Below are positions 1 to 64,000 of a stretch of 64,000 nucleotides of DNA, piece by piece. Made by a program: the position numbers and the translations under genes. Source of the DNA: Patescibacteria group bacterium (GTDB lineage Bacteria; Patescibacteriota; Doudnabacteria; UBA920; O2-02-FULL-48-8); the NCBI GenBank assembly GCA_036278915.1, contig DASUKB010000004.1, forward strand, positions 73,441-137,440, given 5' to 3'. How positions within the stretch are numbered: the first letter of the stretch is position 1; the number at the start of each line of letters is the position of its first letter. The notes under the pieces are model-generated. The model was given only the letters and a program-made list of their open reading frames with translations. It was not told where the DNA came from and ran no database searches.

Positions 1-496
1 CGCGGGCAATTTTGCTGGCAAATTTTTCCTCACCGAACTCCCGAAACAGTTCTGCCAATTTTGGCTCCGCGTAGGTATTGATGATTCTCTCCGCGGTAAG
101 TTCCTGGCCTTGGTCAAACCGCATATCAAGCACAGCTTCTTGCTGAAACGATAACCCGCGGGTCGGTTCATCCAACTGCGAAGATGAGAATCCGAGATCT
201 AAGATGACGGCTGTTGCCTGCTTAAAACCCTGGTCAGCTGCGATTCGTTTGATTTCTTTAAAGTTCCCTTGAGCCAATTTCACCCTTTGGCTCAAGTCCT
301 CTTGGACAAGCCGCATAGAAAGCTTGCCCAAAGAGACCTGGTCCAAATCAATTCCCAAAATCCGCGATTTTGGTTTTAGATGTGCTAATGCCAATATATA
401 CCCGCCGTCTCCAGCCGTGCCGTCGATGTAATTGCCATCTGCACTTTCGCGCAGAAAATCCAAAACTTCTTCTAAAAGGACGGGGACATGAGCCAT
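1..496 (-). CDS. rsmH: 16S rRNA (cytosine1402-N4)-methyltransferase RsmH (MraW), C-terminus outside window
   Basis: The minus-strand translation from the ATG at 494-496 reads MAHVPVLLEEVLDFL...GTAGDGGYI, the typical RsmH N-terminus with its SAM-binding motif. It lies immediately downstream of mraZ, the canonical mraZ-rsmH order. The reading frame runs off the window edge. Confidence 0.8.
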   Translation of the reverse strand, partial: MAHVPVLLEEVLDFLRESADGNYIDGTAGDGGYILALAHLKPKSRILGIDLDQVSLGKLSMRLVQEDLSQRVKLAQGNFKEIKRIAADQGFKQATAVILDLGFSSSQLDEPTRGLSFQQEAVLDMRFDQGQELTAERIINTYAEPKLAELFREFGEEKFASKIAR

Positions 497-552
497 AAAT
501 TTCTAACAACCGCCGTCAGGCGGGCGGGGTCAATTAGGTTAATTAGAAATTT

Positions 553-984
553 TCAAACACCTAATTCTCCCAATGCTTCGGCAATGTTTGAACTTTCGCG
601 CTCGGTATCGGTTTTGTACTTGGTCCAGTCCGTTTCATTCCAGATTTCCAGCCGGTCGTACAATCCGGCCACCACGACTTTTTTCGTAAGGCTGGCAAAC
701 TTGCGCAAATATTCCGGCACCATCATCCGGCCTTGCTTATCGATTTCTACATCCCAAGCTCCAGCCAGCATCAGCCGCGCAAACGCGCGCGAATTGGACT
801 GCGAAATGGGAAGCTTGGAAAGTTTCCTGGCGATTTCATCCCACTGCTGCTTGGGGTAAAGAAACAAACTTTTATCCAAACCCCGGGTGAGCACAGCTCC
901 GGCTCCGAGATCGCTTCGGAATTTAGCCGGCACGGCCATGCGGCCCTTGTTGTCCATGCTGAGATTGTATTCGCCGATAAACAT
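553..984 (-). CDS. mraZ: transcriptional regulator MraZ
   Basis: Provided ORF 553..1074. An internal start MFIGEYNLSMDNKGRMAVPAKFR matches the MraZ N-terminus and the tandem DUF-MraZ repeats. The likely true start is the M at 984. Confidence 0.85.
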   Translation of the reverse strand: MFIGEYNLSMDNKGRMAVPAKFRSDLGAGAVLTRGLDKSLFLYPKQQWDEIARKLSKLPISQSNSRAFARLMLAGAWDVEIDKQGRMMVPEYLRKFASLTKKVVVAGLYDRLEIWNETDWTKYKTDTERESSNIAEALGELGV

Positions 985-1511
985 AAGCTTTGTTTCTCTC
1001 AATTTCGATTTTTGATCCTGATGTGGTGTAATCCAACCAGTTCTCCACTTTTCCCCACTTTTATCCACAATCATCCATTTACACTTAATCTTAACCCACT
1101 AAAACCCATCCGTCAAAGGACAAACCACTAGCTAAAATAACAAAAAAAGGCCCTTAAAAGGCCTATTTTTGAACCAAATCAACAGATTCTATTAACTTCA
1201 AGCATTACTTTCCCACATTGAAGTTTTCCACTAAAAAACTGCCCCAAATTTTAGGCAGTTTTTAGACCTGAAACATCAGGAGAACAGACTACATTCCGGA
1301 GTCTTCGGAATCAGAACCTTCGCCTGTGCCGTCTTTCTTTTCTTCATCATCACCCATCGGCTTCATGGCGTCATCATTCTCATCTGCCATTGTTTTTTTC
1401 CTTTTCCAGCACCTTTTTTGACTAACTTAACCGCTATGTGCCTAATCTATGCAAGTCAAAAAAGGTGCTGGATTAATTGTAAAATAATTTTAATGTATAG
1501 TTTACGCTTCG

Positions 1512-1766
1512 TCAACCCCGAGTCAAGAGGTATTTGACCAAATCCACCGCGCCCTGCCAGACATTCTTCAGAATTGGCTGCGAGGCCGGCAGCAGGACTA
1601 CCAAAAGGAGGAGATATATGAAATTATGTTTGATAACTTTGTAAATAGCGTAAACGATAAGCACAGCCAAAACCAGTGACACCAGCGCGTGCGAATTTTT
1701 GGGAAAGTAGCTCAAAAACTGGTTGTAGATGGAAATAATTTGGTCCATTATTAGACCTTGAGCCAA
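1512..1766 (-). CDS. hypothetical small membrane protein
   Basis: 84-aa ORF with two hydrophobic helices. No family recognised. Confidence 0.35.
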   Translation of the reverse strand: MAQGLIMDQIISIYNQFLSYFPKNSHALVSLVLAVLIVYAIYKVIKHNFIYLLLLVVLLPASQPILKNVWQGAVDLVKYLLTRG

Positions 1767-2350
1767 TTTTTACTTTTATCCACGATCACGGCCGGGCTGT
1801 TCTCCAGAATATTTTTGATAAACCGGTCGTTCATGGTCCTCCGGTATTCAAACTCGGCCGTCGTAAAAACGGAGTAGCTGATTTCCTGCTCGGCAAACCG
1901 TTCGGCGAGTTTGATAAATTGCGAAAGTTTACGCGGCGAAACCCGCCCAACAAACAAAACATCTGTCTCAACACGCGGCTTGCCCCCAAACACGCCAGTG
2001 AAAACAATAAGCTTGCATTCCCCGACTTTCTGCGCGGCGCGCGCCAAGAGATCCGCGGGGTAGGCCTTATTTTTATGAAGCAGGTTCAAAAGTTCGGGAT
2101 ACAGTGCAAAGTGCTTGTTGACCTGAAAATATTTTCGGCGATTTTTTTCTCCTACTGCCAAGAATTCCATCTTGGAAAGTTCGCGTAGAGTTTTTTTCAA
2201 AAACTGGCTTGAGATGCCGGTGGACACGCGCAGCTCGGTAGCCGAAAAGCTCCGTTGCGGATGGGCCAAGAACAAATTGATAAGTTTGCTTTTGGGTTTG
2301 GATGCGAGAAGTTGTGCTAGCATGGCAATATTATACCACAAGTCGCACAA
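1751..2350 (-). CDS. hypothetical protein, possible winged-helix regulator
   Basis: 199-aa ORF with an HTH-like N-terminal segment (FSATELRVSTGISSQFLKKTLRELSKMEFL). It is divergent from the 2412 gene. The start may instead be the internal M at 2323. Confidence 0.45.
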   Translation of the reverse strand: MCDLWYNIAMLAQLLASKPKSKLINLFLAHPQRSFSATELRVSTGISSQFLKKTLRELSKMEFLAVGEKNRRKYFQVNKHFALYPELLNLLHKNKAYPADLLARAAQKVGECKLIVFTGVFGGKPRVETDVLFVGRVSPRKLSQFIKLAERFAEQEISYSVFTTAEFEYRRTMNDRFIKNILENSPAVIVDKSKNWLKV

Positions 2351-2411
2351 ATCTCATACCTGGGTCCTTGTGCAAAATCCGTTAATTTGTGGTATAATAT
2401 CTGAGCGAATT

Positions 2412-4418
2412 ATGGCCCGATTGGAAACACAAATAAATCAAATTTACTACCTGCCTGATGATAAGCGGGTTGCTCTTATACTGACGGAAGAGACCTTCGG
2501 CAGTAACTCCCACCTCTTTTTCATCGCGGACCTGGTCCGGATCGCCAAGCGAACAGAAAAATCCGACCTGGAAAAAATTTCTGAAATTATCCTGGGTATT
2601 TTCCGCGACAACAAAAAATTATCTGGCGAGGCTCTGTTTGAGTCTTCTCTAGCTGAAATAAATCAGCGACTGGCCGACTTTGCCCACGCGGGCAAAAAAA
2701 CATGGCTCGGTAAATTTTCCGCGGCCCTGGTGCTCAAACACGGCGAAAATATCTGTCTTGCAAACACCGGGCAAATGTCAGCCATGCTTTATCGCAATGA
2801 CGCATTTTTGGAAGTTCTGCCTGCGGAAAAACTGGGTCTGCATCCGCTTAAAATTTTCTCTAACTTCACCACTGGCAAGCTTAAAGCCTCCGACGTCCTG
2901 CTTTTGACCACGTCCAATCTCTTCAATTATCTGGCTCTTTCAAATCTGGCAGGAATGCTGTCATCCGCCGCTCCGGACCAAGTCGCCCAGGACGCGGCTG
3001 GCATTTTAAAAGACACTGCCGCAGCAGACGAAGGATTTGCTTCATTCTTTATTACAATGTCCAAAGCCCAAGCTCCAGCGGGTGTCGTCGTTCCCAAAGA
3101 AGAAAAAGAAAAACCCAAACCAGCAATTGTGGCACCTGAACCCGAGCCCTTGCCTTCGAAAGAACAAGCAAGCCCTGTGATTCCTCTGGCAGAAGAAGAG
3201 ATTTATGCGCCGCTGCCTGGAAGCACTAAACCGTCTCCACGCTTCTCGCCGCCCTCTTTGCCCAAAATTTCTTTTGGCAAGCTCAAAAAATTCCACCTAC
3301 CAAAAATTTCCTTTAGATTTCCGAAGCTTTCGTTTTGGGAACATCTGTCCACCTGGGCTAAATTTTTCCTCGTCAGTTTTATAATCTTTCTATTGCTGTT
3401 TGCATCCAACATAATTGCCTATAGCATTCGCAAACACCGGCAAGATAACACTTCACAGGCCCAAGCCGCGGTAGATGCTTTGACCAAGGATCTAAGTGAC
3501 GCAGAGTCATCGCTTATCTACCGCGACCAAACCAGTGCCCTGAATTTGCTTGCCAAAACCAACAATGATCTCAATGCTCTCAAGGACCTGGATCCAGACG
3601 CTTACAACCAATACCAGCCGCAGGTCGCCGATTTGTCCAGCCGCATCAACCATATCACTGTGGTCTCAAGTCCGCAGGTGCTGGTCACCCTCAAACATCC
3701 GGCCACAAATATTGCGCGGGCAGGCGCAGGTTTCTATATTGCCGACTCGAGCACTGGCACAATCTCAACCTATAATACTTCCAGCACTGACAAGTCGGGA
3801 AAAGAACTGTTTCTCCTCAACCAAATCGGACAAATCCAAGGTCTGGTATTCATTCCGAATGTCGGCGGCGTAGTTATCACCGCCTCAGAGATGTACGTAG
3901 TCGACACGGCGCAAAGCCAGTTTGATCTCCTGCATATCTATCCTAAAACAAGCCTCGATGGCCTGCGTTTCGTCAACCCCGACCAGCTCTATACATTGGA
4001 CAAGGCCGCAGGCCAGGCTGACCAAATCCAATTTTCTAAAAGCGAGCAGATTGATCCGGTGCCGCTGCTTAAATCAAAAATTGACTTAACCGATATTGTA
4101 GATATCGGCGCGGACTCTGATATCTACCTTCTGTCTCCCACTGATCTTGCCAAATATACCAAAGGTGCTTTAAATAGTAATTTCCAGCTGCAACAGCCCA
4201 CGGATAAACTTACCTCCGCCAATAAATTATTTGTCGCTGGCAATATTTATATTTTGGAATCTGCAAAGAAGCGTTTGCTTATATACAACAAACAAGGCCA
4301 ATTGCAAACGCAAATTTTCTTCCCGAACGCCACTGATCTGCGAGATTTCTACGTTGACGAATCCTCGCGGAACATTTTCCTGCTTGACTCGGACAAAATC
4401 GAATCAATCACCTTCTAG
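2412..4418 (+). CDS. membrane-anchored protein with a degenerate PP2C-like N-terminal domain, a Pro-rich linker, one TM helix and a large extracytoplasmic domain
   Basis: Start chosen at MARLETQ (ATG 2412), downstream of an extended -10 (TGgTATAAT, 2390-2398). The N-domain has PP2C-like motif remnants (ANTGQMSAML; DVLLLTTSNLFNYL) with the catalytic Asp positions substituted. It is followed by a PEPEPLP linker, a TM helix (FLVSFIIFLLLFASNIIAY) and about 330 extracellular residues. Confidence 0.5.
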   Translation: MARLETQINQIYYLPDDKRVALILTEETFGSNSHLFFIADLVRIAKRTEKSDLEKISEIILGIFRDNKKLSGEALFESSLAEINQRLADFAHAGKKTWLGKFSAALVLKHGENICLANTGQMSAMLYRNDAFLEVLPAEKLGLHPLKIFSNFTTGKLKASDVLLLTTSNLFNYLALSNLAGMLSSAAPDQVAQDAAGILKDTAAADEGFASFFITMSKAQAPAGVVVPKEEKEKPKPAIVAPEPEPLPSKEQASPVIPLAEEEIYAPLPGSTKPSPRFSPPSLPKISFGKLKKFHLPKISFRFPKLSFWEHLSTWAKFFLVSFIIFLLLFASNIIAYSIRKHRQDNTSQAQAAVDALTKDLSDAESSLIYRDQTSALNLLAKTNNDLNALKDLDPDAYNQYQPQVADLSSRINHITVVSSPQVLVTLKHPATNIARAGAGFYIADSSTGTISTYNTSSTDKSGKELFLLNQIGQIQGLVFIPNVGGVVITASEMYVVDTAQSQFDLLHIYPKTSLDGLRFVNPDQLYTLDKAAGQADQIQFSKSEQIDPVPLLKSKIDLTDIVDIGADSDIYLLSPTDLAKYTKGALNSNFQLQQPTDKLTSANKLFVAGNIYILESAKKRLLIYNKQGQLQTQIFFPNATDLRDFYVDESSRNIFLLDSDKIESITF

Positions 4419-4435
4419 TTCCAACAAATTTAGCC

Positions 4436-4472
4436 ACAAAAAAACCGCCTTTTACAAAAGCGGTTTTTTATT
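4436..4472. terminator. bidirectional rho-independent terminator
   Basis: Hairpin aaaaaaccgcc-ttttacaaaa-ggcggtttttt flanked by A and T runs, downstream of the 2412..4418 gene. Confidence 0.6.
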
Positions 4473-4621
4473 TGATCTTTTTACTTTTAACTTCAAGCTT
4501 CTAGCTTAAACCCTCATCTGTCCCCACCACCGCAAAGCCAAAACGCTTGCGCGCGTTATGACGACCGAAGCGATTATCCCCAGCAAACCTAATTTTAAAA
4601 TATTTTGAAAAATTCGTTCGG

Positions 4622-6304
4622 TCATTTTGATTGCGTGGTTGTTTGAGCCGGCGTCGAACTGGCTCCAAAATTCACCAAATCGGGGTTAATAGTCCGAAGG
4701 AGGATGTACGCACCAAACAGCAGGATAAGTCCGACGACTGCCGAAGTGATATATTTTTTACCGCGGCTGGCTCGATCGGCATTGCCTGCCGAGGTCATAG
4801 TGATATAGCCTCCGACAATTATCATAAGCACGGCCAGAATTGCGGCCACACTCAAGGACCACGTATAAACCTTACTAACTGAAACCCGGATAGGACCAAG
4901 ATCTATAGTCCCCGCAGTCTGAGGCGGATTTGCTGGAGGATTTTTTGTTATAACCTCGCCCAGCCCAACATGGCTTGTAGCCGCGATATGGTCATAGTTG
5001 ACGCTTCCCAAAGTCACAGCCCCGGAACCGGTAACCGCCACTGCTGCATTATAAGTTCCGCAATTGCCGTCATTGCACGCAGGAGCAATAGTTAAATTGC
5101 TGTCATACACAAGTCCGGTATAGTCTAGCTCTGACAAGTCTGCGCCGCCTTCCCAATCCTGCGCTTCCAGAAAAAATGTATTCGTCGCAGGATTATAATT
5201 TAGAACAGGCGCGCCGTAACCGCCGGAGGATGTCACTGTCTGGCCAGAGTTGATGGTCATAACCGGAAATTCCGGCCCGAGTGAACCATCGCTTTGGATA
5301 TTTCGGCCCCAAATCCCTCCGTTTGAGCCATCGCGTCCGCGCTCCATCCACACGGCAACCGCAGTTTTATCCACGGGATCATAAGCTATTTGCGAATTGG
5401 AAAACGCGTTTCGCCCAACCCGGGTCTGGCTCAACTGGACGGGTGCGCCTATTAATTCACCGGTTTTGGCGTTGATGCGCTGCAACATGACCCGGTCATC
5501 CTCATTGGCTGTGTCAGAACCGCTTAAAAGCGCCACATAGGTGGCCAAGTATTCATCGTTGTTTGTATCCACGGCAACACTGCTGAAAATATCTTGAAAA
5601 TCATTGCTGCCAAAATATATAACTTTCGGGTCAACCTTGCCATTTTCGTCCACAAGGTCAATTTCCGGATGATTAAACCCGCGCAATATCAGATATTTGT
5701 CATTTACGGGATCAAACGTTACTCCGGCCAAAAGGGCCACTGAAGTGCTCACCACGAACTCATTTCCCAAAGGCTGCCCTGTGCCGGAAACAAAGCGCGC
5801 GTAAGTTGATCGGCCATTCGTGGTTGGACGTTCGTCTTCCCAAGCGACCAAAAATTTGTCAGCGGCCGAATTATAAATGGCTTTGGGCGTACCGCGAAAC
5901 ATACCGCTGGCTTGGTCAATTTGAAAAGCAGACCCGAGAGGCGCTAGCGTTTCAGGATCTGCCATAACACCCCTAATGTGGACATTTTCGGAAGATCCCG
6001 TGGCTGAATCTGAAGCCACAACCAACAGTTGATTATGTATATCCGAATATGACGCGTCCAAGCCCCAGGTGCCGGACAGAGGAAACGTTGAAGGATCGGC
6101 TGGGTTGGTGCCGGGCGCGTAGGTTTTACCTGTCTGATGGTTGTTGTACCAATCCAGACAATTCAACATCGCCGCCGTGTCCGTGGGCCACGGATCGCAA
6201 ACTGGAGCGGTTTGCGCTTGAACCAGGCTAACAGGTCCTAAAACTAGCAATAATATTGCGGCAAAATTTACAAATTTGTAAATTTTTATCCTAATGGTAT
6301 TCAT
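4622..6304 (-). CDS. large secreted protein with C-terminal two-helix T4SS-pilin-like (VirB2/TrbC-like) domain
   Basis: N-terminal signal peptide MNTIRIKIYKFVNFAAILLLVLGPVSLVQA. The C-terminal about 80 aa (VYTWSLSVAAILAVLMIIVGGYITMTSAGNADRASRGKKYITSAVVGLILLFGAYILLRTINPDLVNF) are two hydrophobic helices separated by a short polar loop. This domain is paralogous to the C-terminus of the 51232..51669 protein. It is the last gene of a four-gene minus-strand operon and overlaps the 6291 gene. Confidence 0.6.
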   Translation of the reverse strand: MNTIRIKIYKFVNFAAILLLVLGPVSLVQAQTAPVCDPWPTDTAAMLNCLDWYNNHQTGKTYAPGTNPADPSTFPLSGTWGLDASYSDIHNQLLVVASDSATGSSENVHIRGVMADPETLAPLGSAFQIDQASGMFRGTPKAIYNSAADKFLVAWEDERPTTNGRSTYARFVSGTGQPLGNEFVVSTSVALLAGVTFDPVNDKYLILRGFNHPEIDLVDENGKVDPKVIYFGSNDFQDIFSSVAVDTNNDEYLATYVALLSGSDTANEDDRVMLQRINAKTGELIGAPVQLSQTRVGRNAFSNSQIAYDPVDKTAVAVWMERGRDGSNGGIWGRNIQSDGSLGPEFPVMTINSGQTVTSSGGYGAPVLNYNPATNTFFLEAQDWEGGADLSELDYTGLVYDSNLTIAPACNDGNCGTYNAAVAVTGSGAVTLGSVNYDHIAATSHVGLGEVITKNPPANPPQTAGTIDLGPIRVSVSKVYTWSLSVAAILAVLMIIVGGYITMTSAGNADRASRGKKYITSAVVGLILLFGAYILLRTINPDLVNFGASSTPAQTTTQSK

Positions 6305-6926
6305 CTTTGCATGGGCCGATGTAGCGGTTTACTTCGGCGTTAAAGATAGCCACACAATAAACCTGGCCCGTATCGCTATCGCGTAAATTTACCCACGGAC
6401 TGCCCAGGCCATCATTGATCGCTGTGTTGGCGCTGGCAATGCTTTGGACTGCGGATATCGAAGCTTGCGCTCCATTGGCATCTGCCACTGGATTTTTATG
6501 ATCTCCAGCAGGAATTATATTATCAATCGGCGGTTCCTGCATGAAATTCGCCGGTATTTGAAATGTCGGCACAACGGCCACCGCAGGTTGATTAATTTTC
6601 GCAGGCGTTAGAAGCTGCGCGAATTCATGTATCATACTGTTTCCAATATACGCCACGCCGCTTTCGGTTGGCGCTGGAGTCAGAGCAACAATTACTGCAT
6701 CCGCAGACTCTTGATAAAATTCATTGACTGAAGACACTATTAGATTCACTTCGCCAAACCACGGCCGATCACCTATGACCTCAAGCGTAGCCACTTGGAA
6801 CTGGTGTTTGACGGACTGCTGGAACTGCGCGACGTCTGAATTTCTAGCGGGCTGCAGCACAAAAGCCGCCGCTAAAAGCAACACGGCGGATAGTGAATAA
6901 AAAAGCTGTTCAGTCCAGTGTCTCAT
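6291..6926 (-). CDS. hypothetical secreted/membrane-anchored protein (paralog of the 6923..7423 protein)
   Basis: N-terminal hydrophobic anchor. Shares the motif V.S(V)NEFYQESA with the upstream gene. Overlapping start/stop couples it translationally to its neighbours. Confidence 0.5.
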   Translation of the reverse strand: MRHWTEQLFYSLSAVLLLAAAFVLQPARNSDVAQFQQSVKHQFQVATLEVIGDRPWFGEVNLIVSSVNEFYQESADAVIVALTPAPTESGVAYIGNSMIHEFAQLLTPAKINQPAVAVVPTFQIPANFMQEPPIDNIIPAGDHKNPVADANGAQASISAVQSIASANTAINDGLGSPWVNLRDSDTGQVYCVAIFNAEVNRYIGPCKDEYH

Positions 6927-7423
6927 TTGCGTATCGACGCGCCAGCCACGCGAGATGACAATTCCGGCGAGTAGGCCGGTTTATAAAAACTTGAAAGATC
7001 CAAAACCTGAGCCAGCTGCTGGGACGCAACGTTATAAAAATTGTTAACGCCGGAAATGGCCAGCATCGGTCCTGGGACGTTTGATCCGTCAAGCAGCTGC
7101 GCCATCGCTATTGCAGACTGATTGTAAAATTCTTGTACAGATACGACAGTGAACTCAACCGGAGTAGCGGCAACCTTAAGATCTGAAACCATGGAAGTAA
7201 TGCCGGACGAAACGTCTAGCACCGAGGCTCCAGCCTGCCAATCTTTGGGCGTGGCGTTCAAAACCAGAGCCGATTCGGCAAATAAAAATACAGCCAAAAC
7301 TATGCCCAATATATATGCAGGATACTTTTTGGCTGCTTTTGGCTTGGAATTTTTTCGCGCGGATTTGTTTGTTTTTGTCCTGCGAACCTGTTTTGTCTTT
7401 TTGTTTTTGATTTTGGTTTTCAT
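6923..7423 (-). CDS. hypothetical Lys-rich membrane-anchored protein (paralog of the 6291..6926 protein)
   Basis: Lys/Arg-rich N-terminus, one TM helix, then two copies of a V.EFY/NFY...SA motif (VVSVQEFYNQSAIAMAQLL; ISGVNNFYNVASQQLAQVL). Confidence 0.5.
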   Translation of the reverse strand: MKTKIKNKKTKQVRRTKTNKSARKNSKPKAAKKYPAYILGIVLAVFLFAESALVLNATPKDWQAGASVLDVSSGITSMVSDLKVAATPVEFTVVSVQEFYNQSAIAMAQLLDGSNVPGPMLAISGVNNFYNVASQQLAQVLDLSSFYKPAYSPELSSRVAGASIRK

Positions 7424-7425
7424 TG

Positions 7426-7929
7426 CTACTGGCCCATTTTCAAAATGCTTGGTGCATGATAGTAGTATTCCTTTTGGAAATATTTCGGAGTTGTCGTCTG
7501 AACCTGGTTTACTACGGCTTGCGTTTCGTGTGTGCTTATGAACGCACCTAAGACCTGACCCAAATCCGCTTGCGGTGCAGTATTGGCTCGCGCATAAGAA
7601 ACCCCGACGCTGTCGGCATAGTTCCCTATCGCATCGGCAAGCCTAATGGTTGTCGTGCCGACGGAGTCCGGATAGCTGAAAATTTGAGTGAAAGCAACGT
7701 CAAAATCATCGTAGAAAGTCTGGAACGAACCATACGCTAGTCCCAACTGCGATGAAGTCTGTGCCACGTTCTGACGCAAGTCAAAAATTTCCAAAGCCTT
7801 GGAAACCTGTGTCTGGGTACGGACCGGAAGGCTCATATACATTTGTATGCCTATAAGGACAAGCCCAGCCGCCGCGACTATAATCGTGCAGACTTCAAAA
7901 CCGGTTAGTTTGTTGTAGTTTGTTTTCAA
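7426..7929 (-). CDS. prepilin-like protein (type IV pilin-like N-terminus)
   Basis: N-terminus MKTNYNKLTGFEVCTIIVAAAGLVLIGI has a short basic leader, Gly-Phe, then about 20 hydrophobic residues, as in class III (prepilin) signals. The Glu is at +2 rather than +5. It is the first gene of the 7929->4622 operon. Confidence 0.4.
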   Translation of the reverse strand: MKTNYNKLTGFEVCTIIVAAAGLVLIGIQMYMSLPVRTQTQVSKALEIFDLRQNVAQTSSQLGLAYGSFQTFYDDFDVAFTQIFSYPDSVGTTTIRLADAIGNYADSVGVSYARANTAPQADLGQVLGAFISTHETQAVVNQVQTTTPKYFQKEYYYHAPSILKMGQ

Positions 7930-8163
7930 AAACGCAACAAGCCAAAAAAGCTTTTGGCTTCCTTCCTGTTATAAATTGTTGTTTGTTTCTTTTGAATTTG
8001 CAGCACTTTTGGTTTGATTTTGAACCAAAAGCAACTTTATCTGTACTTATTATAGCATATATTCCTCCAACGCGCAAGACCTCCGGAAAAATTTACAAAG
8101 TCTTGCAGTCGAAGTCCCTACTTCGTATGAGTATCAAAAAAATAAAAGGTCGGAGTGGCTATA

Positions 8164-8194
8164 AAAAAAGCCTCTTGTATAGAGGCTTTAAAAA
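8164..8194 (-). terminator. rho-independent terminator downstream of rplL
   Basis: aaaaaagcctcttgtatagaggcttt hairpin with flanking A and T runs. Confidence 0.6.
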
Positions 8195-8217
8195 TTTCTA
8201 AAATTTAGGATAGAAAT

Positions 8218-8586
8218 TTATTTTAACGCAACTTTCGCACCCGCTTCCTCAAGTTTTTTCTTGAGCTCATCGGCTTCGGCTTTGGATACGTTTTCTTTCA
8301 CGGCCTTCGGAGCCGCGTCCACCAAGTCCTTGGCTTCTTTCAGTCCCTTGCCCGTTGCTTCGCGCACAACTTTGATGACGTTGATCTTGTTGGCGCCCGC
8401 ATCTGTGAGCTCAACAGTAAACTCGCTTTTCTCTTCTACTGCGGCAGCACCGTTACCTGCTCCCGCCATCACAACCGGGGCGGCAGCGGAAACTCCGAAT
8501 TTTTCTTCCAAAGCTTTTACCAACTCAGAAAGTTCAAGCGCGGTCATCTTCTCCACTTCTGCGATAATGTTGTCAAAATTTGCCAT
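8218..8586 (-). CDS. rplL: 50S ribosomal protein L7/L12
   Basis: [37 protein letters not shown]...KVALK, an unmistakable L7/L12 sequence. Confidence 0.92.
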
Positions 8587-8690
8587 AAAATATTTTTAAT
8601 TATTTAATTACGGATTGCGAACTGCGAATGAATTCGTAATGCGTAATTCGTAATTTATTAATTATCAAGATACAAGTTCGACCTTTGTGA

Positions 8691-8747
8691 TTGTCATCCT
8701 GAGCACAGAGAAGGATTTAGTATTCTTCGCTTCGCTCAGAATGACAA
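8691..8747. repeat. palindromic hairpin repeat, family 1, copy A (TGTCATCCTGAGC...GCTCAGAATGACA)
   Basis: TTGTCATCCTGAGCACAGAGAAGGATTTAGTATTCTTCGCTTCGCTCAGAATGACAA. An imperfect inverted repeat of about 23 bp per arm. It sits in the rplJ-rplL spacer. Near-identical copies are at 22024-22081 and 49621-49680, and a diverged copy at 49225-49286. Confidence 0.85.
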
Positions 8748-8755
8748 AAGATTAA

Positions 8756-9244
8756 TTATTGCTTTTTGTCCTTAATTGCATTAAGTGCGTACATCAGACC
8801 TCTGACATTTCCAGAAAGCACATATACGAAATTCGTGAGCAACTGTTGTTTGGACGGGATTGATGCAAGTTTGTTTACCATATCCGCGCCAATAAATTCA
8901 TGATTAAAAATTCCACCGTCAAAAATTATCTGCGGATTATCTTTGGTCATCCCCTTCAAAATTCTTGCCGGCGCTGTCTCTTCTTCTGCGGAAATTGCCA
9001 CTGCTATAGGTCCCGAATATTTAAGTCCGTCGGTAGATATTCCAAGTGCGGTCAGGGCTTTTTTGAGCAGCGTAATTTTTACGACTTTATATTTAACATT
9101 CTCCTGTCGCAAAGCTTTGCGCAAGCGATCCAACGCCTTTACGGTCATGCCGCGGTATTCGGAAAAGACCACTCCGCGAGCATCCTTAAGATCTTCGGTG
9201 ATCTGTTGTAGTGTTGCTTCTTTTTCTTTTCTACTTGTTGCCAT
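8756..9244 (-). CDS. rplJ: 50S ribosomal protein L10
   Basis: MATSRKEKEATLQQITEDLKDARGVVFSEYRGMTVKALDRLRKAL is the L10 family N-terminus. It lies upstream of rplL. Confidence 0.9.
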   Translation of the reverse strand: MATSRKEKEATLQQITEDLKDARGVVFSEYRGMTVKALDRLRKALRQENVKYKVVKITLLKKALTALGISTDGLKYSGPIAVAISAEEETAPARILKGMTKDNPQIIFDGGIFNHEFIGADMVNKLASIPSKQQLLTNFVYVLSGNVRGLMYALNAIKDKKQ

Positions 9245-9599
9245 AAAATTAGATTTAAGATTAAAGTTGTAAGATTTAAGTTGCTAACCCAAAATACAAG
9301 AGTTCGAAACTTAAATCTACCAACTTACAACTTCGAGCTAAATAAAAACTGTCTTTCCAAAGACAGTATCTGAGTTGATAAATCAACTAACTACATCGTA
9401 GTCAGCCGATTTATCGGCTCTGCTCCTGCTTAGCAGATTAAGGCATTTGATTCCTTCCCTTTAGAACTCCCCTCGCCCGTTCGCGGGAGAGGGCTGGGGG
9501 TGAGGTTGCCAGCTAAGGTCTTTGGAAATATTTAGTTCTCACGCAGTATATAGGAATTTTGAAAGCAAGTCAAGATCAATCGTAAGCAACGCCTAACCT
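9245..9599 (-). promoter_or_regulatory. structured 5' leader of rplJ (candidate L10-leader-type autoregulatory element)
   Basis: A 355-nt noncoding stretch containing several perfect hairpins: actgtctttccaaagacagt, agttgataaatcaact and agccgatttatcggct. It also contains repeat E1. Its position upstream of rplJ matches where L10(L12)4 autoregulatory leaders occur. Confidence 0.3.
9467..9513 (+). repeat. repeat family 2, copy E1 (TTAGAACTCC..CCCGTTCGCGGGAGAGGGCTGGGGGTGAGG)
   Basis: A CCCTCGCCCG/CGGGAGAGGG stem around a UUCG tetraloop, followed by a G-rich tail. Near-identical copies are at 59601-59650 and, reversed, at 14096-14150. Confidence 0.75.
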
Positions 9600-10049
9600 T
9601 TAATTTAGCTTACTTTTAATGGCTTTTTCAATAAGCCAGGAGCTTGATTGTATCTTTCCGCCAGCGCCTACATTAAATACCATTTTACAACCAATCCGTT
9701 TGCAAACTTCTGATTCAGGAACGTTGTTTGCGTCCCTGTCGCCACCATTAGCAAAAACGTCAGGTCTCAAATAAGCAAGCTCAACCGACACACTCATGTC
9801 CGATACATCTGGCTTGTGCATAGATAAAAACACTTCATCAACATATCGGATTGATTCAATTATTTCCTTGCGTTCATTTTCTGGCATGAAAACAAAATTC
9901 TTTTTCTTCATCAGCCAGTTGTCGTTATTTAAAATTACAATAAGTTTATCGCCGAGTTCCTTCGCTTCTTTAAATAGCCGTACGTGACCAGAATGAACAG
10001 GGTCAAAACCCCCAGAGACTACCACAACAGTTTCCTTTTTTTCTTTCAT
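9600..10049 (-). CDS. cytidylyltransferase-family nucleotidyltransferase (RfaE domain II / TagD-like)
   Basis: VVVVSGGFDPVHSGHVRLF carries the HxGH nucleotidyltransferase signature. The size and layout (149 aa) match heptose-1-phosphate adenylyltransferase or glycerol-3-phosphate cytidylyltransferase-like enzymes. Confidence 0.7.
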   Translation of the reverse strand: MKEKKETVVVVSGGFDPVHSGHVRLFKEAKELGDKLIVILNNDNWLMKKKNFVFMPENERKEIIESIRYVDEVFLSMHKPDVSDMSVSVELAYLRPDVFANGGDRDANNVPESEVCKRIGCKMVFNVGAGGKIQSSSWLIEKAIKSKLN

Positions 10050-10053
10050 AAAT

Positions 10054-11136
10054 TTATTTCAAATATTTTTGTTTATTCGCATTTTGCTCAGCAAGTGTCT
10101 TTGCAAAATAAGCGGTACCGTCTGGCGCGTTCAAAAAATATAAATAGTCGGATTGCGCCGGGTAGATGGCGGCCATAATAGAATCCAACCCAGGATTTGA
10201 AATCGGTCCGGGCGGCAAACCCGTGACTTGGTACGTGTTGTAGGGAGATTTGATTTTTGTGTCTTCGAGCGACACGGAAGGCGTGGATTTGCCAGTGATG
10301 TAATTGACAGTGGCGTCGGATTCCAGCGGCATGCCGATAGCAAGTCGGTTGTAGAAAACCGAAGCGACCAGTTCCCTCTCCTGGTGCATCGCGGCCTGGT
10401 CGTCGGTGGTAATCACAGTTTTGTTTCGGCCCACTTCTTTTTCTATAATTGATGCCAGCACAACCACATCGCCCAGACTGCGGTGCTGCTCTTCCATATC
10501 GCTGCGCATCTGCGCTGTAATCTTGGAGTCAAAGTTGGAAAGCATTTTTTGGACGAGGTCCTGTGCTGTCGTGTCTTTGGAAACAAGGTAAGTGTCTGGA
10601 AACAAAAATCCTTGGTAATTAAAATTTTGAGCTGTTGTCGAATCCGAAAAATTATAACCTGAGGAGTCGAGCGCGGTTTCAAAGTCTTCGGCGGACACAA
10701 CATTTAACTTTTCCAGATCTGAGGCAATCTGCCCGTTGGTCTTGCCTTCCACTACAGTGACCTTGCGCTCGGTGGATACGACCTTGCCGACCGTGAGAAC
10801 GTCGACGATCTGTACAACATTCATATCACGATCTAAAGCATAATTTCCAGCCTGGATCTTATCGGAGGCGTGCCGCAATTTGGTATAAAAAACGAACGAC
10901 CAATATGAGCCGATAACTTTTTCGTCACGGAGTTTATGCGCAATTGCGTATGTGCTTTCTCCCGGGTTGATGACTATATCGACCGGAACCGATACCGAGG
11001 ATGCGGCCTGGTTGATTTTCGTATAAAAATAAGCCCCCAGAGTAAGGAGCACGACTAATCCGAGCGAAATAATGAGGCTGATTATTTTGAACCAGCTGCG
11101 CCTGGGTTGGTCGATGAAAAATTCATGGTTTGACAT
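10054..11136 (-). CDS. mltG: endolytic murein transglycosylase MltG (YceG family)
   Basis: N-terminal TM helix. The C-terminal YceG signature reads ...YNTYQVTGLPPGPISNPGLDSIMAAIYP...YLYF. Confidence 0.8.
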   Translation of the reverse strand: MSNHEFFIDQPRRSWFKIISLIISLGLVVLLTLGAYFYTKINQAASSVSVPVDIVINPGESTYAIAHKLRDEKVIGSYWSFVFYTKLRHASDKIQAGNYALDRDMNVVQIVDVLTVGKVVSTERKVTVVEGKTNGQIASDLEKLNVVSAEDFETALDSSGYNFSDSTTAQNFNYQGFLFPDTYLVSKDTTAQDLVQKMLSNFDSKITAQMRSDMEEQHRSLGDVVVLASIIEKEVGRNKTVITTDDQAAMHQERELVASVFYNRLAIGMPLESDATVNYITGKSTPSVSLEDTKIKSPYNTYQVTGLPPGPISNPGLDSIMAAIYPAQSDYLYFLNAPDGTAYFAKTLAEQNANKQKYLK

Positions 11137-11324
11137 ACTGACATTATGCCAAAATTAAACCCTGCAATCAATGAGCTGCCGAGACTTGCCAAGTTGGCTG
11201 AAATTTGCTATAATATGTATGTAAGTTAAAATTTTCCGAAACAAAATCAAAATTTAGGAAAACAAATCAAATAGAGAGCAATCGGTTCTTTATTTTTCTT
11301 TTGTTTTTACTCGCAAACACAAAA

Positions 11325-11801
11325 ATGTTCACGAAATTAAAATTTGGCATCCTTTTGGGTGCGATACTTCTGAGCACGGGGCTTGCCCGCCCGTTTTCTT
11401 CGTTATCCATGAACCAGATTATGAGCATGGTCAATGCAGATCGGGTAAGTCAAGGTTTGCCGCGGCTTGATCTGGACCCAACTCTAAATCTGGCGGCTCT
11501 GGCCAAGGCTGATGATATGATAACCAACCATTACTTTGCGCATACTTCCCCGGACGGAGTTGCCCCTTGGTACTGGATCAAAAACGTCGGCTATAATTAC
11601 TCCTATGCCGGTGAAAATCTGGCACTCGGCTTCCAGGACGCATCAGATCTTATGAACTCCTGGATGAACAGCCCAGACCACAGAGCTAATATTCTTTCCC
11701 CTAACTACCAAGACATGGGACTGGCCGTTATCCAATCCTCCGATTCAACTTTGGTTGTGCAGATGTTCGGCTCGGTAAACCATCTCTCGTTGAACAAATA
11801 G
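11325..11801 (+). CDS. secreted CAP/SCP/PR-1 domain protein
   Basis: Signal peptide followed by a CAP-domain motif set (NADRVSQGLPRL; HYFAHTSPDG; GENLA; MNSPDHRANIL). ATG chosen at 11325, because the provided ORF begins at a TTG. An extended -10 TGcTATAAT is present at about 11205. Confidence 0.7.
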   Translation: MFTKLKFGILLGAILLSTGLARPFSSLSMNQIMSMVNADRVSQGLPRLDLDPTLNLAALAKADDMITNHYFAHTSPDGVAPWYWIKNVGYNYSYAGENLALGFQDASDLMNSWMNSPDHRANILSPNYQDMGLAVIQSSDSTLVVQMFGSVNHLSLNK

Positions 11802-11915
11802 ATTTTACCTTACGACACACAACTCCAGTCGCTGACCGGAGTTTTTATTTTTGCCAAAATCAGGGTTGACAAAGCCTGCGTTTACTGCTAGACTCGAAGG
11901 CTTCCCGCAACGCAT

Positions 11916-12581
11916 ATGGATAAAGTTTTAACCCTTATTGCTGTGACGTTCATATACTCGTACGAAGAGCTCAAGGCCTTGTTTTTAAACCTGGTCTACA
12001 AATTTTTTAGAAACAAAAAATATTATTATTCACGCTCAGACAAAATTATATCGGACGCGGTCCTTTTGGCGGCAGTGCCGATTGCCATGACCTGGTATTT
12101 ACGAGGAGCGGCTGGGTTAGAAAAAAACTTACTCGTGCTGCTGCTTCAATTGTCCGCCATCTTTGCGGTGCTAAGTGTTTTGCGATTCGTTGTAAAAAAT
12201 TTTCGCATACCAGAACCAGTTATTACTTACGCTCAATCAATTATGACTTTGGGCGCGGCAACAGGTAAACTCGTTGCGCAACCGGCGCGCATGTTGCAGC
12301 TTGACTCGGCTGAACGTTTAAAATTTTTCTCCAAATTCATTTTCGCCATTGTCATGTCAACTCTCGCGGTGCTTTTGCTTGAACGACTTATAAAAATTTA
12401 TGTGCCCGCAAATTTATCGAACGAGTACGCTCTGCTTTTGCTCGTTTTGGCAGCCGCGCTTTTTCTGCAAAGCGCAATCCCCCATCTTGAAAATATTCTG
12501 TTCCATCCGAAAATAAAATTCTCCGGCTACTTACGCATCATCGCCGGCATCTTGCTTGCTGCATACCTTGTGGTGAAATAA
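11916..12581 (+). CDS. hypothetical polytopic membrane protein
   Basis: 221 aa with about six predicted TM helices. A TTGACA-17-TAGACT promoter lies at about 11868-11896. Confidence 0.45.
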   Translation: MDKVLTLIAVTFIYSYEELKALFLNLVYKFFRNKKYYYSRSDKIISDAVLLAAVPIAMTWYLRGAAGLEKNLLVLLLQLSAIFAVLSVLRFVVKNFRIPEPVITYAQSIMTLGAATGKLVAQPARMLQLDSAERLKFFSKFIFAIVMSTLAVLLLERLIKIYVPANLSNEYALLLLVLAAALFLQSAIPHLENILFHPKIKFSGYLRIIAGILLAAYLVVK

Positions 12582-12612
12582 ACCCAGCCCCTCCTGAGGG
12601 GCTGGGTTTTTG
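12582..12612. terminator. bidirectional terminator
   Basis: cccagcccctcctgaggggctggg hairpin followed by TTTTT. Confidence 0.6.
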
Positions 12613-12672
12613 AAATTTATCTTGCGGGAAAACGGTTAAACCAAAAATTTATTTTCCTACAAGGTCAATTGA

Positions 12673-13356
12673 CTACTTGATGCGGATGTCGCGTTCGATC
12701 TTATCGAGCGCGCGCGATGCATGCTCGCGTCCGCCGAGACCGAATGCCAAACCTCCGGCGATTGCCAACATGGCTATGATGCCGGTAAACAATGTCTGGA
12801 CAAATGCAGTGGCCACGTTCAGCTGGGCCAAAGTTGCCAGGATTGTAAAGATCATGATGGCCCACTGGGTGACGGTGCCAAGCAGGTCAGCCGAAGCAAG
12901 CCCCGCGGCCTGCACTGAGTGCTTGACCAGCCGGGACAGAAATCCAGCGACCATAGTGCCGACCAGCATAATTGCGGCAGCAGCGATGACGTTCGGGATA
13001 TAGAGCAAAACCTGGTTTAAGAAATCCGAAACCTGGTTTAAGCCTAGGATGTTTGCCGCGGCCAAAAAGATAGCCACGAGCAAAAACCACTTGACCAGCC
13101 AAGCAATAGCGCCTGAGATGGACATTTTAACGCCGGTTCGGGCAGAAACCTGGTCCAAACCGAGCTTGTCTCCAACTTCGTCCACGTGGACAGCATGCAA
13201 AGCCTGCTTTATAAGCTTGGCAATTGCTACAGCCACAATCCATCCAACCACCAAAACAATGACCGCAACCAGGAAGTTGGGAAGGAAATTGACGAAACGG
13301 GCATAGACATCCTGCAGAGACGCCTGCACTGGCGAAAGATAATTAGTGTTATTCAT
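12673..13356 (-). CDS. membrane protein with conserved TM-helix repeats (mechanosensitive-channel-like family)
   Basis: Three repeated amphipathic/TM helix units of the type found in MscS-like N-terminal regions, for example LVGTMVAGFLSRLVKHSV. Confidence 0.45.
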   Translation of the reverse strand: MNNTNYLSPVQASLQDVYARFVNFLPNFLVAVIVLVVGWIVAVAIAKLIKQALHAVHVDEVGDKLGLDQVSARTGVKMSISGAIAWLVKWFLLVAIFLAAANILGLNQVSDFLNQVLLYIPNVIAAAAIMLVGTMVAGFLSRLVKHSVQAAGLASADLLGTVTQWAIMIFTILATLAQLNVATAFVQTLFTGIIAMLAIAGGLAFGLGGREHASRALDKIERDIRIK

Positions 13357-13590
13357 AGTTACACCCCCAATTCATTACTTATCATTCGACCTTTGGTTAA
13401 TTTTTCCAATTACTTGGAAATAAAGCAAAAAATCTCACAACTGCGGCAGAATATCCGAAACGAACGAAAAAGCCACAACCCCAAAGTCTGGGTTAGTGGC
13501 TCCTATGCATAATCTTGTTGTCGTGTTTAAGTTCCATTCAGAATTTTCTCTTGCGTTTGCATTATGACACACGTCATTTTAACTGTCAAG

Positions 13591-14034
13591 CTAATATGTC
13601 CGTTTACGCATGGAATCAAGTCCGAAAATTCGTCCCGCGTTGAACGCCGAAAGCAATAAAAATCCCAAACCATAAATTATATGCTCATCAACTATATATG
13701 AGCTTGAGTCAGAAGTTAAGTGTGGGAAATTAAGCACCGGGAAATAATATAAAAGCATCAGGAGTGCCGCTGCGCGAGCCGACCATTTGACCCACAGCCC
13801 CAGTATAAGCGACACGCCAATCGCTATCTGGCCCCAAACATTGAGAAAATCCACAACCTTAAGCGTCCTGGCGCTAGCCAGTGCATGGTAAAACCCTGCA
13901 AAAGTAGAAGCGTGGTTAAGATACGAAGCCGCAGAAAACGCCGTCGGGGCCATAAGTTTGCTCCAACCAGCATAGAACATAAGCCAGCCCAAACCCAGGC
14001 GAAGCAGAAGCAAAAGGAATTTTTTGTAAGTCAT
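13591..14034 (-). CDS. DoxX-family membrane protein
   Basis: RLGLGWLMFYAGWSKL is the DoxX-type first helix, and the protein has four TM helices. Confidence 0.65.
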   Translation of the reverse strand: MTYKKFLLLLLRLGLGWLMFYAGWSKLMAPTAFSAASYLNHASTFAGFYHALASARTLKVVDFLNVWGQIAIGVSLILGLWVKWSARAAALLMLLYYFPVLNFPHLTSDSSSYIVDEHIIYGLGFLLLSAFNAGRIFGLDSMRKRTY

Positions 14035-14095
14035 TTTGTTTCAATAAGTTTACCGCACGGCTTCATTATACCCCCAACCCCTGCTTTTGAACATC

Positions 14096-14150
14096 CCGCT
14101 CTTTCCCCTCACCCTCTTTTCCCTCTCCCAAAGGGAGGGGGAAGTTCCAA
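14096..14150 (-). repeat. repeat family 2, copy E2 (reverse orientation)
   Basis: The reverse complement reads GGAACTTCCCCCTCCCTTTGGGAGAGGGAAAAGAGGGTGAGGGG, which matches E1 and E3. Confidence 0.65.
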
Positions 14151-14168
14151 TCTGTAGACGAACCAAAC

Positions 14169-14199
14169 AAAAACCGCCCCGTATTGTTGGGGCGGATTT
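14169..14199 (-). terminator. terminator downstream of hup
   Basis: aaaaaccgccccgtattgttggggcggattt hairpin. Confidence 0.6.
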
Positions 14200-14210
14200 G
14201 GTTTCTGAAA

Positions 14211-14495
14211 TTACAGGATTGAGTCTTTGGCAGCTTTGGCAACGCGGAACTTTACAACAGTCTTGGCAGGGATTTTGATCTGCTCGCCAGTGGCTGGGTT
14301 GCGTCCCATGCGGGCTTCGCGGTGCTTTTTGAGGAGCTTGCCGAGTCCTGGGATCGTGAATTCTCCGCTCTTTTTTGCCTCATCGTAGGCAAGATTGACG
14401 AGGGCGTCGATCAGTTCGGCGATTTCTTTGCGTGATTTACCGGTCTTTTCGGCAACCGCGTTAAGCACCTCGGATTTGGTCATTCCTTTGGCCAT
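14211..14495 (-). CDS. hup: DNA-binding protein HU
   Basis: MAKGMTKSEVLNAVAEKTGKSRKEIAELIDALVNLAYDEAKKSGEFTIPGLGKL...RNPATGEQIKIPA matches the HU/IHF fold signature. Confidence 0.9.
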   Translation of the reverse strand: MAKGMTKSEVLNAVAEKTGKSRKEIAELIDALVNLAYDEAKKSGEFTIPGLGKLLKKHREARMGRNPATGEQIKIPAKTVVKFRVAKAAKDSIL

Positions 14496-14706
14496 AATTG
14501 GTCCTTTTTGTCCCCAAAATCGTATGTTTTTGGGAAAACCTTAAGAATTATTAACAATCTATGAGATAGTATAGCAAAACCTTAAGGATTACGCCAGTTT
14601 CGTCAAGAGCGGTTTGGAATTTACTTGGGTTTTTACATATTTGCTGTTTGACACTTAGGCAATTCAAACCTACAGTACTTAAGCAAATCGCCCAAGGAGG
14701 ACAGCA

Positions 14707-15177
14707 ATGCGCACGCTAGCGCTAACGCTTTTTGTGTGTTTGGCACTTACCGCACCGATTCAGTCCGTGCCGCCGCAGACCAACTGGCCAGTGGCAGAAG
14801 TGGATTCCGCAGCGGCCATCAATCTCACGCAGGAGTTGCAGAAAGCCAAAAACCTCGATGACCCGGGTTGGATGATCTACTGGTGGAGCCGTGCCACAAG
14901 TGGCGCGCTCAATGATCAGGAACGCCAAACTCTTACCATCCTGGCAAATCGTCAGGCAACTCGGTCCATGTTTGGGCCAGATACAACCCTGTATCTGACG
15001 CTGTTTGCCGGCCAAATTCTGATCACGGATGACGCCCAGAAAGCATTGCTACAAAACCAACTCCAGCAAGCGCGTGAAATTTCCGAGCTGCGGGAAATGG
15101 TAAATAAGCTTTGTGCCCAACTAAAAACAGCGCAGGCCGAATGCGCCAAGAACAAAAACCACGTGGAGTCTCCATGA
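14707..15177 (+). CDS. hypothetical secreted protein
   Basis: Signal peptide (MRTLALTLFVCLALTAPIQS) and a strong SD (AAGGAGGA). GC content is higher than in the neighbouring genes. A terminator overlaps the stop codon. Confidence 0.5.
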   Translation: MRTLALTLFVCLALTAPIQSVPPQTNWPVAEVDSAAAINLTQELQKAKNLDDPGWMIYWWSRATSGALNDQERQTLTILANRQATRSMFGPDTTLYLTLFAGQILITDDAQKALLQNQLQQAREISELREMVNKLCAQLKTAQAECAKNKNHVESP

Positions 15178-15191
15178 CCCGCGTGGTTTTT
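15158..15191 (+). terminator. rho-independent terminator
   Basis: aaccacgtggagtctccatgacccgcgtggtttttt. Confidence 0.55.
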
Positions 15192-16699
15192 TAGACATAC
15201 CCTGGAAAAAAATCGGTCTTAATTCTTCGTCCGGCAACACCCATGCCTGACAAAAGATCTTTGGTTGATGTAACCATATTCTGCGTGCCGGAAATGTAAA
15301 AAGTACGCTCTTTATAATCCGGCACATGGCGCACAATTTTGTCAGCATCCAGCCGGCCGCGCTCCCCTGCCCAATCTGCCGGCACATCGCCGGTAAGCGT
15401 GTACACGGTTTTGATTCCCAATTTCTCCGAAGCTTCATCCAAAACATCACGGTAGACTATTTCGTCGGCATTGCGATTTGAAAAAAACAAAATTGCTGGG
15501 CGCTTTTCGTTTTTGTCCAGCAAATATTTGAGCATGCTGCGGTACGGAGTAATGCCTATGCCGCCCGCTATGAACACAAGTTTTTTGCTGGGATCCGAAG
15601 GAAGCGTAAAATCCCCTGCTAGCTGGCCGGCAAAGAGTTTGGAGCCTGGCGGTAAATCCTGCAAGGTCTTTTTGAAACTGGACGACTTGTCGTAAAATTT
15701 CACCCCCAAACGGAGATTGTCCTCTGTGGGCGACGAAGCGATTGTAAAATACCGACGGTTTCCGCGCAGGTCGGCTTTATGCCGGATGGTCCATTCCAAA
15801 TACTGGCCGGGACGGAATTTAAATTTCAGCGGTTCAAATACAAATTCCCAAACGTTACCGGACAGTTCACGCTTTTGCGCCAGAGTCAGCTGCAATCTTT
15901 CTTTGGAACCCACTGCGTACGAATAGACATTGCCGAATACAAGCGCCAATTCCGGAGTCATATAAAAATTGCCGAAATGCGTAAAGGGCGAAGCCAACAC
16001 GCCCACGATAATACCGTAAATAATCTGCAGGCGCTGTGTGGGAGGTGTAGTTGCCGGTTCGGTAAACATGACAGTGGCAAAAAACACAAGCGGCGAATAA
16101 ACTACCAAAGCCTTAAGCACCGGCCCGATTGCTGCGCCTTCATACAAACTAAAGGCTAAGGTCGTGAGGATTGTAACGGCCAAGAATGTGTAAACCATAT
16201 TCCAGCGGCGAGTTTTCCGCACAAACAGCACTCCCATAATGATAACCGGAATAACCATCCAGACATTGCCCACCCACCAGCTGGCACCCATACCCAACAG
16301 ATAAAAAGTTGCGACCACCGCCAGAGCCGCAGGATTGAAAATGTGCCGCCGCCTATAAGCAATCAGATATTTGGAACCCATAGCAATGAGACTGGCCCAA
16401 AACAAGAATAAAAATCCCGCCTGGTCCGCGGCCGGCGAGATAATCAATGCCAAAATCATGGCTGTGATGTAGGGCGATTCGACATTGGCCGGTACGCGGA
16501 AAATCCACGCGAATAATTTATTCAAGACCCAGTTTGAGGCAATCAAAAACTCAATCGTGTACACAAGGTCCGAGGCATGGAACGGCAATTTGCCGGCAAG
16601 ACTCACCCCGTAAGCCCAAAAAAGCAAAACGACGAGTGAGTACATCACCAGCTTGTACATCGTGATTCGATTGAGAAATTTGTCCAAAGTCTTAAACAT
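15191..16699 (-). CDS. membrane-bound oxidoreductase: polytopic membrane domain fused to FAD/NAD(P)-binding ferredoxin-reductase-type domain
   Basis: The C-terminal half carries FNR-family motifs (RYFTIASSP; FIAGGIGITP). The N-terminal half has about eight TM helices. Start set at MFKTLDKF (16699), preceded by an extended -10 TGcTATGAT. This transcript looks leaderless. Confidence 0.6.
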   Translation of the reverse strand: MFKTLDKFLNRITMYKLVMYSLVVLLFWAYGVSLAGKLPFHASDLVYTIEFLIASNWVLNKLFAWIFRVPANVESPYITAMILALIISPAADQAGFLFLFWASLIAMGSKYLIAYRRRHIFNPAALAVVATFYLLGMGASWWVGNVWMVIPVIIMGVLFVRKTRRWNMVYTFLAVTILTTLAFSLYEGAAIGPVLKALVVYSPLVFFATVMFTEPATTPPTQRLQIIYGIIVGVLASPFTHFGNFYMTPELALVFGNVYSYAVGSKERLQLTLAQKRELSGNVWEFVFEPLKFKFRPGQYLEWTIRHKADLRGNRRYFTIASSPTEDNLRLGVKFYDKSSSFKKTLQDLPPGSKLFAGQLAGDFTLPSDPSKKLVFIAGGIGITPYRSMLKYLLDKNEKRPAILFFSNRNADEIVYRDVLDEASEKLGIKTVYTLTGDVPADWAGERGRLDADKIVRHVPDYKERTFYISGTQNMVTSTKDLLSGMGVAGRRIKTDFFPGYV

Positions 16700-16767
16700 A
16701 AAGCAATCATAGCAAAAACAATTTGCGTCCGCTAGTCTCAATTTTTAAATTCACATATAATAATCCT

Positions 16768-18003
16768 ATGACCAAACTTGGAAAATTAATTATCGGGATT
16801 ATTATCCTCGGGCTTATAGTTACAGGCTGGTTTTGGCTGAAAGCCAATAACCAACCTCCCGAACAATCCAATGCGCTCCAAACTTCAACACCTCCAACCG
16901 AGACCACACATTCGATGACGCAAACAGCTCTTGCCCTACCTGGCGGTAAAACCATAATTCTCATGCATCCGGACGACTACACGATTTCTGTGGCAGCCAT
17001 GGGATTTGCCCGAGCGCGCTTTATGGCCAAAAGCCCAGACGGCCGATTATTTGTCGGGGAAATGTACAATGCCTCGGACACAACGCGCGGCCGCGTGCTC
17101 GTACTAAGTAATTTTGGTAGCGCTACAAATTCGTTTAAAACCACGAACATTTATTTGGCGAACCTGCGCAATCCAAACAGCGTGAATTTTTACACAGACT
17201 CAAACAACCAGACTTGGATTTATATCGCGCTCACGGATAAACTGATCCGCTACAAATATTCTGCCGGCGACATCGCGCCTGAGGGCGCACCCGAAACTGT
17301 GGCTACATTCCCAGACACCGGCAATACCGTGGCCGAAGGCGGCTGGCACATCACGCGCACAGTTATATTCCACAACGACAAACTCTATGTCTCGGTGGGC
17401 AGCTCTTGCAACTCCTGCGAAGAGAAAACTTCGGAACCGGATCGCGCGTCTATTTTGGTTATGAACCCGGACGGCACAAATCAGCAAATTTATGCCAATG
17501 GCCTTCGCAACGCCGTGGGCATAGAATTTGTGGGCGACCAGCTTTACGCCACCGAAAACAATGCCGACCAGCTGGGAAATGACCGGCCCAATGACGAGCT
17601 GTATAAAATTGCGCAAGGTACAAATTATGGCTGGCCGTACTGCTACCAATTCAATGGACAAATCCTGCCAGATAATTCGCAAAGCTGGAAAAATAATTTT
17701 GACTGCGGAAATGTTCCACTGGCGTTTGCCGCACTAGAACCACACTCGGCTCCTCTGGGCTTTGAATACTTCGACGGCCATTTTCTGGTGGCCGAACATG
17801 GCTCCGGACAGAAAACAATCGGCAATGGCTACAAGGTAGTCTCCGTTTCTTCAAACGGGCAAGTTTCCGATTTCCTCACTGGTTTCCTCACGAATGGAAC
17901 GGTTGTGGGCCGGCCGGTGGATGTATACAAAAACGATGACAAATCATTCTTTGTCACCGATGATTACAATGGCGTTATTTACTATATGCAAAAAACCGAT
18001 TAG
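16768..18003 (+). CDS. PQQ-dependent sugar dehydrogenase-like beta-propeller (soluble glucose/sorbosone dehydrogenase family)
   Basis: N-terminal TM anchor, then NYGWPYCY and other GSDH-family propeller motifs. The likely start is MTKLGK at 16768, 6 nt after a TATAAT box, so leaderless. Confidence 0.65.
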   Translation: MTKLGKLIIGIIILGLIVTGWFWLKANNQPPEQSNALQTSTPPTETTHSMTQTALALPGGKTIILMHPDDYTISVAAMGFARARFMAKSPDGRLFVGEMYNASDTTRGRVLVLSNFGSATNSFKTTNIYLANLRNPNSVNFYTDSNNQTWIYIALTDKLIRYKYSAGDIAPEGAPETVATFPDTGNTVAEGGWHITRTVIFHNDKLYVSVGSSCNSCEEKTSEPDRASILVMNPDGTNQQIYANGLRNAVGIEFVGDQLYATENNADQLGNDRPNDELYKIAQGTNYGWPYCYQFNGQILPDNSQSWKNNFDCGNVPLAFAALEPHSAPLGFEYFDGHFLVAEHGSGQKTIGNGYKVVSVSSNGQVSDFLTGFLTNGTVVGRPVDVYKNDDKSFFVTDDYNGVIYYMQKTD

Positions 18004-18596
18004 AGTTTTTTGCGGCGGAAAATTGTAAGCGTCAGAGGCAAAACCGATAAAATCATAATCACTGCGATAATCCAATTGGTATAGACGCTTCCGTCCGGCA
18101 CTAATTCTCCCAAAAAATATCCCACGAAACCAACCACCAAAGTCCAGGCCGCGGCACCGATAAAATTAAACTTCAAAAAAGTCCGGTATTGCATGCTGCC
18201 AATGCCAGCCAAAACCGGAACCACGGTTCGGAAAAAAGGAATAAATCGCGCCAGCACTATAGTCTGGCGGCCGTGGATATTATAAAATTTTTGTATGCGG
18301 GAAATGTGTGCCTGGTCCAAACCAAGCCACTGGTATCTGCCGAACAAACCCTGGCCAAAACGCTTGCCCAAGGCATACGCCAGACTATCGCCCAAAACCG
18401 CGGCCAAAAATCCTAAGCTTACCACGATCCAAATATTAAGAAGTCCGCTGGACGCCAAAAGTCCGGCAGTGAAAAGCAAGCTCTCTCCAGGCAGTATAAG
18501 TCCGACCAAAAGCCCCGTTTCGGCAAAAAGAATCGCAAACATGCCCAGATAGCCGCCGGTATGAATTATCGCAGTCGTGTCCAAAAATTCCAGCAT
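18000..18596 (-). CDS. dedA: DedA-family membrane protein
   Basis: The core motif GLILPGESLLFTAGLLAS matches the DedA/SNARE-associated family. Confidence 0.8.
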   Translation of the reverse strand: MLEFLDTTAIIHTGGYLGMFAILFAETGLLVGLILPGESLLFTAGLLASSGLLNIWIVVSLGFLAAVLGDSLAYALGKRFGQGLFGRYQWLGLDQAHISRIQKFYNIHGRQTIVLARFIPFFRTVVPVLAGIGSMQYRTFLKFNFIGAAAWTLVVGFVGYFLGELVPDGSVYTNWIIAVIMILSVLPLTLTIFRRKKL

Positions 18597-18643
18597 TGTT
18601 TAAGCATAACAAAAAACTTTGTTGCCTGCGAATATAGACAAAC

Positions 18644-18672
18644 AAAAAACCGCCCCGGAGGGCGGATTTTTT
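18644..18672 (-). terminator. terminator downstream of cspA
   Basis: aaaaaaccgccccggagggcggatttttt. Confidence 0.6.
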
Positions 18673-18680
18673 GCGAAAGT

Positions 18681-18884
18681 TTAAGCCTTCTGGACGTTGA
18701 TGGCAGCCGGGCCTTTTGGGCCGGAGTCATCGACATCAAACGAAACCATATCGCCTTCGTGCAGATCCGCAAAGTTTGCGCCGGACAAAGATTTGCTGTG
18801 GAAAAAGAGATCTTTTTCCTGTCCGTCAACTTTGATGAATCCAAAACCTTTGTCGGCTATAAGTTTCTTGATTGTGCCGTTCAT
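18681..18884 (-). CDS. cspA: cold-shock protein CspA family
   Basis: MNGTIKKLIADKGFGFIKVDGQEKDLFFHSKSL contains the RNP1 (KGFGFI) and RNP2 (FFH) motifs. Start at the internal M of ORF 18681..18914. Confidence 0.85.
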   Translation of the reverse strand: MNGTIKKLIADKGFGFIKVDGQEKDLFFHSKSLSGANFADLHEGDMVSFDVDDSGPKGPAAINVQKA

Positions 18885-19001
18885 CGTGGTTTGAAATTTA
18901 AAGATAATCTGCAAATAAATTGGTTTGCGAAATTTCGACTAAATTCCAACCCAGAATAATTTGCTCAAACAGTATGACAGAATATCAGCAATAAGTCCAG
19001 T

Positions 19002-19685
19002 CTATTTCGTGAGAAAGGCCTGTGTGAAGCTTTGGAGGCTGCCTGTGGCTTGCAGATGGACTGTGGAATCAAGCCAGGAGTCGTAGTTATGCACGGTCCG
19101 AAGATATACGGATGTAGCACCCGATACCAAAACATAGTTGCCGCGAGCGTTATCGGATCGCTTGAGGACCCCGGTAAACTGGACTTGTCCGCCTTCTGCC
19201 ACGCCGCCGCGGGCCATAGTATCCACGGCGCCAAGGGATGCGTCAGCCAGATCCAGGAACGTGAACTGGTTTAGGGTTCCAGACGCTGAAAGGTTCACCT
19301 GTTTGCCTACCAGCGAGCCAAAGTCGCGTTTGGTGGCAATGTAGATGTTGCCAGACGGGCTGGCAACCATAAGATTGCCGCGGGCTGGATTATCCGAAAC
19401 CATAAGGGTTCCGGAGGCTGCGACGTTGCCTGTGGTCGCGTTGGTTGTGTTTTGTGTTTGCGTGCCGGAGCTGTTTGTATTATCCGATGCTTGGTTGTCC
19501 CCGGAAACGTTGGTTTGGTTTTGATCGCCCTGCTCTGTTTGTGTGTTTGAGTTTTGCGGATTACTCCCGTTTGGTTTGATGAAGCCAAAGTAAACGATGG
19601 CAGCGACGATGACCACGACCACGACTGTGGTCCAGGTCCTGCGGGAGGCGTACCATTTACCAGGGCTTGCGGAGTTTTGTTCCAT
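19002..19685 (-). CDS. hypothetical membrane-anchored protein with N/T/Q-rich low-complexity linker
   Basis: TM helix (WTTVVVVVIVAAIVYFGF), a low-complexity stretch, then a beta-rich domain. Confidence 0.45.
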   Translation of the reverse strand: MEQNSASPGKWYASRRTWTTVVVVVIVAAIVYFGFIKPNGSNPQNSNTQTEQGDQNQTNVSGDNQASDNTNSSGTQTQNTTNATTGNVAASGTLMVSDNPARGNLMVASPSGNIYIATKRDFGSLVGKQVNLSASGTLNQFTFLDLADASLGAVDTMARGGVAEGGQVQFTGVLKRSDNARGNYVLVSGATSVYLRTVHNYDSWLDSTVHLQATGSLQSFTQAFLTK

Positions 19686-19835
19686 AACTTTTCGTTAATT
19701 GTAAAAGATCAAGACCTGCTTGGATTATAGCACTCCAGCAATGTGGATAAGCTAAGGCTCAAAAAGAAAAGCCGCCTCAAGACTTGGTCTCAAGGCGGTT
19801 GGATGTAGGATCTAGGGCACACACACGAAGGATTT

Positions 19836-20189
19836 TTAGGTCACGAGGTCCATTGTCTCGATCTGGAAATTGAGTTCTTCGAGAATGAAGAGCAACTCGA
19901 CCTTGTTCTTGATCATGGGACCGAAGTGATCGATCTCGAATCCCTCAAGGGAACCATTCTTACGCCTGTAGGATCTCGCGGCTACTTCCACGAATGAACC
20001 TAAAGTTGCTTCGGTCTTCTCGATCAGCTTCGCTCTATCCGCGCTTTTGCGCAGATCGTGCTGGCCGTTGTCGATAACTACGCCCTCTTCGATCCACTGC
20101 GGCTTGTTCCAAGGGTCAGGCGGGAAAAATGGTTTGAGCTGCCCGAAGATCGCTTGTGCCGCTAGACTCAACTTCTCGCAATCTGTCAT
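19836..20189 (-). CDS. hypothetical protein
   Basis: 117 aa with no recognisable family. The gene is about 52% GC, above that of the two upstream genes. It is preceded by an SD (GGAGGAAGG). Confidence 0.45.
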   Translation of the reverse strand: MTDCEKLSLAAQAIFGQLKPFFPPDPWNKPQWIEEGVVIDNGQHDLRKSADRAKLIEKTEATLGSFVEVAARSYRRKNGSLEGFEIDHFGPMIKNKVELLFILEELNFQIETMDLVT

Positions 20190-20284
20190 AACCTTCCTCC
20201 ATTCAGAAGTAGGACTATAATAACAAAAAACAGCCTCAATGACGAGACTGTCTTCCTGGCAGCGAGCTTGGGATGAGGTGGGAG

Positions 20285-20758
20285 CTAATCTTGTTCAGGT
20301 AATGCCTGATGGTGTCCTGAAACAGTTGAATTAAATATTTCTAGAGCCCATTTAATAATTTGTTTATCGTGGACCTGAGTCAACTCAGAACCAGCTGTTA
20401 TAAACTTATGTCTGGTGGTCTCAGATGCATCAGGGTCGGCAGCAGCATAAACCACTTTTTTAACACCGGCTTGAATCAAGTTCGTAGTGCAGTCTCCGTA
20501 CTTTTCACCCTGACCACCGGGACTGCGTTTACCACAAGGCTCAACAGTTGTATATACAATGTCATTTTCCAAAATCGACTCTCCGGCAGATTTCAAATTT
20601 TGCAATAAAGCATATTCAGAATGAATTCCATTATTTGTACTGATTCCGCTAGCGATAATTTTCCCGTCTCTGACTAAACATGAAGTAACCACTCCGCCTT
20701 TGTCGTCGGACTGTTTAGATATTTCAAAAAGATGGTTAAATATTTCTAGTTCAGTCAT
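20285..20758 (-). CDS. CMP/dCMP-type zinc deaminase domain protein (RibD-N/ComEB-like)
   Basis: HSE...(about 27 aa)...EPCGKRSPGGQGEKYGDC...LIQAGVKKVVYAAADPD matches the H[AS]E / PC..C zinc-binding signature and its downstream helix. Confidence 0.65.
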   Translation of the reverse strand: MTELEIFNHLFEISKQSDDKGGVVTSCLVRDGKIIASGISTNNGIHSEYALLQNLKSAGESILENDIVYTTVEPCGKRSPGGQGEKYGDCTTNLIQAGVKKVVYAAADPDASETTRHKFITAGSELTQVHDKQIIKWALEIFNSTVSGHHQALPEQD

Positions 20759-20832
20759 AACGCAAGTTTAACAAAAAACAGCCTCATTGACGAGGCTATC
20801 TTTTGGCAGCAAACTTGGGAGAAGGCTGAAAA

Positions 20833-21453
20833 CTATTTAATCAATTCTTTGATCTTGTTAATGTAATCGGAACGGTCTACTGAGATAACTGGCATATTAT
20901 ATTTCCTTGCCTCCATTTTAATCATTTCATTAAAAGCAAAAACCCATTCCACTTCCTTCTCTTTAACATTATCTGGATACTTACTGGCTTCATCCCACAG
21001 ACCACGTGTGAAGACGGTGTTCCTAACGCGGTCTTTGTCCTCGTCTATGAGAAAAATTGATCGAATATCGACTTCGGATTTCCACCCCTGGTTCGCTATT
21101 AGGTGAGGAAGAATAGCAACACCTTCAATTATGAAATCGCCCCAGAAGTAATTAACCTCGACAAAACTCCGTACACCTTTCCAAACGTCCTCGCTCTCTT
21201 TGTTTTGATGAGCTACAATTTGGTCCGGCGTGTTGTTATTGAGGAATTCTACGGCAATATCCGCTCCAATACTTACACCGGGATCACCATGCAAAAAAAG
21301 GTTTGGATAATCTTCTTTTCTAACTATCCAACGCATCTGCTCTCGGATCATATCTGTAGAAATCCAAGGCACATCTAGTTCTTTTGCCAATATCCCCGCA
21401 GTATGAGTTTTTCCAGCCGTTGGTGATCCACCGATTAAAACAACTTTATTCAT
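20833..21453 (-). CDS. P-loop nucleotide/nucleoside kinase-like protein
   Basis: Walker A motif LIGGSPTAGKTHTAG at the N-terminus, with a Walker-B-like hydrophobic strand ending in D (SIFLIDED). The fold resembles small NMP/2-phosphoglycerate-kinase-like kinases. Confidence 0.6.
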   Translation of the reverse strand: MNKVVLIGGSPTAGKTHTAGILAKELDVPWISTDMIREQMRWIVRKEDYPNLFLHGDPGVSIGADIAVEFLNNNTPDQIVAHQNKESEDVWKGVRSFVEVNYFWGDFIIEGVAILPHLIANQGWKSEVDIRSIFLIDEDKDRVRNTVFTRGLWDEASKYPDNVKEKEVEWVFAFNEMIKMEARKYNMPVISVDRSDYINKIKELIK

Positions 21454-21607
21454 ATCCTAAGCATAACAAAAAACACTAGCAATAGCTAGACAATCTCGGG
21501 CTGGTCGATTGGACAGTAGAAAGACAGTGCTGCCTTCCCTCACTTCTGCCCGTTCGATTCCTACGATGACTATCAAAAAAGCGCCACGCAGAAGCGTGTC
21601 GCTTTTT

Positions 21608-21681
21608 TGGCAGGGGGTGTAGGAATCGAACCTACGCCAACGGTTTTGGAGACCGCAGTACTACCACTATACTAACCCCCC
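21608..21681 (-). tRNA. tRNA-Trp (anticodon CCA)
   Basis: Minus-strand GGGGGGTTAGTATAGTGGTAGTACTGCGGTCTCCAAAACCGTTGGCGTAGGTTCGATTCCTACACCCCCTGCCA. Cloverleaf with anticodon loop CUCCAAA. Confidence 0.85.
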
Positions 21682-21691
21682 TCATAGGGAA

Positions 21692-21946
21692 CTATTTAAT
21701 CCCTAATCGTTTTAATAACCCTGTATAGGACGATCCAAAATCTTTTAATTTCTGTTCTCTGTTCAGAGCCGCAGCTTTATCGGGATAAGCTTCAAAGTAA
21801 ATCAATTTTAAAGGCAGTCGACTACTTGTAGATTTGACCTTGCCTGGATTATGGAGGTTGAGCCGTGACATTACATCTTCGGTGTAGCCGATATAAAATC
21901 CATTATCTTTCAGACTTTGCAAGAGGTAAACGAAATGCATATCCAT
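21692..21946 (-). CDS. GIY-YIG domain nuclease (small free-standing)
   Basis: MDMHFVYLLQSLKDNGFYIGYTEDVMSRLNLHNPGKV...IYFEAYPDKAAALNREQKLK carries the GIY..YIG and conserved R, E, N positions. Start set at ATG 21946. The ORF caller's longer N-terminus just translates the tRNA remnant. Confidence 0.7.
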   Translation of the reverse strand: MDMHFVYLLQSLKDNGFYIGYTEDVMSRLNLHNPGKVKSTSSRLPLKLIYFEAYPDKAAALNREQKLKDFGSSYTGLLKRLGIK

Positions 21947-21950
21947 ACTA

Positions 21951-22023
21951 TGGGTGTAGGAATCGCCCCGCCTCTCGCGAGGTGGGGTTGGAGACCGCAG
22001 TACTACCACTATACTAACCCCCC
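21951..22023 (-). pseudogene. tRNA-Trp pseudo-copy (nt 1-37 intact, middle replaced by a 22-nt hairpin, 3' end degenerate)
   Basis: 22023-21989 is identical to tRNA-Trp positions 1-37, ending exactly after the anticodon loop A37. Then comes CCCCACCTCGCGAGAGGCGGGG, then CGATTCCTACACCC (T-arm 3' part). There is no acceptor 3' strand or CCA. Confidence 0.6.
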
Positions 22024-22081
22024 TCGTCATCCTGAACGCAGTGAAGGACCTTTGGATTCTTCGCTTCGCTCAGAATGACAC
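22024..22081. repeat. palindromic hairpin repeat, family 1, copy B
   Basis: TCGTCATCCTGAACGCAGTGAAGGACCTTTGGATTCTTCGCTTCGCTCAGAATGACAC, abutting the 5' end of the tRNA-Trp pseudo-copy. Confidence 0.85.
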
Positions 22082-22088
22082 AATATTA

Positions 22089-22244
22089 CTATTTAGTTTC
22101 TTTGTGTTCGGTGTGCTTTTTGCACCATTTGCAAAACTTGCTCGTAACCAAACGGTTTGGAGTCAGTTTTTTGTTCTTGCGGGAATGGTAGTTTATGTGA
22201 TGGCAAACCGTACATTCCATGCTAATCAAATTGTCCTGCGACAT
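22089..22244 (-). CDS. rpmG: 50S ribosomal protein L33
   Basis: ...MECTVCHHINYHSRKNKKLTPNRLVTSKFCKWCKKHTEHKETK shows the L33 zinc-ribbon pattern and the C-terminal KHT.HKE.K. Start at MSQDNLIS. Confidence 0.8.
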   Translation of the reverse strand: MSQDNLISMECTVCHHINYHSRKNKKLTPNRLVTSKFCKWCKKHTEHKETK

Positions 22245-22267
22245 ACTGTTCCTTTCTAAAAAGTTTA

Positions 22268-22392
22268 TTAGCGAGTACACTGACAAAATTAGCCTTCGCA
22301 GGCGGCCTCAGCCGCCGAGAAAGCAGGATGCAAAAATTGACCTTCCAATGTCAATTTTTGACATCCGGTAATTTTGTCAGCGTACGAGCGAT
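22268..22392 (-). promoter_or_regulatory. structured leader between tRNA-Thr and rpmG with long inverted repeats
   Basis: Arms ttagcgagtacactgacaaaattag and taattttgtcagcgtacgagcg flank an inner hairpin (gcggcctcagccgc) and a second inverted repeat (caaaaattgaca...tgtcaatttttg). Confidence 0.35.
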
Positions 22393-22396
22393 TTCC

Positions 22397-22472
22397 TGGA
22401 GCTGTCGGTCGGAATTGAACCGACGACCTACTCCTTACCATGGAGTTGCTCTACCAACTGAGCTACGACAGC
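22397..22472 (-). tRNA. tRNA-Thr (anticodon GGU)
   Basis: GCTGTCGTAGCTCAGTTGGTAGAGCAACTCCATGGTAAGGAGTAGGTCGTCGGTTCAATTCCGACCGACAGCTCCA, with anticodon loop AUGGUAA. Confidence 0.85.
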
Positions 22473-22546
22473 ACGCCTTTTGGACGCTTTAACCTGCACA
22501 CTGTAACACAAAAACTAATTTTAATCAACCCTTTTTCCAAACCGAA

Positions 22547-23287
22547 TTAAGCTGATTTTTCCACCGGGAGGGTGAAGTGGAAGGTTGTGCCTTTCCCCTG
22601 TTTGGATTCAAACCAGATGCGGCCGCCTGAGGCTTCTATAAACGATTTGGTGATGTACATGCCTAACCCTGTGCCAGTGGATTCAAATTCCAAAATGTTT
22701 GAACCGCGGAAAAATTTACTGAACACGCGCGGCTGTTGGGCTTTGGGTATGCCGACTCCGGTATCGCGGAATGTAACGTGGGCAAACCCATGGTCGAGCA
22801 TCAGGTTTATATCAATCCGTGATTTTTCCCGGCAATAAGTGATGGCATTCTCGACAAGATTGAGCACTGCTTGTTTGATTTTGATCGGCTCTGAATCCAC
22901 AAATGGAAAAGGTTCCTGCTCCACTGTAAAGGTCACCCTGATCTCTTTTTTCTTGATCTCGGAAGCTTCCTGCCGCAGTACCTGGTTTATGGTGCCCGCC
23001 AAATCCGTGGGTTGGAGATACAGTTTGGTGTTGCCTGACTCAAGCCTTGAGACTTCCAGCAGATCGTTGACCAGTTTGATCATGCGCTCGTTGGCCAAGT
23101 AGATTTTCTCCAAAATATCTTTTTGTTTGCGCGTCAAATTGTCGGTCTTGCTTTGTTCCAGCAATTCCAAAAGCCACTTGACGCCAGTAAGCGGCGTGCG
23201 CAGCTGATGACTGGTCAACGAAATAAAATCCGCCTCCAATCGGGAGGCTTTATCGGGAAGTTCAATTTTGGCTCGATTGCGTGGCAT
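22547..23287 (-). CDS. sensor histidine kinase (cytoplasmic, HisKA + HATPase_c)
   Basis: H-box LTSHQLRTPLTGVK, with N, G1 and G2 boxes in the C-terminal part (GTGLGMYI). Confidence 0.75.
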   Translation of the reverse strand: MPRNRAKIELPDKASRLEADFISLTSHQLRTPLTGVKWLLELLEQSKTDNLTRKQKDILEKIYLANERMIKLVNDLLEVSRLESGNTKLYLQPTDLAGTINQVLRQEASEIKKKEIRVTFTVEQEPFPFVDSEPIKIKQAVLNLVENAITYCREKSRIDINLMLDHGFAHVTFRDTGVGIPKAQQPRVFSKFFRGSNILEFESTGTGLGMYITKSFIEASGGRIWFESKQGKGTTFHFTLPVEKSA

Positions 23288-23290
23288 ACA

Positions 23291-25060
23291 TTAGGCCACA
23301 GGCTTAGGCGCGGCTGCAAGCGGAATGTTGAAATAAAATGTCGTACCTTTGCCGACTTCGGAAAAAATTCCAATGTGGCCGCCGTGCGCCTCCACAATGC
23401 CTTTGGAAATCACCAATCCCAAGCCGGTCCCTTTTTTCTCAGAAACGGCGCCCTGCTCCAGCTGCGTAAATTTATTGAACAGCTTGCCCATCTGCTCCTC
23501 AGCAATGCCGACACCGGTGTCCGTGACCGCAATTATGAGCTGGTCCGAACTGTACTTAACATCCTCTTTTATACCCGGCCAGATCATGCCCAACCCTGTG
23601 ACGCGAGAGAGCATTTGTTCGCCGGCAGCAAGCGTGAACGCGGAGATCAAAACTTTTCCTCCTGCGGAAAATTTAAACGCGTTGGACAGAAAGTTATTCA
23701 GAACCTGGCCGATTTTATTTTCGTCCACGGACACAGCCGCAGGCAGATTCAAGCCAGTTTTACTTTCAAGCGCAATCCGATTCTCTGCGGCCAAAGTCTT
23801 ATATGAACTGATTTTCATTTGTATCAGCGCCGCGATGTCCGTAGGTTTTTTCAAAACCTGAAACTTTCCCGATTCAAGCTTGGCCACGTCCAGCAGATCG
23901 TTCACCAAATCGAGCATAGACGCGGAATTCGTGACTATGAGATCGATAAATTCCTGGTATTTTTTCTGCTCGTTTTTAATCTTATCCTCACGCAGAAGGT
24001 TGGCTATGGACCGGATGCCGGTCAGAGGACTGCGCAGTTCGTGGACCATCATGGAGGTAAAGTCCTCGCGCATCTTTTCCACGGCCTGCTCCTGGGTGAT
24101 GTCGTGGAAGAGCACAACCGCGCCCAAGGCCTGGTTTTCTGCATCCTTAACCGGACTTATAAGCACGCGCAAAAATTTATCTTGCAGCTGCAGCTTATCC
24201 TCCACAGTAAGTTTATCTGTCTTGATGCTTTCCTCAATTTTTGTCCGCAGGTCAATTTTGGAAGACAACGCGTCCAGCACGTCAAATATAGAGGGCTGCG
24301 GCTTGCTCAATCCAAGCATGTTGCGCGCAGCTGGATTTATGACGAGAAGCCTATTGCGGGTATCCACCATAAAAACGCCGTCGGCCATGGACGAGACCAT
24401 GGAATTGAGCTTGCCTTTTTCCTGATCCAAGATCATTTCAAGCTTAGACACCGCAGTCGAAGCCTGGTCCATAATTGTGTAAAGAATGGACATTTCATCC
24501 TCTTTGTACAAATCCTCCTGGGTTGAGGCAATAGTCAAAAGTCCCACTGCCTGGGCATTGATAATAACAGGAACGTTGAAAAACGACTTGATTCCTTTTT
24601 TGTTGGTTTCATCCGTTATGGTTCCGGAAATGGATTCATCTAGATCCTGTGGCGTGATATTTCGTCCCAGCAGTTCGGATAAAGCCTTGCTGCTTCGAAT
24701 TTTTACGTCATCCACGAACTTTTGGCTTATCGATTCTTCCAGCACGCAGTGAAATATAACCCGGCCTTCGTCGGTGAGCAACAGGTACGAAACCGTGGAG
24801 TACGGCAGAAGCTTGCGCAGGGAACCGGTGATAACGTCCACGATTTTCTGGACATTGAGCGAGTAACCGATGCGCTCGCCCAGCTCTTTAAGTATGGAAA
24901 CTTCATACATTCGCCGCTGCATTTCGCCTTCTTTGTGGTGCAGGTCTTTGCGCATGCGGCGATTTTCCCACCAAATAAAAATAATGACAATCACAGTATA
25001 GATTGCCAGCGCGGTAATGATTAAAGTTCCTTGTGAACTAAAAATGCTGTCCATGAACAA
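23291..25060 (-). CDS. membrane sensor histidine kinase with GAF/PAS-like sensor domains
   Basis: N-terminal TM helix and coiled coil, then sensor domains, then H-box MMVHELRSPLTGIRSI and an ATPase domain (GTGLGLVISKGIVEAHGG). Confidence 0.75.
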   Translation of the reverse strand: MFMDSIFSSQGTLIITALAIYTVIVIIFIWWENRRMRKDLHHKEGEMQRRMYEVSILKELGERIGYSLNVQKIVDVITGSLRKLLPYSTVSYLLLTDEGRVIFHCVLEESISQKFVDDVKIRSSKALSELLGRNITPQDLDESISGTITDETNKKGIKSFFNVPVIINAQAVGLLTIASTQEDLYKEDEMSILYTIMDQASTAVSKLEMILDQEKGKLNSMVSSMADGVFMVDTRNRLLVINPAARNMLGLSKPQPSIFDVLDALSSKIDLRTKIEESIKTDKLTVEDKLQLQDKFLRVLISPVKDAENQALGAVVLFHDITQEQAVEKMREDFTSMMVHELRSPLTGIRSIANLLREDKIKNEQKKYQEFIDLIVTNSASMLDLVNDLLDVAKLESGKFQVLKKPTDIAALIQMKISSYKTLAAENRIALESKTGLNLPAAVSVDENKIGQVLNNFLSNAFKFSAGGKVLISAFTLAAGEQMLSRVTGLGMIWPGIKEDVKYSSDQLIIAVTDTGVGIAEEQMGKLFNKFTQLEQGAVSEKKGTGLGLVISKGIVEAHGGHIGIFSEVGKGTTFYFNIPLAAAPKPVA

Positions 25061-25069
25061 ATCTGCTGA

Positions 25070-25369
25070 TTAGACTTTGGCCGCTGCTGCCAGACGGGAA
25101 AATCCCAAGCCCAAAAACAGTACGCCCAAAAGATTGAGGCAGTCCTGAACCAGGCTTAAGGTTGTAGTCGGCTCAAGCAGTCCAAAATTGATAAGGAATT
25201 TCTCGATAACGGCAATCACCACGAACAGCATGCCGGCCCCGAGAAGCCGGATTGCGCGACCGATGAGGCCGCCATAAGCCTTGGTTGAGGCGTGCAGGCT
25301 GTAGAAGCCGCCAATGACAATAATTATAACGAGACCTTGTACTGCAAATTCAAGCGGATTTTGTATCAT
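25070..25369 (-). CDS. hypothetical small membrane protein
   Basis: 99 aa with three hydrophobic helices. Confidence 0.35.
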   Translation of the reverse strand: MIQNPLEFAVQGLVIIIVIGGFYSLHASTKAYGGLIGRAIRLLGAGMLFVVIAVIEKFLINFGLLEPTTTLSLVQDCLNLLGVLFLGLGFSRLAAAAKV

Positions 25370-25390
25370 AAATTTTTGTTTTAACTTAAT

Positions 25391-25663
25391 TTATTGGATA
25401 GAAACTTTGATTTCTGGATATTTGGCAAATACGGGATTCAAAATATTTTTTACAATCTGTCCGGACAATCCGATGTACTCGTCAATCAGCTGCTGCAGCA
25501 CGGTCTGCGGGTCGCCCTCTATGCTTTGGATCCGACCCTGGTCGTCCAGCGTAAGCCCCGCGACGTTGCGCGCCTTCATAAGCACGATGTCGGGACCAAG
25601 GATAATGATTTGTTTGGCAATAATATCGTTTATGAGGCTGATGTACTGTTTTGTGTCTGTCAT
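25391..25663 (-). CDS. hypothetical protein
   Basis: 90-aa ORF between the receiver and kinase genes. No family recognised. Confidence 0.35.
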   Translation of the reverse strand: MTDTKQYISLINDIIAKQIIILGPDIVLMKARNVAGLTLDDQGRIQSIEGDPQTVLQQLIDEYIGLSGQIVKNILNPVFAKYPEIKVSIQ

Positions 25664-25667
25664 GGAA

Positions 25668-26105
25668 TTAGCTTAAGGGCGGCATGGGGACTTTGAATCC
25701 CCCTTCGCCCGCCTTGCGGCGCTCCAGTACGGTTTTGATCTTTGTCACCAATTCCTCCAGTCGGTAATTGGCCTTAACCAGATAATCCATTGCGCCCATG
25801 GATAACGCGTCTGAAATTTTGTCGTAATCGGAAAGGTTTGTAAGTATGACTACGGGAATTTCTTTGGTGTTCTCCTGCGCTTTCATCTGCTTGAGCGTAG
25901 AAATGCCATCGAGTCTGGGCATAACCAAATCCAAAAGCATTAAATCTGGCTGCTCGGCCGCGGCTTTCTCCAAGCCTTCCACTCCATCCTTGGCTCCCAC
26001 TACCTCAAACCCCTCTTGCCGAAGCTCTTCTGACAGGGCAGTTAAAAGAATTTCCTCATCCTCCACTACCAAAATTTTGAGCTTTTTCCCGGATTTTTTG
26101 TCCAT
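25668..26105 (-). CDS. response regulator receiver domain protein (stand-alone REC)
   Basis: KILVVEDEEILLTALSEEL...LMLLDLVMPRLDG...KEIPVVILT carries the phospho-acceptor Asp and the T/K motifs. Confidence 0.8.
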   Translation of the reverse strand: MDKKSGKKLKILVVEDEEILLTALSEELRQEGFEVVGAKDGVEGLEKAAAEQPDLMLLDLVMPRLDGISTLKQMKAQENTKEIPVVILTNLSDYDKISDALSMGAMDYLVKANYRLEELVTKIKTVLERRKAGEGGFKVPMPPLS

Positions 26106-26180
26106 AATTGTTTGTTTCTGTTCTTTAGCAATTTAACGCCAATATTATAACATAATTTAATGTCAACGCAAAGAGAAAAG

Positions 26181-26207
26181 CCTGATCGCAAAGATCAAGC
26201 TTTTTTC
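26181..26207. terminator. bidirectional terminator
   Basis: aaaagcctgatcgcaaagatcaagctttttt. Confidence 0.5.
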
Positions 26208-26227
26208 TGGTGGGCAGGATAGGATTC
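26201..26227 (+). repeat. 27-nt direct repeat (copy 1) = tRNA-Tyr 3' end plus downstream T-run
   Basis: TTTTTTCTGGTGGGCAGGATAGGATTC is identical to 26334-26360. Confidence 0.8.
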
Positions 26228-26333
26228 TCATTCGCCGCTTGAGCGGCTCCTTACGGGGTTGCGGCTGCGACTTAGGTCTTGCCTCACTTCAACCCGTTCG
26301 AATCTACTATAGAAAAAATCCAGGTTAAAACCT

Positions 26334-26360
26334 GGATTTTTTCTGGTGGGCAGGATAGGA
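26334..26360 (+). repeat. 27-nt direct repeat (copy 2), overlapping the tRNA-Tyr 3' end
   Basis: Identical 27-mer. The two copies bracket a 106-nt hairpin-rich segment (26228-26333). Confidence 0.8.
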
Positions 26361-26430
26361 TTCGAACCTATGAAGGCGCAAGGCCAGCTGATTTACAGTC
26401 AGCCGCGTTTGACCGCTTCGCTACCTGCCC
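26344..26430 (-). tRNA. tRNA-Tyr (anticodon GUA), class II long variable arm
   Basis: GGGCAGGTAGCGAAGCGGTCAAACGCGGCTGACTGTAAATCAGCTGGCCTTGCGCCTTCATAGGTTCGAATCCTATCCTGCCCACCA. Confidence 0.85.
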
Positions 26431-26431
26431 G

Positions 26432-26505
26432 TGGAGCCCCCGGGTAGAATCGAACTACCGCCTACGGTTTACAAAACCGTTGTTCTGCCACTGAACTAAG
26501 GGGGC
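26432..26505 (-). tRNA. tRNA-Thr (anticodon UGU)
   Basis: GCCCCCTTAGTTCAGTGGCAGAACAACGGTTTTGTAAACCGTAGGCGGTAGTTCGATTCTACCCGGGGGCTCCA, with a 1-nt spacer to tRNA-Tyr. Confidence 0.85.
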
Positions 26506-26536
26506 TAATTTTTATTAATTCTTTGTTTATTTTATT

Positions 26537-27391
26537 CTAAATTCGGATTTTCATCAATTTCTCGCGTGCCGGCTTGTTGGTCGGCTCCAGTTTGAGGATA
26601 CTCTCCAAAACTTCCTCAGCTCGAACTTTGTTGTCGAGCTTCATATACATATCCGCCAGCAGGAACTGGTAATTAAGATTTCCGGAATCCAAAGCTACGG
26701 CATGGGCAATTGCTTTTACGGCTTTGCTGGTTTGGTCAAGATTATCCAGGCAGAGTGCCAGGTTGATCCACCGGACAGGAATTTTGTCATTGAGGTCCAG
26801 CGCTTTTTGATAAGCATTCTGCGCCTGGGTAAACTTCTTGATGGAAAACAGCGACAGCCCGAGGTTGCTCCAATAAACATCGCGCATAGGATCAAGTTTA
26901 GTGAGGTACTCGAATGTCTCCGCGGCTTCGGAAAAATTTTTCTCTTGCAGATAAAGCCGGGCCAGTCCCTCGTATGCCGCGCTGTCGTTGCGATCGCGCT
27001 TGATGGCTTCCAAATACCGATGCTCCATATCTGTGGCTGTATCAGACGGGGCCAGTTCCGCTGCCTCCGGCATCCAGGCCGGTTCGGCCTCAGACTGACG
27101 GATGCGGATGCGGAACGCTTTTTTGGCTGGCGCAAGCGTAGTCTGGCCCGCGTGCATGAGCCGATTTATCGGCAGCGGTGGTTTGAGGTCCTTAGCTTCC
27201 AGAATGAAGTGCCAAATCTTCTCCAGACCAATACGGAATTTTCGTCCGACATAGCCCAAAAAGGAATCGGTGACTATAAGCACACGCATGCGACCCACGA
27301 CTCGTTCTTCGATAGTCGGGACTTTGGAAAGCAGCACCAAAACCAACCCCACAAACGATGCGCCAAAAATAATCCAGGCCGCAATTATCAT
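26537..27391 (-). CDS. TPR-repeat protein with N-terminal membrane anchor
   Basis: N-terminal TM helix, then several 34-aa TPR units with a W-LG-Y / A...A...P pattern. Confidence 0.7.
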   Translation of the reverse strand: MIIAAWIIFGASFVGLVLVLLSKVPTIEERVVGRMRVLIVTDSFLGYVGRKFRIGLEKIWHFILEAKDLKPPLPINRLMHAGQTTLAPAKKAFRIRIRQSEAEPAWMPEAAELAPSDTATDMEHRYLEAIKRDRNDSAAYEGLARLYLQEKNFSEAAETFEYLTKLDPMRDVYWSNLGLSLFSIKKFTQAQNAYQKALDLNDKIPVRWINLALCLDNLDQTSKAVKAIAHAVALDSGNLNYQFLLADMYMKLDNKVRAEEVLESILKLEPTNKPAREKLMKIRI

Positions 27392-27979
27392 TTATTCTGC
27401 TCCCAAAACAAATCTCGTGAACCGACGGACTTGGATATTTTCACCGAGCTTGGCCACTGTCTCGGCTATGAGATCAGAAACTTTTCGGTCCGGATCGCGC
27501 ACGTAAGGCTGGTCAAGCAAGCAGACCATTTCGAAATATTTCTCCAGCTTTCCGGAGATAATCTGCTCCTGCATAGCTTCGGGTTTGTCCTTGATCTGTT
27601 CGCGGTAAATGTTTTTTTCGTTCTCGTGCGCCTCATCCGGCACAGCTTCGCGCGACACGTACACAGGCGCGGCCGCGGCTATATGAAGCGCAATCTCCTG
27701 AGCGAGATTTTTGAATTCGTCATTTCGAGCCACGAAATCCGTTTCGCAGTTAAGTTCCAGCAAGACTCCTACTTTGCCGCCCGCGTGGATGTATGATGCC
27801 ACTAATCCCTCTTTAGCCGTACGTTCGCTTTTTTTTGCCAGAGACGCGTGACCTTTTTTGCGCAGTATAGCGACAGCGTCATCCATATCACCTGCTTCCT
27901 GGAGGGCTTTTTTGGCGGCCATCATGCCGGCACCCGTGGCCTCCCGTAATTTTTTGATATCGTCAGTTGTAAATTCCAT
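27392..27979 (-). CDS. tsf: elongation factor Ts
   Basis: [29 protein letters not shown] contains the UBA-like N-domain and EF-Ts core motifs. It lies downstream of rpsB. Confidence 0.9.
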
Positions 27980-28022
27980 ATGTTTTTTTCCTTTTAGAGA
28001 AAGGTTCTAATTCTAATTTGAA

Positions 28023-28748
28023 TTATTTTACAATTGCTGCGTTTTCGGTCTGCACCAAGCTGGCCGCAGATGCCTTGCCATCATTTATGGTATCGGCCAT
28101 GGCCTTGGCCATAAACTCGATGACTTTGATCGCGTCGTCATTGGACGGGATGACATAGTCAACCTTGGTCGGGTCGGAATTCGTGTCCACGAGTCCGATA
28201 ACTTTGACTTTGGACTGCCGTGCTTCGGTGACCGGGATGTGGTCATACTTGGTATCCAAAACGAATATGGCTTCCGGCAATTTTCTCATATCCTTGATGC
28301 CGGAAAAGAAAGTTTTCATTTTTTCCACTTCGCGGGCAATCATAAGCTGTTCTTTTTTCGTGTACTTGGAAATCTCGCCGTCGGCAATCATTTTCTCGTA
28401 GCGTTCCATTTTTTTGATTGTCCGCTGGATCGTGCGGAAATTGGTAAACGTGCCACCGAGCCAACGAGTGACTACGTATGGCATACCGCATGACTCGGCT
28501 GCGGCTCTGACCACTTCCTTGGCCTGGCGCTTGGTGCCGACAAACAAAACTGTGCCGCCATTGGCAGCGGTGGATTTGGCAAAATTCAAAGCCTCATCCA
28601 GCTTCTTTTTGGTTTTTTCCAAATCCAAAATATGAATGTTGTTGCGGTTGGTATAAATATACCCGGCCATTTTGGGATTCCACAAAGAGGTTTTGTGGCC
28701 AAAATGCACACCCGCCTTCAACATTTCCATTAACGAAATGTCCTTCAT
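28023..28748 (-). CDS. rpsB: 30S ribosomal protein S2
   Basis: MLKAGVHFGHKTSLWNPKMAGYIYTNRNNIHILDLEKT is the S2 signature. Confidence 0.9.
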   Translation of the reverse strand: MKDISLMEMLKAGVHFGHKTSLWNPKMAGYIYTNRNNIHILDLEKTKKKLDEALNFAKSTAANGGTVLFVGTKRQAKEVVRAAAESCGMPYVVTRWLGGTFTNFRTIQRTIKKMERYEKMIADGEISKYTKKEQLMIAREVEKMKTFFSGIKDMRKLPEAIFVLDTKYDHIPVTEARQSKVKVIGLVDTNSDPTKVDYVIPSNDDAIKVIEFMAKAMADTINDGKASAASLVQTENAAIVK

Positions 28749-28970
28749 AAACTATGATTCCTTATACTTCTGCTTTCGTCATCTGGTGTTGGGATTCTTC
28801 GGATTCATTGTCTTGATTCCGCAGAACAGGCCCCGGCACAATCAGAAAGCATGTAAAATTAATGACTTTGAGATTTTACCATAAACTGCAAGCTTTGGCA
28901 AGGCAAAAGAAAAAGCTCCCGGGAAGTGCTCCCGAGAGCTTGAACGAATGATTTCCTTAAGAACAACACA

Positions 28971-29171
28971 TCATGCTGCGCTGTCGGGGTACCCGGGCTC
29001 GTGTGAGTTCATGAATGCCCGGATAACTTTCCTCCCCAGCGGACTGTCACTGGGAACGGGAATGCGCTCTTTCCCCTCATAAATCTCTTTCACTTTCCGC
29101 TTGCCACTGAAGGGCAGTTCGTACACGATCTCGTATTCCCTGCCGTCGTAACGAACTTTGTTTATCAACAT
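28971..29171 (-). CDS. hypothetical small protein
   Basis: 66 aa, preceded by a strong SD (caGGAGGAGcaa-ATG). No family recognised. Confidence 0.4.
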   Translation of the reverse strand: MLINKVRYDGREYEIVYELPFSGKRKVKEIYEGKERIPVPSDSPLGRKVIRAFMNSHEPGYPDSAA

Positions 29172-29384
29172 TTGCTCCTCCTGCCAGTTGACTCAAAATA
29201 ATAGCGCAAAGTCCGACCAAAGTCAACGGCCTGCCTGCCCGTACGTACCGCGTACGTACCAAATAAAACAACTCACCCGAGCACCCTCATGTTACCCACC
29301 CTCTCTTTGCCAAAGAGAGGGTGGAACCACAACCAAGCTGCCGGCCTTGATTTAATCTTAAAACGGTGTTATACTTTGCAAGTT

Positions 29385-29633
29385 ATGAAAACTAATTTAC
29401 ACCCAACTTATTTCACGGATGCCAAGGTTGTTTGCGCCTGCGGCAACGTATTCCATACCGGTTCCACCAAACAGGAACTGCATGTTGAAATTTGCTCAAA
29501 TTGCCATCCATTCTACACAGGCAAGCAGAATTTACTGGATATTGCCGGTACTATTGATAAATTCAAAAAGCGCGCAGGCAAATCCACTGAGATCAAATCC
29601 AAGCGCATTACCAAAAAACTAGCCAAGGCTTAA
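29385..29633 (+). CDS. rpmE: 50S ribosomal protein L31
   Basis: [48 protein letters not shown] contains the L31 Cys-x-Cys ... Cys-x-x-Cys-HPFYTG signature. An extended -10 TGTTATACT ends 9 nt before the ATG. Confidence 0.85.
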
Positions 29634-29692
29634 ATACCAAAAACACGCTTTATTGATATAATATCCTTAGGCGTGTTTTTTATTGCAATACT

Positions 29693-30745
29693 ATGGAACT
29701 TAATTATTCACACATCATCAAAGAGTATGAGGATGTTCTCAAAAAACTTGAGAATACTCCGGATCCTTATGAACTGGCCAAGCTCGGCAAACGCAGCGCC
29801 GAGCTTTTACCCGTGGTTGAAAAAATCAAGCGCCTGGAAAAATTACAAGCCGACATTTCCGAGCACGAAAAATTGATTGCAGAAAAATCAGAGTTGTCTG
29901 AAATGGCAGCCGCGGAACTGCCTGATTTAAATTCGGAGCAGACAAACCTTTTGGAAGAAATCCGCATCTGGATGCTGCCGCGTGATCCATTTGACGACAA
30001 AAACTCCATCATAGAAATCCGTGCCGGCGCTGGCGGAGACGAGTCAGCCCTGTTTGCCGCGGAACTTTACCGCATGTATTCCAAATATGCAGAATCGCTC
30101 AAATTCAAAGTCGCTGTAGCTTCGGCGAGCCGCAATTCTCTGGGCGGCTTTAAGGAGATCATCTTTGAAATCCTAGGACGTGGCGCGTACAGCAAATTTA
30201 AATACGAATCTGGGGTGCACCGCGTGCAGCGCGTGCCGGAAACCGAAAAAAGCGGCCGGGTCCACACCTCCACAGTCACTGTGGCCGTCATGCCGGAAAT
30301 CGAAGAACAGGACTTCAAACTCGACCTCAAGGATTTAAAGATTGAAGCCACTACTTCTTCGGGCCACGGCGGCCAGTCAGTAAACACAACGTATTCGGCA
30401 ATTCGCATGACCCATATACCCACAGGCATCACGGTATCTATGCAGGACGAACGATCTCAGTCCCAGAACCGCGAAAAGGCCATGAATATTATGCGTGCTC
30501 GCGTTATGGCTTACGAGGAAGAAAAGAAAATGAAAGATTTGCGACAGAAGCGCAAAAGCCAAATTGGCACCGGCGACCGTTCGGAAAAAATACGCACTTA
30601 TAATTTCCCGCAAGACCGCATCACCGACCATCGCATCAACCAGAATTGGAACCAAATCGGGCAAATTTTGGAAGGCAATTTGGGCCCAATCACTGAAGCA
30701 ATGATTGCCGAAGATCAAAAAAGACAATTAGAAAAATTGACCTAA
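29693..30745 (+). CDS. prfA: peptide chain release factor 1
   Basis: GGQ motif ([24 protein letters not shown]) and a PxT-type codon-recognition region ([14 protein letters not shown]). Confidence 0.9.
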
Positions 30746-30819
30746 TTACTAATTAATCTAATTTTCTAACAATCTAAAGTTTAGACCAATTAGAGCACTT
30801 AGAAATTAGAAATTCCTAC

Positions 30820-31719
30820 ATGACTATTCACGACCTTATAAAAGTTGCGGAAAAGAAACTCAAAAACAGCACCTCGCCCGTACTGGACGGCGAAGTGCTG
30901 TTGTCTTTTGTAATCAGGAAACCCAGAGAATACCTGCTGGCAAACCCAAGGCGAAACGTAAACCCCAAATTTGAAAAAATCTATTTCCGACTCATCAACA
31001 AGCGCCTCCTGGGCTGGCCCGTGGCATACCTCACCAAACATAAAGAATTTTTCGGACTCAATTTCTACGTCGACAAAAACGTACTCATCCCCCGTCCGGA
31101 AACGGAAGGGCTGGTAGAGAGAGTAATTGATTACGTAAATAATTACGTAATCAAAAAGCAGCTCAATATCCTTGATGTCGGTACTGGCTCCGGATGCATT
31201 ATAATCTCACTCGCTAAAAATCTAGGCCGCAAAAATCACTACCTTGCTTCGGATATTTCGCCGCGCGCCATAAATATTGCCAAAAAAAATGCCAAACTGC
31301 ACAAAACCAAGGTAACATTTGGGGACGGCAATTTGCTTGAACCCTGGCTTGTCCGCAGAAACCCCCGCTCCATTGCGACCACGGCAGTAAGCCGAGTTAG
31401 CGGAGGCGGAGGAGACATGAAATTCGACATTATAGTCGCAAACCTCCCATATCTTAAGCGCGAATCAGACCCATCTACCAAATTTGAACCAAAGGGCGCG
31501 CTCATCGCCGCCAAAAAAGGTACGATGCTTTATGAAGAACTGTTTAAACAAACCTCATCCCTTACCTCTCTCCCCTCATCTCTGTTTATCGAAATCGGCC
31601 GGGACCAAGGACCGATTATAAAAAAAGTGGCCAAGAAATATTTACCAAATTACAAACCTCAAATTTACAAAGACCTTTTCGGCCGGACGCGCTACGCCAG
31701 CATGCAAAAAGTTAATTAA
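30820..31719 (+). CDS. prmC: release factor glutamine N5-methyltransferase PrmC (HemK)
   Basis: SAM motif LDVGTGSGCI and catalytic motif IIVANLPY (an NPPY variant). It lies directly downstream of prfA. Confidence 0.8.
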   Translation: MTIHDLIKVAEKKLKNSTSPVLDGEVLLSFVIRKPREYLLANPRRNVNPKFEKIYFRLINKRLLGWPVAYLTKHKEFFGLNFYVDKNVLIPRPETEGLVERVIDYVNNYVIKKQLNILDVGTGSGCIIISLAKNLGRKNHYLASDISPRAINIAKKNAKLHKTKVTFGDGNLLEPWLVRRNPRSIATTAVSRVSGGGGDMKFDIIVANLPYLKRESDPSTKFEPKGALIAAKKGTMLYEELFKQTSSLTSLPSSLFIEIGRDQGPIIKKVAKKYLPNYKPQIYKDLFGRTRYASMQKVN

Positions 31720-31757
31720 AAAATCCCGGAATAAATCCGGGATTTTAATTTGGGGTA

Positions 31758-32435
31758 TTATTCTTTGGTCTTGGCCTCTTCGGTCTTGTTTTCCTCACCA
31801 GGGGCTTCTGGCTTGACCACGCCTTCAACTTTGGATACATCCTCAACCACAGGTTTCTCGGACAAAGAAGCCATTTCCTCTTCGGACCGCGGCGCGGTAA
31901 CTGTAGCCACGACTTCGTCGCCTGGCGTGAGCACCTCCACTTTGTCGGATACTTTAAGATCACTGACGTGGATGTCGTCTTCAAACGTATTGAGAGCAGA
32001 GATATCAACTTCAAATTCGTGAGGCAAATCGCCCGGCAGACACTCAACTTCGATTTCCGACAAGTTCTTGACCAGCGTGCCGCCCAAAGCCTTTACGGCC
32101 TGGGACTCGCCCACAAAATGCAAAGGAATATTGGCCTTGAGTTTCTCGGTCATATTCACGGCATAAAAATCCACGTGGATCGGCTGGCCGTGCAAAAAAT
32201 GCCTCTGTACTTCCTGAATAAGCACCGGCTGGGTCTTGCCTTCGTAAGTGAGCTTAACAAGTGTCGATTCACCTGCGGCGCGGAAGACTTTCAAAAATTC
32301 GCGCTCATCTATTTCAATTTCGGCATTGGAAAGATTGTGGCCATAAAGCACACCCGGCAATTTTCCGGTTTTGCGCAATTTGGCAGCTGCTTTTCCTTTG
32401 ACTGTTCTCTTATTGGCGGTAATTGCAATTTCCAT
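31758..32435 (-). CDS. rplY: 50S ribosomal protein L25 / general stress protein Ctc (long form)
   Basis: MEIAITANKRTVKGKAAAKLRKTGKLPGVLYG... contains the L25 beta-barrel motif, and there is an acidic C-terminal extension. Confidence 0.85.
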   Translation of the reverse strand: MEIAITANKRTVKGKAAAKLRKTGKLPGVLYGHNLSNAEIEIDEREFLKVFRAAGESTLVKLTYEGKTQPVLIQEVQRHFLHGQPIHVDFYAVNMTEKLKANIPLHFVGESQAVKALGGTLVKNLSEIEVECLPGDLPHEFEVDISALNTFEDDIHVSDLKVSDKVEVLTPGDEVVATVTAPRSEEEMASLSEKPVVEDVSKVEGVVKPEAPGEENKTEEAKTKE

Positions 32436-32531
32436 AAAAGTTTCTTATTAGCTGCCATATAATAACATTTCCCGACGATGGCGTCAACAGCGACAAAAAA
32501 CGGCCCGAAGGCCGCGGGACTTGTGAGGAAA

Positions 32532-32888
32532 CTATCTTAAGGCCGAACGAAAATCACCGTCAAATGTACGGAAGAATTCGTGGGTAGCCAAAACCTCGTC
32601 GGGTGAAATAGGTTCGCGGTCTTTGAACTTAAGCGTATCCTGACTGGTGAGGTCCGTGACTGTGGCCACGGTAAAAATTTCCGGCCCGTCTATGGCTATG
32701 GAAAACATAACGGATGATTTGCACTTGTCGCAGTCAGTGTGCACCAAAAGACTGCCGCCAATCGTCGGCTTATCTTCGCCTTCTATAACCCGAGTTTTTT
32801 CCAGGTCATATTTCTGGCCGCAAACGGGACAGCGCAGTATTTGCGACAGCCAAGCGACTATTTTTTTAATATCAAATTTATTACTCAT
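32532..32888 (-). CDS. hypothetical zinc-ribbon protein
   Basis: CPVC...(26 aa)...CDKC is a four-Cys pattern. No family recognised. Confidence 0.4.
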   Translation of the reverse strand: MSNKFDIKKIVAWLSQILRCPVCGQKYDLEKTRVIEGEDKPTIGGSLLVHTDCDKCKSSVMFSIAIDGPEIFTVATVTDLTSQDTLKFKDREPISPDEVLATHEFFRTFDGDFRSALR

Positions 32889-32941
32889 CTAATATTATAA
32901 TAAAACTCTCAAAGACTCCCGTCAATCCAAATTTGTGCGAT

Positions 32942-34048
32942 TCAATTAAACCTTATGGCTTTTTGGCGGGCCACTACGCTCTGAAGCAATCCCAAGGCTG
33001 CAAATGTGGTAATAAGCGAACTGCCGCCGTACGACAGAAGCGGCAGCGGAATGCCCGTTACGGGCAAAATGCCGATATTCATGCCGATGTTTATCAACAC
33101 CTGGACCAAGAGCATAAAAAATATGCCCAACGACAAGTACATGCCGAAGTTGTCGCGCGCGGTCCGCGCGGTTCGGATCATGCGGTAAAGCAAAATCGAA
33201 AACAAGGCCAGGATAAACAAACTGCCTAAAAGCCCCAACTCCTCGGCAGTGGATGCAAATATAAAGTCTGTCTGCTGTTCCGGCAAAAATTTCAGCTGTG
33301 ACTGCAATCCGCGCCCGACTCCCCGGCCAAAGATGCCACCAGAACCCACGGCGATAATTGATTGCAAGACATTGTATCCGGAGCCGCGCGGATCAAGAGA
33401 TGGATTGAGGAATGTGTAGACACGCGCTTTCTGGTATGGCTGCAGTAAAAATACCCAGGAAATTCCCGCAAGCAACAACAAGCCTACGATCATCACCAGC
33501 AATTGCTTTTTATTCATGCGAGAAAAAATCAACATAGCAAACCAGGTCGCAAACACCACTAGGCTTGAACCCAAGTCTGGCTCAATTAAAATGAGCCCGA
33601 CTGGCACAGCCACGTAGAATGCCGACAAAATTACATACCGGAAACTTTTTATCTTTTCGCCCGTACTATCCAAAAATTTAGCCATGATGATGACCATGAC
33701 GAGCTTGGCAAATTCCGCGGGCTGGACGCGAAAAATCCCTAAATCAATCCAGCGCGTGCTGCCTCGGATGTTGCGGCCCACAAACCAAACCAAAAGCAAC
33801 AGCACTACGATCAACAAATACAGCCACCAGGTGGCGGATTTAAGGTTGCGGTAATCAAAGAACGCCAGGAAAAAAAAGATTGCCAGTCCTATGACGCTAT
33901 AGGCCAACTGCCGCGGCATAAGATTGGTGGGGCTTGAAAGCGTAGTCGAATAAATCATGAGCAGACCCAAAACAAGCAGCAACATGCTGCTTGTAAACAT
34001 AGACAGGTCAAAATATCGAAATTGCGCTAACCAGTGCTTCATAATCAA
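32942..34048 (-). CDS. ftsW: SEDS-family peptidoglycan glycosyltransferase (FtsW/RodA)
   Basis: About 10 TM helices and SEDS conserved blocks (PAEFAKL; NIGMNIGILPVTGIPLPLLSYGGSS). Confidence 0.85.
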   Translation of the reverse strand: MIMKHWLAQFRYFDLSMFTSSMLLLVLGLLMIYSTTLSSPTNLMPRQLAYSVIGLAIFFFLAFFDYRNLKSATWWLYLLIVVLLLLVWFVGRNIRGSTRWIDLGIFRVQPAEFAKLVMVIIMAKFLDSTGEKIKSFRYVILSAFYVAVPVGLILIEPDLGSSLVVFATWFAMLIFSRMNKKQLLVMIVGLLLLAGISWVFLLQPYQKARVYTFLNPSLDPRGSGYNVLQSIIAVGSGGIFGRGVGRGLQSQLKFLPEQQTDFIFASTAEELGLLGSLFILALFSILLYRMIRTARTARDNFGMYLSLGIFFMLLVQVLINIGMNIGILPVTGIPLPLLSYGGSSLITTFAALGLLQSVVARQKAIRFN

Positions 34049-34884
34049 AACTCCGACTGACCCGGTGGCAGTTCATAAACGCCCGGATCAAAGATATCCA
34101 CTTCCGGCAAAACCTCGGCCCGCACAGCTTGTGGGTTGTTGGGCCAAGCTAGCTGGAATGACCGCGATTCCCCGTAAGCCACATCATTGATATTGGTATA
34201 GTTGGCGCCAACGACACTGCCAGCGCTGTCGTACAGCAAAACTGGCAGTCCCACTTCTTTAATAGTGAATGGCGTATTGTTTTTGATGCTGCCGGAAACG
34301 ACTAGCTTCCCGTCCGAAACTTCAAGACTGACCCGCTCCACACTTAGGGTTGGCTCTGGCTTGTTGTCCGGCTTGCGAATAAACTGCGTATCGCCCAAAG
34401 TCACTTTCAAAATCGCAGGTTCGCGGTCCGTGCTAAACCTTGGAAAAACCAAAATCTTTTCCGAAGCCGGCAAGACAAAAGTTTTGCTGGTAATGCGTGT
34501 GACTTCCGTGCCGCCGGTGGTATAAAAAACCGCAGTGTAGGGCTGCTCCGCTGCTCCCCAATCTAGATTCTGGCTGTTTCGGATGCGCATATACCCGCCA
34601 TAACTTCCGTCGGCAAGCTTGAAAACTTTCGTATCAACGACTTGCAGAGGCAGTTTAGCTTCGTCTTGGTAAATATAAGCGGGAAACGTATGCGAAGCTA
34701 TATCCGCAGTAGTAAAGACATTGCGCAATACATAATACAGCGGGATACACAATATAACCACGGCAATGGCTGCATACCACCACAGCTTGGATACGGCGCG
34801 GATGCGATCCGTGAGCACTATTGTAAATTCCTGGAGTTTTTCAGTCTGGTCTTGGTTTGGATTTTGAGCTGGAGTTCCTTCCAT
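34045..34884 (-). CDS. hypothetical membrane-anchored protein (co-transcribed with ftsW)
   Basis: Single TM helix, then about 220 aa of extracytoplasmic beta-rich sequence. The stop overlaps the ftsW start. Confidence 0.45.
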   Translation of the reverse strand: MEGTPAQNPNQDQTEKLQEFTIVLTDRIRAVSKLWWYAAIAVVILCIPLYYVLRNVFTTADIASHTFPAYIYQDEAKLPLQVVDTKVFKLADGSYGGYMRIRNSQNLDWGAAEQPYTAVFYTTGGTEVTRITSKTFVLPASEKILVFPRFSTDREPAILKVTLGDTQFIRKPDNKPEPTLSVERVSLEVSDGKLVVSGSIKNNTPFTIKEVGLPVLLYDSAGSVVGANYTNINDVAYGESRSFQLAWPNNPQAVRAEVLPEVDIFDPGVYELPPGQSEF

Positions 34885-34969
34885 GATGCCTAATATTATA
34901 CCATTTAGAAACCATTTCGCCCAAATTGGTCACCCGACCCCACTTTTGATAAACTAGAAAGATACACGC

Positions 34970-37900
34970 ATGAACAATCAAGAATTTCAACAAAATCCAA
35001 AAAGTGGGGCTGCGTTCACTCACCTCCACGTCCATTCGCATTTTTCGCTCCTGGATGGCCTGTCGCAAATCCCGCAGCTGACTGCGGCTGCGAAAAATTT
35101 GGGATTCGAAAGCCTGGCTCTCACCGACCACGGCGTTATGTATGGCGTGATTGAATTCTATAATGCCTGCCTCGATGCCGGCATCAAACCGATTATCGGA
35201 GTGGAGGCATATGTCGCTCCCCGAAGTCTATCCGATAAAGACAGCAAGGAAGATGCAAATTATTTCCATTTAACCCTGCTGGCGGCAGACGAATTGGGAT
35301 ATCACAACCTGCTTAAGCTAACAACGATCGCACACACTCAAGGTTTCTACTACAAACCACGCATCGATTTGGAAGTCCTCCGCGAGCATTCGCAAGGTCT
35401 GATTTGTTTGTCCGGCTGCCAGCGCGGAGAAATTGCACGCGCGGCGTTGCATAAATCCGAAACAGAAGCCCAGGCCAGCTTGGAAAAATATCTCCAGATT
35501 TTCGGTCCTGAAAAATTATTCATTGAAATCCAGCGCAACAGTTTAAATTTGGATCCGCAGGAAGAAAAACTTAACCAAAGGCTTATCGCGCTTGCGCGCA
35601 AAAACAATCTTCGCGTCGTGGCCACTTCTGACTGCCACTACATAAATCCCGAAGATGCCGAAGCCCAGGACGTGCTGGTTTGCATAGGCACAGGCAAAAC
35701 CGTGCAGGACGATGACCGGCTGGATATGCGCAGCCACGACCTGTCGCTTAAATCAGCAGAGCGCATGGCCGAACTTTTCGCCGACATTCCGGAAGCCGTG
35801 AGCAACACGCAAATCGTAGCGGATATGTGCAACCTCAAAATCCTCACCAACCAGCGCTATTTCCCGCAGGTTGAATTGCCCGAAGGAAAAACTTCTGCCG
35901 AATTCTTGCGTGATTTAACTTACGACCGAGCGAATATTTTGTATGGCCACAACGGCGAAATTCCTGTCGATATCAGACAGCGCATCGACTACGAACTAGA
36001 CATCATAATCAAAAAGGGATTTGATACCTATTTTTTGATGGTTGCCGACGTGGTCGAGGGCGCTCATAAAATCGGCGCCATTACCAATACTAGAGGTTCA
36101 GCCGCTGGATCGATTGTCGGCCGATCGTTAGGGATTACAAACGTTGACCCGCTCTACTACGAACTGCCTTTTGAAAGATTTTTAACCGAATTCCGGCCCA
36201 CCCCGCCTGATATCGATTTGGACATAGCCGACAACCGACGCGACGAAGCCATAGCCTACATTACCGAAAAATACGGCCACGAAAAAGTCGCCCAGATTAT
36301 AACGTTTGGAACTATGATGGCCCGCGCCGCCGTGCGCGACGTCGGCCGCGCGCTCGGCATACCCTACTCCAAATGCGACAAAATCGCGAAGATGATTCCG
36401 CTGGGCAAACAAGGGTTCCACATGACTTTGGATAAGGCATTGGATATGAATGCAGAACTTAAAAGTGTTTACGAGCGCGATCCGGAGACCCGGCAAATCC
36501 TCGATATCGCCAGAAAGCTTGAAGGAAGCGCCAGGCACGCGTCCATCCACGCCGCGGGAATTGTGATTACACCCACGGCGCTCACCGACTACATGCCGCT
36601 GCAGCTTGAACCCGACGGGAATCGGACAATTACGCAGTACGATATGTACGCGCTCGACGTGAATGCCAATTCCAAGGCCATTGGCGTGGTCAAGCTGGAT
36701 TTGCTCGGCATCCGCAACCTGTCCATTTTGGAAGCTTCCGTGCGCATAGCCCAAGCTCGCCACGGCGTAGCAATTGATATTTATAATCTCCCCCATCCGG
36801 ATCCGAAGACCTTTAAGCTTTTATCCGAAGGCCATACTTTCGGCGTGTTCCAACTGGGCTCACAGGGAATGACGCGATATATGAAAGAGCTCAAACCAAA
36901 AAATATTTTTGACATCATGGCCATGATCGCCTTATACCGGCCAGGACCTATGGGCATAATCCCCGAATACATCCAGCGCATGCACCGGCCGAGCAAAGTC
37001 GAATACTTTGACCCGCGTATGGAAGAATACCTCAAGCGCTCACTTGGACTTTTGGTGTACCAAGACGATGTCTTGTCCACGGCCGTAAAAATTGCCGGTT
37101 ACAGCTACGTGGACGCGGACAAACTCCGCAAAGCCATGGGCAAAAAAATTCCCGCAGAAATGGCCAAACAAAAAGCCAAGTTTATAGAAGGCTGCATGCA
37201 GGGCGGCATGTCCAACCAAAAAGCCACGGATCTCTTCGGACTCATCGAGCCGTTTGCCGCCTACGGCTTCGGCAAGTCGCATGCTGCGTCATATGCGGCC
37301 GTGTCGTACCAGACGGCGTATATGAAAGCCAATTACACTGTGGAATTTATGGCCGCGGTTATGACTGCCGAATCCGGCGATATGGACACAGTTGTGGAAG
37401 CCGTGGAAGAATGCCGCAATCTCCAAATTTTCGTACTGCCGCCGGATGTAAACGAATCGATGAGCAACTTTACGGTAATCGATGAACACCACATCCGCTT
37501 TGGACTCAATGCCATCAAAAATTTGGGCTCTGACGTGGTTGAGGCCATCCGGCAGGCGCGCAAAGAATCCGGAAAATTCGAAAATATCGAAGACTTCGTG
37601 ACACGCATCAATGTCCGCAATTTCAACAAAAAATCCTGGGAAGCGCTTACCAAATCCGGTGCGCTCGATTCCTTGGGCGAACGCGGCAAACTTCTGGCCA
37701 ATACCGAGTTGATTTTGGAATTTGCTCGCAACCGGCTGCGCGATCTGTCCTCCAACCAAACCAGCCTGTTTGGGAATCTGCCGCAGTCTCGCGCCAAATT
37801 GACTCTTCGTGATTCCGAACCGGCCACCAAAAAAGAAACCCTAGCCTGGGAAAAAGAACTGCTAGGCCTTTACCTGACTGCGCATCCGCTCGATGAGCAT

Positions 37901-38485
37901 TCTGAGACTCTCAAAACACTCGCCTACCCGATCAAAGACCTGGCAAATGCCAAAGGCAAAATTACAATCGGCGGCGTAGTCACCAAAATCCAAAAAATTC
38001 TCACCAAAAAAGGCGACCAGATGGCCTTTGCATATATTGAGGACAAAACTGGTTCGGTAGAAGCGTTGTTCTTCCCGACCACCTACTCGCAATTCAAGGA
38101 TTTGCTCGTGGAAGAAAAAATTCTCCTGCTGGAGGGCAAGGTCAACGACAAGGACGGCATCCCCAAATTTTTGGTGGATCAGGCAAAAGAATTTCCGCCC
38201 GAATTATATTCGGGCGAGACTCGCCCATTGAAGATGGGCGGTGGACAGACAAGCATTCCCAGCCCTACAAACCCGAAATCCGTGACCATAAGAATCCCGG
38301 AAACCGTATCGGAGGAAATTTTTGTGGAACTGAAGAAAATCTTTGAAACATTCCCCGGCAGCCTCGAAGTGAATTTGATGATTAAAGAGCAGCGAGTCAA
38401 AACGCCGTTTCGCGTCGACGTTTCCGACGAATTTCGCTCGCGCGTGGCCGGACTGTTTGGAGGAGTTGCAAACCCCAATATTTAA
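34970..38485 (+). CDS. dnaE: DNA polymerase III alpha subunit
   Basis: PHP domain HLHVHSHFSLLDGLSQIPQL, palm and fingers motifs, and a C-terminal OB fold. Length 1171 aa. Confidence 0.92.
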   Translation: MNNQEFQQNPKSGAAFTHLHVHSHFSLLDGLSQIPQLTAAAKNLGFESLALTDHGVMYGVIEFYNACLDAGIKPIIGVEAYVAPRSLSDKDSKEDANYFHLTLLAADELGYHNLLKLTTIAHTQGFYYKPRIDLEVLREHSQGLICLSGCQRGEIARAALHKSETEAQASLEKYLQIFGPEKLFIEIQRNSLNLDPQEEKLNQRLIALARKNNLRVVATSDCHYINPEDAEAQDVLVCIGTGKTVQDDDRLDMRSHDLSLKSAERMAELFADIPEAVSNTQIVADMCNLKILTNQRYFPQVELPEGKTSAEFLRDLTYDRANILYGHNGEIPVDIRQRIDYELDIIIKKGFDTYFLMVADVVEGAHKIGAITNTRGSAAGSIVGRSLGITNVDPLYYELPFERFLTEFRPTPPDIDLDIADNRRDEAIAYITEKYGHEKVAQIITFGTMMARAAVRDVGRALGIPYSKCDKIAKMIPLGKQGFHMTLDKALDMNAELKSVYERDPETRQILDIARKLEGSARHASIHAAGIVITPTALTDYMPLQLEPDGNRTITQYDMYALDVNANSKAIGVVKLDLLGIRNLSILEASVRIAQARHGVAIDIYNLPHPDPKTFKLLSEGHTFGVFQLGSQGMTRYMKELKPKNIFDIMAMIALYRPGPMGIIPEYIQRMHRPSKVEYFDPRMEEYLKRSLGLLVYQDDVLSTAVKIAGYSYVDADKLRKAMGKKIPAEMAKQKAKFIEGCMQGGMSNQKATDLFGLIEPFAAYGFGKSHAASYAAVSYQTAYMKANYTVEFMAAVMTAESGDMDTVVEAVEECRNLQIFVLPPDVNESMSNFTVIDEHHIRFGLNAIKNLGSDVVEAIRQARKESGKFENIEDFVTRINVRNFNKKSWEALTKSGALDSLGERGKLLANTELILEFARNRLRDLSSNQTSLFGNLPQSRAKLTLRDSEPATKKETLAWEKELLGLYLTAHPLDEHSETLKTLAYPIKDLANAKGKITIGGVVTKIQKILTKKGDQMAFAYIEDKTGSVEALFFPTTYSQFKDLLVEEKILLLEGKVNDKDGIPKFLVDQAKEFPPELYSGETRPLKMGGGQTSIPSPTNPKSVTIRIPETVSEEIFVELKKIFETFPGSLEVNLMIKEQRVKTPFRVDVSDEFRSRVAGLFGGVANPNI

Positions 38486-38494
38486 GTTTATAAT

Positions 38495-38660
38495 TTGGTT
38501 AAGCTTTAGTCGACTATGAAGTGGCCACCAACCATGGAGTCGGACGCTACCCGCTTGCGTTAAAGCGGCAACGAAGTTAAAGATTTGGGTGGAACCCCCA
38601 GCCCCAGTTTTCCAAACTGGAGCTGGGCCCAAGCAACATATTTGTGCTTGGTTTTTTTAT
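38495..38660 (+). promoter_or_regulatory. candidate T-box riboswitch leader of thrS
   Basis: AGATTTGGGTGGAACCCCCAG at 38581-38601 resembles the T-box sequence AAnnnGGGTGGnACC. The variable base A matches U73 of both tRNA-Thr genes in this window. Upstream is a Stem-I-like helix containing ACC triplets. Downstream is an intrinsic terminator cccaagcaacatatttgtgcttggttttttt (38629-38658), which can be displaced by an antiterminator ccccagccccag/ctggagctggg. Confidence 0.4.
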
Positions 38661-38697
38661 TTCTACAACTTTAATCTTAAAATCTTAATCTAAACAT

Positions 38698-40539
38698 ATG
38701 GATTCAAAATCTGAAAAACTCCATAATCTCCGTCACTCTCTGGCACATATTTTAGCCTCCGCCGTAACAGAGATGTTCCCCAAAGCCCAACTGGGCGTAG
38801 GTCCTGTTATAGAAAACGGGTTCTTTTATGATTTCTTGCTGCCACGCCCGCTTACTCCGGAAGATCTCAAGAAATTGGAAAAACGCATGCGCGAATTGGT
38901 CAAACAAAAACTCCCGTTTGAACGAAACGAAATGCCGATTGCCGATGCCAAAAAATATTTCAAAGAAGCTAACCAGCCGTTCAAAGTACAGCTCATCGAG
39001 GACATAGAAAAATTTGGAACCACAAAAGCCGATGAGATCCTAAGCCAGGGGGGAGAGCGAAGGGAAGACAAGGGGAACACTTCCAAGCGCTCGGACGCAG
39101 TTCCCTCTCGCAATTCCCTTCCCCCTACGGTTTCCCTCTATAAGACTGGTCGCTTTACCGACCTCTGCCGCGGCGGGCACGTAGCAACCACATCAGAAAT
39201 CGATCCCCAATCTTTTAAACTAGACAAGATCTCCGGGGCTTACTGGCGCGGTGATCAAAAAAATCCCCAGATGCAAAGAATCTACGGCCTGGCCTTTGAG
39301 AGTAAAGAGGAACTGGAAAATTACGTCCGACTCCAAGAAGAAATAATCAAACGCGACCACCGCGTGCTTGGGCCCAAACTCGGATTATTTCTGTTCAACG
39401 ACATGGCGCCCGGCATCCCCTTTTACCAGCCCAAAGGCATGATCGTACGCAATGAATTGGAAAAATTCGTGCGCGAAGTTTCGTACGGACCAGGATATTC
39501 AGAAGTGAGACTGCCGCAGATGTTTGATTCGGAACTTTGGAAAATTTCCGGCCACTGGGAACACTACAAAGACGATATGTTTGTCTTTGACGTGGAGAAC
39601 CGAAAATTTGCGCTCAAGCCCATGAACTGCCCGGGACACATGCTGCTCTATAAGCAGGGTTTGTATTCATATAAAGATTTGCCGCTGCGGTTTGCGGAAA
39701 TGACAACCCTGCATCGCAATGAACTCACCGGCGCGCTCTCCGGCCTTACCCGCACCCGCGCGTTTGCGCAGGACGACTGCCATATATTTCTCACTCAAGA
39801 TCAAATTGAAAAGGAAGTTGTAGAGCTCCTTGCCCGCACCAAACGGATTTTCGACACCTTTGGCATGGAAATTGAGGACGTGGTAGTCTCCACGCGGCCG
39901 GACCAGGCTTTGGGCACAAAGAAGGAATGGGACGAAGCAGAAAAATCTTTGGAGGCAGCACTTAAGAAAGCCAAATGGAAATATGCTATCAATCCCAAAG
40001 ATGGCGCATTCTACGGACCCAAAATCGATATGCGCATCCGCGACGTGCTGGGACGCAAGTGGCAGCTGGCCACAATCCAGCTGGATTTCCAAATGCCGCA
40101 GAGGTTTGGCCTGGAGTATGTGGACGCGCACGGCCAGAAACAGACGCCGATAGTCATCCACCGCGCCCTGCTGGGATCTTTTGAAAGATTTTTGGGAATT
40201 ATGATTGAACACTTTGCGGGAGCACTTCCCGTCTGGCTGGCACCTGTGCAGGTCAAAATCCTGCCGATTACGGATAAGCAAAATAAATATGCCCTCGCTC
40301 TCGCAGTTGATCTTGCTGCTGAGCAAATCCGAGTGGAAGCCGACGACCGATCGGAATCCGTGGGCAAAAAAATCCGGGAAGCGGAAATGGAAAAAGTCCC
40401 CTATATGCTTATAGTCGGCGAAAAAGAAGCCAAAGCCAAAACAATTTCCGTGCGCAGCCGCAACAAGGATCTGGGCTCAATGAAATTGCAAAAGTTTATA
40501 GATAAAATCCAGGATCAAATCTCCAAACGTTCGTTATAA
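38698..40539 (+). CDS. thrS: threonyl-tRNA synthetase (lacks N-terminal TGS domain)
   Basis: SAD/editing motifs (HSLAHIL; DLCRGGHV), class II motifs, and the anticodon-binding domain. Confidence 0.9.
   Translation: MDSKSEKLHNLRHSLAHILASAVTEMFPKAQLGVGPVIENGFFYDFLLPRPLTPEDLKKLEKRMRELVKQKLPFERNEMPIADAKKYFKEANQPFKVQLIEDIEKFGTTKADEILSQGGERREDKGNTSKRSDAVPSRNSLPPTVSLYKTGRFTDLCRGGHVATTSEIDPQSFKLDKISGAYWRGDQKNPQMQRIYGLAFESKEELENYVRLQEEIIKRDHRVLGPKLGLFLFNDMAPGIPFYQPKGMIVRNELEKFVREVSYGPGYSEVRLPQMFDSELWKISGHWEHYKDDMFVFDVENRKFALKPMNCPGHMLLYKQGLYSYKDLPLRFAEMTTLHRNELTGALSGLTRTRAFAQDDCHIFLTQDQIEKEVVELLARTKRIFDTFGMEIEDVVVSTRPDQALGTKKEWDEAEKSLEAALKKAKWKYAINPKDGAFYGPKIDMRIRDVLGRKWQLATIQLDFQMPQRFGLEYVDAHGQKQTPIVIHRALLGSFERFLGIMIEHFAGALPVWLAPVQVKILPITDKQNKYALALAVDLAAEQIRVEADDRSESVGKKIREAEMEKVPYMLIVGEKEAKAKTISVRSRNKDLGSMKLQKFIDKIQDQISKRSL
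39046..39128 (+). repeat. purine-rich/pyrimidine-rich palindromic segment embedded in-frame in thrS
   Basis: GGGGGGAGAGCGAAGGGAAGACAAGGGGAAC ...21 nt... GTTCCCTCTCGCAATTCCCTTCCCCCT. This encodes the low-complexity loop GGERREDKGNTSKRSDAVPSRNSLPP just before the conserved LY..G.F.DLCRG block. Confidence 0.5.
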
Positions 40540-40630
40540 TTATCACCTATCATCTGCCAACTACTAACTTAAATAAAAAATACGCCGGCTCTGTCCAAGA
40601 AATTAATCTTGTGAACAGAACCGGCGTTTG

Positions 40631-41167
40631 CTACTGGCTTACGGAGGGCAGAGCGCCGACGATATGCTTGCCGCCATTGCGATCTTCCAGGTGGTAATCG
40701 CCCTCAGGCTTGAAGACGTTCACCGAAGTATTCGGGAAGGTGAACATTCTCCAGCAACCAGTCGTCTGACAGCCATACGGCTCCATGATCAGCTGGAAGT
40801 CCACCGTGCCCGGCGTCTCCACATCTCGGATGATCGTGTCGTTCACGTCCTTGATCGGGGCCGAGTTGGCGTACCCTGTCAAATACGTCTTGAACTTCGT
40901 CCCATCATAGACGCGAAGCCGAATGTTGGCTCCGTAAGGGTCCGATGCCTGATCCAGCCCAAGCTGGATATTGCCGTAGAGATTGAGGACAACGTTGTTT
41001 CCCTCGGAAAACCGCTGGATTGCCACGATAACCACGTTGTTGAGCGTTTCGCTCGCTGCATCCGTTGAGTCCGGCGAGGTCGGCGATGAATGGTGGTGAT
41101 CGCTGCACGCGCCCATCACCAGGAACAGAAACACAACGAAGCACGATCGCGCGACTCTTTTCATCAT
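40631..41167 (-). CDS. hypothetical lipoprotein
   Basis: Signal peptide with a lipobox-like LVMGAC. The gene is GC-rich compared with the flanks. Confidence 0.5.
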   Translation of the reverse strand: MMKRVARSCFVVFLFLVMGACSDHHHSSPTSPDSTDAASETLNNVVIVAIQRFSEGNNVVLNLYGNIQLGLDQASDPYGANIRLRVYDGTKFKTYLTGYANSAPIKDVNDTIIRDVETPGTVDFQLIMEPYGCQTTGCWRMFTFPNTSVNVFKPEGDYHLEDRNGGKHIVGALPSVSQ

Positions 41168-41473
41168 TCACCTCCGAAACATAGAAACGAAATACAAAGG
41201 CTCAAAATGAGCCACCCTCTTTCAAATTGTTAACAGAGCAGCATACTCTTTTTTGGGCTGTTTGTCAACCCTGCCAATTGGCCTGGAATTGCTTGCGTTC
41301 AGTTAATTTTTACAAGCAATTTGGATAAAAAAATTTTATTCCGCGAATTCCTTAAGCATATCGGCCATTCTGCTTCAGTTTTCAACAATTTTGTGAATAA
41401 ACCACAAATTTATTGCTTGTCCTTGCGTATTTTTAGGTTAAAATAGCTTCTGTAACCATTAAAAAAGGAGCCG

Positions 41474-42778
41474 ATGAAATTCTTTCGACCCCGAATCAAA
41501 AAAATAGAATTCAACACCAAAAGACAAATCATCACAAGTATTGGTCTGGCCGCGCTTTTGTGCGGCATGGTCGCAGTCACCGGGTACATGAACTTTCACT
41601 CTAAAGCCGCAGTTGAAACAGACGGCAACTGGCATGACTGCAATGGCGCCGTAGACAATGACCCAGCGCATCACAGCAGCGACGTAAACGATGCGGATCC
41701 CGCGCACCACATGGGCCAGGTCTGCAATGGAAACCAAGAAGCTTGGGGCAAAACTCCGACAACTTCCGACACTGCCAAAACAACTGATACGGTAAGTTCG
41801 GCAGATTCCACAGAAATCACCGGACCGCAAATCCCAGCAGCAATTGCCGAATCCATAATGCGCGCTCAATCTGTAATTGCAAACACGATCCAACCTGCAT
41901 CTGCGAACGATCCGTTTGGAGGAGCCAAACTCTACATCAACCCGAACAACGATCCTTCAAATTATGTTCGGCAAAACAATGGCAACTCAAACGCCAAGCT
42001 TATGGAAAAAATCGCAAGCCAACCGGAAGTGGAATGGCTAGGCAACTGGAACTCAAATATTTCCGGTGACGTAGCCAATATGATGAACACAATAGATAGT
42101 CAAGGCGCGCTTCCCGTATTCGTCGTCTACGACATTCCCTTCCGCGACTGCGGCGGCTACTCTGCGGGCGGCGTCAATGATGCGTCATCTTACCACAACT
42201 GGATTTCGCAAATAGCCAATACAATTGGCGCCCGCAAAGCCGTAATTATATTAGAACCGGATGCAGTGACTCTTACCGATTGTCTGTCTGTTTCGCAGAA
42301 ATCTGATCGCAACGCAATGCTCACCGATGCGGTCAAACAATTCAAATCGCAGGGCAATACTGCAGTCTACATCGACGCCGGCCACCCGGACTGGATTGCG
42401 CCCGCAGACCTCGCCGCTCGGCTCAAGGCTGCCGGAGAAGATATGGCCGACGGATTTGCGCTGAACATTGCCAACTTCTACACCAACGACCAGAACGCCG
42501 CGTACGGCAAACAAATTTCCGACCTGCTCGGAGGCAAACACTTTATCGTCGACACAGGACGCAGTGGATCCGGCCCGGCATCAGGCGATGCCTGGTGTAA
42601 CCCTTCCGGCCGATCCCTGGGCACCCCGCCCACCACCAACACCGGTAATTCGCTTATAGACGCATACCTTTGGGTCAAAGGTCCCGGCGGTTCCGACGGC
42701 AACTGCAACGGCGGCCCGTCAGCCGGCCAATTCTGGCCCGACTACGCGCTTGGCTTGGCACAGAGAACGAATTGGTAA
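41474..42778 (+). CDS. glycoside hydrolase family 6 (cellulase / cellobiohydrolase-like)
   Basis: GH6 catalytic-region motif VFVVYDIPFRDCGG (compare V.YDLPDRDCAA) and C-terminal DAYLWVKGPGGSDGNC (compare DAF.WVKPGGE.DG). Signal/anchor at the N-terminus. GC-rich. Confidence 0.75.
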   Translation: MKFFRPRIKKIEFNTKRQIITSIGLAALLCGMVAVTGYMNFHSKAAVETDGNWHDCNGAVDNDPAHHSSDVNDADPAHHMGQVCNGNQEAWGKTPTTSDTAKTTDTVSSADSTEITGPQIPAAIAESIMRAQSVIANTIQPASANDPFGGAKLYINPNNDPSNYVRQNNGNSNAKLMEKIASQPEVEWLGNWNSNISGDVANMMNTIDSQGALPVFVVYDIPFRDCGGYSAGGVNDASSYHNWISQIANTIGARKAVIILEPDAVTLTDCLSVSQKSDRNAMLTDAVKQFKSQGNTAVYIDAGHPDWIAPADLAARLKAAGEDMADGFALNIANFYTNDQNAAYGKQISDLLGGKHFIVDTGRSGSGPASGDAWCNPSGRSLGTPPTTNTGNSLIDAYLWVKGPGGSDGNCNGGPSAGQFWPDYALGLAQRTNW

Positions 42779-42824
42779 TTTAGACTTTTACTCCGGCGTA
42801 TAAAGCCCAAAAGTAAGTAAAAGA

Positions 42825-42855
42825 AAACTCCTCGACAAAACTTCGAGGAGTTTTA
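42825..42855 (+). terminator. rho-independent terminator downstream of the GH6 gene
   Basis: aaaactcctcgacaaaacttcgaggagtttt. Confidence 0.6.
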
Positions 42856-43094
42856 AATTATGTGAATCAATGATATTTTATACAACCTTTTTGATCTTGG
42901 CTTTGGTTTCAATGCGTCCGCACGAAAGAGGTCTTGGTTTCTGCGACACTCGGAAAAAATTCGTCGGAATTCGAAGCGAGCCGGAAGGTTGCAGCCGAGA
43001 GTTCGAAAAAATCTTCGCAACCAATAAGCGAAAGCGAGCTAAGAATTCCGGAATTTTTTCCCGTGTCGCAATTTTTCTGCCGCGATCGCGGCAA

Positions 43095-44252
43095 TTAACT
43101 ATTTATCCATAACCACATGGCAAACCAGTGCCATGACTGGGCATAAAAATCCGTATCCGGGAACTTAAGTGTATCGCCCACAAAATAATATTTATTCACG
43201 ACCTGATTGGCAAGTGTCGGATTGTTGATCGCAAAAATCCCGATTGGCGCAGCCAGTGTGCTGGTTGTAGAATGGTCGCAAGTATTATTTCCGTTCTGAT
43301 ACAAATACAACGCGCAGGTCTGTCCCCGTGACTGCCAATCGGAAGCAAAACTTCCAGCCGAAGACAGATACAGTTTTGCCGCATCGCTTGGTGAATTTTG
43401 AAAATCGAAAGCTACCCGCCAAAACACCCGAAACGCGTCGTACCCGAAATCCTGCGACTGCGGTTTGTCGGCATAAGGCAGAATCGTGCCATCGATTTTG
43501 CGCACCGCTACCCAGTTCGGGGGCACAAATGGCTGTGAACTGCCGTGCTCGGAAACTTGTGTCAGTAAATTGTACCCATCTGTTATGAGCTTGCTCCAGT
43601 CGTGGCCTTTGTCATACTGCGCAAACAGACGATACGCCTGAGGCGAAAAGTAGGACGGATCCACCACCAGCTGGTCCGGCTGATTGGCCCAGTTGCCGGC
43701 AATTACCAATCTTTTGCCTGCAGCCTCCCCCGTTTCTTTGTCCCAAATGTCTGCGGCTACATCTGTTCCTTCTTTAATGTAATCATCATTGTGCCAGTTG
43801 CTTCCTGCCAAAAGCAAAGCGTAAGCATAATCCGTGTCCGCATCTGTAGCTGAATTTTGGTCCAGCACGCGCGTATGGCCGTCCGTGCCCACATCAAACT
43901 GCCACGAAAGCAAGTGGTCGTTGGGACGAGCTAAATTACTTTCCGTCCATGCCAAAACTTCAGCAAAGGTTTTACTATCACCTGCCCAAAAAGATTGCAG
44001 TAGCGCATAAGCTTGAGATTCCGAATTGTAGTTTTTGGAACCCTGCGCAAAACCTTGCGCGTATTGCGGCTTGAGACACTGTTCGTAAAATTTGATAAGT
44101 GCTTTTTTGGCGTCGGGTTTATCGGGAAGATTTGAGGCGGACGGATTTGTATTCTGCTGGCAAGATACTTGCAGCGGATTTCTTCGCGAATACAAAATCA
44201 ACGCTGCACCGGCCAAAATGATAAGTCCGACGGCAAAAACTTTTAGTTTCAT
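43095..44252 (-). CDS. glycoside hydrolase family 8 (endo-beta-1,4-glucanase / BcsZ-like)
   Basis: ATDADTDYAYALLLAGSNW is a near-perfect match to the GH8 PROSITE pattern, and SESQAYALLQS is the catalytic Glu region. A signal anchor is present. Confidence 0.7.
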   Translation of the reverse strand: MKLKVFAVGLIILAGAALILYSRRNPLQVSCQQNTNPSASNLPDKPDAKKALIKFYEQCLKPQYAQGFAQGSKNYNSESQAYALLQSFWAGDSKTFAEVLAWTESNLARPNDHLLSWQFDVGTDGHTRVLDQNSATDADTDYAYALLLAGSNWHNDDYIKEGTDVAADIWDKETGEAAGKRLVIAGNWANQPDQLVVDPSYFSPQAYRLFAQYDKGHDWSKLITDGYNLLTQVSEHGSSQPFVPPNWVAVRKIDGTILPYADKPQSQDFGYDAFRVFWRVAFDFQNSPSDAAKLYLSSAGSFASDWQSRGQTCALYLYQNGNNTCDHSTTSTLAAPIGIFAINNPTLANQVVNKYYFVGDTLKFPDTDFYAQSWHWFAMWLWINS

Positions 44253-44256
44253 TTTA

Positions 44257-45981
44257 TTATTTTAATCCTACGGTTGGTTTCGTTTGAATTTTAGCATAAA
44301 TATCGCTTGGGTCCCACCAGGAGATCTGCGGATTTATAGACGGAATCTGCGAGGCGTCCAGTCCATGAGCTGCAGCCATGTCCATTACTTTGGCATCATC
44401 AATTTTATAAATACGGCGAATGGGATTTTGCATGACCAAATCATAATACTGCGTAAGTTCGGGGTTTTTCCCCCACTTGACCATAATCTCATCGTTTTGC
44501 TCAGACCAAGCGTCGTTGTCGTCTGGATTATGCATAACTATGTAACGGGCAAACAGCCACGGCTCGGTATCGGCCTGGTCAAAATATTTATAGTTGCCTT
44601 CGTAAATATAATTTGAAAGCGGTACATGAGCCTGCGAAAGAATCGGATCATTGTCGGCTTTAGTCAACAGGATTTTTCCATAATCATAGTTGTTGGCAAG
44701 ATACTGCATAGCCTCCACCTGCCCTGGCAGGGGCGAGTTGATGTCGTCCTTAATGACGCTGAATTTTTGCGCAACCACGACCTGGTACGACTGGTAGACG
44801 CCGAGCCCCAAAAGCGCCACGGCCAAAACAACGCGCACGGAATTCGCTATCCAGCCCATCCACCTGCGGTTGGATCGACTGAAATAATATGCAACGGCGC
44901 TTATGAGAAGCACGGGCACCAGAATCGTAAATCCAATCCAGGTCAGGCTGTAGCGTTCGTTTGAGAAAAAATTATATGGCGGGAGGTTTGCCACCAGCAC
45001 CGAACCCGTGCCCGTGACCAAAGTCATAAGCACAAACACAAATGGGCTGGCCAGCACGGTCAAAATTGCCATGGACCGAAATTTTTTGCCTGAAAGCACG
45101 GCAAATACAACTAAACTTCCAACCGACACCCACACCAGCGGCTTGGATAGCATATAGAATGATGAGTACACCAGATATTTAACCGACATTAGAACATTGC
45201 CCTTGGTGAAAGCCGTAGCGTTGCCAGAATTTTTAATCCAACTGCCGCCGGTGAATGCCAAAGGACTCCCGCCAAAAACCCAACTGTAAATGAAAATTGC
45301 CACAAGTCCTAAACACGCCGGAATCAAAAACAACAGCAGTACCGCTTCTTTCTCGGAATAATTTTTCCGTTTGCGCGTCAGCTGGATAAATATAATCAAC
45401 GATACTAATGGAATGAGGATTAGTCCTTCAAACCGCGACAAACATGTAAGCGTAACGAACACGCCGGTTAAAACCAGCCATTTAAGCTTCTGTTCTGCAA
45501 GCCACTCGGCCAAAAAATATGCAGTGCCAAATAAATTCGCTAAAAACAAAACTTCCATCATTGGCGTCACGCTGAAATACAAAATATAAGGATTGACGAC
45601 CAAAAGCAGCGCCGCAACAAAACTTAAAAATTTATCGTTCGTATAAAGATACGCAAGCCTATATAAGAATACCGCTGCCACCATAAGCGCAGGAATTAGC
45701 ACCACAGCGCCTGCCCCGCCGGACTGGTAAAGGCTCGTGATAAGCGTAAACGGCATCATCAAAATATGCAGCAGGGGCGGCCAGAATCCGATCTGCGAAA
45801 TTCCGGGAGTCATGCTGTCGAACACGAGCCTCGATGCATCCAAATGCGCGTTCTGGTCAGTCAAAAATTTTACCAGGCCCAAATTTTGGACCCAGGCATA
45901 CATCGCCAGGCCAAATAGGCCTGTGATGATCACGAGCGCAAGTTCTATTTTAGGTTTCTGTTTGGGGAAGTTTGATTGCAT
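44257..45981 (-). CDS. polytopic membrane protein, possible GT-C-fold glycosyltransferase
   Basis: 574 aa with 12 or more TM helices and loops bearing acidic motifs. It is co-directional with, and overlaps, the GT2 gene. Confidence 0.4.
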   Translation of the reverse strand: MQSNFPKQKPKIELALVIITGLFGLAMYAWVQNLGLVKFLTDQNAHLDASRLVFDSMTPGISQIGFWPPLLHILMMPFTLITSLYQSGGAGAVVLIPALMVAAVFLYRLAYLYTNDKFLSFVAALLLVVNPYILYFSVTPMMEVLFLANLFGTAYFLAEWLAEQKLKWLVLTGVFVTLTCLSRFEGLILIPLVSLIIFIQLTRKRKNYSEKEAVLLLFLIPACLGLVAIFIYSWVFGGSPLAFTGGSWIKNSGNATAFTKGNVLMSVKYLVYSSFYMLSKPLVWVSVGSLVVFAVLSGKKFRSMAILTVLASPFVFVLMTLVTGTGSVLVANLPPYNFFSNERYSLTWIGFTILVPVLLISAVAYYFSRSNRRWMGWIANSVRVVLAVALLGLGVYQSYQVVVAQKFSVIKDDINSPLPGQVEAMQYLANNYDYGKILLTKADNDPILSQAHVPLSNYIYEGNYKYFDQADTEPWLFARYIVMHNPDDNDAWSEQNDEIMVKWGKNPELTQYYDLVMQNPIRRIYKIDDAKVMDMAAAHGLDASQIPSINPQISWWDPSDIYAKIQTKPTVGLK

Positions 45982-48145
45982 AAGTTTCTAAAGTCTCCTC
46001 TTTGGCTGCGAGGTGTTTGCCATGCACGGTCTTGGACCAGTGGTGCGGCGAGTACATAAATTCCGCGGCAGCGCGCACAGACGCCACAGCCAGCAAAATC
46101 CAGTATAACGGCGACAGCAGGCCGTATTTGACCGCGTTGTATCTCCCGCGCTGATAACTTGAGACGAGGTTAAGATAAACGAAGATTATATTGCCCGCAG
46201 CAAACGAGATTAATGACGTATAAAATATCGGACTTGGGAACAGCGACTGTATGAGGTGCGAATGCGTGGCAAACCATCCAACAAGCAATCCCCAGTACAC
46301 GAGGTTGGCAATGTTGATTACCACCGAAGCCGGCACCGTGATCGCAAATGCAAACAGCCCCGCCCAACCGATCCCAACTTCACGCTTAAATCGTAAAGGA
46401 TGTCGCAAGTGCACGATCGAAGTTTGGATAAAGCCCTTAATCCAGCGCGTGCGCTGCGCAACCCACGGATAGATCGAAGTCGTCGCCTCTTCGCGGCTCA
46501 CAGAATCCAAAATTTCCACTTTTTTGCCGGCGCGCGCAAGCTTGATTCCTGTATCCGCATCTTCGGTAACGTTGTATGGATCCCAAGCGCCAATGTCCTC
46601 AAGCGCGGATTTGCGGAAGTGCACGCTGTGACCGGAAAGCGGAATCGGATAGCCGAGTTTTTGCAAACCAGGCAAAAGCATATCAAAATGGAATGCGAAT
46701 TCTTCGTTGAACAGACGTGTAATCAAACTTTGCTCCGGATTGTAATGGTCGAGCCTGGTCTGCAGCGCATCCACTTGCGGAAATTTCTGAAATGCCAAAT
46801 ATGCTTTCTTAAGCTGGTCAGCATCGGGTATGATCTCCGCATCGTAAATGACGAGGAATTCCCCATGCACCTGCGGGAACGCCACATTCAGAGCTTTCGG
46901 TTTGGTCTTGGGCTGCACGTCGGGCAAAATTAGCGTTCGGAAATGCGCGGGCGGATTGGCGTCGGCAATGGCTTCTATAGTTTCCGTATCATACTCCTCA
47001 AGCGTGATTATAATTTCCAATTTCTCCGTGGGATAGTCAATCGCACTCATAGCGGTGATAATTTGGCGGATCACGGCTGCCTCTTTGTACAAAGGCACAA
47101 GTATCGTGTACATGGGCAAATCATAAGGATTAACCGATTCTATTTCTTCCGGGGAAATATCCAAAAATTTTTGGGTCGTCGCATGGTAGATTACGCGCAA
47201 TTTAAAGGCCATCATCACCACGTAAAACACGGCCATAATTCCCGAAATTATTACAAGCGACGAAATTCCAGTCAGCCGGTGCAGGCCGTAAATTGTGGCA
47301 GACAAGACGAACAAAATCGTCAAAACCAAACTTACTGTCTCCAAATACAACGTACGCTTGGCGCTCATAATCTGCGGCGTATACACAAAATCCCAATTAT
47401 TGTTCCAGTTATTCCCCAGCCGCTCGCTTGGGTGCGGGTATTCCAGAAATTTTAAAATTCCAAACAGGAAATATTTGAATCTAAGCTTCAATGCGCCAAA
47501 TCCCAGTTCCAGTCCGGTACTCAAAACGCTTACGTTGGACTTGCCGTGCATGCGGCCGGTAAATTGTATGTCGGTCTGCGCAATCCTCCAGCCCAGACGT
47601 TTGGCCTTAAACAGGAAGTCATAATCGAAACCCCAAGCGGAAGGCTTGAGCCGAACGCTTGCACAGACTTGCTTGCGGAAAACTTTAAGCCCGGACTGTA
47701 CGTCATACGGCAATCCCAAAAGCATCCGGCCAAAGAAAAATTTATATATTTTGCTGGAAATTTTACGGAAATTCCCGGCATCCGCGAATTGGCGGTTGCC
47801 GACCACGATATCTGCATCGGTAAGCTGTAATACCATTTGCGGTATGGCTTCGGGCGGATATTGCAAGTCCGCGTCAATCATAGCAATGATTTCACCTTTG
47901 GACTCCACAATGCCCTCCAGAAGCGACGTCGCTTTGCCTCGCGCGCCTTGTTTGGTGAGCAGACGGATATGCTCACGCGGGTATTTGGATTTAAGCGCGC
48001 GCAAAAATTTGGCCGTACCATCCGTCGAATGATCGTCGACAAAAATGAGCTCATGCGCAAGCCCGATCAGCGATTGGGCCAAACGATCGACGAGTGAGGC
48101 AAGGTTGTCCTCTTCGTTGTAAGTGGGGATGATTATTGAAAGCAT
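45950..48145 (-). CDS. dual-domain family-2 glycosyltransferase (N-terminal DPM1-like GT2 + TM region + processive GT2 with QxxRW)
   Basis: N-domain IIIPTYNEEDNL...IFVDDHSTDGT...IDADLQ. C-domain YTILVPLYKE...YDAE...TEDADTG...QRTRWIKG, which are the D, D, TED and QxxRW motifs of processive beta-glycan synthases. Multiple TM helices lie between and after the two domains. Confidence 0.75.
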   Translation of the reverse strand: MLSIIIPTYNEEDNLASLVDRLAQSLIGLAHELIFVDDHSTDGTAKFLRALKSKYPREHIRLLTKQGARGKATSLLEGIVESKGEIIAMIDADLQYPPEAIPQMVLQLTDADIVVGNRQFADAGNFRKISSKIYKFFFGRMLLGLPYDVQSGLKVFRKQVCASVRLKPSAWGFDYDFLFKAKRLGWRIAQTDIQFTGRMHGKSNVSVLSTGLELGFGALKLRFKYFLFGILKFLEYPHPSERLGNNWNNNWDFVYTPQIMSAKRTLYLETVSLVLTILFVLSATIYGLHRLTGISSLVIISGIMAVFYVVMMAFKLRVIYHATTQKFLDISPEEIESVNPYDLPMYTILVPLYKEAAVIRQIITAMSAIDYPTEKLEIIITLEEYDTETIEAIADANPPAHFRTLILPDVQPKTKPKALNVAFPQVHGEFLVIYDAEIIPDADQLKKAYLAFQKFPQVDALQTRLDHYNPEQSLITRLFNEEFAFHFDMLLPGLQKLGYPIPLSGHSVHFRKSALEDIGAWDPYNVTEDADTGIKLARAGKKVEILDSVSREEATTSIYPWVAQRTRWIKGFIQTSIVHLRHPLRFKREVGIGWAGLFAFAITVPASVVINIANLVYWGLLVGWFATHSHLIQSLFPSPIFYTSLISFAAGNIIFVYLNLVSSYQRGRYNAVKYGLLSPLYWILLAVASVRAAAEFMYSPHHWSKTVHGKHLAAKEETLETYAIKLPQTET

Positions 48146-48690
48146 AAATTTCCTTCCACTAAAGCTTACTTAAAAGCATGCATCAGTGCCTACTGTGCAA
48201 TCGGGTCAACAAGTTGGAATTAAAAAAAAATTTATTGGTAAGTTTGACAGGCCGAAAAAGTTTTCTCCATTTTTCAGGACAAGCAAATTAATATTTTCAG
48301 ACGCGCCTCGTTACTTTTGCTTGGATTTTTTGTATAATGTGAACAGGGACGCACCAACAAATCAGGCCATTGTTCTGGCTTGCAAGCACAATGCACCTTC
48401 ATTGGTTCGGATGGTTTGCATAATCCACAGGTAGTCGAAAAGCTTGATTTTGCGTATTTTGACCTAAGTAACAACCTCCAAAAAATTTCGTCACTGACAC
48501 AATATGCCTGGACAATCATCACATAAATTGAAAGCAGACTCATTCGCCGAAATTTCAACGAAAGCAGAACGCCGCGAAAGCAAAAATCGCCAGCGTATGA
48601 AACAGCACGGCGCGTCTTTGAAACGCCCCTCCAAATTCTCCGGACTCAAACTCGCTAAAAAGAAATAAGCATGGTTTAGCTAGAAGAAAA

Positions 48691-49632
48691 GTGACAAAGA
48701 AATTTATGCATAGATTAATAATAATTTTGGGTCCCACCGCCTCCGGCAAATCATCTCTTGCAATTAAACTTGCAAAAAAGTTTAAGGGCGAGATTATTTC
48801 CGCAGACAGCAGGCAAGTCTATCGCGGCATGGATATCGGCACTGGCAAGATTTCCAAAAAAGAACAACGCCTGGTACCGCACTATTTGATGGACGTTGCA
48901 AATCCCAAAAAACAGTTCACCGTCTCTGACTTCAAAAAGCTAGGAGCCCAGGCAATCGAAAGAATCAAGAAAAAACATAAATTGCCGTTTATAGTTGGCG
49001 GCACGGCCTTTTATATCTATTCGCTCATAGACGACTGGCAGATTCCGGAAGTTGCGCCAAATAAAAAATTACGTAATACATTACGTAATAAATCCACCAG
49101 GGAACTTTTTGCCATGCTCCAAAAACTGGATCCGAGGCGCGCGGCCAACATAGACTCACGCAATCCCGCGCGCCTCAGCCGCGCGATTGAGATAGTCAAA
49201 ACGACAGGTAGGCCAGTGCCCTCCCTGTCATCCCCGACTCCGATCGGGGATCTTAATAAAGATTCCCGCTTCCGCGGGAATGACACAAAGGTTTTATTAC
49301 TTGGTATCCGCAAAGACCAAAACGAGCTTTACAAGCTTATCGATAAGCGCTTGGAAGAAAGATTGAGGTCAGGAATGGTTGCAGAGGTAAAAAAACTTCA
49401 CAAATCTGGTTTGTCTTGGAATAAACTAGAAAGCTTTGGTCTAGAGTACCGCTTTGTTTCTCTTTATTTACAAAATAAATTATCTTATAGAAAAATGGTA
49501 GACCAGCTCAAATCCGCCATTCATAAATTTTCCAAACGCCAGAATACATGGTTTAAACGCGACACTCGGATCCATTGGATCAAAAACGAAAAAGAAGCTC
49601 GGAAACTGATTAAGCCTTATCTGTCATCCTGA
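48691..49632 (+). CDS. miaA: tRNA dimethylallyltransferase
   Basis: P-loop IIILGPTASGKSSLAI...ISADSRQVYRGMDIGTGK is the MiaA signature. The stop codon TGA lies inside repeat copy C. Confidence 0.85.
   Translation: MTKKFMHRLIIILGPTASGKSSLAIKLAKKFKGEIISADSRQVYRGMDIGTGKISKKEQRLVPHYLMDVANPKKQFTVSDFKKLGAQAIERIKKKHKLPFIVGGTAFYIYSLIDDWQIPEVAPNKKLRNTLRNKSTRELFAMLQKLDPRRAANIDSRNPARLSRAIEIVKTTGRPVPSLSSPTPIGDLNKDSRFRGNDTKVLLLGIRKDQNELYKLIDKRLEERLRSGMVAEVKKLHKSGLSWNKLESFGLEYRFVSLYLQNKLSYRKMVDQLKSAIHKFSKRQNTWFKRDTRIHWIKNEKEARKLIKPYLSS
49225..49286 (+). repeat. palindromic hairpin repeat, family 1, copy D, in-frame inside miaA
   Basis: CTGTCATCCCCGACTCCGATCGGGGATCTTAATAAAGATTCCCGCTTCCGCGGGAATGACAC shares its termini (TGTCATCC...GAATGACA) and central GGATCTTAATAAAGATTC with copies A-C. 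It encodes SSPTPIGDLNKDSRFRGND, an approximately 20-aa loop not present in, for example, E. coli MiaA. Confidence 0.7.
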
Positions 49633-49680
49633 ACGTAGTGAAGGATCTCATAAGATTCTTCGCTGCGCTCAGAATGACAA
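49621..49680. repeat. palindromic hairpin repeat, family 1, copy C
   Basis: CTGTCATCCTGAACGTAGTGAAGGATCTCATAAGATTCTTCGCTGCGCTCAGAATGACAA lies between the convergent miaA and gatB genes. It overlaps the last codons and stop of miaA. Confidence 0.85.
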
Positions 49681-49756
49681 TGGTACGTACGCCGTACGTA
49701 CCAAGCTCAGAGCATGCTCTGAGCAAAGTAAGAGCAAAACCGCCTCTGAGGCGGTT

Positions 49757-51229
49757 TTACATTCCCAATTCTTTTTTCAGCAGCTCGTTTATCTTTTGCG
49801 GGTTGCCGCGACCACCCATTTCTTTCATTGTCTGGCCCACCAAGAAGCCAAGCGATTTCTCACCTTTGGTCTTAGCATCCTCAACACCTTTTGGATTGGC
49901 TTCAATGACTCTTTTGACTGCGGAAAGAAGTTCGCCCTCATTCGAGACCTGTTCCAGTCCCATGCTCTGCAAAAGATTGCTTGGATCTTCGCCTGTCTCA
50001 AACATTTTAGCAAAGACATCTTTTGCGCCAAGCTGGCTGACCTTTCCTTGACCAATGAGCTTGATGAGTTCTGCAAAATTTTCTTGCGTGATTTTTGAGT
50101 CGACCGGCAGAGTTCCATGCTCATTGAGTAAAGCCAAGAATTGGCCAATCGTCCAGTTGGCTGCCAGCTTTACCAATTTATTGCGATCTTGGCCTTTTTC
50201 GATCTCAAACCATTCGTCCAGTTCAGAAACAACCTGCTCAAAGTATTCGGAGAGCTCTTTGTAGTTAACCAAAATTTCCGCGTCTTTTTCGGCAATGCCA
50301 AACTGACTTACGAATCTCTCCTTTCGAGTATTTGGAAGTTCCGGCAATTCTCTTCGTAATTCTTCAATATGGTCTTTGGTAAAGTGCAGCATGGGCAAAT
50401 CCGGCTCCGGGAAGTAGCGGTAGTCCTGCGACTCTTCTTTGGAACGCTGCGAGACTGTAATAGCCTTGTCATCCACGAAGCCGCGAGTTTCGCTGGCTGG
50501 AACTTCGCCGCTGTCTAGGATTTCTGCCTGACGTTTGACTTCATACTCTATGGCGTTGGCCACGGCGCGGAACGAATTCATATTTTTGACTTCCACTTTG
50601 TATGCCGGAAGCTTAGATTCTCCAACTTTGCGAAGGCTTATATTGGCATCGCAGCGCAAGTGGCCCTTTTCCATGTCCGCATCCGACACGCCCAGGTACC
50701 TGGCGATTGACTGCAAATTTTGCAGATACGCTTTGGCTTCCTCGGATGTGCGCATATCCGGCTCGGACACGATTTCCAAAAGCGGCGTGCCCGCGCGGTT
50801 GTAGTCCACCAAACTGTAATTTTCCCCCGCCGGGTGCAAAAGTTTTCCAGCGTCCTCCTCTAGGTGTGCGCGTGTAATGCCAATTGTCCGCGTCTGGCCG
50901 TTTACTGTAAGCTGCATTTGCCCGCGGCCATTGAGCGGCATGTCAAACTGCGAAATCTGGTAGCCTTTCGGTAGGTCCGGATAAAAATAATTTTTGCGGT
51001 CAAATTTGCTGTACTCGGCAATTTCGCAATTGAGCGCCAACCCCACCATGAGCGCCTTGTGCACAGCCTCTTGGTTTATTACAGGCAGAGTGCCGGGATG
51101 GCCGGTGCAGACTTCGCAGATGTGCACGTTTGGCCGGTCTGCTTCGGCATTCGGGGACGCGCAAAACATTTTGCTCTTGGTTTTGAGCTGGATGTGGACC
51201 TCCAGGCCGATTATAGTCTCGTAAGTCAT
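49757..51229 (-). CDS. gatB: Asp/Glu-tRNA amidotransferase subunit B
   Basis: MTYETIIGLEVHIQLKTKSKMFC is the GatB N-terminus. It also has the helical and YqeY-like tail. Confidence 0.9.
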   Translation of the reverse strand: MTYETIIGLEVHIQLKTKSKMFCASPNAEADRPNVHICEVCTGHPGTLPVINQEAVHKALMVGLALNCEIAEYSKFDRKNYFYPDLPKGYQISQFDMPLNGRGQMQLTVNGQTRTIGITRAHLEEDAGKLLHPAGENYSLVDYNRAGTPLLEIVSEPDMRTSEEAKAYLQNLQSIARYLGVSDADMEKGHLRCDANISLRKVGESKLPAYKVEVKNMNSFRAVANAIEYEVKRQAEILDSGEVPASETRGFVDDKAITVSQRSKEESQDYRYFPEPDLPMLHFTKDHIEELRRELPELPNTRKERFVSQFGIAEKDAEILVNYKELSEYFEQVVSELDEWFEIEKGQDRNKLVKLAANWTIGQFLALLNEHGTLPVDSKITQENFAELIKLIGQGKVSQLGAKDVFAKMFETGEDPSNLLQSMGLEQVSNEGELLSAVKRVIEANPKGVEDAKTKGEKSLGFLVGQTMKEMGGRGNPQKINELLKKELGM

Positions 51230-51231
51230 AA

Positions 51232-51669
51232 TTAGTTGTGTGGGGGCGGCACAGTGGTATTGTCCGCGGGTTTGGCGCAGCTGTCGATATGGTTCACGCA
51301 GGAACTGCTGAAGTCCACAAGATCAGGATTTATAGTTTTAAGTAAAATATATGCGCCCAAAAGAAGAATCAACCCAATGACAGATGAAAATATGTACGAT
51401 CTGCCGCGCGTCGCCCTGTCCGCATTGCCCGCGGAAGTTAGAGTTATATAACCGCCCACGATAATCATAAGCACAGCCAGGACAGCAGCCACGGATATAG
51501 ACCAGACATAAACCTGGCTCACGCATGAAGTCAGCGCTTGGCCAGTGGAATTGGTGGTGGTTGTGGTGCCCGTATTGGTATCCGTACCGCAACTCGCGGC
51601 AAATGCCGGATGCGGCACAAACGACAGGGCAAAAAAGATAAGACCGAAACCGACAAGTTGGCGTTTCAT
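51232..51669 (-). CDS. small secreted protein with two-helix T4SS-pilin-like (VirB2/TrbC-like) C-terminal domain
   Basis: Signal peptide, Thr-rich linker (TNTGTTTTTNSTG), then VYVWSISVAAVLAVLMIIVGGYITLTSAGNADRATRGRSYIFSSVIGLILLLGAYILLKTINPDLVDF. This stretch is about 75% identical to the C-terminus of the 4622..6304 protein. It sits between gatA and gatB. Confidence 0.6.
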   Translation of the reverse strand: MKRQLVGFGLIFFALSFVPHPAFAASCGTDTNTGTTTTTNSTGQALTSCVSQVYVWSISVAAVLAVLMIIVGGYITLTSAGNADRATRGRSYIFSSVIGLILLLGAYILLKTINPDLVDFSSSCVNHIDSCAKPADNTTVPPPHN

Positions 51670-51678
51670 ATTTTTGTG

Positions 51679-53133
51679 TTAGGAAATTGGCGGAGTTAAT
51701 TTTAAATTATTGATTTTTTCAAAAGCATCCCCCGCTGCAAATAATTTCTCCTCCGCAAAGTGGTTGGCGATTAATTGCAGGCCCACAGGCAAGCCGGATT
51801 TGGTGATCCCTGCCGGGATGGAAATGCCAGGCACACCGGCGATATTCAGACCGACCGTAAATATATCGGCCAGGTACATGGAAATTGGGTCCGCGACCCG
51901 CTCACCCAGTTTAAATGCCGGAGTCGGGCAGGTCGGCGTGAGCAAGATATCAAACTTTTCGAAAGCTTCCTTGAAATCGCGACGGATAAGTTTCTGCGCG
52001 GTCTGTGCTTTTTTGTAATACGCATCCTTGTAACCGGCACTTGAAGCATAAGTACCGATCATAATGCGGCGCTTAGGCTCCTCACCAAACCCGGCCGTGC
52101 GCGTGTTTTCGTAGACTTGCGTCAAGTTTTGTCCAGGTTCGGACAGTCCGTAGCGGATGCCGTCGTAACGCGAAAGGTTGGCTGAAATTTCCACGGGCAA
52201 GATAATGTAGTAGCAGGCAAGGGCGTATGATGCATGCGGAAGCGTTGTTTCGGACACTACGGCGCCCATTTTTTCGAACTTTGAAATTGCCTGCTCGATG
52301 ATTTGTTTAACTTCCGGGTCCAAGCCTTCGCCAAAATACTCATTGGGCACGCCAACTTTTAAACCTTTGAGGTCTGATCCCAAAAATTTGGAATAATCCG
52401 GCACAGGGACCGGGATCGTGGTCGTGTCGTGCGCATCGGACCCGGCAAACGCTTGGAAGGCAATACTGGCATCTTCCACGGTTTTGGCAAACACACCGAT
52501 CTGGTCCAGAGACGAGCCCAGGGCCACGGCGCCAAACCGCGACACGCGTCCATACGTTGGCTTGAGTCCGACCACGCCGCAAAAACTCGCCGGCTGGCGG
52601 ATCGAGCCTCCTGTATCGGTACCGAGGGCAAACAAAACTTCACCCGACGCCACAGCGGCAGCCGAACCGCCCGACGAGCCGCCAGGCACTCGCAACAGGT
52701 CATAAGGGTTTTTGGTGGGACCGTACGCGGAATTTTCTGTTGACGAGCCCATTGCAAATTCATCAAGGTTGGTTTTGCCAACGAGCACCGGGTTGAGATT
52801 TGAAAGCTTCCGCACGACCGTGGCATCGTAAACTGCCTTATAATTTTTCAAAATTTTGGAACCAGCAGTAAGCGGGAGATCTTTTGCTAAAATATTGTCC
52901 TTGAGCGCGTAAGGAATTCCCAAAATCTGCGCGTCATCGCCTCCCTTAAGCCTTTCGTCGGCAAGTTTGGCGTCGGCAAGCGCGCGTTCCTCGGAAACGT
53001 GCAGAAAAGCGTGCAATTTTGGTTCAAGCGCACGAATGCGGGCAAGCGCGGCAGTGGCTAGTTCCATAGCGCTCGTTTCTTTGCGGGCAAGCATGTTCGC
53101 CGCATGCTTTAGAGTCAGATCTTTGTAATCCAT
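51679..53133 (-). CDS. gatA: Asp/Glu-tRNA amidotransferase subunit A
   Basis: Amidase signature GGSSGGSAAAVASG. Length 484 aa. Confidence 0.9.
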   Translation of the reverse strand: MDYKDLTLKHAANMLARKETSAMELATAALARIRALEPKLHAFLHVSEERALADAKLADERLKGGDDAQILGIPYALKDNILAKDLPLTAGSKILKNYKAVYDATVVRKLSNLNPVLVGKTNLDEFAMGSSTENSAYGPTKNPYDLLRVPGGSSGGSAAAVASGEVLFALGTDTGGSIRQPASFCGVVGLKPTYGRVSRFGAVALGSSLDQIGVFAKTVEDASIAFQAFAGSDAHDTTTIPVPVPDYSKFLGSDLKGLKVGVPNEYFGEGLDPEVKQIIEQAISKFEKMGAVVSETTLPHASYALACYYIILPVEISANLSRYDGIRYGLSEPGQNLTQVYENTRTAGFGEEPKRRIMIGTYASSAGYKDAYYKKAQTAQKLIRRDFKEAFEKFDILLTPTCPTPAFKLGERVADPISMYLADIFTVGLNIAGVPGISIPAGITKSGLPVGLQLIANHFAEEKLFAAGDAFEKINNLKLTPPIS

Positions 53134-53137
53134 GGAT

Positions 53138-53419
53138 TTAGAAAACGCTTTTGACTTTCACAAACCCGTCCTGCTGGCCATTCGCCTGATCCAAAAATTC
53201 CGTAGGATTAAGTTCGGCCGCGGCGATATCTTCGCGCATCAAATTCAAGGCCCGAGAGTCCAAATCGGAAGCCGCAGAACTTTCTGTAATCTGCGTGAGC
53301 TGGTTCACGTAATCCAAAATTCCGGACAATTCTTGTTGTAGTTTCAATTTTTCTTCTGGTGTGAATTTCAAACGCGCAAGTGTTGCGATTTTGTCTACTT
53401 CTTCTTTCGAAATGCTCAT
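53138..53419 (-). CDS. gatC: Asp/Glu-tRNA amidotransferase subunit C
   Basis: MSISKEEVDKIATLARLKFTPEEKLKLQQELSGILDYVNQL. Confidence 0.85.
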   Translation of the reverse strand: MSISKEEVDKIATLARLKFTPEEKLKLQQELSGILDYVNQLTQITESSAASDLDSRALNLMREDIAAAELNPTEFLDQANGQQDGFVKVKSVF

Positions 53420-53464
53420 AAAGCTGCGGGATTTTATTACTGATTTATGATTAATTATACCACA

Positions 53465-53893
53465 TTATGGCTTTTCTGCCAAAACTTGGCTAATAACCTG
53501 ACTGCGAAATCCTTTACGGGATAATTTTTGAGCTAAACGTTCCCGATCCGTCTCTCTTGGATTTTTGTCCAAAAATTTTTGGGCAATTTCCCGTTCATGC
53601 TCAAGCGATAAATTTTCTGACAGCAATTTTTCGGCTTCATTGCTTGCCACGCCATGCGACATTAGTTTAGCCTTAAGTCCATAAAATCCGAAAGTTTTGT
53701 TTCGCATAAGGCTGTCTAGGTAGTTTTGTGCAAATTCGTAATCATTAAGCAGGCCTTGGGCGGACAATCTGACCAAGACCTCGTCTATATCGGATTTGAC
53801 AAAACCGCGCAGCATAAGTTTCCTGCGAATCTCCTGTGAATGGTGTGGCCGCAATTTGATAAATTGAAGCGCTTTTTCGTAAGTATTAACCAC
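53465..53893 (-). CDS. recX: RecX-family regulatory protein
   Basis: Three-helix repeat architecture. ALQFIKLRPHHSQEIRRKLMLRGF is typical of RecX. Confidence 0.65.
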   Translation of the reverse strand: MVNTYEKALQFIKLRPHHSQEIRRKLMLRGFVKSDIDEVLVRLSAQGLLNDYEFAQNYLDSLMRNKTFGFYGLKAKLMSHGVASNEAEKLLSENLSLEHEREIAQKFLDKNPRETDRERLAQKLSRKGFRSQVISQVLAEKP

Positions 53894-54029
53894 TTGACTC
53901 CTCTGCTATAATATAAGTATAGTTAATAATACTATAAATCCCATTAGAAGCTAGTCTTCTCGCGATCAAATCAGCAAAAGCATAACGGGAAAAGTTAACA
54001 AACATTAAACCTTAAGAAATTCGAACGGG

Positions 54030-56564
54030 ATGAATCATTTTTCTTTCATTTTAGAACGTTTATCCTCACGAGCCAAATCGGCGCTGATTGCTTCGCAAAA
54101 ACTTGCGGAGGAATTGCACCACGACCACATTGGCTCCGAGCACCTTCTGTACGGCATCGTCCAGGAGATTTCGTCGTTTGCCGCGGAAATCTTGCTCAAG
54201 AATAAGATTTCGCCGGAAATGGTGCGAGCCGAAATTGTACGCCTCAATCCCAACGGCACCACGGATAAATGGGAACCGAAACTTTCTAACAACCTCCGCG
54301 AAATTATCGAAAAGAGTGCTATCATTGCCAGCAAATACCAATACCAATTTATCGGAACCGAACATTTCCTTTATGGCATCACCGATATGGATTACAATTC
54401 TGCAAAGATGATCCTAGACAGCCTCAAAGTCCCAACCTCCGAATTGAAGAAGAACTTGCTCTCAATCTTTGAGAACGTCTCGCGCTTCCCCGACCTTTTG
54501 AATTCCGATGATCAGGCCATGGCCGACGAAGGCCAAGCAATCCCTGCGCCAAACCGCAATGCCAAAACTCCGGCGCTGGACTACTTCACTTCCGATCTCT
54601 CCAAAAAAGCATTGAAAGGCAAAATTGATCCAGTCATCGGCCGCAAAGCCGAAATCGAACGGCTGATCTCCATACTCAATCGCCGCACCAAAAATAACCC
54701 AGTGCTCATAGGCGAACCGGGCGTGGGCAAAACTGCCATCGTCGAGGGTCTGGCTTTGGCCATCATCAAACACGAAGTCCCCGACTCTCTGCTCGACAAA
54801 AAAATCATTACGCTCGATATGGCCCTAGTCGTGGCCGGATCCATGTTCCGCGGCGAATTTGAACAGCGGCTCAAACAGGTCATAGACGAAGTCCGCGAAA
54901 ACCCGAATATTATCTTGTTCATAGATGAGCTGCACACGATAGTCGGAGCTGGCGCCACCACCGGCTCCCTAGACGCGGCCAACATCCTCAAACCAGCGCT
55001 GGCCCGCGGCGAAATTCGCGTCATAGGTGCCACCACGCTCTCCGAGTACAAAAAGCACATTGAACACGATGCCGCTCTGGAACGCCGCTTCCAGCCAATT
55101 CTCGTGGAGGAGCCCAGCATCGAAGAATCCATCCAAATCCTCTCCGGCGTGCGTCCCAATTACGAAAAGCATCACAACTTGACTATAACCGACGACGCCA
55201 TCAAGGCCGCCGTGGAACTTTCGAGCCGCTACATTACCGATCGTTTCCTGCCGGATAAAGCTTTGGACCTCATAGATGAAACCGCAGCCTACTCCAAAAC
55301 AATCAATACCAAAACGCGCAACATCCGCGTAGTCAAAAAAATTGAGATGGAACTCAAAAGGCTTGAAGAAGAAAAAACCAAAGCCGTGATGCTGCAGGAC
55401 TTTACCACTGCCTTGCACTTGAAATCCCAGGAAGACAAGCTCAAAAAGCAGAAGACCGAGTACCAAAAGTCATTCGTCAAAAAACCGACAAGCTCCGAAA
55501 TCAATTCTGAGGATATTGCGCGCACGGTTTCCAATATCACCAAAATTCCGCTCAACAAACTCGTTAAAACCGAAGCCCGCAAGCTTGTGAATTTGGAAAA
55601 AATCCTACAGAGCCGCATAGTCGGCCAGGACGAAGCCATCAAAACCATTGCCTCCGCCGTCCGCCGCAGCCGAGCCGGTATTACCTCTCCCAAACGGCCT
55701 ATTGCATCATTTATGTTCTTGGGCCCCACTGGCGTAGGCAAAACCGAAACTGCCAAAGCTTTAGCTTCAGAAGTGTTTGAAGACTCATCCGCGCTCATCC
55801 GCGTCGACATGTCGGAATTTATGGAACGGCACAATGTCGCTCGGCTCATAGGCGCGCCAGCGGGATATGTCGGCTACGAAGAAGGCGGCCGGCTCACCGA
55901 AGAAGTCCGCAAAAAACCTTACGGCGTTATCCTCTTTGATGAAATCGAAAAAGCCCACCCCGACGTGTTCAACGTCCTGCTCCAGATTTTGGAAGAAGGT
56001 GAACTCACCGATGCTTCAGGCAAGCACGTCAACTTCCGTAACACTGTCATTATAATGACCTCCAACATCGGCGTGTTTGATTTCAACCGACAGGCCAATG
56101 CCTACGGCTTTTCCCAGGACAGAAGTGCCGACCTGCTCAACGACGCCCGAAGGCAGGCTGAATCCGAATACGAACGAGTCAAAGAAAAAATCCTGGATTC
56201 ACTGAAAACTACTATGCGGCCGGAACTGCTCAACCGCATTGACAAAATCTTGGTCTTCCATCCATTGTCCGTAGACGAAATCCGGAAAATTGTCGCCCTG
56301 GAACTTGCGTACCTTACGGATCGCGTGCGCAAACAGCAAAACATTGACGTCGTTGTGGATCGTGATGTCATCAAATACATTGCCGCCAAATCCTACGACA
56401 GCTCGCAGGGCGCCCGCCTTATTCGCCGCAAAATTCAGGAACTGGTGGAAGATCAACTAGCAGAAAAAATCATCAACGGAGAGGTGGCAGAAAAATCCAT
56501 GGTCCGCGTAAGCCTGGAAGGCGACACTATTCAAATTAAGCAGGTGGAGAAAGCGCTCGTCTAA
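54030..56564 (+). CDS. clpC: AAA+ chaperone ClpC/ClpB family (two NBDs, Clp_N repeats, short M-domain)
   Basis: Clp N-domain repeats, NBD1 Walker A (GEPGVGKTAIVEGLA), NBD2 Walker A (GPTGVGKTETAKALA), and sensor motifs. Length 844 aa. Confidence 0.85.
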   Translation: MNHFSFILERLSSRAKSALIASQKLAEELHHDHIGSEHLLYGIVQEISSFAAEILLKNKISPEMVRAEIVRLNPNGTTDKWEPKLSNNLREIIEKSAIIASKYQYQFIGTEHFLYGITDMDYNSAKMILDSLKVPTSELKKNLLSIFENVSRFPDLLNSDDQAMADEGQAIPAPNRNAKTPALDYFTSDLSKKALKGKIDPVIGRKAEIERLISILNRRTKNNPVLIGEPGVGKTAIVEGLALAIIKHEVPDSLLDKKIITLDMALVVAGSMFRGEFEQRLKQVIDEVRENPNIILFIDELHTIVGAGATTGSLDAANILKPALARGEIRVIGATTLSEYKKHIEHDAALERRFQPILVEEPSIEESIQILSGVRPNYEKHHNLTITDDAIKAAVELSSRYITDRFLPDKALDLIDETAAYSKTINTKTRNIRVVKKIEMELKRLEEEKTKAVMLQDFTTALHLKSQEDKLKKQKTEYQKSFVKKPTSSEINSEDIARTVSNITKIPLNKLVKTEARKLVNLEKILQSRIVGQDEAIKTIASAVRRSRAGITSPKRPIASFMFLGPTGVGKTETAKALASEVFEDSSALIRVDMSEFMERHNVARLIGAPAGYVGYEEGGRLTEEVRKKPYGVILFDEIEKAHPDVFNVLLQILEEGELTDASGKHVNFRNTVIIMTSNIGVFDFNRQANAYGFSQDRSADLLNDARRQAESEYERVKEKILDSLKTTMRPELLNRIDKILVFHPLSVDEIRKIVALELAYLTDRVRKQQNIDVVVDRDVIKYIAAKSYDSSQGARLIRRKIQELVEDQLAEKIINGEVAEKSMVRVSLEGDTIQIKQVEKALV

Positions 56565-56568
56565 ACAA

Positions 56569-57276
56569 ATGGCGTGGCTTACCAACATAAAAACACTAGG
56601 TCTGTCTGCACTAGACCTAGTGTTTCCCATATCTTGCGTCGTGTGCGGTCGCGAAGGCGCGCACATTTGTGAGTCTTGTCTAATCCGCTTGCCGCGTATT
56701 CCTCAGCAGCTCTGCGTCGTGTGTAAAAAAAGCGCGGCGTTCGGCAAGACGCATCCGGACTGCCACACCTGCCACACCGTGGATGGTTTAATTTCCGCCA
56801 TATCCTACACTGACACAAACGCAAAAAAATTGATTGGCGTGTTCAAATATGAATTTATTCACGATTTGGCAGAGCCTTTGGCAAAACTTATAACGGAGAC
56901 GGTTGCCAATTTGCAATTAGGAAATTATTTTTCCAACTTTGCAATTATACCCGTGCCACTTCACCGGCGCCGATACAACTGGCGCGGTTTCAACCAATCT
57001 GAACTCTTGGCGTATGCTTTGGGCGTTGCCCTCAACATACCAGTGGATAAAAACCTAGTCAGTCGGTCCAAAAAGACCAAGCCGCAAACAACACTTAATA
57101 AAGAAGACCGAATCGCAAACATCTCCGCAGCGTTTACCTTAAACGCTGCGGTGCCTGGCAAATACTTGCTGGTGGATGACGTGGTTACAACGGGCGCCAC
57201 GCTCAATGAAATTGCCAAACTTCTGAAAAAAAATGGCGCCCAGGAGGTCTGGGCCGCCACAATCGCTCATGGGTAA
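56569..57276 (+). CDS. comFC: competence protein ComFC (phosphoribosyltransferase-like)
   Basis: N-terminal double Cys zinc ribbon (CVVCGR...CESC...CVVCKK...HPDCHTCH) and a C-terminal PRTase motif LLVDDVVTTGATL. Confidence 0.8.
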   Translation: MAWLTNIKTLGLSALDLVFPISCVVCGREGAHICESCLIRLPRIPQQLCVVCKKSAAFGKTHPDCHTCHTVDGLISAISYTDTNAKKLIGVFKYEFIHDLAEPLAKLITETVANLQLGNYFSNFAIIPVPLHRRRYNWRGFNQSELLAYALGVALNIPVDKNLVSRSKKTKPQTTLNKEDRIANISAAFTLNAAVPGKYLLVDDVVTTGATLNEIAKLLKKNGAQEVWAATIAHG

Positions 57277-57408
57277 ATCAAATTGTTTTAAAAACACTTC
57301 TCAGAAGCGTTTTAAATACACAGAGTCCTGTAAGCGGTTCCGTGCGCTAGAAACACCTGTCCCGCGGTTAGTTCTTTTAATTGGACAAGCCGCTGTCTAG
57401 CGTTCTGT

Positions 57409-57500
57409 TGGCGGAGGGTACAGGATTCGAACCTGTGCGGCGCTTTTTAGACGCCCGTGGATTAGCAATCCACTGCCTTAAGCCGCTCGGCCAACCCTCC
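57409..57500 (-). tRNA. tRNA-Ser (anticodon GCU)
   Basis: GGAGGGTTGGCCGAGCGGCTTAAGGCAGTGGATTGCTAATCCAC...long variable arm...ACAGGTTCGAATCCTGTACCCTCCGCCA. Confidence 0.85.
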
Positions 57501-57689
57501 ACCAACAAAACACTATTTATGATTCTAAAAGCTTACCTACATTAAACCGCCCAACGAATCTTCCTGACCACAAAACATAGTTAATTCTAACCAATTTCAA
57601 GAGAATTAGTCAATTTAAATTCCAAATGATATCATTTGGGTAACTTTCCTTGACTTTGTAACAAAAATTAGCCGTAATCGTCTGTATTT

Positions 57690-58232
57690 ATGACTGATGA
57701 AGAGTTAAAATCTATTCTGGAAGCTTGCCAAAAAGGCGACAAAAGCGCATTTGGCCGCATCTACGACTCGTACTCGGTACGGCTGTATCGTTTCATCTAT
57801 ATGCGCGTCGGCCACAAGGAAGTAGCCGAAGACATACTTGCCGAAAGCTTCATTAAGGCCTGGACTAAAATCTCGCAGGTCAACTCTTCCAAAGCCTTTT
57901 CCGCCTGGATTTTCCAGATTGCGAAAAACAACATTATTGACTACTACCGCGTACGCAAATCCACCATTGCCATTGAGGAAGTGGAGCAGGTCCTGGAGGA
58001 CGCGGCAGACCCTATTGATCAGACGGAACTTGATCTGGACCAAAGGCGCATCCTTAAAGCATTGGAGTTTCTGCCGCACGATCACCAACAGGTCATCCGC
58101 TACAAATTTTTTGAAGATCTGACCAATCCCGAAATCGCGCTGATTATGAATAAAACCGAAGGCGCAATCCGCGTGATTCAGCACCGTGCAATCCAAAAAC
58201 TCCAAGAAATCCTTCGTCAAAAACGAATATAA
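57690..58232 (+). CDS. ECF-type RNA polymerase sigma factor
   Basis: Sigma-70 region 2 (FGRIYDSYSVRLYRFIYMRV...AEDILAESFIKAW) and region 4 (DLTNPEIALIMNKTEGAIRVIQHRAIQKL). Confidence 0.8.
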   Translation: MTDEELKSILEACQKGDKSAFGRIYDSYSVRLYRFIYMRVGHKEVAEDILAESFIKAWTKISQVNSSKAFSAWIFQIAKNNIIDYYRVRKSTIAIEEVEQVLEDAADPIDQTELDLDQRRILKALEFLPHDHQQVIRYKFFEDLTNPEIALIMNKTEGAIRVIQHRAIQKLQEILRQKRI

Positions 58233-58268
58233 ATATAATCCAATCTATTAACTATCACCTACTATCTT

Positions 58269-59438
58269 ATGATTATGGACCCAGAAAAAATTATAGACGA
58301 AATTTCAAACCGGCTTTCACGCGGCCGCGATATTTCGTTTTGGCAAAATGATCCCAAGCTTGCGCCCATAGTCAGTATTTTGTCCAAACTTTCCGGCATG
58401 CCCAAAACCAAAATCCCGCAAGCTGAATTTGCCCGCGTTAGATCTCAAATAGCCACACGGATTAATTCCCCTTCCGAATCCAAGCTACGCAGAGGATTTT
58501 GGTCCAGGTTCCCTGCGTACGCCAAGTTTACCACAGCGATTGTGGGTAGCGTGCTCATAGTGATAAGCCTTGGCATTGGTACGGCCGTGGCAGCCATGCA
58601 GAGTGTGCCGGGCCAAACAATTTATCCGCTCAAAAAAATAGTGGAAAATGTCCAGCTCAAACTCACCCGAGATCCGGCTGCGCGCGCCAATTTACAAATC
58701 AAGTTTGCCAATAACCGCCTCGATGAGCTATCCACCGTGCTGGCACAAAATCAAGCCGGAGTCATACCCGACGACCGCACTCAAGCAATCGTTTCGCAGA
58801 CTATCTCCGACTTGCAAAAATCCACTGCCGCTGCACTGAATTCCTCAAACGCCGCGCCGTCTGCCTCAAGCGGCCAGGTCACCGCGCTCAACAAACTTGT
58901 AGATCTGTCCAATAAACAAACCGAAGTTCTGACTCCTCTGCTTTCGGCCGCAAGCATAGCCGACGACGGCCAGGTTAAAATTGTTGTACAGCAGGCTCTG
59001 CAGACTTCTCAAATCTCCAAAGAGGAAGCCATCAAAAATATGGAAAACGCCGGCCTGAAGGTCGATGATAATTCAGTAACTATAGACGAAGCACCAGCCA
59101 ATCAAACCAATGCCAACGGTACCATTACCGCACTCACCGACAACTCCGTCAGCATCGGCACCGCGACATTTTTGCTGACAGATGACACAAAATATGTTAA
59201 TATAAAGCGAACGGATTTAAAGCAAGGATTGGCTATTTCAATCACCGGCGAAGTCCAGGCAGACCAAAAAACTTACGCGCTTACAATTACAGCCGTATCC
59301 GCAGACACAAGCTCTGATTCAAATAACGAGGCCAAAGACTCTTCCGGAAGCGATACAGACAAATCAACTTCAAACGACACCAACAAAGACCAGCCCAAAG
59401 ACACACAAAGCACGGACAGCCACACAGACCAACAGTAA
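58269..59438 (+). CDS. candidate anti-sigma factor / membrane protein with extracytoplasmic domain
   Basis: Immediately downstream of the ECF sigma gene. It has a cytoplasmic N-segment, one TM helix (FTTAIVGSVLIVISLGIGTAV), and an about 280-aa extracellular domain ending in an acidic S/T/D-rich tail. Confidence 0.45.
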   Translation: MIMDPEKIIDEISNRLSRGRDISFWQNDPKLAPIVSILSKLSGMPKTKIPQAEFARVRSQIATRINSPSESKLRRGFWSRFPAYAKFTTAIVGSVLIVISLGIGTAVAAMQSVPGQTIYPLKKIVENVQLKLTRDPAARANLQIKFANNRLDELSTVLAQNQAGVIPDDRTQAIVSQTISDLQKSTAAALNSSNAAPSASSGQVTALNKLVDLSNKQTEVLTPLLSAASIADDGQVKIVVQQALQTSQISKEEAIKNMENAGLKVDDNSVTIDEAPANQTNANGTITALTDNSVSIGTATFLLTDDTKYVNIKRTDLKQGLAISITGEVQADQKTYALTITAVSADTSSDSNNEAKDSSGSDTDKSTSNDTNKDQPKDTQSTDSHTDQQ

Positions 59439-59600
59439 GCTTACAAAATTTGTTAATTAGATCTGCTCCAAAACCGGAGCGCTAATTAAAGCCTAAATTG
59501 ATAATCATTTCCGTAATACCCGGAAATGGAGGCTAAACAATCATATGCAGAAAAGACCGCAAAGCCAAACAGGTTGCGGCCTTTTCTTTTGGTTCATCTA

Positions 59601-59650
59601 CAAATTAGAACTCCTCTCTCCCGTTTGGGGAGAGGGACTGGGGGTGAGGG
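59601..59650 (+). repeat. repeat family 2, copy E3
   Basis: TTAGAACTCCTCTCTCCCGTTTGGGGAGAGGGACTGGGGGTGAGGGTGG is nearly identical to E1 (9467-9513). It sits between a terminator (59555-59592) and tRNA-Ser. Confidence 0.75.
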
Positions 59651-59706
59651 TGGTATTTTATTATGAAAAATGCTAGAATGTCTGTAAGAAAAGGTGGTAA
59701 AACCCC

Positions 59707-59796
59707 GGAGAGGTGCGTGAGTGGTTGAAACGGACAGTCTTGAAAACTGTTGAGGATGCAAGTCCTCCGTGGGTTCGAATCCCACCCTCTCCGCCA
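59707..59796 (+). tRNA. tRNA-Ser (anticodon UGA)
   Basis: GGAGAGGTGCGTGAGTGGTTGAAACGGACAGTCTTGAAAACTGTTGAGGATGCAAGTCCTCCGTGGGTTCGAATCCCACCCTCTCCGCCA. Confidence 0.85.
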
Positions 59797-59812
59797 AAGT
59801 CAAACCAAAAGT

Positions 59813-60277
59813 ATGGAAAATATAAATCTGTCATGGACAGCGCTGGAATTCCAGGAACGTGAAAAAAATAACTGGTGGTACGCGGCATTCTTTATTATTT
59901 CCGCGGCTCTCATCGGGTACTCAGTTTACCTACACGAAACACTGACCGTGATTACTTTTTCCGTGCTGGCTGTAGCCGTATTTATATTTTCTCACCAGCG
60001 GCCACGCCAAATCCAATACTCCCTCACCCCGGTCGGAGTCAATATGGGCAGAACGCAAATGCCTTTCCGCAACATTAAAAAATTCTGGATTATTTACACG
60101 GACCAGAACAAGACTGTAAATTTTGAGACAACAAGCTATCTCAACAGCGTCTTGACTCTGGAATTAGGACGCCAGGATCCGCTGCCTGTGAAAATATTCC
60201 TCAAATCCTACCTGCCTGAAGACTTACAAAAAGAAGAGTCATTTACCGAAGTAATCTCCCGGAAGATTAAATTTTAG
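59813..60277 (+). CDS. hypothetical membrane protein
   Basis: Start MENINLS (ATG 59813), because the provided ORF 59750 overlaps the tRNA. Two TM helices, then a soluble domain. Confidence 0.5.
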   Translation: MENINLSWTALEFQEREKNNWWYAAFFIISAALIGYSVYLHETLTVITFSVLAVAVFIFSHQRPRQIQYSLTPVGVNMGRTQMPFRNIKKFWIIYTDQNKTVNFETTSYLNSVLTLELGRQDPLPVKIFLKSYLPEDLQKEESFTEVISRKIKF

Positions 60278-60398
60278 TTTTTAACAAAATCAAATTCATC
60301 TAAGATTCCGCAATAGAATTTGATTTTGAGAGGAGGCACCTGTGGACCGTAGCGTCCCGCATTGCGGGCCGTGAAGTGTCCACCAGCGCCGACGACGC

Positions 60399-60474
60399 GC
60401 GCTCGTAGCTCAGTGGATAGAGCGTTGGTTTGCGGAACCAAAGGTCGGAGGTTCGATCCCTCCCGGGCGCACCA
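60399..60474 (+). tRNA. tRNA-Arg (anticodon GCG)
   Basis: GCGCTCGTAGCTCAGTGGATAGAGCGTTGGTTTGCGGAACCAAAGGTCGGAGGTTCGATCCCTCCCGGGCGCACCA. Anticodon loop UUGCGGA. Confidence 0.75.
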
Positions 60475-60584
60475 GAGTATATCATAAGCTTATAATAATG
60501 AATCCCTCAGCGCTCGGCGGAAGCGAAGGCGGACTACAAAAAATTTAATAAGCGGCCAAGGCCGCTTTTTGTTATACTTAACCT

Positions 60585-62624
60585 ATGTTTGAACTTCACA
60601 CTCCAGTTGAAAATTTATACCTGGTCGGCCCGGCCCGCGCCAAACTTCTCAAACACCTCGGAATCAAAACCCTGTCCGATCTGCTGTTCTATTTCCCGCG
60701 GGCACACCACGACCTGTCCAAATTCACCGCGATTGCGGATCTATCTTTTGGCGAATTTGCTAATATCAAAGCCCGCGTTTTAGAAATTAAATCTTTCCGC
60801 ACTCGCGTTCGGCATATTACTCTCACCCAAGCGGTGGTTGAAGACGATACTGGCAGCATCTCCTGCATGTGGTTTAACCAGCCGTATCTCACCCGAGCCA
60901 TACGGGCGCACGAAACGCTAATTTTCTCCGGTAAAGTTGTGCGCAACAAAAATCGCCTTCAACTGCAAAACCCGGTATACGAACAGGAAAAAAGTGAACA
61001 AATCCACACTTCGCGCCTGGTGCCGATTTACGGCCTGACCGCCAGCCTCACCCAAAAAATTCTGCGGTCAATTATCAAAACATATCTGGACAAAACCACA
61101 ATTCCGGAATATCTGCCGACAGAAATTTTGCGCGCAGAAAAATTGCTGGACGAAGACTTGGCTGTCAAAACCTTCCATTTCCCGTCCGACTGGGGCGCGC
61201 TTAAATCCGCCGGTTCGCGCCTGGCGTTTGATGAAATTTTTCTGACCCAAATTCGCGTACTCAAATACAAACGCGCGCGCATGGACGAGCGCGTCCACAA
61301 AATCAGACCCAATGAGAAATTACAAAAAAAAATAAACGGCCTGCCATTCCAACTCACCTCGTCTCAGGCAACAGCACTCAAAGAAGTCCTTTCGGATTTC
61401 CAGAAACCCTACCCTGCCAACAGATTGCTTGAAGGCGATGTCGGATCGGGCAAAACCATAATCGCGGCTCTGGCTATGTTTCTCTGCTCCACAAACGGCC
61501 TCCAGGTAGGATTGCTCTGCCCAACAGAAGTCCTAGCCAATCAACATTATCTGACTTTCCTCAAATTATTTTTAAATGACGGCGTAAATATCGCCCTGCT
61601 CACTGGAAGTCAAACATTGCTAAATGGCAACCCGGTTTCGCGCCAGACGGTCTTGTCGCAAATCCGCAACGGCACGGTGAATATGGTTTTGGGCACACAC
61701 GCCCTGCTTGAAACATCTGTGAATTTCAAAAATCTATCACTTTTGGTAATAGACGAGCAACACCGGTTTGGCGTGCGCCAACGCGGCAAACTCAAAGAGC
61801 TCAACAACACTCATCTTTTGAGTATGAGTGCTACGCCAATCCCAAGGACACTTGCATTGACCCTTTATGGAGATTTGGATATTTCGCGCCTGACCCAGCT
61901 GCCAACAGGCAGGCTGCCAATTACAACAGAACTTGTTAACCCCGACCACCGACCTGCTACATATAACTTTATCCGGCGCGAAATCCAAAACGGCCAACAG
62001 GCATTTGTCATCTGCCCGCTCATCGAAGAATCGGACAAACTCGGGGTCAAATCCGCCACCGCCGAGTTTAAAAAATTATCTGAAGAAATTTTTCCAGACC
62101 TCAAAATCGGTCTTCTCCATGGCCGGCTCAAGTCCTCCGACAAAGAAAAAATTATGCAGCAGTTTCAAGACAACCACATTCAAATTTTGGTTTCAACGTC
62201 CGTGGTCGAAGTCGGTATAGATGTACCCAATGCCACGGTGATGATTATAGAAGGCGCAGAACGGTTTGGGCTGGCGCAGCTGCATCAGTTTCGCGGCCGC
62301 GTCGGACGAAGCGTCTACCAATCTTACTGCTTTTTATTTTCTGATGATCCAAATGCGGGCATAAACCAGAGGCTTTTGGCTGTAGTCCGGTCAAATAACG
62401 GCTTTGAATTGGCGGAAGAAGACCTCAAAATCCGGGGTGCCGGCAACCTCTACGGCACGGAGCAATCTGGCTACAGTTTCAAAATTGCAACGCTGGCCAA
62501 CTTGGATATGGTTGAACGGTCAAAACAATATGCCGAACAATTGCTCGCGGAAGATTCCGAACTCTCAAAATTCCCGCCGTTGCATGAAAAAGTCCTGGAA
62601 CAAGAGAGCATTCATCTGGAATAG
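60585..62624 (+). CDS. recG: ATP-dependent DNA helicase RecG
   Basis: Wedge domain, helicase motif I (GDVGSGKTIIAALAM), DEAH-like motif II (VIDEQHRFG), and motif VI (QLHQFRGRVGRS). An extended -10 TGTTATACT ends 6 nt before the ATG, so the transcript looks leaderless. Confidence 0.9.
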   Translation: MFELHTPVENLYLVGPARAKLLKHLGIKTLSDLLFYFPRAHHDLSKFTAIADLSFGEFANIKARVLEIKSFRTRVRHITLTQAVVEDDTGSISCMWFNQPYLTRAIRAHETLIFSGKVVRNKNRLQLQNPVYEQEKSEQIHTSRLVPIYGLTASLTQKILRSIIKTYLDKTTIPEYLPTEILRAEKLLDEDLAVKTFHFPSDWGALKSAGSRLAFDEIFLTQIRVLKYKRARMDERVHKIRPNEKLQKKINGLPFQLTSSQATALKEVLSDFQKPYPANRLLEGDVGSGKTIIAALAMFLCSTNGLQVGLLCPTEVLANQHYLTFLKLFLNDGVNIALLTGSQTLLNGNPVSRQTVLSQIRNGTVNMVLGTHALLETSVNFKNLSLLVIDEQHRFGVRQRGKLKELNNTHLLSMSATPIPRTLALTLYGDLDISRLTQLPTGRLPITTELVNPDHRPATYNFIRREIQNGQQAFVICPLIEESDKLGVKSATAEFKKLSEEIFPDLKIGLLHGRLKSSDKEKIMQQFQDNHIQILVSTSVVEVGIDVPNATVMIIEGAERFGLAQLHQFRGRVGRSVYQSYCFLFSDDPNAGINQRLLAVVRSNNGFELAEEDLKIRGAGNLYGTEQSGYSFKIATLANLDMVERSKQYAEQLLAEDSELSKFPPLHEKVLEQESIHLE

Positions 62625-62662
62625 CCCGCGCACTTGACTTGGCGCAAAACTTGTATTAAAAT

Positions 62663-63034
62663 TTGATTTGTGCAAATCACAAGGAGGTATTTGCAAGAAA
62701 TGAGAGCAAAAGGGAAAACCAAACGCCACGTTACCGTCGGAGGAGTCTTATGCATCCCAGAGTCGCCCGTCCACTCCCTCGTCCCATTGACGCTGTGATC
62801 GTCGGCAACATCGACTGTATCTCAAGCGCCAGAGTCCGAACCGGACAAAAAGTCGAGATCATTCAGGTCTACGAGGATACGCTCGCCTACGAAGTGAAAG
62901 CCAATGGCGAACTGTTCCGGCTCGGGACAAAATTCGTCCAGCCATTGGACGAGAACGACAAGGACGTGCTGGAGGGGATGCGCCTGGAGTTCAAAGCGCA
63001 ACTCGAAAGACTCAACGAGACAACTAGCATCTGA
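62663..63034 (+). CDS. hypothetical protein (start uncertain; possibly MHPRVARPLP at 62749)
   Basis: GC-rich ORF (about 55%) with no family recognised. It is followed by a GC-rich structured noncoding segment. Confidence 0.35.
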   Translation: MICANHKEVFARNESKRENQTPRYRRRSLMHPRVARPLPRPIDAVIVGNIDCISSARVRTGQKVEIIQVYEDTLAYEVKANGELFRLGTKFVQPLDENDKDVLEGMRLEFKAQLERLNETTSI

Positions 63035-63218
63035 AACTCTAGGTGACTACCCGGGGCACAGTCGCAAGACTGAAGTGGGTTAGTTTCCCAGAAGCTCAGA
63101 TACTACAAGTGGTAATCCCGCGCAGCAGACCTGCCCGCTCACTTGGCTTGCTAGCAAAGGATTCCAGAGGGCCGTGCAGTCGCTTCCCAGCTGACTGCAC
63201 GGCCTGCTCCTCTTTACG

Positions 63219-63251
63219 AAAAGCCGACCCGGCAACCGGATCGGTTTTTTT
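63219..63251. terminator. bidirectional terminator
   Basis: aaaagccgacccggcaaccggatcggttttttttt. Confidence 0.55.
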
Positions 63252-63262
63252 TTATTTTCACA

Positions 63263-64000
63263 TTATTGCGTGAGCGTGTAGAGTTTACCGTCGGAACTGT
63301 TTATAAAGCAGATGATCTGGCCGTCCATAAACACATTATGCGGATGCATAGTCGCCTCAAACGTGTAGACGAGTTGTTTTTGCAAAGTTGTTAGATCAAA
63401 TTTGTAAATTGAATCCGCCTGGCCGTCGTTTAGATCCACGTACAAATTTTCTCCTGTCGCGTCAGCAGCAGTCTGATCCAGAGTCGCAGCCAGTCCAAGA
63501 TCCGTGGCCTTGGAAGCAGAGGCATCGTAAAGCCAAAGGTCCGGGCCGGAGCTCGATATTTGAGTGTAAATAAATTTATTCGCTCCAATCCATTGCGCTT
63601 CCGTGTTTTTCCCGGCATCTACGATTGTGGTAAACGCTCCTGTGGTAAGATCAGCTTCGTAAATTTTGTTCGTGTCCTGGATTTGCCCACGCCAGAGCAG
63701 CGCATGCAGGCCGTCAGGCGAAACCTTAATTTGTAAATCCGGCCAAAATACCGTGCTCAGCGCTTTGTAGCCGCTTAAATCCGCATTGGCCACCATTAGT
63801 TGACTCTGTTTGCCGTCAGTGGATTCCCAAATGTAGGCTATGCGCTTGCCATCCGGCAAAAAATCAAAACTTTGAACATTGGCCGGGTACGTGATAAATT
63901 TTTTGGCGCTGCTGTCGTAAAATTTGCGTGAAGAGTCAGCTGTGGCATTGGCCATGGTTATAAAGCTATCACCGGCCGCGGGCCAGACTGCCTGGTGAAA
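63263..64000 (-). CDS. beta-propeller (TolB/PD40-like) protein, N-terminus outside window
   Basis: Repeated strand-turn motifs (DGKRIAY; SPDGLHALLW; DGKLYTL) typical of PD40/WD-like propellers. The frame stays open to the window edge upstream of the first ATG. Confidence 0.5.
   Translation of the reverse strand, partial: FHQAVWPAAGDSFITMANATADSSRKFYDSSAKKFITYPANVQSFDFLPDGKRIAYIWESTDGKQSQLMVANADLSGYKALSTVFWPDLQIKVSPDGLHALLWRGQIQDTNKIYEADLTTGAFTTIVDAGKNTEAQWIGANKFIYTQISSSGPDLWLYDASASKATDLGLAATLDQTAADATGENLYVDLNDGQADSIYKFDLTTLQKQLVYTFEATMHPHNVFMDGQIICFINSSDGKLYTLTQ

Follow-up and report, generated by a model that had tools for sequence, protein, structure and literature searches.

VirB2-like pilins of the PF18895 family are widespread in Patescibacteria, and the pilin gene lies near virB4 in 1135 of the 1948 Patescibacteria assemblies that contain both VirB4 and such a pilin (PMC12102498). 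In the only species examined for this they proved essential, although no function has been assigned to them (PMC10633639, PMC11665869, PMC12857230). Polymerization into an extracellular filament has not been reported for any Patescibacteria pilin (PMC12857230). The g4 protein described here, encoded in a 64-kb stretch of DNA (hereafter, the window), belongs to the same phylum as the PF18895 pilins arrayed in Southlakia epibionticum and TM7x (PMC12102498, PMC10633639). It differs from typical members in that a propeller of ~440 aa precedes the hairpin (530 aa in the mature protein vs roughly 70-120 aa), its gene lies outside any pilin array with no virB4 within 64 kb, and it shares its operon with three unrelated bitopic proteins (g1, g2, and g3). 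With the PF18895 family already documented, the propeller-pilin operon varies a familiar theme in a new way. It is a lineage-specific, chromosomally fixed operon of a clade of Doudnabacteria-like Patescibacteria (CPR), and in our leading, still tentative, reading it encodes a four-component cell-surface binding complex.

All four open reading frames reported on the minus strand by the first-pass annotation are present with exactly the coordinates it gave (Table 1). The overlapping stops and starts that it described exist between g2 and g3 (4 nt, ATGA) and between g3 and g4 (14 nt), but g1 and g2 are separated by a 2-nt gap. The TTG start of g1 is backed by orthologues that begin with MKTNY. 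The neighbors of the operon are housekeeping genes (rplJL, mltG, and the mraZ-dcw cluster). In the region between rplL (or an HTH gene) and g1, TGCTATAAT is invariant in all six aligned loci, each with a TTGACA-like -35 element 17 nt upstream of it; a simple consensus scan missed the promoter because the -35 element of the window fits the consensus at only 3 of 6 positions. In all six orthologous leaders a stem-loop is predicted at the corresponding place, its stem sequence differing between loci (z from -2.0 to -4.8); the element is only suggestive, since RNAalifold yielded no consensus structure on the MAFFT alignment. Between g4 and the convergent gene at 2172-4418 lies an inverted repeat that is likely a bidirectional terminator; a gapless scan did not report it because of a 1-nt bulge in one arm. 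Taken together, the data support the view that the four genes form one conserved unit, probably transcribed as a whole, whose products are exported or membrane-bound.

Table 1. Positions of the operon genes, their main domains, and associated elements in the window
Feature	Position	Strand	Description
g1	7426..7929	-	167 aa, TTG start
g2	6923..7423	-	166 aa
g3	6291..6926	-	211 aa
g3 C-terminal module	6300..6395	-	aa 178-209
g4	4622..6304	-	560 aa
g4 propeller (predicted fold)	4967..6097	-	aa about 70-446, seven-bladed beta-propeller
g4 VirB2-like helical hairpin	4667..4882	-	aa 475-546
Predicted operon promoter	8049..8077	-	-35 TTGCGC (8077-8072), 17-nt spacer, extended -10 TGcTATAAT (8057-8049)
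5' leader stem-loop	8002..8036	-	8-nt A-rich loop, then A-rich GAAACAAA(C)AACAA motif
Inverted repeat	4441..4472		GC-rich, bulged, then T-run; read directly from sequence
Free-standing PF18895 pilin	51232..51669	-	145 aa; PF18895 E 5.4e-7, 30.0 bits

The order g1-g2-g3-g4 downstream of rplJ-rplL recurs in the window, a JGI contig, and loci L001, L004, L005, L013/14, L015, L016, L017, L018, and L019. Conservation of the block in related genomes, which had been proposed as a check, was borne out: at least 12 independent loci from related metagenomes or MAGs carry it, of which two lack g4, and the arrangement is beyond chance. Part of this conservation comes from shared ancestry, because all the loci represent one clade with extended synteny. 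An overlap of 11-17 nt between g3 and g4 (14 nt in most cases) is kept in eight loci that diverge to 28-32% identity. L002/L003 and L006 contain g1-g3 with no adjacent g4, so the trio is not strictly dependent on it. In the closer loci (L001, L002, L004, and L005), g1-g4 are 41-50% identical to their orthologues vs 59-91% for the flanking genes; the cluster evolves much faster than its housekeeping neighbors, a surface-like behavior.

The g4 protein comprises a predicted signal peptide (aa 1-30, ..SLVQA/QT), a Cys-pair cap (C36 and C49), the propeller, a Pro-rich linker, the hairpin, and an S/T-rich tail. The signal-peptide-like N-terminus, the extracellular region of ~440 aa, and the two C-terminal hydrophobic helices noted at first reading are all confirmed; hydropathy peaks at aa 11-29, 484-502, and 518-536, and the AF2 model places helices at 470-504 and 509-539. 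In this model (pLDDT 72 overall; at least 85 in 26 of 38 ten-residue blocks of the propeller core, range 50-96), 26 strands of at least three residues are consistent with seven roughly four-stranded blades. The top Foldseek matches are seven-bladed as well, namely YncE (PDB ID: 3vgz, E 3e-12, TM-target 0.73-0.75) alongside WD40 domains, and a seven-bladed beta-propeller is therefore the predicted fold of the modeled region. The match is generic (9-14% identity in Foldseek) and uninformative on the ligand. E. coli YncE (PDB IDs: 3vgz, 3vh0) and g4 are both exported bacterial propellers; however, g4 shares only 13-14% identity and no common Pfam family with YncE and WD40 proteins, and its repeat (FLV.WED.R....Y.R.V...G.P.G..F) constitutes a family of its own, present also in a few secreted proteins from other phyla (P0003, P0015-P0017). 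The N-terminal regions of g4 orthologues are modular (540 aa to at least 1218 aa), and the Cys cap, propeller, and hairpin are constant.

The pilin-profile search suggested by the first-pass annotation was positive for g4, which matches PF18895 above threshold (aa 477-537, E 1.3e-7, 32.0 bits vs a gathering score of 26.6), and gave no prepilin match for g1. The NCBI name of the protein with the pilin-like domain of g4 is 'pilin'. The match of g4 to TrbC/VirB2 (PF04956) stays below threshold (14.6 bits vs 27.9, E 0.038). Pilins of the TrbC/VirB2 type, such as those of the T-pilus and F-pilus, are pulled out of the membrane to form a filament. Their helix-loop-helix membrane topology resembles that of g4 (interhelix loop ITMTSAGNADRASRGK, three K/R), whereas in g4 a large domain is fused N-terminally, signals for cyclization or processing are lacking, and VirB machinery is absent from the vicinity.

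The recurrence of the C-terminal domain of g4 in a 145-aa protein, encoded between gatA (Amidase/GatA) and gatB, was borne out (75% identity over 77 aa, BLASTP E 1e-37), with no further copy in the window. Both proteins exceed the Pfam PF18895 threshold and combine a signal peptide with a pair of hydrophobic helices and a basic loop of short length. In the single genome to which the pattern refers, the g4 hairpin is 79% identical to this free-standing pilin vs 44-72% to the hairpins of orthologous g4 proteins. The corresponding DNA identity is 65%, with 29% at third codon positions; the synonymous sites are saturated, and recent gene conversion is therefore excluded. Because the hairpin tracks the free pilin so closely, g4 may enter a T4SS-type filament along with it, as a minor subunit or at the tip, instead of being a fixed anchor.

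The remaining three proteins each carry one predicted TM helix. In g1, a conserved decapeptide (MKT[ND]YxNL..FE) precedes the only hydrophobic segment in the hydropathy profile (aa about 10-33), after which come a helical FY domain, the motif GQVLGA, and a tail reading K.YYYHAPS. The g2 protein starts with a Lys/Arg-rich tail predicted to be cytoplasmic (16 K/R in 34 aa) and contains, beyond its TM helix, two xVNxFYxQ[AS] helices, with F99/Y100 and F129/Y130 invariant in 11 orthologues, and a C-terminal P.VAGASI[RK] motif. In g3, the N-terminal TM helix is followed by an FQ/GDQP/NEFY helical domain and a variable linker bearing the VAG motif; its AF2 monomer model is poor and unreliable (pLDDT 43). 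Initially, g2 and g3 had been taken for a pair of EFY-motif paralogs. They do share the FY motif (BLASTP E 6e-4; hhalign probability 96.3%, E 1.6e-9 over 72 columns), but g1 is a third paralog (g1 vs g2: hhalign 96.3%, E 1.9e-9), and reciprocal HMM matches among the 1036 ORFs of the window retrieve only these paralogous ORFs. All three proteins, g1, g2, and g3, are thus distant paralogs, each a predicted single-pass membrane protein, and they share the VAG motif and, next to the membrane, a helical FY domain.

The trio has no characterized homologue in Pfam, NCBIfam, PHROGs, or a PDB sequence search; the earlier statement that no homologue is recognizable holds for g1-g3 but not for the pilin-like domain, which is PF18895. 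PilN/PilO and GspL/GspM are likewise paralogs encoded in tandem, with ~170-210 aa, one N-in/C-out membrane pass, and helices next to the membrane, and the short conserved cytoplasmic N-peptide of g1 is reminiscent of PilN. This resemblance is only of the works-like kind. In contrast to PilN/PilO/GspM, the ectodomains of g1-g3 are predicted to lack a ferredoxin-like fold and to be helical or disordered, neither PilM nor an ATPase partner is encoded nearby, and models of PilN, PilO, T2SSM, GspM, FtsL, FtsB, and DivIC are unmatched by g1-g3 at E ≤ 1.

The prepilin-type N-terminus ascribed earlier to g1 (KLTGFEV plus a hydrophobic helix) was not upheld, as every testable defining feature fails. 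The residue before Phe11 varies among seven orthologues (G/K/A/A/R/S/W), i.e., Gly at -1 is not conserved, and L019, an eighth orthologue, has another residue in place of the Phe (NLTGED). Glu occupies position +2 (F-E-V/A) in the orthologues instead of +5, and the prepilin models (Pfam N_methyl, NCBIfam TIGR02532) give no match at E ≤ 1 for g1, g2, or g3. It is very improbable, then, that the operon encodes a type IV pilus or pseudopilus module, with g1 as a PilD-processed prepilin, g2 and g3 as minor pilins, and g4 as a pilus-associated adhesin. Type IV pili are encoded by CPR bacteria (PMC6744442), and KLTG/FEV followed by a hydrophobic helix bears a superficial likeness to a class III signal peptide; besides the features of g1, however, the 34-aa Lys-rich tail preceding the TM helix of g2 and the lack of a prepilin motif in g3 speak against such a module. 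Furthermore, a scan of the 38 ORFs outside the operon found no PilB, PilC, PilD, VirB4, or VirD4, and no T4SS or type IV pilus machinery genes are present in the window.

The C-terminal module of g3 (W.N.RD..TGQVYCVAIFNAEVNRY.GPC) contains two invariant Cys residues, and the protein appears to end in a disulfide hairpin. These last 32 aa correspond to the closing module (TGQVYC...G.C hairpin) of giant tail-fibre-like Peptidase_S74 proteins of Patescibacteria (hhalign 97.6%, E 3.3e-12, an optimistic E-value because the compared loci were retrieved using this very motif). In contrast to those proteins, g3 has no fibre repeats, is only 211 aa long, and is membrane-anchored; it has no Pfam match at E ≤ 1 and no S74 domain (PF13884) with the autoproteolytic site. 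In a set of 1.84 billion representatives, the g3 family forms 94 clusters at 50% identity; lengths are about 70-260 aa for all but the weakest match, P0106 (391 aa, with an S74 domain), which the g3 profile matched library-wide at E 8e-4.

From these features we infer topology, complex formation, an adhesion role, and any T4SS link as follows. A strong extended -10 promoter would drive one mRNA, with the short or overlapping junctions coupling translation of g2, g3, and g4. The g4 protein would be exported by Sec, its signal peptide cleaved after VQA, and its VirB2-like hairpin inserted in the membrane with the basic loop on the cytoplasmic side; the propeller would therefore be displayed outside on the Pro-rich tether. 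The homologous FY domains of g1, g2, and g3, as N-in/C-out single-pass proteins, might assemble as a hetero-oligomer, probably of three chains, into a stalk or platform anchored in the membrane, on which g4 would be docked or organized. To this assembly g3 would contribute the disulfide-stapled hairpin module, as at the ends of the giant fibre-like surface proteins. The propeller, together with the additional N-terminal modules of the orthologues, is likely the target-binding end, potentially directed at a host cell, a partner cell, or a polymer.

Another function of the hairpin has to be weighed against this complex. It might only hold a surface propeller, whether enzyme or binding protein, in the membrane as a static two-helix anchor that never enters a filament and has no T4SS role, g1-g3 being a separate envelope scaffold. 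We consider this less likely, although it has several points in its favor: the operon is vertically inherited amid housekeeping genes, and a 440-aa domain per subunit would be sterically unlikely in a VirB2-type helical polymer, judging by the F- and T-pilus structures. The absence of virB4, virD4, and other T4SS genes within 64 kb also fits an anchor, but is weak evidence, because the pilin gene is near virB4 in only 1135 of 1948 assemblies (PMC12102498). The hairpin, however, is the best-conserved part of g4 and is nearer to the free pilin of the same genome than to its own orthologues, which is hard to reconcile with a passive anchor.

Less probable still is that g1-g3 serve another envelope process, e.g., division or cell wall synthesis near the dcw cluster, as bitopic proteins of the FtsL/FtsB/DivIC or PilN/PilO type, and that g4 is an unrelated neighbor retained by shared ancestry. 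The persistence of g1-g3 without adjacent g4 and the long-range synteny within one clade agree with this view, and small bitopic helical proteins are frequently division or platform factors. Against it speak the g3/g4 coding overlap kept in eight strongly diverged loci, the single conserved promoter before g1 with no promoter-like gap before g4, the much faster evolution of the cluster relative to its housekeeping neighbors, and the unmatched FtsL, FtsB, DivIC, PilN, PilO, and GspM models. If the proteins were unrelated neighbors, the finding would shrink to a routine PF18895 fusion and three hypothetical proteins.

A bolder extension of the four-component complex, which we regard as improbable, is that VirB2-like hairpins in this Patescibacteria clade carry and display large, exchangeable binding domains and that g1-g3 form a helical stalk of hetero-trimeric make-up, by which the propeller-pilin and the 145-aa pilin, itself embedded among housekeeping genes, would be assembled or extruded. 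This would amount to an adhesive appendage independent of the classical T4SS gene neighborhood, with the trio as a previously undescribed dedicated platform, and the essential VirB2-like pilins of CPR bacteria would gain a concrete role, presenting adhesins. The practical gain is modest, a defined four-protein set. The operon fuses a pilin hairpin to a large propeller, with N-terminal additions that differ among relatives, and couples this propeller-pilin to a trio of membrane proteins, paralogs from a family that has not been described. The fusion, the paralogous trio, and the hairpin that tracks the free pilin make it a testable idea that such pilins may anchor or carry adhesins, which may serve the cell-cell contact of ultrasmall epibionts.

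Pilins of the VirB2-like family PF18895 (T4SS_pilin) are widespread in Patescibacteria (PMC12102498, PMC10633639, PMC12857230) and often occur in arrays (PMC12102498, PMC10633639); the pilin gene is near virB4 in 1135 of the 1948 assemblies having both VirB4 and a VirB2-like pilin (PMC12102498). They are essential in Southlakia epibionticum, although their function is not known (PMC10633639, PMC11665869, PMC12857230). Judged by sequence against these published data, g4 belongs to a known family but has a new architecture, and g1-g3 constitute an undescribed family.

All four minus-strand reading frames were found exactly where the first-pass annotation had placed them. Its description of every junction as overlapping is only partly right: g2/g3 (4 nt, ATGA) and g3/g4 (14 nt) overlap, but g1 and g2 are separated by 2 nt. 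A fifth candidate frame (4506-4625, minus strand, 39 aa), hydrophobic (MTERIFQNILKLGLLGIIASVVITRASVLALRWWGQMRV) and overlapping the g4 stop by ATGA, is probably not a gene, as none of the related loci has an equivalent of it. The rest of the window is housekeeping (MraZ, L10, L12, MltG/YceG, DnaE, ThrRS, GatA/GatB, ClpB, RecG, EF-Ts, S2, RF-1, and FtsW/RodA), together with two histidine kinases and a GH6/GH8/GT2 cluster (41474-48145), a glycan-synthesis and glycan-cleavage gene set notable for a reduced genome.

Coordinates of features in the window and in related loci (L-numbers, metagenomic or MAG loci)
Feature	Position	Strand	Description
rplL terminator	8189-8167		strong; upstream of g1 promoter
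Predicted operon promoter	8077-8049	-	-35 TTGCGC (8077-8072), 17-nt spacer, extended -10 TGcTATAAT (8057-8049)
Putative leader stem-loop	8002-8036	-	A-rich 8-nt loop; just downstream of conserved promoter
Inverted repeat	7939-7960	both	9 bp, AT-rich (AAGCCAAAAGCTTTTTTGGCTT); 10 nt upstream of g1 TTG
g1	7426-7929	-	167 aa, TTG start
g2	6923-7423	-	166 aa
g3	6291-6926	-	211 aa
g4	4622-6304	-	560 aa
Candidate terminator	~4472-4441		bulged hairpin and T-run between g4 and convergent gene; closes unit
Convergent neighbour gene	2172-4418	+	~630-750 aa, mid-protein TM helix
GH6	41474-42778
GH8	43095-44252
PMT_2-like glycosyltransferase	44257-45981
Double-GT2 protein	45950-48145
gatB	49757-51229
145-aa PF18895 pilin	51232-51669	-	inside gatA-gatB operon
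gatA	51679-53133
Extra N-terminal modules of g4 orthologues	L001 10599-11290; L004 1222-1800; L016, L017, L018, L019
HTH_17 gene	L017 4217-4489; L018 ~3700-4100; JGI contig 6420-6656		between conserved promoter and g1
Second L018 promoter	L018 ~160-202

The C-terminus of g4 (aa 477-537) matches PF18895 in Pfam above the gathering score (32.0 bits vs 26.6; E 1.3e-7). The proposed pilin-like two-helix domain is thereby borne out, and for this domain the earlier statement that no characterised homologue is recognisable falls away, the family being already known. The match to TrbC/VirB2 (PF04956) is sub-threshold (14.6 bits), NCBIfam gives a weak match to a Mycoplasma ICE pilin-like family, and the g4 product has the same sequence as the NCBI entry 'MAG TPA: pilin [Patescibacteria group bacterium]'. 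Hydropathy and charge reveal a signal peptide (..SLVQA|QT) and show that the loop joining the two C-terminal helices is basic; the predicted topology of the hairpin is VirB2-type. In an AF2 model built from 10 sequences (overall pLDDT 72), aa 70-446 are all-beta, with pLDDT of at least 85 in 26 of the 38 ten-residue blocks (range 50-96). The 26 strands of three or more residues counted in this region fit seven blades, and helices occupy 470-504 and 509-539. Foldseek against the PDB returned 7-bladed propellers, YncE ranking first (E 3e-12, TM-target 0.73-0.75) and WD40 domains next, all at 9-14% identity. The propeller fold of the model is clear, yet no function is transferable. The Cys cap, propeller, and hairpin are constant among g4 orthologues, whose N-terminal modules differ and whose lengths run from 540 to at least 1218 aa. 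The extra modules, absent from the window, include a ~200-aa Trp-rich domain with a Pro/Thr linker and IPT-like segments; in L019, the most divergent locus, the N-terminus bears a second propeller and a ~330-aa domain. None of them has a match in Pfam.

Recurrence of the g4 hairpin in the 145-aa pilin was likewise upheld (75-79% identity; 75% over 77 aa, E 1e-37), and the window contains no further copy. In this one genome, the g4 hairpin is 79% identical to the small pilin vs 44-72% to orthologous g4 hairpins. Recent gene conversion between the two is rejected, because their DNA is 65% identical and third positions 29%, with a longest identical run of 11 nt; the similarity could stem either from co-evolution of co-assembling hairpins or from an old domain swap within the lineage. 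The small pilin gene lies in the gatA-gatB operon, 9 nt and 2 nt from its neighbours; this position suggests that a VirB2-like pilin is constitutively co-expressed with a translation-fidelity enzyme.

For g1-g3, the claim that characterised homologues are lacking stands: nothing significant was found in Pfam, NCBIfam, or PHROGs, and a g3 profile matched no PDB sequence. Searches of the PDB sequences with profiles of the Cys-hairpin module, g4, and the pilin hairpin also gave no match. In each of g1-g3 a single hydrophobic segment lies near the N-terminus, preceded in g2 by 34 residues with 16 K/R, and g3 has two invariant Cys close to its C-terminus; we infer an N-in/C-out topology from sequence. 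Comparison by hhalign, using alignments from the related loci, gave a probability of 96.3% for g1-g2 (E 1.9e-9, 50 columns) and for g2-g3 (E 1.6e-9, 72 columns), and 38.7% for g1-g3. Among 1036 stop-to-stop ORFs of the window, the HMM of each family matched only the other trio members. Given these matches confined to the trio, g1, g2, and g3 are distant paralogues, so that the paralogy proposed for g2 and g3 holds but extends to g1. Common to them are a juxtamembrane helical domain with an x(V/I)NxFYxQ helix at its centre, where g2 and g3 have invariant F and Y and g1 an invariant F, and, further along, the motif [QS]V[ALM]G[AV]x[IV]. Modelled by AF2 from 7 sequences, g3 reached a pLDDT of 43, and this model was kept out of the fold search. 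A prepilin-type N-terminus of g1, as originally proposed, is contradicted by the residue before Phe, which varies among seven orthologues (G, K, A, A, R, S, W), with Phe itself replaced in an eighth (L019), by Glu at +2 instead of +5, and by the lack of any match to prepilin models in Pfam and NCBIfam.

The g3 family is real but, by its sequence distribution, lineage-restricted. It comprises 94 clusters at 50% identity among 1.84 billion representatives, with sizes of ~70-260 aa throughout except for the weakest match, P0106 (391 aa, with an S74 domain); in a first scan of JGI metagenomes, the g3 profile retrieved no relative. Conservation of the block in relatives was found: the order rplJ-rplL, promoter, g1-g2-g3-g4, and convergent 630-750-aa gene is shared by the window and a JGI contig, and recurs in L001, L004, L005 (a Candidatus Doudnabacteria MAG, the closest named relative), L013/14, L015, L016, L017, L018, and L019. 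In L002/L003 and L006, g1-g3 are present with no adjacent g4. The g3/g4 overlap is kept in eight loci, down to 28-32% protein identity. The operon tolerates insertions, since a 131-aa gene lies between g2 and g3 in L019 (2479-2874); its product resembles proteins of the four-helix-bundle '23S rRNA intervening sequence' family. In the closer loci (L001, L002, L004, L005), g1-g4 are 41-50% identical to their orthologues vs 59-91% for neighbouring genes, a pattern expected of exposed surface proteins. The convergent gene, kept beside the operon in every long locus, weakly matches the 6-bladed propeller family DUF5128 (E 0.003); its listed TTG start is ~81 codons too early, because orthologues begin MARLETQ.

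The final 32 aa of g3 (W.N.RD..TGQVYCVAIFNAEVNRY.GPC) match the terminal module of giant Peptidase_S74-containing tail-fibre-like proteins from other Patescibacteria (hhalign 97.6%, E 3.3e-12, an optimistic value because the compared loci were retrieved with the same motif as pattern). The library-wide g3 profile search independently reached one such protein, P0106 (E 8e-4). The idea that the g3 ectodomain is homologous to the post-S74 region over its full length was rejected: support is limited to the last 32 aa, the longer P0106 alignment being marginal. L007-L012 and P0106 represent giant (1400-2800 aa) surface proteins that combine a Peptidase_S74 chaperone domain with GIGTTSPYA-type repeats; the TGQVYC...G.C hairpin of g3 closes them, followed by low-complexity S/T/P- or D/E-rich tails.

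The g1 promoter was missed by a simple consensus scan; both TGCTATAAT and a TTGACA-like -35 are conserved ahead of g1 in each of the six aligned loci. TGCTATAAT appears to be a general strong promoter form of the clade, preceding several genes per locus. The second L018 promoter is near-identical to that of g1 (8049-8081) over 23 nt upstream of TGCTATAAT and also has a GAAACAAAAACAAAA leader downstream. The leader of the window and its orthologues in L001, L002, L005, L013, and L019 are predicted to fold into stem-loops with differing stem sequences (z -2.0 to -4.8), and single-sequence folds of the 5' leaders agree; RNAalifold on an automatic alignment gave no consensus structure. A conserved A-rich GAAACAAA(A)ACAA motif lies downstream of the leader stem-loop. 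The inverted repeat, scored terminator-like by the scan, could block the ribosome-binding region of g1. The small HTH_17 (excisionase/MerR-like) gene of three related loci, absent from the window, may encode an operon-specific regulator.

The first-pass observations are thus largely correct, and of their interpretation the exported conserved module with a pilin-type anchor remains, without the prepilin system. The 64-kb window contains no T4SS or type IV pilus genes; a T4SS encoded outside it may extrude g4 together with the small pilin, or g4 may be kept as a static anchor. Most likely, the four predicted proteins form a surface adhesion complex, in which g4 would be exported by Sec and anchored in the membrane by its hairpin, the g1-g2-g3 paralogues would build a helical platform, and the propeller with its variable add-ons would constitute the binding end.

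Follow-up and report, generated by a model that had tools for sequence, protein, structure and literature searches.

Repeats in the window

The window, i.e., the whole stretch of DNA analyzed here, is 64,000 nt of a Patescibacteria group bacterium contig (DASUKB010000004.1, assembly GCA_036278915.1). Four short repeats, copies A to D, were located in it together with the genes that flank or host them (Table 1). Copies A, B, and C are near-identical to one another, and D has only its termini in common with them. The outward tag reads CGTC in B and TGTC in the other three copies. Copy B directly touches, with a gap of zero, a 37-nt duplicate of the tRNA-Trp 5' half. A degenerate 23-nt arm pattern matched these copies only, with 0.00 matches expected from 100 shuffles, and a repeat search of the window returned both arms as three-copy families (D9 and D11). 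A family of four palindromes of about 60 bp, as proposed in a preliminary description of this DNA, is thus borne out, as are the gene contexts given there for A (rplJ-rplL), B (tRNA-Trp remnant), and C (miaA/gatB); the copies are present where they had been placed, with each end lying one base further inside.

Table 1. Positions of the repeat copies, their modules, and neighboring genes in the window
Feature	Position	Strand	Remarks
Copy A	8692-8746		Inverted dimer in the rplJ-rplL spacer
Copy A, left module	8693-8717	+	C-type, decayed; linker 8718-8720
Copy A, right module	8721-8745	-	T-type, GTCATTCTGAGCGAAGCGAAGAATA
Copy B	22025-22080		Inverted dimer between rpmG and the duplicated tRNA-Trp 5' half
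Copy B, left module	22026-22050	+	GTCATCCTGAACGCAGTGAAGGACC
Copy B, right module	22055-22079	-	GTCATTCTGAGCGAAGCGAAGAATC
Copy C	49622-49679		Inverted dimer between convergent miaA and gatB; overlaps the last three miaA codons
Copy C, left module	49623-49647	+	
Copy C, right module	49654-49678	-	
Copy D	49226-49285		Inverted heterodimer of two other module types, in frame inside miaA
Copy D, left module	49227-49252	+	GTCATCCCCGACTCCGATCGGGGATC, CCCCGA-type
Copy D, right module	49261-49284	-	GTCATTCCCGCGGAAGCGGGAATC, CCCGCG-type, NTS/dRS3/CGTC-1-like
rplL	8218-8586	-	Flanks copy A
rplJ	8756-9244	-	Flanks copy A
GIY-YIG ORF	21692-21946	-	84 aa; 75 bp from copy B
rpmG	22089-22286	-	Flanks copy B
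miaA	48691-49632	+	tRNA dimethylallyltransferase; hosts D and C; intact

Module architecture and covariation

All four copies consist of two modules of about 25 nt in inverted order with the TGTC/CGTC tags facing outward. Each module comprises the unpaired tag, a hairpin of 8-9 pairs that opens with AT, and a conserved C that follows the stem. Copies A to C combine a T-type module (ATTCT-GA-GC-GNA-GC-GA-AGAAT) with a C-type module (ATCCT-GA-AC-GCA-GT-GA-AGGAT) via a variable linker of 3-18 nt, and each module has nine stacked positions (ATYCT-GA-RC), tandem G.A pairs, and a GNA triloop. Copy D combines a CCCCGA-type module with a 6-nt loop and a dRS3-like CCCGCG module with a GGAA loop, both on 8-bp stems starting with AT. 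The tail after the stem is C followed mostly by T-C, and the base preceding GTC, a position outside the search pattern, was T in 138 of 159 cores and C in 14; for copies picked by the scan pattern, GTC and the post-stem C are conserved in a circular sense, and their conservation carries no evidential weight.

Covariation was assessed in 156 modules collected with a search pattern that left the pairs 6/22 and 11/17 free. Positions 6/22 were T-A in 98 modules, C-G in 57, and other in 1 (155/156 Watson-Crick), and positions 11/17 were G-C in 129, A-T in 24, and other in 3 (153/156 Watson-Crick). All four combinations of the two pair types were found; only 4 of the 312 observations were non-Watson-Crick, and G.U-type intermediates were almost absent on either strand. 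These strict compensatory changes within modules show that the local module hairpins, not the long stem, are the structure under selection. Folding predicted one long imperfect hairpin for each of A to C, and D gave two local hairpins, each closed by a terminus, in agreement with the preliminary description. Its contrast between a 23-bp stem in A to C and two hairpins in D holds for the folds but marks no real difference, all four being inverted module dimers, and the covariation backs the local hairpins. As RNA, the dimers folded strongly on both strands (z of -4.1 to -8.1). As isolated DNA hairpins, the A to C modules reached -1.9 and -1.6 kcal/mol, no better than shuffles, which counts against the explanation preferred below. 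A strand asymmetry, with G.U pairs favoring the minus-strand RNA of A and B, was considered and rejected: a count by position gave two wobbles and three mismatches on each strand, and the energies gave no consistent preference.

Coding insertion and stop codon in miaA

Copy D is 60 bp long, in frame, and encodes 20 aa (LSSPTPIGDLNKDSRFRGND). Alignment with orthologues agrees with its earlier reading as an in-frame insertion of about 20 aa, the TGxPVP-to-LG segment of MiaA being 34 aa in the window protein versus 19-21 aa in 50 of 80 orthologues. The invariant columns of 34 aligned MiaA orthologues are kept in the window protein by definition. In the AF2 model, the insert is a low-confidence loop (pLDDT <50 at residues 183-198) that falls between a helix at 159-172 and a strand at 201-206. 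The miaA reading frame ends ...CTG TCA TCC TGA at 49632, and copy C therefore supplies Leu-Ser-Ser-stop, as had been proposed.

Among close relatives, at least four module types occur at the miaA loop, which holds dimers in one reading frame in the window and L082 and in another in L092 and L145. One module type is read there in two frames that give unrelated peptides, LSFPRKRES versus a VIPAKAGIQ-like peptide. Inserts of this kind concentrate in the loop, a hot spot that accepts them in two reading frames. The insert types of MiaA orthologues P0002, P0015, and P0097 and of RplJ P0158 were assigned from peptides only.

Occurrence in other genomes

Genomes both related and unrelated to this one contained further copies. 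At the rplJ-rplL site, the window and L286 have the element and L285 lacks it, and the element is absent from the miaA-gatB junction in L282, L283, and L284; from such filled and empty orthologous sites, we infer that the elements have been mobile. An 84-bp dimer lies in frame in FolD of L126. The heterodimer of T- and C-type modules was also found at unrelated sites in at least five genomes. Orientation is given here as tags-outward or tags-inward, not by the head-to-head/tail-to-tail naming of Di Nocera et al.; the pairs comprised 11 tags-outward, 2 tags-inward, and 1 tandem. An inverted RRATGAC end was located within 90 nt downstream of 37/130 modules, versus 16 on the control side, and about 70% of the modules elsewhere were single and unpaired. 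Linkers ranged from 3 to 41 nt across copies and from 3 to 10 nt within the window; as they differ between copies, there is no demonstration that whole dimers were recently copied and pasted. Calothrix, Granulicella, Phocaeicola, and Francisella records gave cross-phylum matches of 25-30 nt at 96-100% identity, and module matches were found in at least 120 IMG/VR stretches. A loose hairpin detector gave 67 hits observed versus 18-35 in shuffles and was replaced by a strict one, which gave 0 in shuffles.

Relation to described repeats

The four loci belong to the already described cross-phylum superfamily of CGTC-tagged REPs (dRS3/NTS, RPE-4/RPE-6), for which the CPR host phylum is new. These REPs were divided into families CGTC-1 to CGTC-4, which include Neisseria dRS3 and RPE-6 and RPE-4 of Rickettsia conorii, and carry a CGTC tag (or the variants TGTC or CCTC), an 8-9 bp stem with A-T and T-A as first pairs, 4-5 nt in the loop, and, as consensus of the short unpaired tail, CCA (Di Nocera, De Gregorio and Rocco 2013, PMC3733652). 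They occur mostly as inverted dimers, often heterodimers, between unidirectional and convergent genes and overlapping ORF ends, in Proteobacteria, Chlorobi, Bacteroidetes, Spirochaetes, and Thermotogae (PMC3733652). The tag, the AT-first stems of 8-9 pairs, the inverted heterodimers, the gene locations, and the overlap with an ORF end recur in the window; the GNA triloop and tandem G.A pairs of the A to C modules, the C-T-C tail, and the very short linkers are different. Of the two loops in D, GGAA in the right module is of the published size, and that of the left module, at 6 nt, is longer. CGTC-1 corresponds to RPE-6 in R. conorii, where intragenic dimers encode SFPRKRES...DSRFRGND, and a catalogue of intragenic dimers of 20-30 aa dates from 2013 (PMC3733652); coding insertion by this family is not unusual, contrary to the preliminary description. 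D encodes the same DSRFRGND peptide, and the likening to Rickettsia palindromic elements was closer than an analogy, the right module of D being a dRS3/NTS/CGTC-1 repeat. The RPE-1 elements of Ogata et al. (in 2000) are reportedly in-frame palindromic insertions at surface-exposed positions in conserved genes of a small genome, about 100-150 bp long and not tagged-REP dimers; in-frame insertion is common to both, and the window elements, which are much shorter, correspond to the shorter RPE-6-type repeats.

NTS/SRM repeats have been tied to the Ssn GIY-YIG ssDNA nucleases, whose genes are typically flanked by their own repeats; the GTC before the palindrome and the C after it are critical for Ssn cleavage and binding (Chenal et al. 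2025, PMC11893778). Both features are shared by the window modules, in which the tag likewise sets the orientation. The right module of D matches the NTS consensus CGTCATTCCCGCGMAVGCGGGAATCYRG at 24/28 positions, and its core is identical bar one loop base. The published SRM expression, HGTCWYN(0-2)YYVSBRHN(0-5)WNVSBRGN(0-2)RNCYNB (PMC11893778), gave 0 matches on both strands of the window; on reading, D right misses it by one loop base (G where H is needed), and the A to C modules differ in the stem. The Neisseria ssnA locus, used as a positive control, contained 16 modules in 3.2 kb, with spurious ORFs encoding SFPRRRES and DSRFRGND. Density was about 0.06 modules per kb versus 5 per kb around gonococcal ssnA, and the low copy number (about one dimer per 16 kb) was counted against the preferred explanation. 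In REPINs, which are associated with RAYT transposases, two inverted hairpin repeats are the apparent evolutionary unit (Bertels and Rainey 2011, PMC3116915). The window dimers resemble them in the short spacer, the remnant-like singlets, the lack of target duplications, and the suspicion of one trans-acting enzyme on ssDNA hairpins, and differ in the tag (CGTC/TGTC versus GTAG) and in the enzyme suspected, here of the GIY-YIG family, with no RAYT (IS200/IS605 Y1) gene implicated.

Interpretation and alternative explanations

The explanation that we consider fairly probable is that the four loci are inverted dimers of CGTC-REP-superfamily hairpin repeats in a Doudnabacteria-like CPR host and may have been moved with an Ssn-type ssDNA endonuclease. 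The repeat family, module structure, dimer arrangement, cross-phylum spread, filled and empty sites, and in-frame insertions are demonstrated by the comparisons above. The modules would act as single-stranded DNA hairpins bound sequence-specifically by a trans-acting protein, for which a single-domain GIY-YIG ssDNA endonuclease of the Ssn type, encoded outside the window, is the likeliest candidate. As both tags point outward, cutting one strand immediately upstream of one tag and the opposite strand immediately upstream of the other would place the dimer between the two cuts, and the dimer would then be a REPIN-like non-autonomous unit spread or converted via single-stranded intermediates without target duplications. 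Copies would persist only at harmless sites, such as operon spacers, convergent gene ends, and disordered surface loops, and those in loops would be tolerated if their length is divisible by three and they leave the frame open. It is conceivable, if rather improbable, that CPR genomes harbor an active, GIY-YIG (Ssn)-dependent counterpart of the REPIN-RAYT system whose replicative unit is the tags-outward dimer, with the miaA loop as a safe harbor where nuclease-triggered repair swaps module types; this would explain the variety of module types and the two frames at that loop.

The 84-aa GIY-YIG ORF beside copy B, the only ORF of this family in the window, was examined as the cognate nuclease, with B as one of its flanking repeats, against the published Ssn criteria (<150 aa, blastp to SsnA with E <1e-10, at least 75% cover, and repeats on both flanks). 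It is a single-domain protein with no further domain, it aligns with the N. gonorrhoeae SsnA homologue at 29% identity over 70 aa (pairwise E of 3e-13, hhalign probability of 97.7), and repeats next to it would be typical of Ssn genes. Its cover of SsnA is, however, 74% (70/94 residues), just below the published value, a dimer lies on one side only, and UPF0213 BH0048 is nearer to it (E of 2e-8) than to SsnA (E of 0.1). A GTCAT hairpin within 200 bp was found at 0/80 homologous loci, with no raised density near the gene, and 41/80 of these loci lie beside or within tRNA genes, 29 having an intact tRNA 5-130 bp downstream. The assignment is very unlikely and, largely refuted by the 80 homologous loci without flanking modules, was dropped. 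The GIY-YIG/tRNA cassette is not covered in the paper on group I introns in Patescibacteria tRNA genes. The miaA loci (520 kb) and the module-bearing loci (734 kb) contained no GIY-YIG ORF, which weighs against the preferred explanation, as do the lack of SRM matches, the loops and G.A pairs of the A to C modules, and the linker differences; no Ssn-type (cd10448) gene flanked by repeats was found in the window or the loci examined.

The elements might instead work mainly as RNA, in mRNA stabilization or processing or in transcription termination, as proposed for many REPs. Transcription units of the minus strand contain or adjoin A and B, and C is located where two convergent genes end, a location bias reported for REPs (PMC3733652); the dimers also fold strongly as RNA. 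We nevertheless hold this to be unlikely. No T run follows A, B, or C, none of which was called by the terminator scan, which called 49734-49760 rather than C; termination at A, inside the rplJL operon, would be harmful; D is translated; no strand folds consistently better; and G.U-type intermediates are nearly absent at the paired positions. An Rfam scan (gathering scores, and E up to 10) passed only tRNAs, the best sub-threshold hits reaching 17-22 bits versus thresholds of 40-111, so that no match came near any gathering score. A classical MITE, that is, an IS deletion derivative with terminal inverted repeats moved by a DDE transposase, would account for the short length, the inverted ends TGTCAT...ATGACA, and the dispersed copies, but is extremely unlikely: none of the four copies is flanked by a target-site duplication or direct repeat, the linkers vary in length, the inverted ends are self-pairing hairpins with internal covariation, and most modules elsewhere are unpaired. 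The earlier label "MITE/REP-like" thus stands for the REP type and fails for the MITE with terminal inverted repeats. Chance similarity, or convergent protein loops selected as peptides, has nothing more in its favor than the shortness of the termini common to D and A to C; its probability is negligible, and it is already refuted by the absence of expected chance matches, by the DNA sequence that coding and non-coding copies have in common, and by the unrelated peptides that one module type gives in the two miaA frames.

With the loci read as CGTC-tagged REP dimers, the dRS3/NTS/RPE-6 superfamily now extends to Patescibacteria, a phylum of very small genomes that is absent from the two defining papers, and there the repeats sit within the housekeeping proteins MiaA and FolD as disordered loops. 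The near-identity of modules across CPR, cyanobacterial, Bacteroidota, Acidobacteria, and IMG/VR records suggests a conserved recognizing protein or frequent transfer. The link made in 2025 between Ssn nucleases and NTS repeats renders the idea directly testable with CPR proteins. In CPR annotations, the repeats also give rise to spurious ORFs and to falsely extended N and C termini (MKDL... and ...RFFAPLRMT), so annotators should mask them.

Results

Four copies of one build

The window carries four palindromic elements, copies A to D, at the sites named in the preliminary description, with limits one base further in. Named relatives of the MiaA and RplJ proteins place the organism in the candidate phyla radiation (CPR), near Candidatus Doudnabacteria. 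A degenerate arm pattern matched only these four in the window (0.00 expected in shuffles), and both arms were recovered as three-copy families in a repeat search of the window. All four consist of two ~25-nt modules in inverted order, each with its (T/C)GTC tag outward. In A to C, the minus-strand module is T-type, GTCATTCTGAGCGAAGCGAAGAATC, and the plus-strand module is C-type, GTCATCCTGAACGCAGTGAAGGATC; either one can fold back on itself as ATYCT-GA-RC-GNA-GY-GA-AGRAT. Copy D is GTCATCCCCGACTCCGATCGGGGATC joined to GTCATTCCCGCGGAAGCGGGAATC.

Positions of the palindromic copies, the further hairpins next to copy C, and the tRNA-Trp cassette in the window
Feature	Position	Strand	Site or content
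Copy A	8692-8746		rplJ-rplL spacer
Copy B	22025-22080		between rpmG and a duplicated 37 nt of tRNA-Trp (5' half), directly abutting the latter
Copy C	49622-49679		overlaps the final miaA codons (CTG TCA TCC TGA), faces the gatB 3' end
Copy D	49226-49285		60 bp, in frame within miaA, encodes LSSPTPIGDLNKDSRFRGND
Hairpin GGTACGTACGCCGTACGTACC	~49683-49703		absent from L282-L284
Perfect palindrome GCTCAGAGCATGCTCTGAGC	~49706-49725		absent from L282-L284
Terminator-like hairpin AAAACCGCCTCTGAGGCGGTTTT	49734-49760		counterpart in L283
tRNA-Trp cassette	21608-22024	minus	37-nt tRNA 5'-half copy (to the anticodon loop), hairpin CCCCACCTCGCGAGAGGCGGGG, CGATTCCTACACCC, GIY-YIG ORF, tRNA-Trp
GIY-YIG ORF, 84 aa	21946-21692	minus	cassette member
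Intact tRNA-Trp	21681-21608	minus	last in cassette

Covariation was counted in 156 modules; the pattern used to collect them placed no constraint on the tested positions. Positions 6/22 were T-A in 98 modules, C-G in 57, and other in 1, positions 11/17 were G-C in 129, A-T in 24, and other in 3, and all four combinations of the two pairs were found; this coupling indicates that selection maintains the local hairpin of each module. The long stem predicted for A to C (20-25 pairs) follows from two similar modules lying back to back, and T/C differences inside a dimer weaken it with both local hairpins kept. The contrast first drawn between a long stem in A to C and local hairpins in D therefore gives way to local hairpins in all four. 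Taken as isolated DNA hairpins, both the Neisseria NTS and the modules of D are well folded (-7.7 to -9.0 kcal/mol), but folding is weak for the T module (-1.9 kcal/mol) and the C module (-1.6 kcal/mol), so the hairpin in A to C is supported by covariation, not energy. A module-like tag and tail with only ~4 stem pairs, GTCATCCACCGCGCCCTGCTGGGATC, lies inside a coding region (40153-40178) and is probably a chance match.

Relation to known repeats

The Neisseria NTS is defined as CGTCATTCCCGCGMAVGCGGGAATCYRG; Ssn proteins, small single-domain GIY-YIG proteins, bind its hairpin in single-stranded DNA and cleave immediately upstream of it, and ssn genes are flanked by related motifs (SRM) in many phyla (Chenal et al. 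2025, PMC11893778). The right module of D differs from the NTS core by a single loop base. Such repeats were grouped as CGTC-tagged REPs by Di Nocera et al. 2013 (PMC3733652), with a CGTC (often TGTC) tag, 8-9-bp stems whose first pairs are A-T, and short tails; the majority form inverted dimers, often heterodimers, frequently between unidirectional or convergent genes or overlapping ORF ends, and intragenic dimers encode 20-30 aa. The same study equates CGTC-1 with Neisseria dRS3 and Rickettsia conorii RPE-6 and tabulates R. conorii genes with SFPRKRES...DSRFRGND, the peptide also contributed to MiaA by D. A gonococcal chromosome served as positive control: within 3.2 kb around its ssnA homologue (94 aa) lie 16 modules, several of them paired with tags outward, and SFPRRRES and DSRFRGND are encoded by spurious ORFs at this locus.

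Copies A to D are new members of a documented superfamily, which they extend to a further phylum and to a module type that is new in part. The preliminary description, which saw a MITE/REP-like mobile element, was right in spirit and needed correction on several points; it called coding insertion unusual, and both this and the dimer organisation are already documented and not new here.

DNA-level or RNA-level constraint

The data establish a conserved, oriented hairpin module in an inverted-dimer arrangement. An RNA structure would be one reading of the pairing. G.T-type intermediates at the paired positions are nearly absent (4 of 312 pair observations) and the copies show no strand preference in folding, which fits a DNA-level or two-strand constraint better. 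The elements matched no family in an Rfam search, and a terminator scan ruled out the copies as terminators. The module is probably recognised in single-stranded form by a sequence-specific protein, for which an Ssn-type nuclease is the most plausible candidate. Because the two tags of a dimer face outward, a cut upstream of each, on opposite strands, would bracket the dimer, as in REPIN-like units (paired REPs). Neither the miaA loci nor the module-bearing loci from IMG/VR contained a GIY-YIG ORF.

Filled and empty sites

At 169 bp in the window, the rplJ-rplL spacer is longer than in L286 (110 bp) and L285 (49 bp). L286 has an orthologous dimer at the same junction (CAATAATTAATyTTy followed by TGTCATTC...); in L285, CAATAA is directly followed by GGTCGA with no dimer, and a like dimer lies upstream of rplJ instead. 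No element like C occurs at the miaA-gatB junction of L282, L283, or L284. The L282 genes overlap there, with miaA running on as ...TTATCTGCAGAACTCATAA at the point where the window reads ...TTATCTGTCATCCTGA. Dimers were gained or lost at orthologous sites without target duplication. Three further hairpins follow copy C in the window miaA-gatB spacer (49681-49760). The rplJ-rplL spacer also has another palindromic repeat, ATTACGAATTACGCATTACGAATTCATTCGCAGTTCGCAATCCGTAAT (8600-8665), related TTACGTAAT-type arms lie at 31126-31151 and 49068-49093, and an AT-rich inverted repeat of 40 nt is present upstream of rplJ (9249-9341).

Coding insertions

Orthologue alignment bore out the insertion in MiaA: the TGxPVP-to-LG segment has 34 aa in the window, whereas 50 of 80 metagenomic orthologues have 19-21 aa there. 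In an AlphaFold model (mean pLDDT 83), pLDDT falls below 50 solely at residues 1-3 and 183-198, the latter inside the D insert between helix 159-172 and strand 201-206. At the DNA level, GTCAT...ATGAC dimers occur in the miaA loop of four loci; their offsets differ, and of the two reading frames used, one is shared by the window and L082 and the other by L092 and L145. Judged from peptides, the loop holds A-C-type dimers in MiaA proteins P0002, P0015, and P0055, a single CGTC-1 module (LSFPRKRES) in P0012 and P0018, and a fourth module type (RNPELDSGS), confirmed in DNA in L284. About 20 of 81 MiaA loops also carry palindromes of unrelated families, which makes the loop a generally permissive site. 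A FolD-like gene (L126, 4572-4655) has an in-frame 84-bp CGTC-1-type dimer encoding VISAQAGIQKSVVSNKKKRLDPRLREDDK. Dimers are tolerated in disordered loops and at gene ends.

Some insert is present in the MiaA loop of roughly a quarter of the 81 orthologues. Unrelated in-frame palindromic inserts in other CPR lineages (L096, L097, L103-L105, L113, L125, L126, L139, L158) include PLLKRGAGGDF...PPFVKGR and LVIRNPDKKNPNYQLPITNY. Repeat elements also distort gene calls (L287 343-1077; proteins P0047, P0129, P0130, P0134). In L287, which has a different palindromic element in the rplJ-rplL spacer, RplJ is called 45 aa longer; the MiaA P0047 N-terminus is MRFFAPLRMT, where translation may truly start at the element's terminal ATG; PPFAKGGV extends the N-terminus of several GIY-YIG homologues; and spurious window ORFs (22041-22259 and 49638-50051) begin within copies B and C.

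Distribution

The search for further copies proposed at the outset was productive. Matches of 25-30 nt at 96-100% identity were found in Calothrix, Granulicella, and Phocaeicola records for A-C-type modules and in Francisella for a D-type module, with weaker D-type matches in Neisseria, Legionella, Sphingopyxis, Azospirillum, and Sulfurovum. The T+C heterodimer is present three times in the window and also in L286, L285, L067 (Doudnabacteria), and L235; its linker is 5-18 nt long, and the flanking sequences are unrelated. Exact T-type or C-type modules were present in at least 120 IMG/VR stretches (contigs classed viral), where ~70% of modules were single and pairs were tags-outward in 11 cases, tags-inward in 2, and tandem in 1. 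These contigs may stem from phages of module-bearing hosts or be cellular DNA classed wrongly. Using a detector with 0 matches in shuffles, module density was 0.062/kb in the window, 0.007-0.012/kb in other CPR loci, and 5/kb at gonococcal ssnA.

The tRNA-Trp cassette beside copy B

A single-domain GIY-YIG ORF distantly related to SsnA lies 75 bp from B. None of 80 genome loci with GIY-YIG homologues had a module within 200 bp of the gene. A same-strand tRNA lay within 250 bp of the gene in 41 of the 80 loci, and in 29 (CPR and other phyla) an intact one, mostly Trp, lay 5-130 bp downstream; 13 of these 29 had an upstream 20-42-nt copy of that tRNA's 5' part, then a CCCCGCC...GGCGGGG hairpin, exactly the layout of the window. 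The unit is treated here as a separate homing-type cassette, apart from the modules, and looks like one that regenerates its own tRNA target. It matched no group I intron model, and a recent study of group I introns in the tRNA genes of Patescibacteria does not describe it. Some GIY-YIG homologues (L025, L037, L051) adjoin 23S rRNA-like sequence.

Other repeats in the window

A 34-nt motif, TAACAAAAAACAGCCTCAATGACGAGACTGTCTT, follows three consecutive minus-strand genes (20221-20254, 20769-20802, 21464-21497), has an inverted relative near 60566 (60566-60596), and possibly acts as a common terminator or promoter. The tRNA-Tyr 3' end has a 29-nt partial copy (72% identity) 136 bp from the gene (26208-26236 versus 26344-26372), which may be an integration remnant at that tRNA.

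Follow-up and report, generated by a model that had tools for sequence, protein, structure and literature searches.

Three Intergenic Repeats in a Patescibacteria Genome Are Very Probably Members of the BoxC/PIT/TMECO Family

Introduction

A short repeat made of a hairpin and a G-rich tail lies at three places in a 64,000-nucleotide stretch of a Patescibacteria (CPR) metagenome-assembled genome (MAG), hereafter the window. What kind of element is it? A preliminary description proposed a mobile miniature element, a protein-binding site, a small RNA or a G-rich structure, but overlooked that the motif is already described as BoxC / PIT / TMECO, an element long known from E. coli and other bacteria (Hoyne et al., 2000; Holder, 2015, PMC4666352). 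The E. coli element has also been described as HPG1/HPG2, a "G-quadruplex-hairpin switch" (Kaplan, 2016, PMC5100583). The finding is an ordinary one, that of a known motif whose function is as unclear here as in other bacteria.

Results

Copies in the Window

A three-part motif scan, tolerating at most one mismatch in each 9-mer, and an nhmmer family profile both detected exactly three copies, E1, E2 and E3, all intergenic and within a few bases of where they had been reported. The motif scan found a mean of 0.001 sites in 1000 dinucleotide-preserving shuffles of the window; the profile matches had E values of 1e-14 to 1e-17, and the next best reached only 2.6. All copies have the layout CCCTCNCCC / loop / GGGAGAGGG / loop / GGGTGAGGG, and the earlier picture, in which a G-rich tail comes after a CCCTC.CCC / GGGAGAGGG hairpin, was correct. 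The parts are the following.

9461-9508, + strand: E1, whole copy, TTAGAACTCC flank and three-part motif (nhmmer E 3e-15)
9461-9470, +: E1 flank TTAGAACTCC
9470-9478, +: E1 C-rich stem CCCTCGCCC (G variant, one G.A mismatch)
9479-9484, +: E1 first loop, GTTCGC
9485-9493, +: E1 first G-rich stem GGGAGAGGG, purine strand of the duplex
9494-9497, +: E1 second loop, CTGG, 4 nt
9498-9506, +: E1 second G-rich stem (third strand) GGGTGAGGT, 8/9 match
About 14105-14170, - strand: E2, whole copy with 5' extension (nhmmer E 1.4e-14)
14166-14149, -: E2 5' extension common with E3, TTGGTTCGTCTACAGATT
14141-14133, -: E2 C-rich stem CCCCCTCCC (one C.A mismatch)
Between C-rich stem and GGGAGAGGG, -: E2 first loop, TTT
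14129-14121, -: E2 first G-rich stem GGGAGAGGG
Between GGGAGAGGG and GGGTGAGGG, -: E2 second loop, AAAAGA, 6 nt
14114-14106, -: E2 third strand GGGTGAGGG
About 59586-59652, + strand: E3, whole copy with 5' extension (nhmmer E 7.5e-17)
59589-59606, +: E3 5' extension common with E2, TTGGTTCATCTACAAATT
59605-59612, +: E3 flank TTAGAACT
59614-59622, +: E3 C-rich stem CTCTCTCCC (one T.G wobble)
Between C-rich stem and GGGAGAGGG, +: E3 first loop, GTTTG
59628-59636, +: E3 first G-rich stem GGGAGAGGG
Between GGGAGAGGG and GGGTGAGGG, +: E3 second loop, ACTGG, 5 nt
59642-59650, +: E3 third strand GGGTGAGGG

The copies had been called nearly identical over about 45 nt, which is true of E1 and E3 (6 differences in a 49-nt alignment) but not of E2, clearly further diverged in pairwise alignment. 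E2 and E3 nevertheless share an extra 5' stretch, TTGGTTCRTCTACARATT, and their alignment covers 76 nt, beginning inside the T-tract of the upstream terminator. The shared sequence beyond the structured core comprises the TTAGAACTCC flank and, in E2 and E3, an extension of 18-26 nt.

A palindrome with 14-bp arms does exist at 29296-29324, and it had been taken for a relative. We rejected it as a family member because neither scan detects it and it lacks the third G-rich segment.

Identity and Potential Structure

Judged by their sequence, E1-E3 are very probably copies of the known BoxC / PIT / TMECO family and not of a new one. Their 9-mers and the order of these match the published pattern CCCTCNCCC-N3-6-GGGNGAGGG-N3-GGGNGAGGG (PMC4666352), and the same 9-mers are found in the E. 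coli K-12 hrpB-mrcB copy, which we read and aligned directly. A BoxC-type query has a median of 11 BLAST places in E. coli genomes.

Of the options first proposed, a G-rich structure pointed in the right direction, as the tail is potentially the third strand of a purine-motif intrastrand DNA triplex. A purine-motif third strand can set two bases, T and A, against an A:T pair. We scanned genomes with a pattern of GAACT plus hairpin that did not demand the G-rich tail, and among the matches listed GGGNGAGGG lay at most 8 nt away in 91 of 123 copies from many phyla, which indicates that the tail is part of the conserved unit. Among these same 91 listed copies, the variable base of the third segment is T in 60, A in 30 and C in one, and the two G-rich 9-mers are separated by 5 nt, as in E3, in 78. 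Triplex folding has been seen in vitro only, and with E. coli oligonucleotides only; in vivo DMS footprinting in E. coli detected no stable triplex (PMC4666352).

A competing proposal is that the element switches between G-quadruplex, hairpin and duplex and so controls adjacent promoters, as Kaplan et al. (2016) modelled for HPG1/HPG2; we regard this as improbable for the window copies. A test of the tail for G-quadruplex propensity had been suggested, and E2 and E3 do contain canonical motifs (four G3+ tracts with N1-7 loops), two of only three in the 64-kb window, just upstream of -10-like boxes, while circular dichroism in vitro supports both hairpin and G-quadruplex forms of the E. coli sequences (PMC5100583). 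In E1, however, the G3 tracts number only three and the canonical motif is missing, so that G-quadruplex potential is not conserved over the three copies, whereas the hairpin and third strand are. A quadruplex loop would also need no restriction to T or A, the bases at the corresponding position in 90 of the 91 listed copies. NMR of E. coli oligonucleotides gave 18 imino signals, indicating a triplex rather than a G-quadruplex (PMC4666352), and PIT elements had neither promoter nor terminator activity, at least in the account of Hoyne and Maher (2002) given in PMC4666352.

Genomic Neighbourhood

The features next to the three copies are listed below.

8756-9244, - strand: rplJ
9545-9573, -: promoter-like TTGACT-17-TATACT upstream of rplJ (consensus match only)
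14174-14195, -: predicted intrinsic terminator of the HU/IHF-like gene, directly upstream of E2
14211-14495, -: HU/IHF-like gene, adjoining E2
59555-59590, +: terminator-like hairpin GACCGCAA...TTGCGGCC with T-tract, directly upstream of E3 (read from sequence; missed by the terminator scan because its loop is 11 nt)
59707-59796: tRNA-Ser(TGA), downstream of E3

Promoter-like -10 boxes lie just past E2 (TATAAT, DoxX-like gene) and E3 (TAGAAT, tRNA-Ser). Placed between a terminator and such a box, these two copies may insulate transcription units. If the promoter-like site upstream of rplJ is used, the leader transcript of rplJ would include E1, in the form of its C-rich strand. E2 and E3 stand in sense orientation after genes and E1 in the opposite one, with no consistent orientation relative to transcription among the three, and none has the shape of a terminator.

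These positions bear on an RNA-level role, be it that of a leader/attenuator, of a 3' hairpin that stabilises transcripts or of a small RNA. In favour of one, the element has a stable hairpin, shuffles of the C-rich E3 strand fold less well than the strand itself (z = -2.7), E1 probably belongs to the rplJ leader, E2 and E3 follow genes in sense, and both show a weak full-length likeness to Rfam Whalefall-1. We nonetheless consider such a role very unlikely. Read-through should be low past the intrinsic terminators that precede E2 and E3, E1 is reversed relative to transcription, and no U-tract follows the hairpin as in a terminator. The G-rich strand folds no better than shuffles (z of -0.26, +0.16 and -0.96 for E1-E3), and no Rfam family match was found for the three copies, since E2 and E3 reach about 12 bits with Whalefall-1 where 37 are required. 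Phage contigs have the motif beside a capsid gene in either orientation, and purine-motif triplexes are not formed by RNA, according to work cited in PMC4666352. The small RNA suggested at first is unsupported, in view of the Rfam search, the folding scores and the mixed orientation.

Distribution and Mobility

The matches listed come from viral contigs and from the genomes of many phyla, and one Candidatus Doudnabacteria copy among them resembles E1. Conservation in related genomes, which the preliminary description had looked to, therefore holds for the family as a whole and not for the individual sites: the closest relatives fetched, with L10 80-86% identical, have no copy, including in their rplJ and hup regions, although with about 60 kb sampled the contrast of three copies with none is statistically not strong. 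Such absence agrees with reports that TMECO is variably present or absent; in E. coli this element is intergenic and of mixed orientation (PMC4666352).

Empty orthologous sites would also be expected of a REP/REPIN- or MITE-like element, in which an imperfect hairpin with a conserved 5' GAACT tag would be recognised and moved in trans by a putative enzyme, for example an HUH/Y1 transposase acting on single-stranded DNA. This would explain both the spread within a genome and the range across phyla, and agrees with the sequence shared outside the core (TTAGAACTCC in E1 and E3, the extension in E2 and E3). Among the matches listed, the GAACT-flanked subfamily occurs in many phyla, Candidatus Doudnabacteria included, and on several contigs of one MAG, and 36 of the 123 copies repeat the mismatch in the middle of the stem (CCCTCGCCC). 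Other genomes hold inverted pairs and tandem arrays, and copies in viral and phage contigs adjoin capsid genes in both orientations. A mobile miniature element is thus conceivable, but we rate this reading, and the transposase variant of it, as unlikely. E1-E3, as read from sequence, show neither terminal inverted repeats nor target-site duplications, and a search of their surroundings turned up no transposase; no transposase-like gene recurs within 3 kb of 239 sampled copies; and the E2/E3 extension has no match elsewhere in the searched metagenome contigs. The GAACT tag is missing from all 92 copies of an unbiased viral sample and so is not general, and Holder et al. could not connect the E. 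coli copies with mobile elements (PMC4666352).

In organisms as distant as E. coli, CPR bacteria and phages the 9-mers are almost the same, which is more than structure needs and hints at a sequence-specific partner. This would be accounted for by a binding site in duplex DNA, recognised for instance by a conserved protein of the nucleoid-associated or repair type, and E2 adjoins an HU/IHF-like gene; to our knowledge there is no candidate protein. This is the least probable of the alternatives. The E. coli element matches no known transcription-factor motif (PMC5100583), close relatives differ greatly in how many copies they have (PMC4666352), and the orthologous sites of the relatives fetched here carry no copy.

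Discussion

On balance we favour the view that E1-E3 are diverged BoxC / PIT / TMECO copies acting as a non-coding, DNA-level repeat that brings local structure and instability, without a dedicated regulatory role. The last point, that the repeat is structural or selfish and has no regulatory role, we put forward more tentatively, at slightly less than an even chance.

Three 9-mers follow one another on the same strand of each copy, the first C-rich, the next the purine segment GGGAGAGGG and the last the second G-rich segment GGGTGAGGG. When the G-rich strand becomes single-stranded in replication, repair or transcription, the first two would form a Watson-Crick hairpin, and the third could fold back antiparallel on the purine strand to give G.G:C, T.A:T and A.A:T triads. 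The resulting fold would be a class II purine-motif intrastrand triplex, with a G-quadruplex as competitor. The copies would not be dedicated to any function in rplJ, DoxX-like gene or tRNA-Ser expression, and would occupy tolerated gaps, from terminator to next promoter (E2, E3) or in a long leader (E1). They may have originated by copying of a unit longer than the structure, since the TTAGAACTCC flank is shared and E2 and E3 have the additional 5' extension. Their main effect would be to make these sites structurally awkward and prone to change.

Comparison With Known Systems

The Rfam family Whalefall-1 (RF01762) has a UCUCUCC/GGAGAGA hairpin with AGGGUGAGGA downstream in its consensus, and E2 and E3 align with it over the full length on the element's own strand. 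They stay far below its gathering score of 37, however, and lack the 24-nt internal region of the model, and E1 has no match.

Like REP/BIME/REPIN sequences, the copies are short imperfect palindromes between genes, often past terminators, with occasional inverted pairs, variable copy number and clade-specific flanking tags. They differ in having no sequence similarity to these, in the third G-rich segment, which is not a REP feature, and in that the neighbourhoods of the copies sampled here yielded no associated RAYT or Y1 transposase.

HPG1/HPG2 is the E. coli element seen as a G-quadruplex motif, in which a C-rich 5' flank precedes GGGAGAGGG-TTA/CCG-GGGTGAGGG; four G3 tracts are likewise present in E2 and E3. 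In contrast, the fourth tract is absent from E1, the exact 21-mer occurs in none of the three, and for every copy the regulatory switch is a proposed model.

The closest counterpart is BoxC / PIT / TMECO itself. The strict TMECO pattern matches none of the three copies, the gap between the G-rich 9-mers being 4 (E1), 6 (E2) and 5 nt (E3) instead of 3, and one or two triads are imperfect in each. E1 and E3 fall into the GAACT-flanked subtype, whose stems are normally 10 nt long; the host is a CPR MAG, whereas the strict TMECO counts of Holder et al. cover 262 proteobacterial genomes only; and the density is 3 per 64 kb, against 23 per 4.6 Mb in E. coli K-12. What is common to them is CCCTC(T/G)CCC, GGGAGAGGG and GGGTGAGGG in the same order, a first loop of 3-6 nt, a strictly intergenic position with no orientation rule, and a presence that varies between related genomes; the E. 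coli "mm" variant CCCTCGCCC is the very C-rich stem of E1.

Three Intergenic Copies of One Three-Part Repeat

Read directly, the three repeat copies E1, E2 and E3 have one common layout, with all segments on one strand. Their positions are as follows.

9461-9508, plus strand: E1
about 14105-14170, minus strand: E2
about 59586-59652, plus strand: E3

Table. Segments of the three copies.
Tag 5' of the C-stem (read directly): E1 and E3, TTAGAACTCC; E2, TTGGAACTTCC
C-rich 9-mer (three-part scan): E1, CCCTCGCCC; E2, CCCCCTCCC; E3, CTCTCTCCC
First loop: E1, GTTCGC (6 nt); E2, TTT (3 nt); E3, GTTTG (5 nt)
First G-rich stem: GGGAGAGGG, exact in E1, E2 and E3
Gap between the two G-rich 9-mers: E1, 4 nt; E2, 6 nt; E3, 5 nt
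Second G-rich 9-mer (third strand): E2 and E3, GGGTGAGGG, exact; E1, GGGTGAGGT, 8/9

Searched with fixed spacing, the pattern recovers E1 only. A three-part scan in which the loops may range over 3-8 and 1-7 nt, and each 9-mer may carry up to one mismatch, returned exactly E1, E2 and E3, against a mean of 0.001 sites in 1000 dinucleotide-preserving shuffles of the window. An nhmmer profile of the family found the same three copies (E 1e-14 to 1e-17) and, beyond them, nothing in the window below E 2.6. The repeat family is therefore real and far beyond chance, and all three intergenic copies named in the preliminary description are present where it placed them, to within a few bases. E1 and E3 align locally over 49 nt with 6 differences, and E2 is more diverged. 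The E2/E3 alignment covers 76 nt, extending leftwards into the T-tract of the upstream terminator; TTGGTTCRTCTACARATT, common to these two copies, has no other occurrence in the window.

Candidate additional copies at 31553-31574, 39051-39111 and 60021-60030 were rejected as isolated G-rich words within coding sequence, where the remaining G-rich words from loose searches of the window also fall. A near-perfect palindrome at about 29296-29325, with 14-bp arms CCACCCTCTCTTTG / CAAAGAGAGGGTGG and no T-tract after it on either strand, had been described as related; it has no third segment, neither the three-part scan nor the nhmmer profile detects it, and we do not count it as a family member.

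Identity With the BoxC/TMECO Element of E. coli

In a scan of viral contigs for GGGAGAGGG-N1-7-GGGTGAGG, nearly all of the matches listed had CCCTC(T/G)CCC a few bases upstream; the listed matches came from hosts of very different base composition, and some looked enterobacterial. BLAST of one such enterobacterial-looking copy against complete E. coli genomes gave matches in 5365 of 5426, at a median of 11 places each, all of them unannotated. The E. coli element, formerly BoxC and then PIT (potential intrastrand triplex), was named TMECO by Holder et al. (2015; PMC4666352), with the pattern 5'-CCCTCNCCC N3-6 GGGNGAGGG N3 GGGNGAGGG-3'. All 23 copies in E. coli K-12 lie between genes, with neither strand preferred, and they include five inverted pairs (PMC4666352). 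In vitro the TMECO oligonucleotides fold into an intrastrand triplex of the class II purine-motif type, as seen by CD and by NMR with 18 imino signals, and melt at 70-82 C; in vivo footprinting in E. coli did not detect the triplex, and the element is linked to elevated local sequence variability between strains (PMC4666352). For the E. coli sequences the triplex is stable in the isolated G-rich strand, and a duplex forms when the complement is present. As cited in PMC4666352, Hoyne and Maher (2002) found neither promoter nor terminator activity, and replication was not blocked in vivo.

The E. coli K-12 hrpB-mrcB spacer, read directly, contains two copies, a 'CCG' one in forward and a 'TTA' one in inverted orientation. 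When E1-E3 are aligned with these and with a Doudnabacteria copy, the three 9-mers match column for column, so that the G-rich tail of the preliminary description corresponds to the third strand of a known motif. Its account of a hairpin followed by a G-rich tail was accurate; the family is not a new one. E1-E3 very probably belong to BoxC/PIT/TMECO, a motif on record from the 1990s whose characterisation dates from 2000-2016.

The same E. coli sequences, as HPG1 and HPG2 (GGGAGAGGGTTAGGGTGAGGG and GGGAGAGGGCCGGGGTGAGGG), have been proposed to act as a G-quadruplex-hairpin-duplex switch (Kaplan et al., 2016; PMC5100583). A G4 motif (four G tracts of at least 3, loops of 1-7 nt), relevant to the quadruplex propensity that had been suggested for the tail, is present in E2 and E3, and E1 lacks a canonical one. 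The switch reading is weakened by this difference and by the composition of the third strand, described below.

A GAACT-Tagged Subtype and Its Spread Across Phyla

We scanned genome contigs for the GAACT-tagged hairpin GAACTYCNCNCNCCC-N3-7-GGGAGAGGG, leaving the third strand unspecified, and obtained at least 123 copies. Among the matches listed, these belong to Chloroflexota, Planctomycetota, Proteobacteria, Cyanobacteria, Verrucomicrobiota, Nitrospirota, Acidobacteriota, Armatimonadota, Spirochaetota and Candidatus Doudnabacteria. GGGNGAGGG lies within 8 nt of the hairpin in 91 of the 123 copies listed, and because the scan did not ask for it, the G-rich tail belongs to the conserved unit. 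Of these 91 listed copies, 78 have a gap of 5 nt, a consequence of 10-nt stems around a 3-nt loop, GGGAGAGGGG-YYG-GGGGTGAGGG; such stems offer an ordinary explanation for the 4-6 nt gaps of the window copies, which depart from the strict 3-nt loop. E1 and E3 are slightly decayed members of this widespread subtype, with a G changed to A in E3 and 1 nt lost from E1. The Doudnabacteria copy, which is placed after a terminator T-tract, has GAACTCCCCTC and the ending GGGTGAGGTTGC in common with E1. The tag occurs in 0 of 92 copies in an unbiased viral sample and so is not general to the family.

The variable base N of the third strand is T in 60, A in 30 and C in 1 of the 91 tagged copies among the matches listed. 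T and A are the two bases able to face an A:T pair in a purine-motif triplex, and their share (90/91 of those listed) counts against a quadruplex switch; common ancestry of two sublineages could also produce this restriction. Among the matches listed (loci L121-L239), the third strand reads GGGTGAGGG in 60 copies and GGGAGAGGG in 30, the all-purine form being found mainly in Pseudomonas, Cupriavidus and other Proteobacteria, and a T stands at the centre of the C-stem in 80 copies, a G in 36. These patterns suggest clade-specific sublineages of one family.

The motif also occurs in arrays. An Oscillochloris MAG has it head-to-tail with a 48-nt period, and in a Chloroflexota MAG a composite unit recurs in which an inverted 'TTA' copy is joined to a forward 'CCG' copy, which is also how the A+B inverted pair of E. 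coli hrpB-mrcB is built. The motif is found again and again right next to the major capsid gene in a set of related IMG/VR contigs that carry an HK97-type head module. There it follows the capsid gene or separates it from the protease gene; both orientations are seen, and some copies form inverted pairs. Holder et al. described TMECO as not associated with phages (PMC4666352). BLAST of a 45-nt consensus against a phage GenBank collection gave no match, a result that carries no weight given the low-complexity filter.

Table. Motif arrays and capsid-adjacent copies at sampled loci.
Arrays: L124, 88-164; L148, 7535-7870; L246 (E. coli K-12 164535-164640)
Beside the capsid gene: L043, 2852-2870; L051, 5362-5381; L054, 1553-1572; L072, 1574-1593; L103, 2774-2793
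Inverted pairs in HK97-type contigs: L101, 2915-2992; L117, 1261-1331

Genomic Setting of the Window Copies

Called ORFs or tRNAs flank each of the three copies, whose orientation relative to the neighbouring genes is mixed.

8756-9244, minus strand: rplJ, on one side of E1
9600-10049, minus strand: small nucleotidyltransferase gene, on the other side of E1
9573-9545, minus strand: promoter-like site TTGACT-17-TATACT, upstream of rplJ
14174-14195: terminator of an HU/IHF-like gene, on one side of E2; a TATAAT box ahead of a DoxX-like gene is on the other
59555-59590: terminator-like hairpin and T-tract, followed by E3 and then a TAGAAT box before tRNA-Ser(TGA) at 59707

The G-rich strand of E1 is antisense to both of its neighbours, and with the promoter-like site in use E1 would fall inside the rplJ leader. 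No T-tract follows the hairpin of any copy on either strand, and a terminator scan calls none of them; none is therefore itself a terminator, and intrinsic (Rho-independent) terminator identity was rejected, the real terminators being upstream of E2 and E3. The terminator and extension upstream of E3 do not recur at 4507-4551. The rplJ upstream region (9245-9573, minus strand, about 350 nt) also contains an imperfect 40-nt inverted repeat (9249-9288 / 9302-9341) and a terminator-like hairpin with T-tract (9367-9348); together with the promoter-like site it looks like an L10-leader-type attenuator, and has no Rfam match.

This setting bears on an RNA-level function, including the small RNA that had been offered as one option. 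E2 and E3 are placed after terminators and E1 in the opposite orientation, folding energies of the G-rich strand are ordinary, and related phage head modules carry the motif beside the capsid gene in both orientations. At gathering thresholds Rfam finds only tRNAs in the window; permissive E-values add sub-threshold noise and a 12-bit resemblance to Whalefall-1, the only signal for the repeats. An RNA-level function is weakened by these results, and we set the small RNA option aside. Membership in Whalefall-1 (RF01762) was also rejected, E3 and E2 scoring 11.8 and 11.9 bits against a gathering threshold of 37, with no match for E1. The alignments (E2 14105-14143, minus strand; E3 59614-59651, plus strand) cover the full length of the model on the element's own strand. 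Like the window motif, the Whalefall-1 consensus has a hairpin (UCUCUCC/GGAGAGA) followed by AGGGUGAGGA, and it may itself be a relative of the BoxC-type motif class.

Relatives of the Source Genome and the Question of Mobility

L10 as encoded in the window has 100% identity to HEX5430234.1, a protein annotated to a Patescibacteria group bacterium MAG; the next relatives are at 80-86%, and Candidatus Doudnabacteria sequences at about 57-67%. The contigs of the 80-86% relatives (L240-L244, about 60 kb), covering the hup-MscS-CAP-YceG-rplJ-rplL neighbourhood, contain neither a motif copy nor an isolated GGGAGAGGG or GGGTGAGGG word, so E1-E3 are not conserved at orthologous sites. Conservation in related genomes, on which the preliminary description had staked the motif, is thus lacking at these sites and present as a family across phyla. 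Three copies against none in similar sequence lengths are suggestive of lineage-specific presence, in agreement with the strain-to-strain variability of TMECO. A tblastx comparison of the window with sampled motif-bearing genome loci found no related genome.

A mobile miniature element, as had been proposed, or REP-like mobility more generally, is attractive: the copies have flanks in common, tandem and inverted arrangements exist elsewhere, and the family spreads across phyla. Against it, neither TIR nor TSD borders E1-E3, no transposase-like gene recurs within 3 kb of 239 sampled loci, and the E2/E3 extension has no further copies in metagenome contigs, where a scan for this 5' extension gave a single chance match without the motif. 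Clustering of neighbouring genes at the sampled loci returned phage head-module genes and ABC ATPases only.

That BoxC-type motifs are pan-bacterial, REP-like, non-autonomous DNA mobilised in trans seems to us improbable. In such a case the enzyme might recognise the imperfect hairpin on single-stranded DNA, with the recurrent central mismatch and a subtype-specific 5' tag such as GAACT as possible cues. A widely distributed enzyme of this kind would explain identical 9-mers from E. coli to Chloroflexota, Planctomycetota and cyanobacteria, and would also cover phage head modules and a roughly 1-Mb CPR genome with 1 copy per 21 kb. A protein-binding site in duplex DNA, for which there is no candidate protein, is highly improbable.

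On the reading that we favour, the copies would be passengers in tolerated gaps between transcription units, with no dedicated effect on neighbouring genes. The copied unit would be somewhat longer than the structured part, and folding would be transient, when the G-rich strand is unpaired.

Other Repeats in the Window

A separate, hairpin-forming short repeat family, GTCATCCTGA(A/G)C...GAAGGA followed by ATTCTTCGCT(T/G)CGCTCAGAATGACA, is present in three to four intergenic copies and is probably the first family of the preliminary description. The 5' half of the tRNA-Trp gene is covered by an exact 38-nt duplication whose second copy, 342 nt upstream of the gene, abuts a copy of this family; the duplication may be what is left of an insertion or integration event. 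Three copies of TAACAAAAAACAGCCTCAATGACGAGACTGTCTT (71-91% identical, 550-700 nt apart) seem to form related terminator-like hairpins, each behind one of a series of small genes.

8693-8765, 22026-22099, 49623-49682 (and 49267-49288): GTCATCCTGA family
21608-21681, minus strand: tRNA-Trp gene
21646-21683 and 21988-22025: 38-nt duplication
20221-20254, 20769-20802, 21464-21497: TAACAAAAAACAGCCTCAATGACGAGACTGTCTT copies

Comparison With the Published Pattern

For annotation of the window the consequences are small: the copies are best labelled as BoxC/TMECO-type repeats, neither called as small RNAs or ORFs nor read as regulating rplJ, the DoxX-like gene or tRNA-Ser. Beyond annotation, the interest is modest: the 9-mers characterised in E. 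coli also occur, locally dense, in a reduced Patescibacteria genome, and the occurrence of the family across many phyla and among viral contigs sharpens a question from the 1990s on the spread of this exact sequence, namely what copies the motif, and why exact 9-mers rather than any triplex-forming mirror repeat.

Measured against the published pattern, E1 matches the C-stem CCCTCNCCC exactly, its CCCTCGCCC being the 'mm' variant that is the commonest type in E. coli K-12; E2 and E3 each differ at one position, and the published definition tolerates one mismatched pair (PMC4666352). All three first loops (6, 3 and 5 nt) lie within 3-6 nt, the first G-rich stem GGGNGAGGG is present as an exact GGGAGAGGG in every copy, and the third strand, GGGNGAGGG and mirror-symmetric to it, is an exact GGGTGAGGG in E2 and E3 and GGGTGAGGT (8/9) in E1. 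The second loop of exactly 3 nt is the exception, the gaps being 4, 6 and 5 nt; the broader ITxF definition (loops of 1-6 nt, stems of 6-15 nt, one mismatch) includes all three copies. Pairing rules predict 7, 8 and 8 canonical triads out of 9 for E1, E2 and E3, folding having been shown for E. coli oligonucleotides only (PMC4666352). The intergenic location, with no rule of strand or gene class, also agrees. Compared with the known element, what is new is confined to the host, which is a Patescibacteria MAG, a local density of 3 copies in 64 kb, and a slight decay of the form.
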